Assembly: GCF_001194135.2 (NCBI RefSeq)
Contig: NC_068985.1
Location: 16,898,166-16,952,691, forward strand
Reading direction: 5' to 3'
DNA length: 54,526 bases
DNA from: Octopus bimaculoides
Taxonomy: Eukaryota
How positions within the stretch are numbered: position 1 is the first letter of the stretch; each line of letters opens with the position of its first letter. Under the pieces are notes generated by a model. The model was given only the letters and a program-made list of their open reading frames with translations. It did no database searches and was not told the DNA's origin. Shown here in pieces: positions 1 to 54,526 of this stretch. Position numbers and translations under genes: made by a program.

Positions 1-43
<43 letters not shown>

Positions 44-326
44 GACAGACAGACATTCTCATTTTTATATATATAGATAAGATCATGTGATTACATAGAG
101 ATTCTTTAGTTTGGCTCACCCAAGAAACAGTAGGCTAGTGGTTAGAGGTCTTAACTAATCAATTGGATGAAACTTTTTATAGGATGTTGTCTTATGCCTG
201 TGAGAATGTGTGTAACAATGACAGTTGTAGATTCATGAATACTACTTGGTGAGTTGCACTCAGAACTTGTAAGGTGTCAATATAAGAAGAAACTTAATCA
301 GATGCAGTTTTTGCAAGGCTACATAC

Positions 327-518
327 GGAGATCAGAAGTTAGGTTGTGAAACACAGCATTTGTAGTGACTTTAATGGCTTTAGCCAAGTATTGTTCATGA
401 GAAGGAAAAGTGTAGTGCATTGCTATTTCTTTCACATGTGTACTGATTGTGTTTTCATAATAATGAAGGAAATTATGTTTCATTCTCCTACTCAGGAAAG
501 TTTCCAAGATTGTTGCTC
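327..518 (-). CDS. Probable internal coding exon of a second minus-strand gene continuing past the window start (GATILETFLSRRMKHNFLHYYENTISTHVKEIAMHYTFPSHEQYLAKAIKVTTNAVFHNLTSDL)
   Basis: Acceptor ctacttttgctaatag|GA and donor CTCC|gtatgt; 192 nt, phase 1-1, open. The ending T.AVFHNLT is reminiscent of an FnIII strand in cytokine receptors, but identity is not established. Confidence 0.5.
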
Positions 519-749
519 CTATTAGCAAAAGTAGAATAGCAGCAAAAGACTATTAAGAGTGTACAATATCCATGAAAAAAAATGCACCCATTAAAAAGAA
601 AAATAAATTCCATAAAATACAAGGGTTGACCTCAAAGTAATGCAAAGGTGAGCCTAAGTTTTTTATTAAATGACATAAGTCATTCAATTTGTATATGTTG
701 GTAGAGTAACTATTCTTCCTGTTCATTTTTATTGCAGGCAAATAATGGG

Positions 750-1790
750 TTCCAAGTAGAAGCAATGTGCCATTATTGAGTTCTTGACAAAGGAGGGGTA
801 CAAGCTGCCATTATTGAGTTCTTGACAAAGGAGGGGGTACAAGCTGCCATTATTGAGTTCTTGACAAAAGAGGGGTACAAGCTGCCTGATTCAAAGAAGG
901 CTATAATTTGTTTACAAAGATCACATTATGGATGAAGTTTAAAGAGTAAACCAACATTGAAGATAACCCACTCGGTGGAACCACTGGCATGAATCACCAG
1001 CAAATGGATGAATTGATTTGCCAGAGGCAGATTAAATCCCTATTTGTCAACTTGCTGCACAGCTGGACAGTGGTTACAATACTTTTACAGAAGATGGTGG
1101 AAAACTTGGGGTATCAGGGATTTGAAAGAGAGAAAGGCAGGAATCTGTTCTGATTTGCTGGAAGCATTTGAAGCTAATGAAAACATTCTTCCTGATCTGT
1201 TGACAGGAGTGAAACATGGCTGTATCTTATATCCTTTAGATCAGAAAACAAAGCCTCAGTCCATGGAATGGTGGGTGTCACATTCTCTAAAGCTTAAGTT
1301 CAAGAGCCAGTGACTGGCACAGGAAGTTATGGTAACTGCCTTTTGGGAAGAGTGTCATTCTCTTTGATTTTCTTGAAGGTGACTATAAAATGGACAGTGA
1401 GTGGTACGTTGAAATGCTCAAAAGGTTTAGAGAACCCATTAGGAGGAAAACACTGAACAAGAATCTTAAAAACACTTAGACAATGCATGACCACATATAT
1501 TTTAGGCAATAAATCAGGCAAGCAGAAAAAATTGAATTGGTCAATGGCTCTCCATTTACTGTTACAGTCTGACCTGGCAACCTCTAACCTCCACCTGTTT
1601 GGTCTATTGAAGGTCTTTGGGAACAATAATTTGATGACAAAGTGAAAGTAGTGGTGAAAAAGTCGATACAACAGTGCATACAAGAAATTTTTCAAAGAGA
1701 ATTTGAGGGTTGGGTTCAACAATGGTGCAAATGCATCACTTGTATTGGAGACTATGTTGAGTGGTACCTTTGTATAGAGGAATGGTTACT
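750..1790 (+). mobile_element. Degenerate mariner (Tc1/mariner) transposase relic
   Basis: Broken frames with AIIEFLTKEG (N-terminal HTH), LLTG.ETW, KTKPQSMEW, KVMVTAFW, DNA.PH and a YSPDL-like segment ahead of LHLFGLLK. Confidence 0.8.
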
Positions 1791-1809
1791 GTACCAACAT
1801 CTACAAGTT

Positions 1810-2213
1810 AAATTACATCTGTCTGGCTTCCGTGCTAGTGGCCCGTAAATAGCACCATTTGAGCATAATCATTACCAGCGTCACCTTCTAGCACTTGTGC
1901 TGGTGGCACGTTAGAAAATCATTCGAGCGAGGTCATTGCCAGTGCTGCTGGACTGGCTCCTGTGCAGGTGGCACGTAAAAAACACCTTTTTGAGCATGGC
2001 CGTTGCCAGTACCATGTGATTGGCCCTCGTGCAAGTGGCACGTAAAAGCACCTACTACACTCTCGGAGTGGTTGGCGTTAGGAAGGGCATCCAGCTGTAG
2101 AAACTCTGCCAGATCAGATTGGAGCCTGGTGCAGCCTGCTGGCTTGCCAGTCCTCAGTCAAATCGTTCAACCCATGCTAGCATGGAAAGCAGAAGTATGA
2201 TGATGATGATGAT
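1810..2213 (+). mobile_element. SINE/LINE-tail family A ending in (GAT)n; other copies at ~20600-20820, 22650-22740, 35998-36130, 44243-44465, 49665-49920 (+) and 50955-51118 (-)
   Basis: Shared core gcacgtaaaagcacccactacactctcggagtggttggcgttaggaagggcatccagctgtagaaactctgcc...catgctagcatggaaagc in multiple copies within the window. Confidence 0.85.
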
Positions 2214-2879
2214 GTCAGTTAATAAAAAATGTTATGTCTACATTTGCGTTACTTTCAGGACAACTTTCATAGTTAACATTCAACATTATTATGAGTTAAA
2301 ACAAACTAAACAAGTTGCTAGATAGAATTGAAATGATAATTGCAAACATGTTACACATAGAATTGGTTGTCAAACCTTCAGAAATACAGCTAATGGGGAA
2401 CATTAAACAAATGAACAACAAAATATAGAAAATATTTAGAGGAAAAAGCAATATAGTCATTCAAGCTCTGTAATATTCCAATCCTAATGAAACCGTACCA
2501 TGAAATTACGTATTTATCAATTCAAAGAGGGAGCTTCTATGTGATTGCTTAACCTGCTAGAAATAGTAACTAAATCCAACATTCTCAAACAATATTTGGA
2601 TAATATAGTCCACAGATTTTGAAAACCACTTCCAGTGGGGGAATGACAACACAACCTCCTTCAACAACATTAAAATACAACCACTACAAGATTGTATTAA
2701 GGAAACAAATCTTAGAACACAAATTTCCTTTTTCATGAACACAGTTAAAGCCTTTCAAGCTGTTACAAATGCTAAACTCTTCCATCTGATTTCTTTATGT
2801 CATATATAAACATTGGAAAACTGTGTTGTAACAGTTTCTTCAGCCTTCATCTCACTAAAAAGTACAAGCGTGATCTACA

Positions 2880-3080
2880 TTAACCATTTAGCATTCAGAT
2901 TACTCTGTCAAATGTAATGCTTATTTATTCACGTTATTTTGAATCAATCAGGTATTATCTTGTAGCTTTGAGATTTTGATATGATTCTATATTTTTAGGA
3001 TAACAATTTAGAGTAAGAGTCTAGATCTGGCCAGTTCTAACATAAAACAAGTAGAAAATTTTGGCCAGTTTAAATGCTAT
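2880..3080. mobile_element. piggyBac-type MITE (degenerate)
   Basis: Starts TTAA-CCATTTAGCAT and ends ...TTTAAATGCTA; same terminus as the intact copy at 40844-40968. Confidence 0.55.
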
Positions 3081-3199
3081 AATAATTCATATAGGAGAAT
3101 CAACAGTCAAATTCTCCAAATTTGGAAGCTATACAAGAACAACAATTCTAAAGCTACAAAAACAAGTGATGTAACATGGACCCCCACCTCTTGTGCGCA

Positions 3200-3890
3200 C
3201 CCTCAAAAATTCTAGAAAAACTAATACATAACATCTTTAACCCCTTTCAGACCCAACCCTCATCTAAACTATAACACGCAAATGCCACGTAACTAATGAA
3301 TCTAACACAAAGAATACATGATGGCTTCAACAACAAAAAAACATCCCACTCATACCATTTTTACTACCATTGACATAAGTAATGCTTTCGACTTATTCCT
3401 TGCTAGCTCCTTATTCATAAGAGTACCTTAAAAAGCAACACAAAACACTGGCAAGAAAATCTGTTGCAACACAAGCTTATCTATTGTATAAGAACAACAC
3501 TTTCAGAATAAGCAATTTCCAGAATGTAACATTCCAGGCATCTGTCCTCTCACCCACGTTTTTCAATCTAGACTTACACAACCTTCCCATATCTCCTCAA
3601 AATATGTACATTTTTATATGCAGGTGACATCACACTCATTCAGAGACTTACTATACAAATACTCTAACCTTACATAAATCGCCAACATATCTTGCTTCAA
3701 AATAATAGACATAACGGTAACAGGTACCAAATACATTTTCTCCCTTCTTACCAGCAACATCATCAAATACAACCAACCATTACACTCAACAACATAAACA
3801 GAGAAAACAATAATACTAGCAACTACAAGGGCAGAGGGGAAGTCAAAAATTATCCATACTTTCACCATAACATATCTTTATTATTGTCAC
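3200..3890 (+). mobile_element. Degenerate LINE reverse transcriptase fragment
   Basis: Translated remnants IDISNAFD, SVLSPTFFNL and YAGDITL (YADD-like). Confidence 0.75.
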
Positions 3891-3894
3891 ACTG

Positions 3895-4085
3895 ACTTCT
3901 GCACATGCGTGCTTATAATTGGTACTGTTGTGGTCACATGATCAAAGTTTGAGCCTGATCACACCATTTTTCTTTCTTACTTTACAGTGTAAGCATACCT
4001 GCTCCACTAGCAATGTGCACTAAAGAAGAACAAAGAGCAATGATATGTTATGGCAAAAGTGCGGATAATTTTTGACTTCTTGTAT
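3895..4085 (+). mobile_element. 5' end relic of a mariner element
   Basis: MCTKEEQRAMIC resembles the mariner transposase N-terminus (TKEEQRAVIRF). Confidence 0.5.
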
Positions 4086-4738
4086 ATACAACATTTCCAC
4101 AACATTCAAAATAAATAGAAGACATTAAAAAACAACAATTTCATCATAGGCTCCACATTTGACGGAAAGTAAAAATAACCAAAATGTTCACAAAAAGTGA
4201 CTACATATCATCATGGATTGTACATCATAAACCGTTTCTATTTTTTTTTTAATATTTTGAGGATGATCAATAATGGTGAGGCTTAGTAGTGTGACCTTGA
4301 AAGTTATAGTTGCAAGCTGTTCATGTATAGTGGAGTGCAATTCCTGCACAATGAAAGAAAAAAAATGAAAGCATATTTGTATAAGCAAGGGGCATAGTTT
4401 GTTAGCAAGCCTCAACACACACTGTTTGATACCACAAAAAATCCCTTCCAAAAAACCTAGATACTTATATACAATACTTCAGAATGCTATGATAACATTG
4501 TTTTAATTTCCACTTTTCTAAGCTTGCATGGATCAGATAGAATCCACTGAAGTAGGCTTTCTGTGGCAAGATGCCCTTGTTACTAACCCTCATGTGTTTC
4601 CAAGCAATGTAATATATTCTCATGGCTGGATATGCTTCCATGGAAGACTGGAAATGAGGGATACCACTTTTATGACAGTGATGCTTGTTTACAAGTATAA
4701 CACAAGGAGACACAAACACTATACACACATATAAATAG

Positions 4739-4769
<31 letters not shown>

Positions 4770-4772
<3 letters not shown>

Positions 4773-5160
4773 AAAACAGGCTTCCATACAGTTTCTTATT
4801 TCTTTACTGCCCACAGGGGGCTACACACAGAGGGGACAAACAAAGACAGACAAACGGATTAAGTCCATTATATTGACCCCAGTGCTTAACTGGTACTTAT
4901 TTAATCGACCCTGAAAGGATGAAAGGCAAAGTTGACCTCAGAACGTAGCGGTAGACGAAATACAGCTAAGCATTTTGTCCGGCGTGCTAACGTTTCTGCC
5001 AGCTCACCGGCTTCTTCCAGTTTCTGTCAAGCAGATCGACTTACAAGGTTTTGCTCAGCCTAGGGCTATAGCTGAAGATACTTGCCAAAGCTATCAAGTA
5101 GTGGGATTGAACCCTAAATCAAGTAGTTAAGGAGCAAACTTCAACCACACAGCCATGTCT
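4770..5160 (-). mobile_element. tRNA-derived SINE family B interrupted by SINE family C (TSD cagtttct)
   Basis: Family C body lies between direct repeats at 4789-4796 and 5018-5025 inside a family B copy. Confidence 0.8.
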
Positions 5161-7919
5161 ATCCTAGTTTGTGTTTAAAAAAAAAAAAATGTAAAGGCCA
5201 TCCAGCTGAGTGGTGCAGACACTAATTGCTGTAATCATTAGCTTAAAGTTAAGCTGTTTCTTCTTTGTCTCTGTCATTGTAATACTTCGGGGAGCAAGTG
5301 CAGTGCCCATGACACTTTTCAGGGCCTTCAAAATTGGTGGAAGGAAAGAAAGAAGAAATTATGACTCACACGCTGCAGCAGTAGGAAACATCATATCAAG
5401 ACGCTGCATTATTCCCACAATAGCGACTTGGTCTAAATGCTTGCAAAAGAGCAGACTCTACTTAGGGTATTAAAGCACCAGATGGTTGTGTTAAACTGGG
5501 TAACAGGTTAACACAATAAGTAAAATACATATGACAAACTTTCTGCACGCTTTTCTGTCACCTCAGTTTCAGTTATCAGGCTTGGGTCAACCTAAGGCTA
5601 TAGTAGAAATAATCTGTCCTCTTAGTGTACAGTGGGATAGAACCCAGAACCACATAATTGTGAAGCAAACTTCTTTACACAGCCACATCTGTGTCCACTT
5701 TGTCTCACTTTCCTCCAAACCCTGCTCAGTCATTCATGTCTAGAACTATAGCTCTCAAGGACACATTCTTTGCCTTTGGTTATTGCTGGGATTATCGTAG
5801 GCACTGTCTATTCTCTTCTAAGAGGAAAAAAAAAAGTTTCTACTTTGGAGGACATATATTGCCACATCCTTCTGAAATGGCTTGAAAAGACTATTATCAA
5901 ACTAAACAATTTTTAGTTGCCTTTGATTTTGTAGTCTAAAATAATGCAAGTCTAAGGTTGAGCCATAAAAGCTACTAAACCTAACAAAGTCAGTCTACTC
6001 CTGTGAATTCACACACAAATTAGAGCAAAAGAGATTTTTCACCGAAATGAAAAAAAAAAAAGAAAATGATGTTTGACAGGGTTGTTGGAATGTGTGATTG
6101 ACAAGTGTTGTCCTCACTCCTTGTTCAGTTTATTACAATAACTATTTAGATATTTATAATCACAAATATCAGCTATATTTCACTCTTGACCCTATCATAT
6201 GCAAATTTCCAAGTCATATATTGATGGCAAATTTTAGCACAAGGCCAGCAATTTTAGGAATGGATAAGTTGATTACATCAACCTCAGTGTTCAACTAGTA
6301 CTTATTTTATCAACCCTGAAAGGGATGAAAGGATTTGAACTCAGAACAACAAATGAAATGCCATTAAGCATTTTGCCTGGCATGCTAATAATTCTGCCAA
6401 CTTGCTGCCTTAAATTTCCAGGTCATATCAACACAAGTTCATAATGCCTTTAATGAGATTTCATCCATAATTTCTCTAACATATGCAATTTTTCAAATTT
6501 TCCAAGATCATATCTTCACAAACAAGCTCAACTGGTCCTAATGAACACTTCAGGAAATATCTCTAAAGCAGACTGTCAATAGTGCAACATTCATTGTTGA
6601 AAATATTTCTTAGAAAGATAACAAAAAAAGAAAACGGTGGGGGGGAGGGGTTTCAAAAGAAGACTTGATGAAACAATTAGACATTGCTTTTAAAATCAAA
6701 TTAAAAGAAAATATATTTCAAAAATAATTTTTATATGCAAAAAAAAATAAATTATTTTCATTGTCTAAATGATTAAAAAAAAGAAGTTATGTACTAACAT
6801 TGGCTGTGGGTGGAATTTTAATACTAAGCTTTTACAATTATAGTGAGTGTTTTGACATTGACATCATGTATATAAGCACAACTACTGTGTCATTAACATT
6901 AGATAGTTATTGTTGAAGTGACAAAGTTTTGACAGTCATATTAACATAATAGCAAATATAGAACAAAGGTAGTTTTGTAGTTAGTTTTTTTTTTATAGTT
7001 TCTTATAAAGAAAAGAAACAAACTAAACTGAACATTCCAGTACAGAGCTGTCTACTTTTAAGTTGTAATTTCTATCAATTACCTTTGTTACAACTATTAT
7101 TTATAATAACAATACAGTATTATCACTTAATATCTTTCACAATGACGTTACAGGTAACAAAGTAAGAAAGAAGTTTTTAACATGGGAAAGTAATATGGTT
7201 CAACAAAAAGGAACTTTGCAGTCGCTTGTATTGTACGGAACTGTGATGCCTTCCCAATACTGCAAGTGAAAAATGTTGATCCATTTAGAGCTGTCAAAAA
7301 TAAGTAACACTGATATAGAGGTTGTTCATTCAACTCACTATATTTCTGTTTAAAAATGAAAAAATAAAAATAAAATAAAAATAAAAAAACTATAGTGTTT
7401 ATTCAAAAGAAAAAACTAGTTTAAAATTAAAATTTCTGACATGAGCAAAATGCCACAAATTGCAGGGAAGACATCAGAGTTAAACTAAAATCGACTCCAG
7501 TTAGTAACTGATGTTTATTTTAAGAAAAATAAAGCCCAGCAATACTTGAACTCAGAGCATAGCAGGACAAAACTGAAGACTGTTCTGCAATTAAACCAAG
7601 CACTATCATTTTTGGTTCTTCATGTAAGGGAAGGAAGAATCACTTATATGTGTGACAGTAACCATCATAAGGACGAAATAGATATGCATAAAAAACTGTC
7701 AACATTATTTCTAAACATAATCTAGATGCCTCCAGCCTTTCTGCAATTACTAAGATCACAACAATCTTTGAAACCACAAACGAACTCAGAACAAGTATTG
7801 AAAAATCTACGGTTGTTTACAATTCAGTTGAAATTATGTTACATGTGAAAGCATGGAAAATTAAAATCAGAAACAGTCAGGCCTAACAGAAAACTAAAAT
7901 CTATTGTGTCAATGTATCT

Positions 7920-9058
7920 ATTAAGAAAGAGATCTACTTTGGCTGCAGAATAATGAAGAGTTGTTAAGAAAACTAGTACAACAAACAGGGCAAGATCACC
8001 GACATAGTTGAGGTCAGAGAAATACAGGCTCTGCTGATGTCTTGATTGCTTCTGTTTGGGTTCAGTCGTGATTTTGCCCTTCGATGTGGCTCCACTACAA
8101 TCACCAAGAGTAAAGGAGCTGTACAGTCTCCCAGAGAATTCCTGTTATTGTTAGAAACTCTTTAGTTGGACCATCAATGTTTTGCACAAAGCTAACATCA
8201 CGAGGGGGATAGCTTTGGCCATCCTATCTGAGATGCCATAGCTCAACAGGATATGTAACACAGTCCTTCTGTTGAAACTACCTTAGGCCTTTGAGAAATT
8301 CACAAATACAGCTGATGCCTTTTGTTGGAGATTCTAAGATTTTCTTTGATTCTTCTAAGAGCAAGTATGTGTAATAATGTTGGTTTGTCTTTGCAGAAGC
8401 TGCTTGTTTCTCGATGCAAAGACTGGGTACAATAGCATCAATGATGATGAAAGTTACTTGTCAATTAGTTCCGATAATGGTACACAACCCAAGGAAGTTG
8501 GTGACTTCAAGTATCTTGGGTCCAATATTGCTGACAGTAAGAAAGACTCCCTGACATGCAAGGGACAAGCCGGAATTGCTCGTAACAGGTACAAAACATC
8601 TGGCAATTGAATATTTCAAAGTTAAAGAAGCTGGCCTTCTTCACAACAAGAGTAGATAGCATTCCTTTTATGGATCCAAAACCTGGACTGTGTGGGAGCT
8701 TCAAGACTGCCTTCATGGTACATGAAGGATTAAAACATCTCATGGCATAAGTACAAGATCAAAGAGGAGACTAATGAACATATTCTACATACATGCTATT
8801 GTCAATCAATGCAGGGTAGGATTTGGTGACCACTACTATTGTACTGAACAAAAAACCATATTAGACATGATATATAAGAGAATTCCACACTTTAATAGAG
8901 GATAAAGACCACACAACTACATTGATGTTATTGGCAGAGACACTAAACATGAAACTGAGGACCTACAAAAGCTAATGATAGAAATTCCTGGCACAGTGTG
9001 GTGAAACACATCTTTATTGCAGCCACTTGAACAATATATATATATATATATATATATA
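7920..9058. mobile_element. RTE-clade LINE with an inverted 5' segment
   Basis: The minus strand 8385 to 7920 encodes RRIKE..SAVFVNFSKA, GPTKEFLTITGI and LSDLNYVGDLAL...AAKVDLFLN. The plus strand 8405 to 9035 continues LFLDAKT...GDFKYLGS and ends in (TA)n. Confidence 0.8.
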
Positions 9059-9494
9059 CATACATGTAAAATGCTGGAGTTTATTGCCTTCTTTCAACAT
9101 GCCTGAATGTTATGACTCATCTCCTCAGACATGAGTCTTAACAACTGGGTATGTATATATAAATGTATGATTATATCTCTTTCATATAACTGTAAGGCAG
9201 CACAGAAATATTGGTGGCTAAAGCATATATATGCAGAGATACCATAGTGTTCAGGAAGACTTTTTAGTCTTGTCAAAAGAAGACCTTTCTAGAGCTGGAG
9301 TCATGAAAATATGCCCTCAGTATGGACTACAAAAAAGTTAGTGTTAGGGAGGGCATTCAACTGATGTAAATGAGAGTCATAGTTTCCTGGCCAACTCCAA
9401 GAAAGCAATAACTTAAACAAGGACTCTGACTTTAACAACCTGCCTAACCCATGCCAGAATGGAAAGCAAATGTATGATGATAGTGATGATTATC

Positions 9495-9543
9495 TATGTA
9501 TGTCTGTGTGTGTGTGTGTGCATATATACACACACACACACAC

Positions 9544-9624
<81 letters not shown>

Positions 9625-9630
9625 TATACA
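9495..9630. repeat. Compound (TG)/(CA)/(TA) microsatellite
   Basis: Directly visible. Confidence 0.95.
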
Positions 9631-9829
9631 TCAGTGTTTGATACTAGGTCATCAATTGTTTATTGTGGTACATTGTGTAGAGGATTGCCCTAGTCATTTT
9701 TCTCTGTTAGGAGTGAAAGGGAAGTCGACATCCCACTCCTCAGTTTATTGCCTAGCTAATAGGTAGTTTTAATACAGTTCACACTGTTGTAAGTTTTCAG
9801 ATCAGGTTCTCATTAGGACGTTATTATAA

Positions 9830-11720
9830 GCAGAGTGCACCAACAGCCTCTACATTTCCCAAGATGCCAAACCATAACTAAATCTGCTGAACAAATTCTC
9901 AGTATTTTCAAACAGCCGTTGACTACAATCCAGCCTAGATCCTACATCCTTATCCATGTAGTCTATATCTGCTGTCCAGGCTACACTCTTTACTCAAAAC
10001 TTCATTCAGATGTCTGCACATATGTAGCTTCCACTTTCTCTGCCACTCGCTTACCTCACCTAGATATCAGCAACAAAGACTTCAAGTGATTTTCTCCCAA
10101 TGTTTCTCTCCCTCACTCCTCCTGCCATTAACTACTCTCAGCTCATATCCCTTCTAACACTGAGGGCATCTATCTAACTTCATCCCTCTCCACAAAAAGC
10201 CATTTTGTCCTCACCATTTACCTCACCTCTTATCTCATACTGATGTCACCAGTGTAGAAACTAATCTTATGCAATCCTCAATTTTTCACATCAAATAGCT
10301 TCACCTTATCGTGTATTCTTCAAACATACATGATTGCACAATACATCTCTCACTTCCTGGACTCTATGGCACTTCAAATCAGGTTATTGCTTAGACCCCA
10401 ACAAGTTTTATACTAACTAGCCCAAAAAGTACTTGTGTGCTACCTCTAACCTGTCTGAAACAGCTAGCTGAGTAACTGAAATTATCTTCTTAGACATGTC
10501 CTCCACATTCCACAAACACCACAGCCCAAATCCCCCAACTCATAATTGTGCTGAAATAGTTTAGGCCAAAAAACATGGCTTACAATACTTGGAGAAAATT
10601 ACACACTCTTACAAACTGGATGGCTTGTCCCCAACATGGTAATTCCTGCAAGATCATCATTCAGACTTCAACTAAGTCATGAAAGTTCTTACAAAAGAGC
10701 TTAAAATATTAGGCCTCTCATGGTGAACCACTCATCAACACAGCAAAGCAGTTCTATTCAGCATGCAGTCTACCTGACCATATGCAATATAGCATGCAGT
10801 CTAACCCGAAACCCCAACTCAGATCAGGTCATTTCACAGCATACACTATGGATACTGTGGAAAACCACATGCTAAATTAGCAATGACTGTGCTTCCTTTT
10901 CAGAGTCCAAAAATATTTTGTCCCCAAAAAACTACTCTTTCTATTCTCCACAAAACTCAGGTGAGACCCACAACAGAGAACTGCTTCCACATCTAAGATG
11001 GTGCTGCAATTACTACACATACCGACATCCTAGACCATATCCAAAGAGAGATTACTTATGCATGAAATTACTCACAAACACAAATGGATCCATGTCTGTT
11101 TTCTCTTTCTACCTTCTTTACCAAAACATCTTTCAACTGGGACATGGAACCCTAATCTGATTCAACAGCAAAAGGAAACTAGCTATACATATCAAGAAAT
11201 GGTCTTGTATCAGAGCCCCTCTAATTATGAACAACAAGCAATTAAAAAGCCCTCAAAGTCACCACACATGCTAGACTTCCCAATTTCTGATTATATCTCA
11301 CAGTAATCTTAGATTGCCAGAGTAACATCCCAAAGACTAGGCTTTAAATACTATAACTCTGATTAGTTGCCAACTCTCTGTAAAGCTCAAGTAAAATTAA
11401 TGTTGGAATACAGCTTACATATCACTATCTCAACTGCAATAGCCTGTGCTTTTCTGAACTATCAAACTACATTCCCCCTCCCAAATCTCAGTTTCTTTAA
11501 ACTACTTTCTTACCTACATAGGTTTAAACTGAATACCAGCTATAACCGGCCCATCAGTCAACAAAAATGTAGTTGTGCTCAACTAATGAAAAAAAGAAAT
11601 TGCCAGCAGATATTGAACATTTGAAAGGCCTAATGCACTCAGATATAGTTTTATCCTAGTTTCCATGATGTAACCTCCACACATATAATTCAAATGACTT
11701 CTAATCTTGATCCCACTTGA
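9830..11720 (+). mobile_element. Old degenerate LINE (CR1/L2/Jockey-like RT region)
   Basis: C-rich, A-rich coding-like strand with remnant LPTLCKAQVKLMLEYS (typically TLYKAQVRPILEY). Confidence 0.55.
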
Positions 11721-14047
11721 TCCATACTTGTATATGGCCTCAGTCACTGCTTTCACATATGGATATACTAAGCATTCTCAAGAAGTCAGTACTGTCTTAT
11801 GTGGACAAATACAGCTGTGTACTAACATTAGAAGTCATCAAATACCTAATTTTTAAAGTGGGCTCAAAATAATTTTCATACACAAACACCAAAACTGTCG
11901 CTTATGGTAAGGTGTAATTTAAGGGAGATTTGGCTGCTATTTCTAGCAGGCCTCTATTTTTTTTTTTATGTGCATAGTTCCACATCGATTTATACTAGAA
12001 GGCTACAACAGTTCTTTTACTTTATCACTGACAGTATTAGAAATCTATGTAGATCCAGAATCATGAAAATATTTGTGAACTATATATGAACGAGCTTGGT
12101 AACTGATATTCTCAGTAAAAATATCTATTTACTTTAACACAGTTCAGAATAAACGAACATGATATTGGTAAATTTGAGGTACTAAGTGTCTGAAAGAAGA
12201 GAATGGCCTCATATATCCATGGAAAAGGGAATCACTACAAAATGTCAAACAAGGAATGCTAGTTTTAATACTCACATAAGCAAATGAAGTCGATTCTAAT
12301 ACTAACGGATGTGAGTAATGTAGTAAAATAGTTCAGCATTATAATAGGTGTTAAAAATACATTGATGGTTTAAAGGTGAAACAGTTACAAGAGATTAGCT
12401 TCGAAATACGTAAAAAGAACAAAAAATGGAACAAAAAACAAAAATTCAAGCTACACAAAACGGTGCCCCTACGTGGCCTCAGCTGTGATGGTTAAAACAG
12501 ACTGAAGAACTAGATTCCATCAACCAACTTGAAATATGAAAAAGACTGGAATATATCGATTTACTTAAATGATGAATAATATAGACAAAGAAAAAAAATT
12601 CATCTATAGGTAAAAATGATTTCACAAATACCAATATTTGGCAAAATTTTTCTGTTTCAGTTTTCAAAAACAAATTTTTTAAAAATCTATTTACTAAGTA
12701 CGATTTCGGATCCAGCACAAATCAAAATCCAAAGAGTTAAGAATGTAGAAGAAAAGATAATCCATAAAAAAGGCAGGGAAAAGTGGGGACATTCTGTAAC
12801 AACAAAATTAAAACTAATTCATTAGTTTACTCCCAAATGAAGTGAGACAAAGCTCAAATTAGGAGGTGGGGGTGAAACAGATAAATCACCTTCTTCGTTC
12901 AAATACAAAGGTTATATTTTCAGGTGGATGTGTAAATGGGTTTTAGTTTAGTTGCACAAAAGGGAGAAAAATAAAACGAAGAGAATTACGGAATATATTA
13001 AAAAAAAGTATTGCTTCACAATATTTGGGTCAGTTCTCTACAAAGTCAATTGTAAGGCATTGATGGTCAGCAAGGCAAAAATGTGTGCGTGTGTGCATGC
13101 GCGTTAAAACTCTTGAAAACAAGTCGAATTGACAAAGATTGATATCGTCCTTGGTTCAACATATTTATGTGCTGAAGTAATGATAAATCAAACGAGATGA
13201 TCAATCAAATAGAACTTTGTATAGACAATGTCAATAAAGCAAAATACTTTGATGGTTTCAGACGTTGAAATCGAGTTAAATACAAGAAAGATTATAGCAA
13301 AGTGAAACTTCCTTCTTCTGATGCGAGAGAACATCAGAATATTCTTGAAAACTGAACGTTTAATTCAGTCTTACACTCAAGAATAAAGTCATGCTATCTT
13401 GAAAGGAATATGTAGAGATTAACGTTGATTTTAATGATTGAAAGAAAGTCTTCCGATACATTTATGGTGAGCAGTAGTTTGTTGAAAACCAACACAACAA
13501 ACGCATATCTGCGTGTCCTGTATATTGAGTAACGATACAGAATTTTAGGAGTGAAACAAGTTAAACTTACAATAGAAACAAAAACAATAATAATAATCCC
13601 AGCTATGCGTGAATAGTTGAGAATATTATTTGAAATAACTTATATATTATCAAGATATTTTCTCGAAAACGGTTTCTTATCAATGTGAACCCATTTCACA
13701 AATGTCCAAAATAGTTGGTAAATGACGTTGCACACCATAGCAGAAAGAGAGAGAGAGAGAGAGAGAGGGGAAAAAATCGATTCCTCTAATTGGCAATATA
13801 TAAAACATAATTTGGTAAATGCTATAACGGAAACAACCAACTTGTGTTTAAAAACAATATTTTAGCAAAATTGAAGCACAAAAAATACTTTTGCGTTCAA
13901 TAAACATTTAAAAGTAAAATCTAACATTAAAAAGGTACAAAAGTTATGATTTGAGAATTTTATATAATAACAATATATATATATACATACCGCTCATTTG
14001 TTCTGTAGGTTTCAATTGGCCACTGTTTATGTGTGTGCGCGTGTATA

Positions 14048-14084
<37 letters not shown>

Positions 14085-14138
14085 GTTAGATAGAGATAAG
14101 GTTGTTTGTTATGACTGGTCAGAGAGTGACCATTGGTG

Positions 14139-14179
<41 letters not shown>

Positions 14180-14569
14180 AGTTGATAATAAATAAAAGAG
14201 AGAGGTAACTAGAAGGACATTGTTCTATTGAAATTTGTAATCTACTACCATCAATTCAGAAGTTTTTTCTAAATACTAGCTACTTGAACGATTTCTTAGC
14301 CACCCTAAACAAGTTGTTGCTACCCAACAATAGTGTCAACTCTCTTCTCTTGTCACAAGTCTGTCAAGCAAAATGACCAAACCTAGTCGTAGAAATAATA
14401 ACCATACAGAAGAATAGAAACAGGCAAGCAAGTAGTTAAATAAATGTAATAATTGTGAAGAGCTCTATGTATCTAATTGTCAAAAAAATCAACTGAAATA
14501 TTTGATATCATTTGTCAGTGGAATGAGAAACTGTTGTTGTTAACAATTATGCCGAGAGATAGTCTTTAC

Positions 14570-14840
14570 CTACATCTGTTCTCGCTCAACGACAGTATTG
14601 CAGTGGACTTATACTGTATGTGGATCCAATTTTTGGTTTATACAAGCAGGAAATCAAAGCAACCTATCCCAATTGAGAGTTTTCAAAAAGGTTTTCTCCT
14701 GAAATGTCCGAGTTTAAACAATCCGAACTACTAAAGTATTCATCGTTGCTGCCCCCCGGTTTAAGGCAAGGCCCCATAATGCAATGCTGGTGGGCGTCAG
14801 GACAAATAAAGCTACTTCCGATTGATCAACCGGAAGTGTA
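14570..14840 (-). promoter_or_regulatory. Probable promoter and non-coding first exon of the lower minus-strand gene
   Basis: Locally GC/CpG-richer sequence, an ETS dyad at 14814-14837, and donor GTAG|gtaaag at 14570/14569. Only short uORFs are present (MGPCLKPGG..., MNTLVVRIV). Confidence 0.45.
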
Positions 14841-16842
14841 CGTGGATAAGCAATGGAGAACTGAATTCTAACAAAGGCGATTCTTCTATTATGATTATAT
14901 ATTGTCTTTTTGTTGACATAGTTATTTAACATTAAGGACTATAATAAAATTGAAAAATGTCAAAAATAATTTATTCGTAATTTTTTTAACAAAATAATGG
15001 AAAAAATTTTAATAAATCACACAAAAAGTTAATATGAGAAACGTTAAGTTTTAACATTTAAGCTTTATCCTATAAGGCGACTCTACGTGGTCGGTCGGCC
15101 TGCTAGAAATGGCAGTTAGATCGCACTACTTAATGGACACATTGACACAATAACCTAATATTAGATATTCAAAAATACGAGGTGGTCACGGCTGGGATGC
15201 TTTTAACATGAGGCTATTCGATCAGAGATAACAATAACAAACAATCCAATGAGATTATTAAACTGAAGTGAACGGGGAAATCCAACCGGGGTACGGAACC
15301 GGGTCAACTCTATCATTCATCACAAAGCTATTATACAAAGATAAATTGTAATATTTTTATTTTTAAAATACAAAATTAAGATTTGTACAACCAGATTCGT
15401 AATTTAGCCATAATTAATAGTTTTCAAATTAATTTGCCAAATACCATATTTAGTTGAGAAAAATAAACAAACAAAACATTTGTTTATTTTTATTTATTAT
15501 TCCACCCCCACCTCGTCCCCGAAACCTCGCCACTTCTGCTATCGCTGATTCATTCCGTCATTCCTACAACGTTGTTGTTAGCTAGACCCAAGAGTCAGTT
15601 CTGACAGAGCAGACTTAAAGCCAAAGGTTTTCCAGCCATGGCTATCCCATTTATATTCAGACATAATGCATATAGGACCGAGTTATCCAATATGTCGCCC
15701 CCCCCCCTTTTTTTATAGGGGGCATGAAATTGATGGGATTCGACTGCTATTTCTAGCAGGTCGAGCTATCACGTAAAAGAAACTCAATCGTTTGTTCGTC
15801 AGTCTGTGTGATAATCACAACCTCCTTAGTCCATCTCTCTTTCTCTCATCTTCGATGTTCTACCAGGTTCCCGTAGTGACTAGTTATTGGTGTGCTGGTA
15901 TGTGTTTGTGTCTGTGTGTGCAACTGAAAGGATTCATGTACTATAGTATGGGTGTTGTGTACACAACGGGTCTGTTATGTGTGGATTCCGTGTTGTGCAA
16001 TTGAAACAAAAGTCTAGTCGTGAGCTTATTATTTTTTATACCATTTTTTACGGGTGTTGTTCTTGTGCAGCCCCGGGTCAGTTCTAAGTGGGCAGACCAT
16101 CGATACAGATTGCGATCCACAGATTCGTTTGTTTCAATTTTTGTTTTCCCTGTTTGTTGCTATTATTGTTTAACACCAGATCAATTCTGGGATCCTTTTA
16201 AAATTATTCAAAAACTCTTTGAAATATTTCAAATTTTCACGAGATATTTGACAAAATTTCTACATTGATGTAGTTTTGCATGCTGATGACAAAAATCAAA
16301 ACTTGTAATTTCATTTTATTATTTATTCAGATAAAACAAAGCAAAACAAAAATGAAAGTGTTTTTTTTTTTTTTTTCTTTATCATTAACAGGCAAATCCA
16401 TGCCAGAGTAGAATCTAAGAAAAAATTCTGATGGAAATTTGAAATATTTTAAGTAGTTGGAAAAATTGGCACGCTTACATTAGTGCCCCCCGTCCTCCAA
16501 CATTGTTTCTTCATAACTTTCAGAAAAATGGATATTTTATTTTAATAAAAATTTCTACAAATACTATTCAGATTGAAAGATTACAAAGATATTGGAATTT
16601 AATGCGGGGGAAAAATTGGTGGCCGCGCACACATACATTCCGACGCGCATCACATATATACCTACAAAACGAAACTTGAAACTATGTGTATGTGTGCGCG
16701 CTCCCCATGTTTTTTTTGTTTGTTTTTTTTTCGAATCATTCCACCTGAAAGGTATTTGTTGAACATTTCATTAATGATTTGTCATTTTTTCTTGAAATTA
16801 TGAGGAAACAAAGTTGGAGCGGGAGCACACTTGTGTAGGTAT

Positions 16843-17219
16843 CTTTTATTTGTTTCAGTCATTGGACTGCGGCCATGCTGGAGCAACGCATTGAAGGGTT
16901 TAGTCAAAGAAATTGACTCCAATTTATTATTTTTTGTTTAGCCTGGTACTTATTTTATTCTGTTTTGCCAAACCGCTATGTTACGGGAATGTAACAAACC
17001 AGCACTGGTTGTCAAGCGGTGGTGGGGGACAATCACACGCACACATAAATATATACATAGATATACAATAGGCATCTTTCAGTTTCTGTCTACCAGAAGG
17101 TTTTGGTCGGCCCGAGGTTATAGTAGAAGGCACTTGCCCAAGGTGCCATGCAGTGTGGCTGAAGCCAGAACCATGTTGTTGAGAAGCGAACTTCTTAACC
17201 ATACTGCCATGCCTGCACC
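16843..17219 (-). mobile_element. tRNA-derived SINE family B; other copies at 17991-18375 (+), 31020-31470, 32055-32632, 35760-35990, 38790-38990, 42130-42379 (-) and ~51340-51480 (+)
   Basis: Head ggcgcaggagtggctgtgtggtaag...ggttcagtcccactgcgtggcaccttgggcaag with A/B-box-like motifs, an internal (TA)/(CA) tract, and multiple copies in the window. Confidence 0.85.
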
Positions 17220-18122
17220 CAAATCGCAACTTTGATCCATATACCTATATACGAAAGTGTTCTTGTCATAACCACCTGGTCTTTTAATCAAAGGACTACA
17301 TTAGCTTGAGTCCTTCATTTTTTAAATGGATCTAATAATTATCTTAATTACTAAGAATATACAAGAAAATATTTTTAGCCTATCAGATATCTAATGTTTA
17401 GAACACATTTTGGTTAGTTTTGTTGGGCTGGTGTTATTGCTATTGTTTGGTCACAGCTCAGCTCTCAGATGGAGCAGGACAAATAATGATAATACTCCTT
17501 CCTGAGTAATATAAACTCCTAGGACTGGTTTCATGGTTTTTGTGGCATATATATTTCCCCCTGGATGGGACACCAGTCCATTGCAGGAATACTCACTTTT
17601 GCTAGCTGAGTGGACTGGAGCAACGTGATATGATGTGTTTTGCTCAAAAACATGACACATTGCTCAGTGCAGGAATTGAAACCACAATCTTATGATCAAG
17701 AGCCCAACACTAAGCCATGCACCTCTTCAGACAGATCAGACCTATGTATGAGCAAAGGTATTCCAGCCATGACCTTTCCATCATTTTTTCATATATATCT
17801 AAGTAGGATTATATCGTTTATTGTTTGGTTCCCATTATGACAATCAGGTGTGATTTGAGTGATGACTGCTATTTCTTGCAGATCAAGCAACCATGTAGAA
17901 GATCCTTTGTTGGTTTCAAGCAACCGGGTAAAACTGGTTCTCAGCCATATTTCTCCTATGGACCCCTTTGATTTACATTTTTCTTGGGTGGCTTACCAAT
18001 CACATGGTTCCGGGTTCAGTCCCACTGCGTGGCACCTTGGGCAAGTGTCTTCTACTATAACCTCGGGCCGACCAAAGCCTTGTGAGTGGATTTGGTAGAC
18101 AGAAACTGAAAGAAAGCCTGTC

Positions 18123-18166
<44 letters not shown>

Positions 18167-21100
18167 CTGTGTTTGTCCCCCCCCCCCATCATCGCTTGAC
18201 AACCGATGCTGGTGTGTTTACGTCCCCTTAACTTAGCAGTTTGGCAAAAAGAGACCGATAGAATAAGTACTAGGCTTCCAAAGAATAAGTCCTGGGGTCG
18301 AGTTGCTCGACTAAAGGCGGTGCTCCAGCATGGCCGCAGTCAAATGACTGAAGCAAGTAAAAGAATAAAGTAAAAGAATAAATATTTTGTGCATTGTAGA
18401 AGTATTTTTTGCTTGTGAATTTTAACAGCAAAATCTTATGTGGATCTTCAAGGACCATATGGATCCTGGCTGAGAATCTCTGATGTAGAAGCTCCCTTGT
18501 TGGCTTTTTGTTTGAAGGTAACTCTACTAGATTACATTGTGTTCAGGGGGGAGGTCTTTCTTTTTTCCATAGTTATGGTTGTTTAGTCCATCATCATTCT
18601 TATTTGCATTTGTAGTTGTAATTGTTTAGTCCTGGACCAACCTTGTGATGGAGCAGACCTATAATCAATGGCTCCATCCATGACAATCCTATTGTATCAG
18701 ACATTACATTATCCAATGTGTTCTTACTATTTAAGATAGTAGTGTGAGATTTGATAGATTTGGCTGCTGTTTCTAGCAGGCAAGTGACTATTAAGAGTCT
18801 CCCTTGCTGGCTCATTGAAATTGTTGTTTTACCACAAATTAACATTGATGGAGCAAACCAATAAACAAAGCTTTCAAGCTATGGTCATTGCATCTTTAAT
18901 CAGATAGTCTATCAAGGACCTTGTTATTCAATGTTGCTTTTACTTTCCAAAGATTGTAGAAAGTGATTTGAGGAGAGTTGGCTGCTTTTTAGCAGGTCAA
19001 ATGATGACTTGGAGGCTTTGTTGTTAATTTCTGTTTCTGTAGTTACAGTTTAGACTCAGGTCATGCCTGATCTTGTAAATCATATCATTGTTCCCTAACT
19101 TCTGGATTTGAATGTTAAATACATTCAAGAGTGCTAAAGCTTGTCACAGCTTTTGTTTCTGCATTGTCTGTGAGAGAAATCTTAGCAATTACAGGTCAAA
19201 TGTGAGTCAGAGCACTATTTTAGTTTGTTTACATGAAGAGCAAATTCTTTTCAATATTGTGCAGATATTTATGTGAAAAATATAGTTGTTGACACCTATT
19301 TAAATTGTTCACTGCACCACTCCTGAATCACATGCAAGTGTTTGGGTGTTAATTCACTTTACATATATTTTTTGGTGTGTCAGAATTTTCATTGCCTAAC
19401 TATGATCTTGTCATTGACACAGTTATTGTTTGGATGTCAATGTATAAAATACATTTTGTGATTACATTGGCATATATTGTTTTGTATTGGTCTTGTTTTC
19501 TCTGTACAGTTAGGCATGTCACCCTATTCAGTGATGAAAGGAGATATTTTTCGATGTCTTATAGATATGTCATGAATTTCAGTGGTACTTGTTTGGGGAA
19601 CTTCAACTTGCAGACAGTTCTAATTACACAATACGCACAACCAGTAACCCACATTTACTATGCAAGTAATTTTCCTTGTTTGTTCTTGGGATGAGGATGA
19701 GCTCACGCAAACAAAATTACAACACTGGATTCAAACAAATTTCAACTTTCTTCTAAATCTGTATTCCAGCTACAACTGTTTCTGTGGTTCAAACATTCTC
19801 CATACCTTAAATCAATCCATGTTGGCACTTTCAATGTTCCGGTTGACTCAGCCTAGAAAAATCAGCAATGCTATGTAGTTTAGCCTCAGGTTGTATAAAC
19901 CTATAAATGTATTCACAGAAATAATTGAACCAATCACTTTTTTGAAGTATGTAAAGGATTGTTTAATCCTAAAGACAGTCCTGATAACAAATAATCAATA
20001 GCATTGTTGTTCATTAGCCAGCTGTTTTTTTTATTATCAATTGAGTGCATCCAAAGTGTTTAGCCGGTTTTTAAACAGTTGGTTTATTCTGAGGGAAATA
20101 TGGCTTTTAATTTTAGCAGCTCAAGTAACTATTTAGAGGTTTTCTTATTAACTCATGTTGTTGAGCATAAAAATAACTGCTGAAGATAGATAGGAATTCA
20201 AGGTTTTGTAGGCCATTATTAATTATTCTTTCTTTGGATATGTTTGAGGTGGAAAATAGATCAGAGAGATAACTTCTGAATTTCAATTTTTTTTTTATTA
20301 TTCACACCCTTGGACAGAGGACAGTTTAATGAATAATGAAGTAACTTTAAGGACAGCAACTGAAGGGAAACTTGGAAGGGTAGCGAGATCAGTACTACCT
20401 GAGTATAACTGTACAAAGGATCATTCAAACTTGGCAGCTGTAGGTAAGAAGATGAGAATTTAACAAAGGGAGATAGTGGTGGAGAAAATGTTGTTTATGA
20501 TATTGGTATTCCAGAAGATCTGCTCTGCCTAATCCTTTTCCTTATATCTTAACCCTCATCTCCAAGCATAAAAAACACCACCATCTTAGGTTTTGTACTC
20601 TTGCCAGCCGCATGGCTATGTGACTAGTACTGGTAGCATGAGAAATGCATCCAATACATGTGGTAAAATAGTTGATGTTAGGAAAGGCATTCAGTCATAG
20701 ACACCATGCCAAAGCAGACACTAAAAAATGATGCAATCCTTGGACCCACTGGATTCTGTCAAACTGTCCACCTATGCCAGCATGAAACATGGATGTTAAA
20801 TGAAAATAATGATGCTGACAACAATCTCAGAAAATTGTTTTCTGCTTCATTAGAGGTAAATTTCTGTATTCCTTCTTTTATGGTACAGCAACATCTATAT
20901 GGTATCAGCCCACAAGCCCTTAGAAAAAGACTGCTTCAGTGTACATAATTAACAATCTAGTACTAGAGTTGACTTGTTTGACTAAAATCCTTCATGGTCA
21001 CAGTCCAGTCGACTGAAACAAGTAGAAGGAAAAAATAAAAAGATATCATAAACTACATTGCTGGAAAAGTAGTGAGGTCCATTTTGCTTCCTGGAAAAAA

Positions 21101-21204
21101 AGAAAAGAAAAAAACTCTACATAACACAAGTTTTCAAATAAAGTATTGACAGCCTGAATATTTTTATTCTTATCATGAACAGCAGACAGCAGCTTGGATT
21201 GATT

Positions 21205-22080
21205 TACAAGGAGCATTCAAGAAGTTTGGAGGCTTTTTTAGCAGAGGCAGTTATAACTGTCCTACATTATTGTAATTTTAGTACATCATTACTATACATC
21301 TGATAAGCTGACCTACCAACTTTTGTTATTCCAGATTGAAGGAGATGACTGTAGCAGCACTTTGAACACACCCTACCTAAACACTGCTTGTCACAGCTGA
21401 CTTGCTTGTCAATTGCTGCTGAGATGTGAAGACAATTTGGAAATCTGCTATGCAATAAAGTTTAGTGTTAAACTGAAAAAAAACACTACGGAAATTTATG
21501 AAATGCTCCAGACTGGTCATGGATTAACTTGTATGAGCTGAGCATCTGTTTTTTGATGGCACAAGAAGTCAGGCAAAGCAAGTCTACCAGGAAGCTTATG
21601 ATGGTCTCCATTTTTAACAGCAAAGGAATTGTCTACATCCACTGGGTTCCCTCTGGCCAGACGGTCAACGAAGAGTTCTTTGATGAGGTTTTGAATAAGT
21701 TCAAGAAGAGATTTCATTGCAAAAGGCCAGTGCACCTGTACCAAAACAATACACCAGTTCACAAATCCATCCTGGTAGCCAACTACTTGATACAGACAGG
21801 CATCAAAACTGTCCCTCACTCTCCCTATAGTCCAGACCTTGCTTCCTGTAACTTTTGGTTGTTCCCCAAGGTGAGGGAGAAGATGAAGAAGCTTGTGACA
21901 AGAGTCCTGGACACCTTCACTTTGGAGGATTTCCATGGAGACTTAATGAAGTGGCTAGAGTACTACAACAAGTGTGTTGAAGTCCAAGAATCCTATATTG
22001 AAAGAGATTAAAATTTTATATTTCTTAGAAATTAATAGATGTTTCTCTTGAAAAAACCTCAAAACTTGTACATTCATATT
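21205..22080 (+). mobile_element. Internally deleted mariner element
   Basis: ORF 21529-22011 with KLMMVSIFNSKGIV, HLYQNNTPVH and HSPYSPDLASCNFWLFPK. N-terminal HTH remnant at ~21420-21510; partial TIR match aagtttggaggctttttt / aaaaaacctcaaaactt. Confidence 0.88.
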
Positions 22081-22107
22081 ATAGAAGATAATTTTCAACA
22101 AGTTTTA

Positions 22108-22190
22108 TTTTATTATTATTATTATTCAGGTCACTGTCTGGAATCGAACTCGGAATCTTAGGGTTAGTAACCCGCACTCTTAACCACTAC
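22108..22190 (-). mobile_element. Short tRNA-derived SINE with (AAT)n tail
   Basis: gtagtggttaagagtgcggg...gagttcgattccagacagtgacctgaataataataat: A and B boxes, but no intact acceptor stem. Confidence 0.7.
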
Positions 22191-25100
22191 CAAGCTCTAA
22201 ATTCATGAGAAGTTTCATAAAAACAATCTCTTGTTGAACAACTATTTTGAAATTGTTTATATTTCTGGTGCACTTTAGAGAAAATAAATATATTTTGATG
22301 CACTTTGGGTAGAAAACTAAAAAAAAATATTTAGATATTTTAGCCTATTTATGCAATAGCTTCAACGAGGAATCGATGCTAGATGAGTCGAAACTATTGC
22401 ATAAATTCTCATATATTCCATNNNNNNNNNNACCTGATCTGAGATCGTGTGCTGGAACGAAAACAATTGCAGAATGGAAGGTGTTTATAAGCCATTTAAG
22501 AAACACACAAAAACCGTTAGATTCACTTAAACATTTAAATTTAATTAATAAGTCCCAGTTGAACACTGGGATTACTATAATATATATATATATATAGAAG
22601 CTTTTTTAAAAAAGAATTTTTTTTAAAGTCTATTTTTCAAAAAACATCCTTGTGCTGCTCTCCAGCTTGCTAGTTCCAGTCAAACGTCTAACCCATGACA
22701 GCATGGAAAGCGGACGTTAAATGATGTTGATGATGATCAAAACAATATGTGTCTTCCCAAATTAAAGAGGCAGATGCAGCTAATGTTTCGTGGGATTATC
22801 TGTAAATTGACATTTGTTGGAAAAGCATAGTTTTAGAAAGAAATTAAACACTTTGGCGTCGATTCAATCCATTCACTCTCCAAAAAGTTATCGCAAAAAA
22901 AAAGAAAAAAATCTTGTGAAAGGTATCATCTCCCTTGAATCTAAAAGTAGAGTTATTTCCCTTGGTTTATAAATTTTCGAAGCTTTTTAATATATTTAAT
23001 CTTTTCATATAAATGTAATTTTTAAGTTATCATTTATAAATAATGGTAAACTTTATCTTTAAAGCCAGCCTCTGAAAATGTTTATTTATTAAATAGGAAC
23101 GTTGGTAATTTCGTTTCTGTATTTGCTTTCAGGATTCTTAATGTAAAATCTTGTGTTGAAACACGTTTTTGCACCATAGGAGGGTCATTTTGTCAATAAA
23201 AACATGCACTGGTTATGTCTCACTGACTTTTATTATTATCAGCGACCTAAGACCTTAGCATGCCGAGCAACATTTCGTCTGTCTTTACATTCTGACTTCA
23301 ATTCCCACTGAGGTCGAACTCTGGGATTACTATAATGGATAAGTCCCTTTCCCTAAATTTCAGGCCTTGCACCTATAGTAGAAAGGATTATTATCAACCA
23401 CCTAATTAACTAATTAACTAATCAGTTAATCAGTTAGTTTGTCATAGTTCAATTTATTGAATGTAAATATTGTAAAAATTGAGGAATAAACCTATATATT
23501 AACCCATTTATTAAATTCTTCACTTTGATTAATACATTACTATATGCTACTAGATCACATTTTAACCTTTGGATCAACTGGGCAAAGACCCCCTTTTGTC
23601 ATGAATGTCCATGGGTTGCACCTAGAAAGTTGTCCTCCAAAAATCTGGGCAAGGTTGTTTGTGGAAGACCAGCAGTCGTCCATGCATACCAGCCTCTCCT
23701 CTCCATGCCACTGATGGTATGCAAGGAAAAGGCAAAGGCTGATACATCTTGGCACCAATGATATCACAACTCATTTCTACAGCTGAGTGAACTGGAGCAA
23801 CATGAAATAAAGTGTCTTGCTCTCAAGAAGACAAGACACAGCCCAGTCTGAGAATCAAACTCACTACCTCATGATTGTGTGCCTGATGCAAAAAGGGCAA
23901 AAAGAAATTCCTCCTTAAAATGAGGTTAAAATGATGCTGACTTAAAAAATAACAAGGCTAGACTGAATTTGTAATATTTGAGTAAGATTATATTTCTAAT
24001 ACAGTAGCCATATTAAACGTGTTTTCAATAACAACATACATGTCTAAATTCTCTAATTGTAATTTATTTAATGCCAAAAATGCATCAAAGGTTCCAAATT
24101 TTTACATCAACTACACATAATATTTTTAGGTTAGTTCTAGAGTGCACATGTTCATGCACATTAAGAATTATAAATTTACAGTAGATGATCAAAAATGCTT
24201 CCTCTGGTTGCAAGGGTTAGCTAAGAAGAAATATATTAACAGAGATAGTAAGAAATGTGTGAATTGACTATTGAAAACCATTTAGAAATATTTCACACTG
24301 TTCACCTACATGAGTGTGTGTGTGTACCTCATTTTACTGTGTAGTAACATCGGTAGTACTGAATAATAATGAACATATTCCAAGGTGACTTACTCTCACC
24401 TTTGTGCTTTTGATGTAGGAGTAACCTCCTCCCCCCAACTTGAAGTATCTTTAAATAATTGTCATCTGCTTTATATGGAAGCTCTGAACAAAATCTCACA
24501 AAATTCTACAATGTAGAAATCCAGTTTTGTTGAGATTTAAATATGAAATCTGTAAAGAGAATTGCTATAGTGATGGATGTGCAGCAAAGCAGATGAAAGT
24601 AGTAAGATGATTCAAAAAGAATATGAAAGGAAACATACAAAATTGAGGAAACGTAGACCAAGGGGTTGTTGTTGTTGTTTAGTCCCACTGATAACAATCC
24701 TACCTTTAAAAAAAAAAAGAACTAATACAATAATATGTGTGTAGTGAGGTCTAGAAATGAAACCTCGCAGCTTTGATAGCTGAGTCCAGTCCATGTTTAG
24801 GTGAAGTGCCCTGATTACTAACCAATCAGCTTGTAGAAATATTACTCCATATCATCGAATGTTCTATGATGCTTCTTCCACAAAAGGGATTATAAAAGTG
24901 AAAGAGCACCAGAATCAGTGCAGAGGTTGAGAAAGCCACCAGAGAACACATATCTTCACCTCTTTCCAAAGCAAGCCAGAGAGCAGCACAAGCGCTTACT
25001 TCAATAAGCTTTCCTTGGCTGAGGTTCAGCCCCAAGTTGAAAGGAATTCTTGAACTTGGATGGATAAGCATTATACCTACCTCTCATGCAAAACTAATCT

Positions 25101-26484
25101 CAATTGTTAGTTTTATTATAACCACGTTTGAGCACACCGCATTATGCTTCTGGCAAACAGTGAAGCAATTTTGTAAATATTGTAATTACTTAGACAAATA
25201 AAATGTTATTCCAACAATGTTTGTAATTGATTTGTTATGGGATAATACTCAGCTAAACTTAATACCAACCAGCAAAGGTCCATCAACAAGCACGACATGT
25301 GATTTTAGAAAGATTTGGCTGTTACATCTTGCATGTTTTAAGATGATGAATTTTGAGGGGTTAATAGGAAATATGTATGAGATGTTTTGGTGCAACTGTT
25401 TTGGTCCCCATCTATTGGGAATCACAAATTCAATGCTGACTTATTTAGCATCAGACAGTTTAATGCTTCCTTTCTTCTTTCTCTTCGTCCTTCTTTCTTT
25501 ATGTGTGCTTGAGCAATTTCCTCTTTGTGTATGCGCCGAGGAAAAATATTTTTGTTAACCATGTTCAATTAAAAAATTGTTATCTCTCTCTCTCACTCTT
25601 TCTATCTGTATGTGTATGCATGTGCATGTATGTGTGTGTGTGTTTCCCTCCAGTGCCAAAATGTACAGCAGCCAAATCAGGTTGAGTGTCCAGTCAGATG
25701 TGTCAAATCATCAGCATCCAAGCAGCCATGCCCAATCATCTCATTCTGGTAATAACTGGCACTCTGTCAGTTACAGTGGTGAGGGTTCCATTGGATCCGA
25801 TCAACAGAAGAGCCTGTTCATGAAATTAACAAGTAAATGACTGAGTACTCCACAGACATGCATCCCATTGACGTAGTTCTCAAGGAGATTCAGTGTGATG
25901 CAGAATATAACAATGATAGCCCTTTGAAATACAGGTATAACTGATTTTAGCGAGCTGAGTCAACTATAGCAAAGTGAAAAAAGTGCCTTGCTCAAGGTCA
26001 CAATGCACTACAGGAAATCGAACTCACAACCTTATGAATCTAATACCCAAACCACTAAGCCATACACACATCAAATTAGATGGAAGAAATCATGTCATCA
26101 CTAGGGAGAAGTTGTTATGGAAGATGACTGTATAAACTGATCATGTAACATACAGGGAAACCAAATATGATTAAAATGGAGACCCCCACCACAAAAGATA
26201 AAAAATACTGATAATGTCGGATCAAAGGTTTTGCTACAGAAATATGGTAGTGGTGGAATGAAGAGAACCTGGGTTATAGAACTGAGACATGAGTCATGCA
26301 GCACCAACAATGAAACACACCACATCGGTTGATCAAAAGACTAAGAGACGTTGGAACTGAGATCTAGTTTTCACTTTTTATTCTGCAAGAATTTTTTCCA
26401 AAGTCTTTGAGAGCTGAAGAGACTTGATATTACAAAATTTTAACATATTAAGTTAGTAAACATGATCAACAGGGAACTTTGAAA

Positions 26485-26694
26485 ATGATGATGATGATGA
26501 TGATGATGATGACGCCGACGCTGATAATGACGATGACAATGACAACAATGATGGTGACGATAATGATGATGCTGCTGCTGATGATGATGATGGTGATGAT
26601 GATGATGACAATAATAATGACAGTAATGAGGACACTGGTGGTGATAGTATTGACAATAACAATAATGATGATGAAGTTGGTGGTAGTGATGGCA

Positions 26695-26733
<39 letters not shown>
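26485..26733. repeat. Imperfect (ATG/GAT)n trinucleotide microsatellite, ~250 bp
   Basis: Directly visible. Confidence 0.95.
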
Positions 26734-27218
26734 TTGGTTGTTGTTGTAAACTATTGATTTATTTATTTATAATAAGTATGTATAAGCTCATGTATAATAA
26801 ATTAAACTAATAAGCTTTGCTGTGTATTTATCCCATTGTGACAATATCTAAATATACAGACAAGACCAAAAGTTTAGAGGAAAGGTTCAGCCAATTAAAT
26901 TGACTACAGTACTTGATTAGTGTTTTATTTTATCAACTCTGGAGGGGCAAAAGGTAGAATTTGAACACAGAATATTAAAAGACTTAACTAATTACCTAGT
27001 GACATTTCGTCTAACATTCTAGAAATTCTGCCTCCCCACCACCCTCATTAATCTTATTATGTTACCATAAATTTGGCACTGTAATGGAAGCAATTATAAG
27101 TGAAATAAAAGTAATGTCTAAAAAATTATAAACATTATTTTATACATGATCACTTTTCAAAAATACTATTATGTTCATAATTTCTTTTGTCTTGGTACAA
27201 ACACAACTGTTTTAATAT

Positions 27219-27790
27219 ATTAGGTTATTCAGAAAATAATGGCCGATTTTGAAAATAAGCCTACATTCATGAAAAACTGAACTTACACAAAGGTTTAATT
27301 ATTCAAAATATGATTCATGAACAGCTTTGTATTTCTACCATTGGTTAACAAGGTCATTTATGTCGCTTCAATAAAAATCCAAAGGTTTTGATGCCAAGAA
27401 ATCCTTGAATTCAGTTTTGACCTTTGTTTTGGAACAGAAGGCTTTTTGCCTTAAAAAAGTATCTAGATACTTGAAAATGTGATAGTTGGTGGACGAAAGA
27501 ATTGGGAGAATATGGAAGATGTGGTAAAGTTTCTTATCCCAAGTCTGCGAGCTTCTGCAGGTCATCTTGGAAACTTGCAGTTGAGTGTTGTTGTGGAGCA
27601 GAATTGGATGACATCGATTAACAAGTGCAGGTCTCATTTTGTGCAAGTGAACATGCACTTCTTCCAGTTGTTTACAAGTAAACTTCTGATGTAATGTTCT
27701 GATTAGGTTCCAGAAAGCTGCTTTGTTTTCAAATGCTGATCACCACAGGTGGATGAATGTTCTCTACCTTCTTATAAGAATGTTGAACCG
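27219..27790 (-). mobile_element. 3' half of a mariner element
   Basis: ORF with ILLHNN, HIFKYLDTFLRQK and DFLASKPLDFY. TA plus terminal repeat ttaggttattcagaaaataatggccg at ~27219-27245. Confidence 0.82.
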
Positions 27791-28485
27791 GATGCTTTAT
27801 AGTATTTGTTTCAGCTCTTTATATTCTGAGTTCAAATCTCACCATGATCTACTTGAGTAGTAGACTTAATCTATCACCTAGTTTAACACCAATACCTGAT
27901 ACCCTTGGTGTCATTAGTGGAATATACACCATGGCAAGCATTTATGCCAAATCTCCAGTTTGAAGATAACTCTCTTCCTCCCTCCCAGCAATCCAGGATG
28001 CCTCTGTGAAGGGCCATGTGCAGTATCTTCTTCTTGATTTAAATATGAAGAAGGAAAAAAAAATAATAACTTCATCATTTTATTCTATTTTTGCTGAAGA
28101 ACAAGAACCTGAAATGTTAGACTATCTAGTCTTCATGGCAACATTCTCTGGACCCTGCAATTTTAATCTTCATTTTAACTATTATACTTATGTTAATTCC
28201 AATTCCACATCTACAAAGCTTTTGGTTCCATCAGAGATTGTGCAGTTATTTAATTCCAAGTATTGTCAACATGGTCCTCCTCATGTTTTCAACATATTTA
28301 CATTTTAATGACATTTAAATGAAAGATATCAAATGTTATTGTAATTAATTTCTTGAGAAATACAGATATTTGGTTACTGTTTTAGTGTCTCAAATATTAT
28401 CTGAATATGAAAATGGTTCCAGAAACAAAATTATTTGACTGGAAATCTAAATTCAAACTACTTTCCCAGGCATAATCATTTTTAA

Positions 28486-28815
28486 TCTGTTATTTTTGAA
28501 TTCTTGTCAAAACTGAAGTTAGACAAAATTTCATTAATTTCATATTTGGGGAACATGTTAGTGCACCAATTAGGAAACATCTTTTGTTTATAGTTTCGAG
28601 AAACTAAAGCATCATTTGAATTTTGTATTTCTTGACTTTCTTTCCAGTTCATTTGGAATTTTACATGGTGTCTACTTGGTTGTATTGCAGACTGTTGGTC
28701 ATTTATGTCGCACAAGAGATTTTCAATTTGATTCAAGTCCAGATCATTATTATTTTCCAAAACATTTGGTCTGTATAAGTAATAGATATTACTTTGTAAA
28801 TCAGAGCATAGCTCT
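28486..28815 (-). pseudogene. Partial duplicate of the SEFIR-extension part of the IL17R terminal exon
   Basis: Near-identical to ~29590-29920 (LCSDLQSNIYYLYRPNVLENNNDLDLNQIENLLCDINDQQ...KNSKITD*). Separated from the gene by an RTE fragment, with no upstream SEFIR half. Confidence 0.85.
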
Positions 28816-28859
28816 GATTTCCATCTGTGTTACATCTACTTTGATTGCTCATCACTTAT

Positions 28860-29280
28860 TATATATATACAACAGTCATCATCCATGGACATCACTTGCC
28901 CAGACAAGTGCAATATTCTCTCTTACACACCACATCTGATTCCTTTTTATATTTGACTTTTTTTCCAATTCATTTATATTGTGTTAATTGTACACACTAA
29001 CATCACGCATCCAGTTGAACATGTTTGCTGCATGTCTTTCCAGTCCTCACAAAAATCTCTGCATTTAAGGCTCATGTTTTATCACCATGCGTAAACATCA
29101 TACAGTCTACCCTTCATTCTGAAAAAGAAACCCTTCTTTTATCTGTAGAAGTAGTAGCTCCCTGAAATTTCTTCACCTCATCCTTACTCACCCCCATGCA
29201 TTTGGTATACCCACTTCCACTCCTAATTTGGTTACTTAGATAAAAGAAGTTATTAATTTTTAGGGAGCTGTCTGAGCATT
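28860..29280 (-). mobile_element. RTE LINE fragment (post-RT region)
   Basis: Degenerate paralog of the RTE at 53460-54020 (FFYLSNQIRSG..., gaagggtagactgtatgat..., NWMRDVSV). Confidence 0.75.
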
Positions 29281-29417
29281 TCTAATACAAAGATGCTCAT
29301 AATGTTTACCATGTCCGTGTAATAGATTCTCTTAAATGCCACTCTTATATAAATTGTGAACATCAAGCTTATAATCTGGTTTGTGTCCTCTGAAATATTT
29401 GACCAGCAAATTATCCA

Positions 29418-30349
29418 CTAACACTCAAGTGTACTTTGTACATTTCTGTTATTTCTTTCATTAATCCTCTCTAGGAGAACAGATATCTGATCATTACCAG
29501 TTTCTGAAACAGTATAACTTATGCTGTCACCTCCGTTCAGTCTAGAGTTTATAAATGTATTGTTTTTATATACTTCAAATGACATAGAGTCAGAAATTTT
29601 TGAATTCTTGTCAAAACTGAAGTTAGACAAAGTTTCATTTATTTCAAATTTGGGGAACATGTCAGTGTACCAATTAGGAAACATCCTTTGTTTATAGTCT
29701 CGAGAAACTAAAGCATCATTTAAATTTTGTATTTCTCGACTTTCTTTCCAGTTCATTTGGAATTTTACATGGTGTCTACTTGGTTGTATTTCAGACTGTT
29801 GGTCATTTATGTCACACAAGAGATTTTCAATTTGATTCAAGTCCAGACTATTATTATTTCCCAAAACATTTGGCCTGTATAAGTAATAAATATTTTCTTG
29901 GGAATCAGAGCATAACTGAGAATTTTCAAAATTACTTAGATCTTCAAATGTTACATGAAAAATGTTTTTTAATTTATTCATATTATCTTTAGTGCAGAAT
30001 TTAACAAGCTCAATTGTAAAATCAGCCATTTCTTGACCAATTCCATTTTTTTCCTCATTCTGGTAATGATAATACAAACCATCTGAATGCACAATGATGA
30101 AGGTGTTGAAATAGTCATAAACATGTTGAATTTGTTTCTTAAGCAATTTGTTTCTTTTTAATTTCATTTTGTGGGAACTTCTGACATGTAAACTTGTATA
30201 ACTGTTTAGCATTATTGTTAGTTCTTTGACTGCGGCACAGTGCTCCATGGGGTAAGGGAAACATATAACCAAGCCTTGTTGCTGAGCTGTATCCTGGTTT
30301 ATGTTGGTGCACTGTAAATATTTCAAACATTTTCTTCTTTGAAGTATCA
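29418..30349 (-). CDS. IL17R-like terminal exon: juxtamembrane, SEFIR, IL-17RA-type extension, tail
   Basis: Longest real ORF in the window (310 aa); acceptor ctgatttacag|TG. SEFIR-like blocks LVICFPYPMEHCAAVKELTIMLNSY, FIIVHSDGLYY, DFTIELV and NIFHVTFED. These are followed by IENLLCDIND...NWKESREIQNLNDAL...QRMFPNWY, resembling the IL-17RA extension (FEEVYFRIQD...NYLRSPGGRQLRAAL...QVRCPDWF, from memory). Confidence 0.9.
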
Positions 30350-33300
30350 CTGTAAATCAGACAGATTGGAAAATTTTATATATAATATAAATTGTATATA
30401 TAAATTTTATGTTTCAATATAAGAAGAAAAGAAAAGAAAAAAAAGCATAAAACAGGAAATGGAAATGTAATACATTGATAACAATAAAATGAAATACATT
30501 GACAATAAGTGATAATTTTTTTTTACCACATGTCATGTTTATGTTTAGTTGTGCTCTGAAGGCAAGTATGATTACACACTAAACTGTAAGTGTTTAATCT
30601 TAGCATATAACAGTTGAAACAAAACAATGAAAATTCTAAGCGTATTTGAATCTTGTGAATATTATGTGGGAAATAGTTTTTAATGATGGGACTCAAAGTA
30701 GATAAAGCTATAAGTAATAGCATGTAAATACTGGGTTAAAAAAATCCCTTCGATAACCATGTGACAGTCTTTGACTTTTCCAAAGGGTTTTATTTAACCT
30801 AATATTTCCATGTTATTCTTTCTAGCTTTATCATGGCATATATAAAAATGTATAAATGTTGGGTTAAAACAAAAAAGAACAACATTTACACATTATTATT
30901 CATAGGTCCTTTATCAAGGCAGTGAACTGACCAAATTGTTAGTTTGCTGAACAAAAAGTGCTAAGCGGCAATTCTTTGAATTGAATGATAAACAGAAAAT
31001 TCACATTCAGACTTACTCTTTTACTTGTTTCAGTCACTTGACTGCGGCCATGCTGGAGCACCACCTTTAGTTGAGCAAATCGACCCCAGGACCTATTCTT
31101 TGCAAGCCTAGTACTTATTCTATCGGTCTCTTTTGCCAAACCGCTAAGTTACAGGGACGTAAACACACCAGCATCGGTTGTCAAGCGATGCTGGAGGACA
31201 AACACAGACACACAACCCCCCCCNNNNNNNNNNNNNNNNNNNNNNNNNNNNNNNNNNNNNCCCCCACACACACACACACATACATACATGCATACATATA
31301 TATAGTACGGGCTTCTTTCAGTTTCCGTCTACCAGATCCACTCACAAGGCTTTGGTCGGCCCGAGGCTATAGTAGAAGACACTTGCCCAAGGTGCCACGC
31401 AGTGGGACTGAACCCGGAACCATGTGGTTGGTAAGCAAGCTACTTACCACACAGCCACTCCTGCGCCTATACTTATTAACCGTCTTTTAATTCTGTGTTT
31501 GTTCTACTTTAAACACATTCACAGAGAAACTGAAACAGCTTCTAAATTTATAAAAATTATAAATTATAATCATCACATTTCAAAGATATACTTACTAAAT
31601 AAGCAGATAATCAAAGATAAAATCAAAACGAGGATCAAAATCCAAATAGCTGAGCCTTGACTACTGCCTTTCAGTGGCTGGATGTGTGTTGTGGAAAAAT
31701 AAGGTTGACTGGTTGTACTAATAAAACTCACTAAAATATATCAAAAGAAAATATTAATTCAACATATCAAATATCAACAGGGTAGGTCAAAAGTCATGCA
31801 CCAAAACATTTGACATTTTATTTATATCATGTTGTTATTATTATTATTATTATTATTCATTTTACTCATCATGTACAAGAACATGTGTATTCATCATCAT
31901 TTTCTTTATCTTAGAAAAATTGAAGCATGTTTTTGACAATTCCAGAGTGTGTTAACTTTTGGCCCACCCTGTATAAGTAACTTATTGGTGTAGAAGGAAA
32001 GAGATAGGGTCACTGCTACACATTAAGGCACCCAAGATCCTTTACATTTTATCTTTTACTTGTTTCTGTCATTAGTCTGTGGCCATTTGGGGGCACCAGA
32101 TGAGCAAATCAACCCCAGTACTTTTTCTTTGAAGCCTGATACTTATTCTATTAGTTCGTTTTGCCAAACCACTAAGTCACAGGTATGTAAACACACCAGC
32201 ACTAGTTGTCAGGTGGTGGTCACACACACACACATACATGCATGATGGGCTTCTTTCAGTTCTCCTCTATCAAATCCATTCACACGGCTCTGGTTGGCTC
32301 AAAGCTATAGTAGAAGACACTTGCCCAAGGTGTCACACAGTTGATTGAACCCAGAACCATGTGGTTGAGAAGCAAGCTTCTTATTTCTTTATTGCCCACA
32401 AGGGGCTAAGCATAGAGGGGACAAACAAGTACAGACGAACGAATTGAGTCGATAATATCGACCCCAGTGCGCAACTGGTACTTAATTTATCGACCCCGAA
32501 AGGATGAAAGGCAAAGTTGACCTCGGCGGAATTTGAACTCAGAACGTAACGGCAGATGAAATACTGCTAAGCATTTCGCCCGGCATGCTAATGATTCTGC
32601 CAGCTTCTTACCACACAACCATGCTTGTGCCTATCTAAAAGACAAAAAAAAAATGAAGAAAAATGTGATTTGATTGATTGGCATGAAGTCACACACTAAT
32701 ACCCTCCAAGTTCTGGCCTACAGACATACTGTCTCCTTTCTTTATTTTTTCAACTATTTCAACAACCTCTTTTCCTCAGAGCTCGCTGGTTTCATGCTAC
32801 TCAGGACTCACTCATTTTTCTTCCTCTCATCTCCTATATTGTGTTCATCACCTTAGGCCCTACACCCTGATATCTACTCCCTAAATGTTGGTTGTCTAAA
32901 ATGCTCATTTTACTTAACAGCTGTCCACTTGTAACTATTCAAGTCTCACTGGTCCCAAAGGGTCTTCCTAAAAACATAGACATAGTGCTTTGTTTCTGGT
33001 TAAAGAACTGAGAAGAAAAATTCCTGTGAATGAAACTAAGTTGTCAAAAGCTATATCGAAACCCGTTAGAAGAATTGTACCCATAATTCATAGAGCCAAC
33101 CTGGTACCATTATGAGTTGCCTTAATTCTGCCTAGGGGTTATTTTAAGGGTGAAAATGCTTATAGATCACTCCTCCAATTACATTGTGACATCTGATGGA
33201 TTGTACCTTAGTGTAAAGGCTTATTCTTGTCCCACAAGTCAACTTGAGAATTACATTAAAACTACAAATGTCTATCAAGTACTCGACCACTTAGACTATT

Positions 33301-34154
33301 CTGCAGACACAGAAATATTCTAACTGGTTGGGGTAGTCCCATTGATCAAAGAACTGGAATATTTGTTTCAAATTCTGCCACAAAGATAGCTATTTCAGGG
33401 GATGGGGCAAGCCAATTATACCAACCCCAGCACTCAACTGGTACTTATTTTATCAACCCCAAAAAGGATGACAGGCAAAGTCAATCTCAGCAGAATTTGA
33501 ACTCAGAACATAAGGACATACAAAATGCTACTAAGCATTTTCTCCAGCAAAATTCTGCTAGCTTGCTGCCTAAAAGAACAGGAATATTAATTGTTAAAAC
33601 CAAAAACAAATCCATTTATTTTACTTTGGTTTCTTTAATAAAACGAAAGTAACAGAATTGAAATTTAAATTTCAAATAATCAAAATTTAAGTGGTTTTTC
33701 TCACCTGGTGCCAGTGTAGTTTCCTGTTCAAAATCTCCACACAAGTTTTGTTTTGCTTGAAGCTCTGAAGAAGTGTTCCAATTACCTTGACACAAAAGTC
33801 AACATATTAATTAGCCACGAAAGTAGAATTGCATTTGAAAATTAAATTCTTACCAAGAGAAATAATGTCAGTATAAAATAGAGTTGAAATGCTGCATAAA
33901 ACTTAATATCGAATCAGTGTTTTTAGTTGTAAAGATAGATGAGATACCATTATAAAATCTTTAAAAAGATATTGATTCCTTAAGTTTATTGCTAGAAGTT
34001 AGAATCTACCAAAAACAGAGAGGAAATCAATTAAAATAGCATATCTGGTACAATAATGAAATTATAACTGCTATAAGTGAAGAAATCAAATATTTTATGT
34101 AACTGATAACGATTTTCACTCAATATATATTTATTTGCATATATATTTTAGCAT

Positions 34155-34215
<61 letters not shown>

Positions 34216-34824
34216 TATAGAGTGTTATTATGGCTAGACAGTGTTGATCATATGTCTACTCCAATAAAGATAACTTGCAGCTAAGCAACAAACCGATCAA
34301 CCAACCAAAATATATAAGTGAGCCGTTTTGTGATCGCTTGACATGCTAGAAATAGTAGCCAAATCTTCCTCAAATCACACCCTACTATCTTGCTAAAAGA
34401 AAGACATATCAAACTATGTAATCAAAAACATAGGATAATCATGGCTGAAAAGGTTTTTATCATGAATTTGCTAAATGAGGCTGACCTAAGAGTAAACAAG
34501 AAGGAAGACCAACTACAACAGAACAATTTCATTCAAGAAAAGGCCATTTTATCTTTCCCAATCAAGATCTAAATAGAATAATTGAAATTTGAAAAATGTT
34601 CGTAAGTTTTTTGCCATTCAAAATAGAACTGTCACATTACTTACATGGAATCCTTAAAAATGTAGCTAAGTATGGTTTGTTAAGTTGTAAGGGCTTCACC
34701 TAAACAATCATATAAAGAAATGAAGAATAAACATACATTTAAAAAGAGACACTAAAACATGCACTTTTGATAATAATTACTATGTAAAAATAGACTATTA
34801 CTTTATGGATGTACATGAATTAGA

Positions 34825-34867
<43 letters not shown>

Positions 34868-34877
34868 NNNNNNNNNN

Positions 34878-34912
<35 letters not shown>

Positions 34913-37555
34913 TATATATATATATAATGCAATCTCTCCTTCATTGGACACTATACTCTGTTTATGAAAACCTGTTGGGGTAAGTGAAATCGAAATCGAA
35001 ATTGTAAGTGAACCATATTCGCTGACTGGCACTAACAGCACCGTCTCTAACATTTGCAATTTTTTAAATTCTCCAAGATCATATCTTCACAAAGACAGAC
35101 GAGATATTGCTGAGCATTTTGCCTGGAACGATAACAGCTCTACCAGCTTGCTACCTTTGTCAAAGGCACATATTAACAACTAAGCTTCAGTGACTGCATT
35201 GCAGATGTAACAATGAAAAGGTTGACACCAAATAATGAATATTTAAGTAAGTCAACGGTTTTTGCATGTTCCTGAATGGTTAATATGTGTCTTCCATATT
35301 GTAATTATATGAAATATATTGTTATATAAGCATGTCTAATGTTGTAGTGACATTGATCAATAGATGTCCAAGCTGAGCACCAACCATTGAACACTTGGTG
35401 AATGGATTCATTGAAACGTTTTGTATTTAAGTGCACCCTATTGGCTGTTTAATATTTAACACCTGCTGTTTCTATTGAATTAGAAAATCTAGGTCAATAG
35501 ACAAATTTTAATCTGCAATAAATTTATTTCATTTCATAAGTCAATGGAGTTCTATAATGCTCATAGGCTTTTGTTTTTGCAACCCAAACTATAATTTTTA
35601 CAAAATTTTATAAAATCTACTTAGAGTAAGGTCTCTTATTAATTTCAAACCTTGGAAATTGCTCATTCATTAATGTCATTTGTTAAGTTAAATCAGCTTA
35701 TAATTATTTAAAAGCAAACAATACAATATGAATAATCATCTAAACAGTCCTGTAATTCGTTCAATGAATTTGTTTTGGTCATTGGCTGTGGCTATGCTGG
35801 GGCACTACTTTGAAAAGATTTAGTCAGATAAATTGACCTCAGGACTTATTTTTAAGTCTAGTACTTAGTCCACCATTCTCTTTTGCCAAACTGCTAAGTT
35901 ATGGGGATATAAAATCAATACTTATAGCAAGCAGTCGTAGGGTGTGGGTGGGGGAAGACAAATACAGACACAAAAACACGCTCATATATATATATATCCA
36001 GCTGTAGAAACTCTGCCAAATCAGAGTGGAGCCTGGTATAGCCATCTGGTTTCACCAGTCCTCAGTCAAATCGTCCAACCCATGCTAGCATGGAAAGCGG
36101 ACATTAAACGACGATGATGATGATGATGATGATATATAAATATCACCATCATCATCCTTTAATGTCCGTTTATCATGTTAACATACATACATACATACAT
36201 ATATACATCTTTTTGAAAATCAAAGAAAAAGAGGATACCTATGGACAACTACTTCAAAACCTCCAGCTTCTATATTCAGACTATGAATTCATATTCATAC
36301 CAATAATAATTGGAGCATTAGGTTTTGTTAGTAAATGCTTAAAGGAGAATCTGGATAAACTGGGATTTTCAGAAAGAGAAATCTACCGGCTAATTCGTAC
36401 ATTACAAGTGCAGTCTGTAAGTGGAACAGTAAAAATATGCAAGACTTTTCTCAAGTTCCAAATGTGAATTTGCCTGTGTCAACTACATCCCAAAAACGGA
36501 GCCTTGTATCTTTGTTGGAAACCGGTTACCTCCTCAGTGGAAGATTTATAAAAATTAAAAAATAGAAGAGAGAGAGAGAGACATCCATACATACACAAAC
36601 ACAATGAGTTTCCATGGCTTCCACCTACCAAATTCACTCATAAGGCATTGGTGAGCTTGACTCTATAGTAGAAGACACTTGCCTAAGGTTCTGTTCAGTT
36701 GGACTGAACCCAAAACCACATGGTTGCCTATGCTTGTGTCTATTAATATTTAACTATTTTCGAAGAAATCTTTAAATTACTCACCATTACTCGATACGTT
36801 CGTTTACATTCTTGGAAGCAAGAGTAGTTGAAAAAAACCTGGGCTTTTTTGGTTTGATGATGCTTCAGAAAAAAAGGATTAAATCTAGTTAATTTTCATT
36901 TAAAAACATATGCCTATTTCTTTTAAAAATCATATAATATTCAATTAACAATTACAAGAATTTTTAATTACAATTTTATATGACAAAATAGTTATTAGTT
37001 TTATTTGTTATCTATTAAGAATGATATATTAAACATCATAGGTGGTGTCAAACTTGTCTTGTGATATTTAGTTAATTGACTTTATACTCTGAGCCCAAAT
37101 CCCTATGAAGGTCAGTTTTGTTGTTTATTTTCCAGGGTGGTGAAGTAAGCACCAGTTAAGTAATGGAGTCAATCTAATCAACAGAATGTGTTCTATGTCC
37201 TCCCCAACCAAAACATGTGATTTGTGTTCGTGTTAGAAATCAATATTTTATTTCCTATTCTAGGTGGCAATGTGGCAGAACCATTAGCATGTTGGGCAAA
37301 ATGTCAGGCAGCATTTTGTCTTCAATAATACTAGAACAGTCTTACAATGTTCATCATGTTGTTGTTGTTGTTGTTGTTGCTGCTGTTGCTGCTGCTGTTT
37401 AGCTATACGTTGCCTCTGATTGAACAGGTTAACAATCAAAGGATTCCAGCTGTAATTATTGCATCTTATATATCTTGTAAGTGAAGAAACCACATAGAGT
37501 TCCTTCACTGGTTCAGAGCTTATCATCAAATTGCAACGATAAACTAAGAGATGGT

Positions 37556-37603
<48 letters not shown>

Positions 37604-38960
37604 CAGTAATAATATAGCAGACTTGTAGAAGCTGGTGAGAACTGAGGTAAAGAATATCTTTTGGATGTGTAATGGTGACTTATATGAAAAGCAGGGCACA
37701 AGAGTAGCTAGGCATTAAAGGCTTTAGCCAATGTGTTTGGTGGACAATTGTACTTGTATGGACATACAGTGAAAATGCTAAGAGAAAAACTATTATATGA
37801 GTCAGTCAGAGATAACTAAAGCAGAGAAAAACCAATAAGGAAGAGAGGGTCTCAAAGAAAAAATATTAAAAAAAAAGTTGAAGTGATTCATCTATTTCAT
37901 TTCAATAAAGGAAAATATTGATTTCTAACATTGGTGTAAGGCCAAACAGTTTTCAAGGGACAGTATTAGTTACTGCCTTATTGTTTCATCGTATTGATCC
38001 TGGAAGGATAAAAGCTAAATTGATCTTGGCAGCATTTGAACTGAGAATATAAAGGAACATAACTAAATCTAGCAATTCTAATAGAAAAATGATATTGGTT
38101 TCAAATTCTGGCACAAGGCCAGTAATTTCAGGAGATGGGTAAGTTGATTACATCAGCCTCATTGCTCATTTGGTACTTTTCTTTTCTACCCCAAAAGGCT
38201 GAAAGGCAAAGTCGACCTCGACAAAATTTGAACTCAGAATATAAAGATGGATGAAATGCAGTTAAGCATTTTGCCCAGCATGCTAATGGTTCCACGAATT
38301 CACAATCTAATAAAAAAAAGTAATATTAAAACAAAGAAGATAATGATAATGTTGATATTAATAATAATAAGTATGATAATATACACAAGCAAACATTTAT
38401 CTTGTACGTGTATGAGAGGAGATATAATTTATGCTTCAATTTACCATATGAAATGTTTGCTCACACCATGTTATCAGCAATGGATCATTTTTTAAAGTGA
38501 CGGATACATTATACTTTGCAGTTCTTTTGTCCAGATGGCTTAAACTAATTGCTAAAAATTCTTTTTCATTCTTACAATGGAATGACACACACTCTGCAAG
38601 AGACAGGAAGCAATATACATTTGTGAATTGTCAAGAAATTACTGTAGAGTTGAATAACAAATGTTTAAACATCAAATTATGTAATAGTGGTTGGTTATTC
38701 AGGTCAGGTGTTTGAATTTATAGATTGGTGTCTAACTGTAAAGACTGATGGCTGGGTTAATAGACTAATATGCTTTTAGCTTTTGGCTTTTACTTTTTTC
38801 AGTCATTAGATTGTGGCCAAGCTGGGGCACTGCCTTGAAGAATTTTTAGTCAAATGGATTGACCCCTATCATGGTAAGTTATGGAGATGTAAACACACCA
38901 ACACTGGTTGTCAAGTGGTGGTGGTGGACAAACACAGAGGCAAAGACACATACACATAGA

Positions 38961-39008
<48 letters not shown>

Positions 39009-42000
39009 CATGACAAGAAATAATTTTTGTTTCTTTTGATGGAAACAAAAGGGTTTATAGGACTACGAGAAAGAAGTGCTCAAATGTAATTGAGGCAGAG
39101 ATNNNNNNNNNNNNNNNNNNNNNNNNNNNNNNNNNNNNNNNNNNNNNNNNNNNNNNNNNNNNNNNNNNNNNNNNNNNNNNNNNNNNNNNNNNNNNNNNNN
39201 NNNNNNNNNNNNNNNNNNNNNNNNNNNNNNNNNNNNNNNNNNNNNNNNNNNNNNNNNNNNNNNNNNNNNNNNNNNNNNNNNNNNNNNNNNNNNNNNNNNN
39301 NNNNNNNNNNNNNNNNNNNNNNNNNNNNNNNNNNNNNNNNNNNNNNNNNNNNNNNNNNNNNNNNNNNNNNNNNNNNNNNNNNNNNNNNNNNNNNNNNNNN
39401 NNNNNNNNNNNNNNNNNNNNNNNNNNNNNNNNNNNNNNNNNNNNNNNNNNNNNNNNNNNNNNNNNNNNNNNNNNNNNNNNNNNNNNNNNNNNNNNNNNNN
39501 NNNNNNNNNNNNNNNNNNNNNNNNNNNNNNNNNNNNNNNNNNNNNNNNNNNNNNNNNNNNNNNNNNNNNNNNNNNNNNNNNNNNNNNNNNNNNNNNNNNN
39601 NNNNNNNNNNNNNNNNNNNNNNNNNNNNNNNNNNNNNNNNNNNNNNNNNNNNNNNNNNNNNNNNNNNNNNNNNNNNNNNNNNNNNNNNNNNNNNNNNNNN
39701 NNNNNNNNNNNNNNNNNNNNNNNNNNNNNNNNNNNNNNNNNNNNNNNNNNNNNNNNNNNNNNNNNNNNNNNNNNNNNNNNNNNNNNNNNNNNNNNNNNNN
39801 NNNNNNNNNNNNNNNNNNNNNNNNNNNNNNNNNNNNNNNNNNNNNNNNNNNNNNNNNNNNNNNNNNNNNNNNNNNNNNNNNNNNNNNNNNNNNNNNNNNN
39901 NNNNNNNNNNNNNNNNNNNNNNNNNNNNTATATATATACAGTGGGGGGAGATAAATATTCGTACATGGCAAAATTATTTATTTATTTAATTTCTAAGGAA
40001 CATAAATGGAATATACCAATACTATATTTGCATATACATACATAAACTAAGAATATGCAAAAGAAACTAATAAATTATAGTAACTAATGAATTTATATAC
40101 AATTATAAATATTTAGGGGTGAAAAAGGTATTCGTACAGAATAAATTTATGAGTTTCTATGTCACAAAATACTGTTAAAATTTTTTTTTTTTTACTAGAA
40201 CTTTCTCGTTTGTTCCAATAATCTTATCAGTGGTCATTTTTAAGTGTCAAAATGCTATCTTCTTCATTCAGCACTAAGACAACATAAAATAGCGTTGTAA
40301 TAATGGCGTAAAGTAAAGAACTCACAAATTCAGTGATGGTGGCGGTGGCGGTAACCGTAATGGCAGTAGAAGCAACAGTGATGTTTAGTCACTGGTCAGC
40401 TTTGACTAAGCAAGTCTTTGATCAAAAAGCATTCTAGCTATGACTGTCTGAAATTTTTTTCAGGCACTTGACTTTATTACCCAATGCATTTATCCTTTTT
40501 TAAGATGTTTAGGTTCTAATAATAATAAGATTTCGACTGCTGTTTCTAGACAGTTGAGTTACCACCTATATTTTATTTCATTTGCTTATGATATCTGAGT
40601 TGTTGTTGTTGTTGTTGCTGTCATTGTTCTCATCATTGTTTAGCTACAGATCAGCTTCAGGTAAACATATGATTCCGTCTTTTTGTATATATCAGTCAAC
40701 ATTTGCAATAGAAATATAAGTTAATGAAGTGGATATATATGCCAAAGTGGTAAACCTTATACACTGTGAGTCATCAAGAGTCTGTATGTGTTTGACCAAC
40801 TAGAAATAACAACCAAATCTCCCTCACATCAGACACTTCCATCTTAACCTTTAGCATACTGTAGGTGCATCATATCACTATGAGTTTTCTCCCTCTCAAT
40901 ACAACACAATGCACCTACATTTACAATTTGTATAGCAGCATGACGTGTCTAAGCATGCTAAAGGTTAAACAAAGAAGCTTCTATGTGGTTATTTGACTTT
41001 CCCAAAATAGCAGCCAAATCTTCCTCAAGCCTTAATATTTTAAAGAAAGGACACAGAGTCATATAATTGTAAATAGCCCTTAAAATAGGATGAATGACAC
41101 AAGTGGAAGGCTTTTAATTACAAGCTTGCTTCACAAAAGTTGTTCTAGAGCTAAACACAAACAGCTTAAAACATTTAGGTTTTTAAATATCTAAAACAAA
41201 GTTTAATTTACCTGGAATTGCATTATTTTCATATTTAAATACCTGACTCCAATAATATCCACCTTGTTTTTCCATCAGCAGTCTGATCTGATAACAGAAC
41301 AATATTTAACTGTTTTCAAATTTTGGCACAAGGTCAGCAATTTGTGGGGACGGGGGCAAGTCAAAGTGTTCAGCTAGTACTTATCGTATTGACCCCAAAA
41401 GAATGAAAGGCGAAGTCGACCTTGGTGGAATTAGAACTTCTGCCAATAGAAGAACAATATGTGTGAAATAAAAATTTAATACACATGGAGTCCCCTAGTA
41501 CAGTGCTATTCATAGTGGTGGTCCACAGACTAGTGCCGGTCCACGAGCCATCAGAGTGTTTCCAGAAGAGAAAGAAACATTATAAAATGCTTATAAAGTG
41601 TTTATGTAATATTGTATTATTTGTAAGTCGGCGAGCTGGTAGAAACGTTAGCACACTGGGTGAAATGCTTAGCGGTATTTCATCTGTCTTTATGTTCTGA
41701 GTTCAAATTCTGCTGAGGTCGACTTTGCCTTTCATCCTTTCGGGGTCAATAAATTAAGTACCAGTTGCATACTGGGATCGATCTAATCGACTGGCCCCAC
41801 TCCCCCAAATTTTCAGGCCTTGTGCCTAGAGTATTATTTGTTTATAGAATAAATATGATAAAAAAATTGTCAACTGTTATTGCATTCATTATGTATATTG
41901 TTTCCGATATAAATTAATATTACTGAGAAATATTACCAGTCCCTGGCACATTGGGTTAAAAAAAAAAAAACTGCCAGTCCGCCATATCAGATAGTTTGAG

Positions 42001-43562
42001 AAACACTGTCCAAGCAGACAGTTGATTCAAGGGAGATAATTATTTCTTCATACTATATTTGATGGGATTTAGAAATTAGAATTTGAAATTAAGGAATGAA
42101 GGAAAGATACAAAAAACACTCATTATTCTTTTATTCTTTTACTTGCTTCAGTTATTAGACTGTGGCCATGCTGGGGCAACGCTTTGAAGAATTTTAGTTT
42201 GAATGAATTGATTCCTGTACTTTTATTATTTTTTTTAAATCCTGGTTCTTATTCTATTGGTCTCTTTTGCCAACCCACTAAGTTATAGGTACGTAAACAC
42301 ACCAACATCAGTTGGGAACAAACAAAGACACAAAGACACACACGGACATAGATATATACATACATACATACATATATATNNNNNNNNNNCTAGAATGTTC
42401 AAGACCTTTCTAGAAGCTTCAGGATTACATGGAAGTCGGGGACTTCCGGTCTATCCCTTATATAAAGGAAGAAATTCTAAATTTGCGCCACTCTGTGTCT
42501 GTCTCGCCTTCGACTGGCATTGAGTCAAGCCGCTGCACTTTACACCCACTCGCGCACACATTCACCTTTCTTACTTGGAGACACGTGACTGCAAACAGAA
42601 CATATTCATATAATGTTATAAGCTTTCCTTCAATTAACCCTGTATGTTAACGCATTACCTCCAGTAATAAAAGTTATGACTTATTACAAGCGTCTCGTGA
42701 ATTCCTATTTTCTTTATGCTACAAACAAGATGGTGACCCCACTTTATCTCATACCGACTAAATTATAGTGTGTCATTAAGTCCATGTCATCACTATAAAA
42801 TGGATAACCCTGACATCACTACATATATATATTATCCAGAAAGTTTGTGCCAATTTTTAAAGGAAAGAAAAAGATCAACAAATACTTGCCATTACATTTG
42901 TAATCAACCAAATATGAACCATTTTGTTGCACAATGCGTCTCCATCTTTCCTTTAACTTAAAAATACCCTCTTCCCAGAATTGAGGTGGTTTCATGGCAA
43001 ATAAGTCAAAAGGTAAGCTACTATAAATTGGCACAAACTTTCTGGATAATATATATATGTAGTGATGTCAGGGTTATCCATTTTATAGTGATNNNNNNNN
43101 NNNNNNNNNNNNNNNNNNNNNNNNNNNNNNNNNNNNNNNNNNNNNNNNNNNNNNNNNNNNNNNNNNNNNNNNNNNNNNNNNNNNNNNNNNNNNNNNNNNN
43201 NNNNNNNNNNNNNNNNNNNNNNNNNNNNNNNNNNNNNNNNNNNNNNNNNNNNNNNNNNNNNNNNNNNNNNNNNNNNNNNNNNNNNNNNNNNNNNNNNNNN
43301 NNNNNNNNNNNNNNNNNNNNNNNNNNNNNNNNNNNNNNNNNNNNNNNNNNNNNNNNNNNNNNNNNNNNNNNNNNNNNNNNNNNNNNNNNNNNNNNNNNNN
43401 NNNNNNNNNNNNNNNNNNNNNNNNNNNNNNNNNNNNNNNNNNNNNNNNNNNNNNNNNNNNNNNNNNTAAATATATAGGGATTAGCAATTGAGTTGCTTCT
43501 CCAACATACTGAAAATTTTCAGTATGTTGGAGAAGCAACTCAATTGCTAATCCCTGTATATT

Positions 43563-43646
<84 letters not shown>

Positions 43647-46075
43647 GTATGTATGTATGTGTGTATGTATGTATGTATGTATATGCACACACACACACAC
43701 ACACACATACATGCATATCTGTTGTATAGGATGGCAGAACCAGCGTGTCAAGCAAAATACTTGGTGGTATTTGGTTATGTCTCTTATGTAGAGGTCAGCT
43801 TTGTTTTTCTTCCATATGTGGTTGCATAAAGGTTGATAGAATAAGTACCAGGCATCACACTAAAGCTCCTAAGATCAGTTAAAACTCTTGAAGATGCTGT
43901 TCCAGCATGCTCACAGACCATCAAGTGAAATCAGTTAAAATGCATGGGGTGGACAAACAGATACTAATTGCTTATGAATGTGAGTGTAAGAAAAATTACA
44001 CAGAAAAGAATAAAGGAAAAATGACTTACAGTAATTGTAAACTGTTCCGAAGAGTCAATAAAATCTGGTCTAAATTTGGCAATTGCTGTATGATTGTTCT
44101 AAAGAAATAAGAGAACCATTTTGTAAGAATGAGAAATATTTTATTATTATAAGAATATCATTTTGTAAAATATAAGAGTAACTTTTGTTTAGAGTATCAC
44201 TGATAGGTAATAAATTAAGAAACTTTTCATATACATACATACGTCGCCAGTACCCGCCTGAATGGCCCTTGTGCCGGTGGCACGTAAAAGCACCCACTAC
44301 ACTCTCAGAGTGGTTGGCGTTAGGAAGGGCATCCAGCTGTAGAAACTCTGCCAGATCAGATTGGTGCCTAGTGTCGCCTCTTGGTCCACCAGTCCTCAGT
44401 CAAATCGTCCAACCCATGCTAGCATGGAAAGCGGACGTTAAACGACGACGATGATGATGATGATGATACATACATACATACATACATACGTATGTGTGTG
44501 TGTATATGTGTGTGTGTATACATATATGTATGTGTGTATGTATACACACACACACATACATGCATATGCACACATATACAAATACATATATAGGATGTTC
44601 TCTAAAAAGTGCTGAATTTGAATTTGGCGACACTTTTGTGTTTTGAAGTTTGAAGACATGCTTTTATCATGTTTTCTATCTCTCTTCACTCTGATGAATT
44701 GTTTTTTGTTTGTTTTTCAGAATAGTGTGCCGTGTGCCATGGAGCAGTTTACAACTGAGCAGCGCATTCTCATTGTGAAGACAATTTTACCAAAACGGAG
44801 AAAGTGCGAAGTAAACAGCTCGAACACTTCGTACCATTTTGGGGGAGAAATGAAGCACCCAACGAATCTACGGTTCAAAGACTAATGATGAAGTTTAAAA
44901 CAACTGGTTCAGTTGCAGTGACCAAATTGCCTGAGCAGAATCGTTCTCGTCGGACAGAACAACAAATTGCTGTTGTGCAAAACAGTGTCACTCTGGGTCC
45001 AAGAAAATCGATTTGCTAATGTTTGCAGCTTTGGGCAACCTGACCACTTCATTACATCGAATTTTGCATAAAGATCTCCATATGCATGTGTACAAAATTC
45101 AACTTATGCAGCATATTCAGCCACCTGACTATGGGTTGTGGAGAGACTTGCAGCTGACAAAAATTTTGCAAAGGCCCACTTCCACTTGAGTGGATTTGTC
45201 AATAAACAGAACTGTCGCATTTGGGGAAATGAAAATCCTCAAATAATGCCAGAGTGTGAAATGCCCCCACTAAAAGTGACTGCTGGTGTGGTTTTTGGGA
45301 AGGTAGAGTTCTTGGAGCATTCTTTGAAAATGATGAAGGGAATGCAGTTACCATTAATGGAGAACGTTACTGAGACATGATATCCACTCAGTTATGGCTG
45401 AACTCTCTGAGAATCTGAGAAGACACCTAGTAAAGAGACAAGCAAGGGAAAGCAGTTAATGCATAGTAGCTAACTGCCCCATCAGTGACACAAATTTATG
45501 CCAACGAGTAAATGTTGTATATAGAATCCAATGTAACAAATGCAACAATGTCTATGTGGGTAGAACAATAAGACCATTACACATTCACATCAAAGAACAT
45601 CTAAACACGCGAGCCTCCTCCTTCAGAAAACATCAAAACAGATGCCAGACCACCGACAAAAGCATAACAGTCACAATTGAGGTCAATGGCTGAAATTTAG
45701 AGAATTTAAGAGTTAAGGAGATTGTCCTCATAGACAGACTAGGGCCCCAAATTAACAACAGGTTGGAAATTAACAATTAGTATATGATTTAACAACATCG
45801 ACACCCTGCACACTCATGTAACAAAACATTATATAAAAAAAAATTGCATGTACAATACATAACTTGGAAGCAGCACTGCGGATATGCTAACACACACATG
45901 CTCAAGACATGACTGCCCTCATGCACTTCTCATGAGGAATTCCAGACAAAGCTTCATGAGACCACTACAGGGATACTTCTGACAGATTTCAGTAACCATT
46001 GGAAAACCGACTATATCAGTGATTCCATTACTTCCTAGCCATTACTTACTTGTTGTGCCATTCCATACACATTAC

Positions 46076-46120
<45 letters not shown>

Positions 46121-47632
46121 GTTTCATGCAGGCATAGTGTGGATTCGATCCTTGATCGCCAAATTTCACTCAACAGTTCAGTACTTTTCTCATGGTAAAA
46201 CAATAGTTTTTCTGTGAGTGAACGCAGTTACATTTGCCAGATGCCTTTGTTAAGCAGAATAATGTCTTTGCCACTTAACCCTTCTAAGCTCTTCTAGGCC
46301 ACCAAAAGCTAGAATAGAGATAACAGACCACCTATGAAATTCATTGTTCTCAACAATATGTCTCTCCTTCTAACTAGTTTGGATAAATACTAAAACACTG
46401 TAGGTAAAAGGTAGTTGGCAAAAAGGAAATGACGCAGAGGCGACCACAGGCAAAATCCAGTGAGTGAGATAATTCAAGTGAGAGAAGGCTTACAGTGAGA
46501 ATGTCAACTATGATACAGTGTCTTATCACAACACCACAGCTGTTTAGATGTCAGGCACAATGAAGGTATCATTTTATCGACTTCCTACACTTAAACATTC
46601 ACTCTGTCTTCCTCTAATTCCTAGTTAGGCAGCTAGCAGTTGACCAAACATAACCAACAACAACATACAAGAAAAGATAACACTATTGTTTTTATTTGAT
46701 ACACACACCTGCCCGTCAAGGCATGTCATTATACAAAGTAACAGTAAATAAATATTTCCTTACAACTTTGATCACTGTTCTTCTTCCATCTTGCATACTG
46801 GCAACCAACACTTTAACAATAACCATTACAATTAGTGACTCTCGATTGCAACAAAGAATTAACCGTTACATATACATATGCATACATATTTCAAAATGCA
46901 ACCACATGTGAAGTCATGGGTGCTGTGTTGATTTTTAATTTTGTGAGCATATCCATGAGTGTTAGACATATAGAAGTCAAAAAGGTGCCCAACGTTGTTG
47001 TTGGAAAAATGATGGATGGTCGTGTGGTTGGCTGCCAAGTCATTTACCAGACGTTGGGGCTTTAATGTATCCATGTCCAGGAAAGCAAGAAGCTCAACGT
47101 ATGGTAGATGCCCGATGGCGGATATTCATCTGGTTGCACATTTCTGAACCAGATTCCAGGAGATTAATATGCCAAGCAAGATAGAGGTTCCAGGTGATGC
47201 AAACTCTAAGTATGGACATACTATAGTCATATACAGCTTTAAATAGACAGCTGGAGAGCAGCTTGATAAAGGAAGCATTTCCTCTCATCTATTATAACAT
47301 TTGTTTGATCAGTACCTTGAGGATAGAATTTAGTAGGCAGAAATTGTCTGGACATGAATAATCTAAGTTATCTTCCCTTATTGATCTCTTTATGGCTAGC
47401 AGGGCCACACCCAATGAATGAAACAAGCAAAAGAACATAGAATGAAGAAAACATTGTTATAATACAGTAAGAAGTCTTACCGCAGAAATTAGTAGAGATT
47501 TCACGACAGTTTGTCCTTCTTTCATCAGTTGTATCTTAACACAAACAACTTGTTCATTTAACTCAAGAACATGAAGTTCGAAGTTCTGATTGCAAGAAAT
47601 AACTTTCGCTTTGTGTGTCAAATTGATTATGT
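29418..47632 (-). CDS. IL17R: Interleukin-17 receptor-like gene (FnIII-like ectodomain, TM, SEFIR plus extension); spliced, 5' end incomplete
   Basis: Exons 47632-47481, 44098-44030, 41287-41212, 38593-38445, 36862-36785, 34699-34645, 33785-33705, 31730-31596 and 30349-29418 all have AG/GT boundaries and matching phases (1-0, 0-0, 0-1, 1-0, 0-0, 0-1, 1-1, 1-1, 1-stop). They give a stop-free ~575-aa product. Ectodomain NFELHVLELNEQVVCVKI...F..IDSSEQFTITI resembles IL-17RA D1 (ELSVLQLN..LCVRF...VDPDQEYEVTV, recalled from memory). TM is AIWILILVLILSLIICLFMIL followed by QRRK. Subtype (RA versus RD) cannot be assigned. Confidence 0.88.
31596..31730 (-). CDS. IL17R-like stalk plus transmembrane exon (VSFISTTSQPYFSTTHIQPLKGSSQGSAIWILILVLILSLIICLF)
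   Basis: Acceptor ttttcttttgatatattttag|TG and donor TTTA|gtaagt; 135 nt, phase 1-1; clear hydrophobic run. Confidence 0.9.
31778..31971. mobile_element. Tc1-type MITE just upstream of the TM exon acceptor
   Basis: TIRs cagggtaggtcaaaagt / acttttggcccaccctg, followed by TA. Confidence 0.7.
32384..32601 (-). mobile_element. SINE family C nested in family B (TSD agcttctta); other C copies at 6220-6412, 33370-33572, 38090-38300, 47870-48070 (-) and 41630-41830 (+)
   Basis: Direct repeats at 32375-32383 and 32602-32610; core cgaccccgaaaggatgaaaggcaaagttgacctcggcggaatttgaactcagaac. Confidence 0.85.
33705..33785 (-). CDS. IL17R-like membrane-proximal exon (CNWNTSSELQAKQNLCGDFEQETTLAP)
   Basis: Donor CCAG|gtgaga is strong. 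Acceptor ttttgtgtcaag|GT is weaker and completes a Cys codon. An alternative in-frame acceptor lies at 33764 (ttcttcag|AG). Confidence 0.75.
34645..34699 (-). CDS. IL17R-like ectodomain exon (VKPLQLNKPYLATFLRIP)
   Basis: Acceptor atgattgtttag|GTG and donor CCAT|gtaagt; 55 nt, phase 0-1. Confidence 0.82.
36215..36560 (+). mobile_element. 3' end of an RLE-type (restriction-like endonuclease; R4/NeSL/Hero-like) non-LTR element
   Basis: KEDTYGQLLQNLQLLY...FIPIIIGALG...KICKTFLKFQM*, followed by a short 3' UTR and an A-rich tail. Confidence 0.7.
36785..36862 (-). CDS. IL17R-like ectodomain exon (HHQTKKAQVFFNYSCFQECKRTYRVM)
   Basis: Acceptor ccttttttttctgaag|CAT and donor ATG|gtgagt; 78 nt, phase 0-0. 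Confidence 0.85.
38445..38593 (-). CDS. IL17R-like ectodomain exon (ECVSFHCKNEKEFLAISLSHLDKRTAKYNVSVTLKNDPLLITWCEQTFHM)
   Basis: Acceptor cttcctgtctcttgcag|AG and donor ATG|gtaaat; 149 nt, phase 1-0. Confidence 0.85.
40844..40968. mobile_element. 125-bp piggyBac-type MITE
   Basis: TTAA-CCTTTAGCAT ... ATGCTAAAGG-TTAA: perfect TIRs with TTAA target sites. Confidence 0.8.
41212..41287 (-). CDS. IL17R-like ectodomain exon (IRLLMEKQGGYYWSQVFKYENNAIP)
   Basis: Acceptor gttctgttatcag|ATC and donor CCAG|gtaaat; 76 nt, phase 0-1. Confidence 0.85.
42832..43049 (-). mobile_element. 218-bp mariner-derived MITE
   Basis: Perfect TIRs ttatccagaaagtttgtgccaattt flanked by TA; the interior encodes a mariner C-terminus (KPPQFWEEGIFKLKERWRRIVQQNGSY). 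Confidence 0.88.
43467..43564. repeat. 98-bp loop-less palindrome (one mismatch) at a contig edge
   Basis: agggattagcaattgagttgcttctccaacatactgaaaa|ttttcagtatgttggagaagcaactcaattgctaatccct; centre at 43515/43516. Confidence 0.95.
44030..44098 (-). CDS. IL17R-like ectodomain exon (NNHTAIAKFRPDFIDSSEQFTIT)
   Basis: Acceptor ctcttatttctttag|AAC and donor ACT|gtaagt; 69 nt, phase 0-0. Confidence 0.85.
44591..45400 (+). mobile_element. Degenerate Tc1/maT-like DNA transposon (5' two-thirds)
   Basis: MEQFTTEQRILIVK..., APNESTVQRLMMKFKTTGSV, RILHKDLHMHVYKIQL and AHFHLSGFVNKQNCRIWG.ENP. Confidence 0.82.
45490..45780 (+). mobile_element. Penelope-like GIY-YIG endonuclease fragment
   Basis: NVVYRIQCNKCNNVYVGRTIRPLHIHIKEH...KEIVLIDRLGPQINN. 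Confidence 0.78.
46900..47340 (-). mobile_element. CR1/L2-like LINE 3' fragment
   Basis: ILEFASPWN..HINLLESVQKCATR..HLPYVELLAFLDMDTLKPQRLVNDL...HGYAHKI (across frameshifts). Confidence 0.75.
47481..47632 (-). CDS. IL17R-like ectodomain exon (xIINLTHKAKVISCNQNFELHVLELNEQVVCVKIQLMKEGQTVVKSLLISA)
   Basis: Acceptor ttgttttttcag|AC and donor GCG|gtaaga; 152 nt, phase 1-0, open. Confidence 0.88.
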
Positions 47633-48269
47633 CTGAAAAAACAAAACAAAACAATTCTATAAAAGTACGTATAATATTTAGTTAGAATTTGGAAATATGT
47701 GTGTGTGTGTGTGTGTGTATGTGTGTGTGTGTGTATAGAACATATATTTTACACACACACACACACACGCACACACACGTACACACACACACACGTGCAC
47801 GTGTGCACGCACATGTATAAAACAACAAAAGTTACATCATCATCATCAACAAGAACAATAATGATAATAATTCTTTTTACTGTAGGCACACAGCCAGAAA
47901 TTTTGGGAGTCGATCATATCGACCCCAGTACTTGACTGCTACTTATTTTTAATCAACCCTCAAGAGATGAAAAGCCAATCAAGCTTGGTGGAATTTGAAC
48001 TCAGAACATAAAGCTGCAAGAAATGCTGCTAAGCATTTTGTCTAATATGCTAACGAGTCTACCAGTGCAACACCTTTCAATAATCCTTTCTACAATAGAC
48101 ACGAAGCTGACTTAACAATAATTATGATAATTCTTTCAAATATCTACTATAGTAATACTCTTGTGTATTTCTCCATCACAACATATGAATGAGAAAGGAA
48201 GGGGGTGATAGATGTATAAGGAAGGAAGGGGTGATGGCAAACTTGGTAGTGGGATGATAGAAGTTCTAT

Positions 48270-48345
48270 GGTAGAAAAAAATATCAAACAGCATTTCAAC
48301 TCTGCGTGAGTATATGTGTGTGTATGTAAAAGGGAAGTATGTGGA

Positions 48346-48382
<37 letters not shown>

Positions 48383-49170
48383 NNNNNNNNNNNNNNNNNN
48401 NNNNNNNNNNNNNNNNNNNNNNNNNNNNNNNNNNNNNNNNNNNNNNNNNNNNNNNNNNNNNNNNNNNNNNNNNNNNNNNNNNNNNNNNNNNNNNNNNNNN
48501 NNNNNNNNNNNNNNNNNNNNNNNNNNNNNNNNNNNNNNNNNNNNNNNNNNNNNNNNNNNNNNNNNNNNNNNNNNNNNNNNNNNNNNNNNNNNNNNNNNNN
48601 NNNNNNNNNNNNNNNNNNNNNNNNNNNNNNNNNNNNNNNNNNNNNNNNNNNNNNNNNNNNNNNNNNNNNNNNNNNNNNNNNNNNNNNNNNNNNNNNNNNN
48701 NNNNNNNNNNNNNNNNNNNNNNNNNNNNNNNNNNNNNNNNNNNNNNNNNNNNNNNNNNNNNNNNNNNNNNNNNNNNNNNNNNNNNNNNNNNNNNNNNNNN
48801 NNNNNNNNNNNNNTGTGTGTGTGTGTGTGTGTGTGTGTGTTTGTGCGTGTGTGTGTGCGTGTGTGTGTGTGTGTGTGTATGCAATGGAAGTGTGATGGTG
48901 AACATTCAATGCTGAAAAGAAAAATCAAACAGTGTTTCAACTCTGTGTGAGTATATGTGTGTGTGTGTAAAAGGGAGTTGTGTGAATGTTTGTGTGTGTG
49001 TGTGTGTCTGTGTGTGTGTGTGTGTCTGTGTGTGTGTGTGTGTGTGTGCAATGGAAGTGAGATGGTGAACATTCAAGGCTGAAAAGAAAAATCAAACAGT
49101 GCTTCAACTCTGCGTGAGTCTATGTGCGTATGTGTGTGCGTGTACAAGGGATGTATGTGGATGTTTGTAT
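48270..49170. repeat. ~170-bp tandem minisatellite with embedded (GT)n; at least 3 units, spanning a gap
   Basis: Unit gcaatggaagtg.gatggtgaacattcaa.gctgaaaagaaaaatcaaacagtg.ttcaactctg.gtgagt...aagggagttgtgtgaatgttt(gt)n at ~48880 and ~49047, with a partial unit at ~48280. Confidence 0.85.
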
Positions 49171-49208
49171 CTGTGATTATTATGTACGTTATTTTGTACC
49201 TCATTATA

Positions 49209-49337
49209 CAGGGTATCCATAAAAAGTCTGGGTACATAGGGATTAACACATACTTTAAGAAATTATTATTTCTTATATTTAATTGCTTATGTTATGATTT
49301 TATTTACTCCAGGTACCCAGACCTTGTGGACACCCTG
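49209..49337. mobile_element. 129-bp Tc1-type MITE
   Basis: TA-cagggtatccataaaaagtctgggtac ... gtacccagaccttgtggacaccctg-TA. Confidence 0.82.
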
Positions 49338-50861
49338 TATATAAAATATTACAATTAGCCATAATTTTTGATGACACAGGGCCAGCTAGTAATAATGATA
49401 ATAATCCTTTCTACTATAGGCACAAAGCTTGAAATTTGTGGGGAGGGGGAAAGTTGATCACGTTGAGCCCAATACTTGACTGGTACTTAACTTATGGACC
49501 CCAAAAGGATGAATGGCAAAGTTGACCTTGGCAGAGAAACAACAATAATGGTTTCAAATTTTGCAACAAAGCCAGCAGTTTTAGTGGGAGAGAATTAGTC
49601 TACTGCATCAACCCCAATTCATGACTGGTACTTTATTTTATTGCCCCTGAAAGGATAAAAGTGCCGTTGGACTGGCTCCTGTGCAGATGGCACGTAAAAT
49701 ACACCATTTTGAGCATGGCCGTTGCCAGTACCGCCTGACTGGCCTTCGTGATGGTGACACGTAAAAGCACCCACTACACTCTCAGAGTGGTTGGCATTAG
49801 GAAGGGCATCCAGCTGTAGAAACTCTGCCAAATCAGATTGGAGCCTGGTGTAGCCATCTGGTTTCACCAGTCCTCAGTCAAATCATCCAACCCATGCTAG
49901 CATGGAAAGCGGACGTTACACGNNNNNNNNNNNNNNNNNNNNNNNNNNNNNNNNNNNNNNNNNNNNNNNNNNNNNNNNNNNNNNNNNNNNNNNNNNNNNN
50001 NNNNNNNNNNNNNNNNNNNNNNNNNNNNNNNNNNNNNNNNNNNNNNNNNNNNNNNNNNNNNNNNNNNNNNNNNNNNNNNNNNNNNNNNNNNNNNNNNNNN
50101 NNNNNNNNNNNNNNNNNNNNNNNNNNNNNNNNNNNNNNNNNNNNNNNNNNNNNNNNNNNNNNNNNNNNNNNNNNNNNNNNNNNNNNNNNNNNNNNNNNNN
50201 NNNNNNNNNNNNNNNNNNNNNNNNNNNNNNNNNNNNNNNNNNNNNNNNNNNNNNNNNNNNNNNNNNNNNNNNNNNNNNNNNNNNNNNNNNNNNNNNNNNN
50301 NNNNNNNNNNNNNNNNNNNNNNNNNNNNNNNNNNNNNNNNNNNNNNNNNNNNNNNNNNNNNNNNNNNNNNNNNNNNNNNNNNNNNNNNNNNNNNNNNNNN
50401 NNNNNNNNNNNNNNNNNNNNNNNNNNNNNNNNNNNNNNNNNNNNNNNNNNNNNNNNNNNNNNNNNNNNNNNNNNNNNNNNNNNNNNNNNNNNNNNNNNNN
50501 NNNNNNNNNNNNNNNNNNNNNNNNNNNNNNNNNNNNNNNNNNNNNNNNNNNNNNNNNNNNNNNNNNNNNNNNNNNNNNNNNNNNNNNNNNNNNNNNNNNN
50601 NNNNNNNNNNNNNNNNNNNNNNNNNNNNNNNNNNNNNNNNNNNNNNNNNNNNNNNNNNNNNNNNNNNNNNNNNNNNNNNNNNNNNNNNNNNNNNNNNNNN
50701 NNNNNNNNNNNNNNNNNNNNNNNNNNNNNNNNNNNNNNNNNNNNNNNNNNNNNNNNNNNNNNNNNNNNNNNNNNNNNNNNNNNNNNNNNNNNNNNNNNNN
50801 NNNNNNNNNNNNNNNNNNNNNNNNNNNNNNNNNNNNNNNNNNNNGTTTTTCACCCTGGAAT

Positions 50862-50899
<38 letters not shown>

Positions 50900-51119
50900 T
50901 GTAAGTATGTACATATATGTATGTATGAATGCATATGTATACATACATATATATCATCATCATCATCGTCGTCGTCGTCGTTTAACATCTGCTTTCTATG
51001 CTAGCATGGGTTGGACGATTTGACTGAGGACTGGTGAAACCAGATGGCTACAACAGGCTCCAATCTGATTTGGCAGAGTTTCTACAGCTGGATGCCCTTC
51101 CTAACGCCAACCACTTTGA

Positions 51120-51161
<42 letters not shown>

Positions 51162-52002
51162 TATATTATATATGTATGTATATATGCAAATTGTAACAAA
51201 TTTTTCAATACCACTTTGAATAATTTGAAAGAAGATACTGCTATTAAATAGTATTTCCAATTTGTTCAACTTTATTATTTAGATGATTTTTACACACATA
51301 CACACATGCATATAGACATAAGCATCAACTCTTGATTCCAATCTTCTGTGAAAACATGTCCACTGCAATAGCCATAGGCTGACTAAGCTTTTGTAAAAGG
51401 ATTTGGTAGACAGAAACTGAAAGAAACCCAATGTGTGTATGTGTATAAATATATGCGTATATGTAATGTATGTCTGTGTGTATGCATGTGTGTGTGTGTC
51501 TGCGTCTCTTTCTGTTGAGATTATACAATAGATGTATATGAGTATCAGCATAGTACAAGTCACGTCCTTTGTTTCTAATCTTCCTAGAAAATATATCCAA
51601 CCAAGGGAAAATATTACCTTGCATGGAAACAGGTGAAGGTTGTGGATAAGAAGGACATTCAGCCATAGAAAATCTTTATCAATGTCTCCCATCTCACTCA
51701 TGCAAGCATGAAAAAGTGGATGTTAAAACAATGATAATAATGTTTGTGTGTGTACAAAAGATGTCTCTGCTGTTTCAATCTATCAAATTATATACACTCA
51801 CCAGACATCAGTGAGCCACTGATTATGGTAGAAAATACTTATTTAGATTCCAAGCTGTGGAATCAAATACAGAATTAAATGGTTGTGAAACAAACTTCTT
51901 GATAACACAACTGTATCTGTCAGCTCAGAAGAAAGGTTTGTGTTTCGTAGCAATAAATATGATTATTAATGACAGATTTAAGAAAACTCAACTGATACTC
52001 AC

Positions 52003-52030
52003 AGTATGATACATTGGCAGCAGGGGTAAT
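52003..52030 (-). CDS. Possible 28-nt upstream micro-exon of the IL17R-like gene (ITPAANVSY)
   Basis: Strong acceptor tttccttttttcttgccag| and donor ACT|gtgagt; phase 0-1 joins exon 47632 in frame and adds an NVS sequon. No upstream partner exon identified. Confidence 0.5.
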
Positions 52031-52809
52031 CTGGCAAGAAAAAGGAAATATATTCAGTAAATACAGGAACTGATAATATTTTATGAATTCTAACAGGACA
52101 GAAAATAGTTTTGTATCAAAGCTGCTGTTATGTTTAAAAATTTGTTCTGAATGTTTATTTGAGAGCAGTAAAAGGTGATTAAAACAGTTTAAAACAGATT
52201 AAATTGTTCAATGCAACTATTTTTATTTAGTCCAACATCAGCTCAGATCAAGCAGACCCATAATCAAAGGCATTCCATTTGTGACCATCCTGTCGTGTGC
52301 GTGTGTGTGTGTGTGTGTGTGCGTGTGCATATATGTGTGTGTTGTGTGTGCATATATGTGTGTGTCTTTGTGTATGTATTTATGTGTGTATATCTGTTGT
52401 ATTTGTGCTTGTACATCCCCACCACTTGAGAAACGTTTTTAATAAGTCAAACCTATAAGCCATGAAGTTTTGCATAATCAAATGTTTCATTAGGTTCTGT
52501 ATGATCAAAGATGTTCCGTTACAGTTCAGTAGGCAGTCCTGGAAAAAGCTTCCACATTTGAAGCTCCCTTTACATCTCATTCCCCATTCCATACACTTGG
52601 AAAATATGCTCTAAAACCAGCCATCTCTGCTCATTAAGGCTCACCACCACATGCGCACATATACCAACACCAAGTATATCAATGTTCATTTCTACAGTTC
52701 ACCATCCTAGTCTAGCATTTTATGTATTGATCCCACTTCCCTAGAAGGTTGACAAGTAAAGTTGACCTCAGCAAAACACTTAAAATGCAAGGAGCCAGAA
52801 TAAATACTC

Positions 52810-53396
52810 CAATGCATTTTGTCTTATAGTCGGCTGACTCTTGAAATTCGTCATCCAAAGTTGTACATAAATTGAAGTTTGCCTAAAGTTATTTCATAGC
52901 TAATGTGGTCTCCATCACTGCTATTTGTGATATTTCATTGCTTGTTTGCTCGCCATCATTGTTTTGATGATACTTTATAACTATTTTGTTGTTCATTGAT
53001 GTTGTTTGTGGTGAGATGACTTATAACACTGCCACTCAGAGTTACGTCAGTTGGTCCTGCCAGTCCTGGTTAGTCCTGGTAATCTCCCTTCTGTAAGCTC
53101 TTCTACTTCAGAAACCAGAGATATCATTGGTATAATTTGCTGACTGGTTAGAAAAGTTAACAATATAGACTTGTTTCAGCACCAGTTTGTCCGAGCAGAT
53201 GAACAAGATGGTGCAGTAGTTGATTAGTCTAAAAAAGGATTACATATGCTCAGTTGTTGATACCATTTTGCCTGATTAGATGAACAAAATGATGCGACAG
53301 TTGACTGCTTTGAAAAGAGAGAACATAGGCCGCTGGTGCTTCTTGCTGTTACAATGGAAATTACAAATGTATAAATCATATACTGGATGATTGCTT
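52810..53396 (-). pseudogene. Possible decayed SEFIR-type exon of another paralog
   Basis: Acceptor atatgttaacag|. One frame reads PVYDLYICNFHCNSKKHQRPMFSLFKAVNCRIILFI*...FFRLINYCTILFICSDKLV..., protein-like for ~200 codons with scattered stops. Resemblance judged by eye only. Confidence 0.3.
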
Positions 53397-53459
53397 CTGT
53401 TAACATATAGCACAAATATAGATCCCTTCAAATGTCAGTGGGGGGATCCTTAGCATTAT

Positions 53460-54362
53460 TAGACAGTTTCTGTTACTTAGGTGATCAAGATAGTAGTGGT
53501 GGACTTTGTTCTGAAAGCATAGCTGCTTGAATAATGAGAGGCTGGGCAAAGTCTAGAGTGCTACTACTTCTGTTAGTAATGAAGGGCTTCTACCTCAGAG
53601 TGAAAGGCAAATTGTATGATGCCTGTGTATGAATAGCTATGCTACATGGCAGTGAAACATTGGCTGTGACTGCTGGGGATATGTGAAGGCTTGTAAGAAA
53701 TGAAACCAGTATGCTTCACTGGATGGGTAATGCCAGTGTGCATATACAACAGAGTGCAAGTGATTTGAGAGAAAAACTGGGTATGCGATGCATCAGATGT
53801 AGTGTATAAGAGAGAAGACTGTGCTGGTACAGTCATGCAATGCATATGAATGAAGACAGTTGCATCAAGATGTACCGATCTCTAATTGTAGAGGGAACAC
53901 GTGGAAGAGGTAGACCAAGAAAGACATGCGACAAATTTGTGAGAAAGGATCTACAGAAGTTGGGCCTCACAGAGAGGATGACAGGAGATCAAGACTTCAG
54001 GTGATTTGTTGAGAAGATATGTCAAGCTAAGTAAAATCGGTGTTATCCTTGCATACAGGCATGTCATCTGCATCCCTCTTCAGCTGAGAGTTTCTAATCT
54101 TGTGGGCTCGTGGCTGTTGGTGTCATACAAAAACACCCTTGCTGGTGCTGTGTAAAAATACCTAGTACACTCTGTAAAGTGATTGGGATTAGGAAGGGCA
54201 TCCAGCTGTAGAAACCATGCCAAAATGCACATGGAACCCAGGCAGCTCTTCAGTTGGCTAGCTCCTTTCAAACCATCCAACCCATGCGAACATGCAAAAC
54301 GAACGTTAAATGATGATGATGATGACAATGATGATGATGACAATGATGATGATGATGATGAT
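53460..54362 (+). mobile_element. RTE LINE 3' end with 3' UTR and (GAT)n tail
   Basis: FCYLGDQ..., KGKLYDACV, HGSETLAVT, ERRLCWY.H and GRGRPRKT. Continues into family A-like sequence (aggaagggcatccagctgtagaaac...catccaacccatgc) and (GAT)n. Confidence 0.85.
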
Positions 54363-54526
54363 GGTTGTGGTGGTGGTGGTGGTGGTGGTGGTGGTGGTTG
54401 TGGTGGTTGTGGTGATGATGATATATTTAGAGAGTGGTAGGAAGAAAGAAAGAGAGAAAGAGAGAGAAAAAGAATGAGAGAGCAAGTAAGCAAGTGAGAG
54501 AAAGAGAGAGAGAAAGAGAGAAAGAA
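54363..54526. repeat. (GGT)n and GA-rich simple repeats
   Basis: Directly visible. Confidence 0.9.

What the first reader, a model, noticed from the sequence alone, without database searches (positions are those of the whole stretch)
327..53396. The whole window looks like a tandem IL-17R cluster undergoing birth and death
All receptor-like pieces lie on the minus strand: a possible decayed SEFIR exon (53396-52810), the intact receptor (47632-29418), a partial copy of its SEFIR extension (28815-28486), and a second exon series with ectodomain-like translation (12794 to 327) continuing off the window. Inference: local duplication of IL-17 receptors, mirroring ligand expansion, would be a little-described cephalopod cytokine-receptor system.
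Basis: inference. Interest (0 to 1): 0.72.

Follow-up and report, generated by a model that had tools for sequence, protein, structure and literature searches.

The report
Octopus orphan receptor gene plus fragment
The window holds most of one uncharacterised octopus membrane-receptor-like gene and a short decaying copy of part of its last exon; a sister gene does lie next to it but outside the window, and nothing tested shows that these genes are interleukin-17 receptors.

Summary
The window is Octopus bimaculoides. On its minus strand lie exons 2-11 of RefSeq gene LOC106868483 ("uncharacterized protein", 621 aa). All ten exons are in frame with GT-AG borders, and no assembly gap touches an exon.

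The partial copy at about 28.8 kb is real: 93% identical over about 320 nt. It is also present in O. sinensis, where a 14-nt deletion breaks the frame.

The "decayed SEFIR exon" (53396-52810) lies in intron 1. The "second exon series" (12794-327) sits among transposon relics. Neither resembles the gene, its family or SEFIR profiles.

A tandem paralogue does exist: LOC106868403, same strand, about 22 kb beyond the high end. The two ectodomains are 23% identical, but the cytoplasmic parts are 93% identical. That points to gene conversion, or recent transfer, of the last exon.

IL-17R identity is not supported. Pfam SEFIR, a SEFIR HMM, hhalign and Smith-Waterman tests were all negative while mussel SEFIR controls passed. 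The AlphaFold models were too poor to decide. The architecture (FnIII-like ectodomain, TM helix, alpha/beta cytoplasmic domain) is only compatible with an IL-17R.

The parts
52003..52030 (-).
   Evidence: Acceptor TTCTTGCCAG|ATT and donor ACT|GTGAGT. Part of the unique spliced solution. It is also the acceptor exon in the fused RefSeq model.
47481..47632 (-). Exon 3 (ectodomain)
   Evidence: 100% tblastn match to P0005 residues 48-97; splice solution.
44030..44098 (-). Exon 4 (ectodomain)
41212..41287 (-). Exon 5 (ectodomain)
38445..38593 (-). Exon 6 (ectodomain). This is the only ectodomain exon with detectable similarity to paralogue A (27% identity).
36785..36862 (-). Exon 7 (ectodomain)
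34645..34699 (-). Exon 8 (ectodomain)
33705..33785 (-). Exon 9 (ectodomain/stalk)
31596..31730 (-). Exon 10: Ser/Thr-rich stalk and transmembrane helix (AIWILILVLILSLIICLF)
   Evidence: A helix at residues 291-323 appears in the model.
29418..30349 (-). Exon 11: juxtamembrane region, conserved alpha/beta cytoplasmic domain (about residues 337-470), Asn/Ser-rich tail and stop codon
   Evidence: Conserved in four family members.
29355..30281 (-). Tract 96.3% identical to the last exon and start of the 3' UTR of the upstream paralogue LOC106868403. It has a sharp 5' edge 68 nt inside exon 11.
   Evidence: blastn within L007; identity matrices.
28485..28829 (-). Partial direct copy of exon 11 (codons for residues ~455-565, tail only, not the alpha/beta core), about 600 nt downstream of the stop. 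Open frame of 115 codons ending ...KITD*.
   Evidence: The orthologous copy in O. sinensis carries a 14-nt deletion.
52810..53396 (-). Claimed decayed SEFIR exon: ordinary sequence in intron 1 of the same gene
327..12794 (-). Claimed second exon series: no coding evidence. Contains a weak, mariner-like trace on the plus strand (about 780-1850).
21529..22011 (+). Mariner-type transposase relic, unrelated to the gene
   Evidence: Pfam Transposase_1, E 7.4e-08, above the curated cut-off.

Best explanation
The window is a stretch of an Octopus bimaculoides chromosome. By inference it is CM046605.1, about 16,898,166-16,952,691. It carries exons 2-11 of LOC106868483, called gene B here.

Gene B encodes a type I membrane protein. 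It has a signal peptide (exon 1, off-window) and an N-glycosylated all-beta ectodomain that probably consists of tandem FnIII-like sandwiches. These are followed by a Ser/Thr-rich stalk, one TM helix, a ~140-residue alpha/beta cytoplasmic domain and a ~150-residue Asn/Ser-rich tail.

The protein belongs to a very small family found so far only in Octopus and in a few unnamed transcriptome or metagenome assemblies. No curated domain model matches it.

Gene B is the downstream member of a head-to-tail pair. Gene A (LOC106868403) ends about 7.9 kb upstream of B's exon 1, outside the window. The A and B ectodomains diverged long ago (23% identity). Their last exons are kept about 97% identical at the nucleotide level within each species. 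This most likely reflects gene conversion over a ~0.9-1.4 kb tract.

About 600 nt downstream of B's stop lies an old ~330-bp duplicate of part of that tract. It predates the O. bimaculoides / O. sinensis split and is decaying.

The rest of the window is introns, transposon relics, SINE-like repeats and microsatellites.

Likely function (inferred, not shown): a cell-surface receptor in which a variable ectodomain binds ligand and the shared cytoplasmic alpha/beta module recruits a common adaptor.
For: - Species and gene: 100% match to XP_014769260.1 and a unique splice solution.
- Family size: phmmer against 1.84 billion representatives found only three true relatives. The cluster listing shows two loci per Octopus species.
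- Tandem arrangement: L007 places A's last exon at 56257-57207, B's exon 1 at 65122 and B's last exon at 103916-104845, all on one strand. In L008 (O. sinensis) gene A ends at 2677 and gene B starts at 10001 on the same strand.
- Divergence pattern: A versus B is 23% identical in the N-terminal part and 92.6% in the cytoplasmic part. The orthologues are 94% (B) and 82% (A) identical in the N-terminal part. Informative cytoplasmic sites split 6:6 between grouping by gene and grouping by species.
- Nucleotide identities: ObimA-ObimB 97.3%, which is at least as high as between orthologues (95.8-96.7%). The two downstream copies are 92.2% identical to each other but only 87-91% to the main exons.
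- Tract limits.
- Ectodomain fold: 150 Foldseek hits at E<=0.001, the listed top 50 almost all tandem FnIII pairs, plus a weak Pfam fn3 hit in P0001.
- Cytoplasmic secondary structure alternates beta and alpha.
- The family HMM finds nothing else in the window or in the 115-kb locus.
Against: - Both structure models have low confidence (mean pLDDT 45 and 39), so the FnIII assignment and the alpha/beta description are only suggestive.
- The function is entirely inferred; no expression or binding data were available.
- Gene conversion is inferred from four sequences and 12 informative amino-acid sites. A fairly recent transfer of the 3' exon, combined with slow evolution, is not excluded.
- Window 1-19418 is not covered by the retrieved chromosome locus. 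Absence of a gene there rests on negative similarity and ORF statistics, not on annotation or RNA data.
- The word-indexed protein search missed a 100% identical protein once, so 'no further homologues' is weaker than it looks.
Confidence: 0.75

Rival explanations
1. One reading: B (and A) are highly divergent IL-17 receptors whose cytoplasmic alpha/beta module is a SEFIR domain too diverged for current profiles. They would signal through an Act1/CIKS-like adaptor in response to the expanded octopus IL-17-like ligands.
For: - The architecture matches: type I topology, FnIII-like ectodomain, and a TM helix followed at once by a beta-alpha-beta-alpha-beta module and a long extension.
- hhalign places the octopus betaA-alphaA-betaB-alphaB-betaC on the same SEFIR elements in both runs.
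- The best Smith-Waterman z-score, 3.3, is against mussel IL17R-D.
- TIR-domain structures appear among the non-significant fold hits (ranks 15 and 27).
- An octopus IL-17 ligand expansion is documented (PMC8353272).
Against: - Pfam SEFIR gave no hit at E<=10 for P0005, P0001, P0002 or P0003, while five mussel SEFIR fragments scored 1e-10 to 1e-22 in the same call.
- An HMM built from eight true SEFIRs, run with --max, hits no ORF of the window, not even exon 11.
- hhalign probabilities were 0.06%, 0.6% and 0.2%.
- Smith-Waterman z-scores were mostly around 0, against 5.9-25.6 among true SEFIRs.
- The only near-invariant SEFIR residue (Trp in alphaB) aligns to Leu/Ile in the octopus family.
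- A PDB profile search gave no IL-17R.
Confidence: 0.2
2. The lower part of the window (12794-327) holds the 5' exons of a third, downstream paralogue that runs off the low end.
For: - A few open frames have AG/GT borders, for example 518-327.
- The minus strand has slightly more long ORFs than a Markov simulation: 10 versus 4.8 +/- 2.2 of at least 76 codons.
Against: - The same excess is seen on the plus strand and in known introns.
- Nothing from tblastn, HMM, blastn or tblastx, and no significant Pfam hit.
- The longest ORF (1785-1330) lies opposite plus-strand frames that look mariner-like by eye, with only one weak Pfam hit (E 0.04).
- Only two loci per species carry this cytoplasmic exon in the protein collection.
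Confidence: 0.05
3. The downstream partial copy (28829-28485) is a functional alternative 3' coding exon that gives a shorter tail ending in KITD, as in O. sinensis isoform X2.
For: - The frame is open over 115 codons in O. bimaculoides.
- pN/pS between copy and parent is 0.41.
- The copy is retained at the same place in both species.
- RefSeq isoform X2 of the O. sinensis orthologue ends with the copy's C-terminus.
Against: - The O. sinensis copy has a 14-nt frameshifting deletion.
- All 54 junctions that reproduce isoform X2 lie at homologous positions, and none has a GT-AG pair. This pattern is typical of template switching or recombination between direct repeats.
- The upstream edge of the copy in the window has no polypyrimidine acceptor.
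- pN/pS of 0.41 is expected if only the parent exon is constrained.
Confidence: 0.1
4. The 93% identity of the A and B cytoplasmic parts comes from a single fairly recent replacement of one gene's 3' exon (partial duplication or exon capture) before the two Octopus species split, not from continuing gene conversion.
For: - The tract has a sharp 5' boundary inside the exon.
- Half of the informative sites group by orthology.
- Identities are all within 95.5-97.3%, so the differences are small.
Against: - Within-species paralogue identity (97.3% and 96.4%) is not lower than orthologue identity (95.8% and 96.7%).
- Six of twelve informative sites group by species. A single pre-speciation event does not predict this.
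Confidence: 0.3

Closest known systems
IL-17 receptor family (IL-17RA/RB; mussel IL17R-A to -F), defined by the cytoplasmic SEFIR domain (Pfam PF08357)
   Same: Type I single-pass topology. All-beta, probably FnIII-like ectodomain. A beta-alpha-beta-alpha-beta cytoplasmic module starts about 15-25 residues after the TM helix and is followed by a long extension. IL-17R genes also occur as neighbours in mussels (PMC8353272 supplementary table).
   Different: There is no detectable SEFIR similarity by Pfam, a custom HMM, hhalign or Smith-Waterman shuffling, while the controls passed. The near-invariant Trp is missing. No IL-17R ectodomain Pfam family hit was found.
Class I cytokine receptors and other tandem-FnIII receptors (IL-21R, IL-4Ralpha, IL-2Rbeta/gamma, prolactin and growth hormone receptors)
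   Same: These are the best fold matches of the low-confidence ectodomain model, with about 200-220 aligned columns and Foldseek E down to 2.6e-06.
   Different: No WSXWS motif and no PxxP box 1. No Pfam hit. The cytoplasmic part is a folded alpha/beta module, not a JAK-binding linear region. TM-scores are low (0.3), and the model has a mean pLDDT of 39.
Tandemly duplicated receptor genes with region-restricted concerted evolution (gene conversion confined to one exon while the ligand-binding exons diverge)
   Same: Two head-to-tail paralogues. The ectodomains are 23% identical and the last exon is 97% identical at nucleotide level. Paralogue identity is at least as high as orthologue identity. 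The tract has a sharp boundary, and there is a leftover fragment copy.
   Different: Only two genes and one fragment are present, not a large array. The conversion is inferred from two species only.

Membership tests
IL-17 receptor family | Cytoplasmic SEFIR domain recognised by the curated profile (Pfam PF08357) | tested here: not met
   No SEFIR hit at E<=10 for the window exon, P0005, P0001, P0002 or P0003. Five mussel IL-17R SEFIR fragments scored 1e-10 to 1e-22 in the same scan.
IL-17 receptor family | Remote sequence homology to SEFIR by profile-profile or pairwise statistics | tested here: not met
   hhalign probabilities 0.06%, 0.6% and 0.2%. A SEFIR HMM run with --max hit no window ORF. 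Smith-Waterman z-scores were at most 3.3, against 5.9-25.6 for true SEFIR pairs. A PDB profile search found no IL-17R.
IL-17 receptor family | SEFIR (flavodoxin-like, TIR-related) three-dimensional fold of the cytoplasmic domain | tested here: inconclusive
   The AlphaFold2 models had mean pLDDT of 45 and 39. Foldseek against PDB gave no hit at E<=0.001 for the cytoplasmic model. The predicted order of strands and helices is compatible with SEFIR but not specific to it.
IL-17 receptor family | Ectodomain of two FnIII-like domains of the IL-17R type (Pfam IL17_R_N, IL17R_fnIII_D1/D2) | tested here: inconclusive
   No such Pfam hit. There were generic tandem-FnIII fold matches, with no IL-17R among the top 50. 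There was also a weak fn3 hit in P0001 (E 0.023).
IL-17 receptor family | Type I membrane topology with a signal peptide and one TM helix before the signalling domain | tested here: met
   The hydrophobic N-terminus is MTYILLLMVTIYFISS. The TM segment is in exon 10, followed by QRRK. Seven N-glycosylation sequons lie in the N-terminal 290 residues.
IL-17 receptor family | Binds an IL-17-family ligand and recruits Act1/CIKS through SEFIR-SEFIR contact | not testable with these tools
   This needs binding or co-immunoprecipitation experiments.
TIR-domain receptors | TIR domain recognised by Pfam TIR/TIR_2 | tested here: not met
   No TIR family hit at E<=10. Two mussel SEFIR controls did give weak TIR_2 hits.
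Class I cytokine receptors | WSXWS motif in the membrane-proximal FnIII domain and a proline-rich box 1 in the cytoplasmic part | tested here: not met
   Neither motif is present in P0005.
   Genes A and B lie head to tail in O. bimaculoides (L007) and in O. sinensis (L008).
   The family HMM hits only exon 11 and the 28.8-kb fragment. The regions 53396-52810 and 12794-327 are negative in all tests.

The most novel reading that the evidence does not exclude
Genes A and B encode a cephalopod-specific, extremely divergent STIR-type (SEFIR/TIR-like) cytokine receptor pair. They would have two very different ligand-binding ectodomains and one shared signalling module kept identical by gene conversion. 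They might serve the expanded octopus IL-17-like ligand family. Current domain models would miss this receptor class.
Probability: 0.2. Interest if true: 0.65.

Novelty: new member of a known kind. Interest (0 to 1): 0.3.

Why it matters
As submitted, the finding would have added an IL-17 receptor cluster to the octopus immune repertoire. That claim does not hold.

What remains is more modest. It is a lineage-restricted receptor-like gene pair that RefSeq lists only as 'uncharacterized'. Its cytoplasmic domain matches no curated family. It shows a clear pattern of ectodomains that have diverged to 23% identity while the signalling exon is kept about 97% identical.

For cephalopod immunology it is a reasonable candidate orphan receptor to test, for example by expression after challenge or by ligand and adaptor binding.

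For genome annotation it flags two probable model artefacts. One is the A-B fusion protein of 1149 aa in the newer O. bimaculoides annotation. The other is O. sinensis isoform X2, which is joined across direct repeats without splice signals.

Tried and rejected
- SEFIR membership was tested with Pfam, a PDB sequence profile, hhalign against 3-, 8- and 29-sequence SEFIR alignments, a local SEFIR HMM and Smith-Waterman shuffling. All were negative.
- The AlphaFold2 model of the cytoplasmic domain and of the full protein were both low confidence. Foldseek on the first gave nothing useful.
- I spent the last word-indexed protein search on a SEFIR alignment, hoping to retrieve octopus IL-17Rs. It returned only 32 SEFIR-domain fragments, the named ones vertebrate IL-17RA/RB, so I could not list the bona fide octopus SEFIR genes.
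- I first read the contrast '88% cytoplasmic versus 25% ectodomain identity to O. sinensis P0001' as hyper-divergent orthologues or alternative ectodomain cassettes. I rejected this once the cluster listing showed that P0001 belongs to paralogue A and P0046 is the true orthologue.
- I considered the O. sinensis X2 isoform as proof that the copy is a used exon. I rejected this because no canonical splice pair exists and the copy is frameshifted there.
- Exact-product look-ups of P0001 and P0005 found nothing.
- Rfam and tRNA scans of the window were empty.
- A literature search for the locus names found nothing.
- I considered an assembly artefact for the copy and rejected it. The copy is 7% diverged from the parent, has no adjacent gap, and is present in a second species.

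Full report
**Origin and gaps**

The window has eight N runs. A protein search with the long minus-strand ORF 30356-29421 first found only O. sinensis XP_036359090 (P0001; 88% identity). A profile search then found O. bimaculoides XP_014769260.1, 'uncharacterized protein LOC106868483 isoform X1' (P0005, 621 aa), at 100% identity.

A splice-aware search gave one solution for residues 38-621. All exons are on the minus strand with GT-AG borders:

| Exon | Window coordinates |
|---|---|
| 2 | 52030-52003 |
| 3 | 47632-47481 |
| 4 | 44098-44030 |
| 5 | 41287-41212 |
| 6 | 38593-38445 |
| 7 | 36862-36785 |
| 8 | 34699-34645 |
| 9 | 33785-33705 |
| 10 | 31730-31596 |
| 11 | 30349-29418 |

No N run touches an exon. 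The gap-free O. sinensis locus shows the same exon series. The gaps are therefore harmless for the coding sequence.

Exon 1 (MTYILLL..., the signal peptide) is not in the window.

1. The 'intact receptor' is real, and its stated ends are exact. It is not complete in the window, however, and exon 2 was missed.
2. The partial copy is real. Window 28492-28810 is 93.4% identical to 29596-29914 (E 7e-134). With looser scoring the match is 91% over 348 nt. It is in frame for 115 codons and ends in KITD*. It covers only the tail (residues ~455-565), not the alpha/beta core.
3. The 53396-52810 segment has 14 stops in the stated frame and lies in intron 1. tblastn with P0001, P0005, P0050, P0052 and P0046 found nothing better than E of about 7. 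The family and SEFIR HMMs gave a best E of 9.6. blastn and tblastx against the CDS gave only chance-level hits. Pfam found nothing on its open frames.
4. The 12794-327 series is negative in the same tests.
   - The ten best minus-strand frames have no significant Pfam hit.
   - The number of ORFs of at least 76 codons (10 in 13 kb) matches the plus strand (11) and known introns (17 and 22 in 20.8 kb).
   - The longest ORF (1785-1330) lies opposite plus-strand frames that look mariner-like by eye; Pfam gave only one weak hit there, Transposase_1 at E 0.04.

**What the gene encodes**

P0005 has these features:
- a hydrophobic N-terminus;
- seven N-glycosylation sequons and ten Cys residues in the first 290 residues;
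- a Ser/Thr-rich stalk;
- a TM helix followed by QRRK;
- a cytoplasmic region that is conserved across the family.

The full-length AlphaFold2 model is poor (pLDDT 39). It predicts an all-beta ectodomain and an alternating beta/alpha cytoplasmic module. Foldseek gave 150 hits at E<=0.001, and the listed top 50 are almost all tandem FnIII pairs from cytokine receptors and fibronectin. I take this as suggestive only.

**Is it an IL-17 receptor?**

Pfam finds no SEFIR, TIR or IL-17R ectodomain family in any of four family members at E<=10.

As positive controls I took five mussel IL-17R SEFIR fragments from the supplement of PMC8353272, plus human and mouse IL-17RA/RB SEFIR sequences read from PDB alignments. 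The mussel fragments hit Pfam SEFIR at 1e-10 to 1e-22.

The further tests were as follows:
- An HMM of the eight true SEFIRs, run with --max, hits no ORF of the window.
- hhalign of the family profile against SEFIR alignments of 3, 8 and 29 sequences gave probabilities of 0.06%, 0.6% and 0.2%. Both longer alignments did place the octopus betaA-alphaA-betaB-alphaB-betaC on the matching SEFIR elements.
- Smith-Waterman z-scores were at most 3.3, against 5.9-25.6 among true SEFIRs.
- The near-invariant SEFIR Trp is not conserved in the octopus family.
- The cytoplasmic-domain model (pLDDT 45) found no significant fold match.

The architecture is therefore IL-17R-like, but membership is untested at fold level and failed at sequence level. 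I put the SEFIR reading at about 0.2.

**The real cluster**

The 90%-identity cluster of P0005 contains a second O. bimaculoides locus, LOC106868403 ('A'), and the O. sinensis locus LOC115212086. P0001 belongs to a different O. sinensis locus, LOC115212051.

The chromosome locus L007 (CM046605.1, 114.8 kb) shows this layout on one strand:

| Feature | L007 position |
|---|---|
| A exon 1 | 10001 |
| A last exon | 56257-57207 |
| B exon 1 (ATG) | 65122 |
| B exon 2 | 82236-82263 |
| B last exon | 103916-104845 |
| Partial copy | 105449-105781 |

Window coordinate = 134266 minus L007 position, and the same N runs are present. The window's high end abuts a 2.3-kb gap. B's exon 1 lies 14.6 kb beyond that end, and A's last exon about 22.5 kb beyond it.

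O. sinensis has the same order: A ends at L008 position 2677 and B spans 10001-60011.

The family HMM finds only A's last exon, B's last exon and the fragment in these loci.

**Evolution of the pair**

| Comparison | N-terminal part (aa identity) | Cytoplasmic part (aa identity) |
|---|---|---|
| A vs B, same species | 23% | 92.3-92.6% |
| B orthologues | 94% | 91.9% |
| A orthologues | 82% | 93.0% |

Informative cytoplasmic sites split 6 by gene and 6 by species.

At nucleotide level over 332 columns:
- ObimA-ObimB 97.3% and OsinA-OsinB 96.4%;
- orthologues 95.8% (B) and 96.7% (A).

The high-identity tract runs from 68 nt inside exon 11 to about 65 nt past the stop (window 30281-29355; 927 bp at 96.3%). 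In O. sinensis it is 1444 bp long. This is the pattern of gene conversion confined to the 3' exon. A single earlier exon transfer is the main alternative.

The two downstream fragments are closer to each other (92.2%) than to any main exon (87-91%), so the fragment predates the species split. The O. sinensis fragment has a 14-nt frameshifting deletion.

O. sinensis isoform X2 ends in the fragment's KITD*. None of the 54 junctions that reproduce it has a GT-AG pair. I regard it as a repeat-mediated artefact or a recombinant allele.

**Verdict**

- Observation: partly confirmed, with two of four pieces real.
- Interpretation: partly supported. A tandem pair and a decaying fragment exist, but the second gene is off the other end of the window, the window itself holds one gene, and the IL-17R label is unsupported.
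- Novelty: an annotated but uncharacterised, lineage-restricted receptor-like family, i.e. a new member of a known kind.
- Interest: 0.3.

Noticed in passing
L007 57085-57110 and 82236-82263 (window 52030-52003): The newer RefSeq models XP_014769126.2 and XP_014769143.2 (1149 and 1096 aa) fuse gene A to gene B. They use a cryptic GTAAGT donor inside A's last exon (after ...GGDS) and the acceptor of B's exon 2. This is either a read-through transcript or a merged gene model. The older annotation kept two genes.
   Followed up: partly
L008 58804-58857 and 59897-59950: O. sinensis isoform X2 (XP_036359088.1) joins the main last exon to the downstream copy at homologous positions. None of the 54 possible junctions has a GT-AG pair. 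This suggests template switching or recombination between direct repeats rather than splicing.
   Followed up: yes
window 21529-22011 (+), 27371-27739 (-), about 780-1850 (+): Mariner/Tc1-type transposase relics. The first passes the Pfam Transposase_1 cut-off. The second matches the usual mariner C-terminal motif only by eye. The third has one weak Pfam hit (E 0.04).
   Followed up: partly
window 1941-2214, 35996-36142, 44242-44488, 49660-49922, 50934-51120: A ~250-bp interspersed repeat (86-96% identity between copies, in both orientations), probably a SINE. Its translation (LQSDLAEFLQLDALPNANHSE...) produces misleading open frames. There was no tRNA or Rfam match.
   Followed up: partly
window 16842-18377, 31013-31464, 32038-32383: A second repeat family (75-90% identity) flanks the gap at 31224-31260. 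It lies in the intron between exons 10 and 11 and in the intergenic region.
   Followed up: no
window 36114-36467 (+) and 8359-8607 (+): These open frames look, from my own knowledge, like the C-terminal tails of non-LTR retrotransposon proteins (...IIGALG..., ...FKYLGS...). Pfam gave no significant hit for the second. The first was not scanned.
   Followed up: no
window 54526 (= L007 79740): The window's high end lies directly next to a 2327-bp N run in the chromosome assembly (L007 77413-79739). All window gaps are unchanged in the chromosome-level assembly GCA_001194135.2.
   Followed up: yes
The word-indexed protein search with exon 11 did not return the 100% identical RefSeq protein. A later profile search did. 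'No further hit' from that tool is therefore weak evidence.
   Followed up: no
L009 10001-11104: Family member P0003 is a prokaryote-style ORF call on a 233-kb eukaryotic contig in an ENA metagenome assembly (ERZ21867824). In effect it is the last exon of a homologue from an unidentified animal. P0002 comes from RNA-seq assemblies (SRR29271474 and others) of unknown species.
   Followed up: partly
window 26443-26766, 9447-9766, 47681-47913, 48136-49135: Long microsatellite and low-complexity tracts (TA/CA, ATG/ATC-type) create many spurious ORFs, several of them next to assembly gaps.
   Followed up: no
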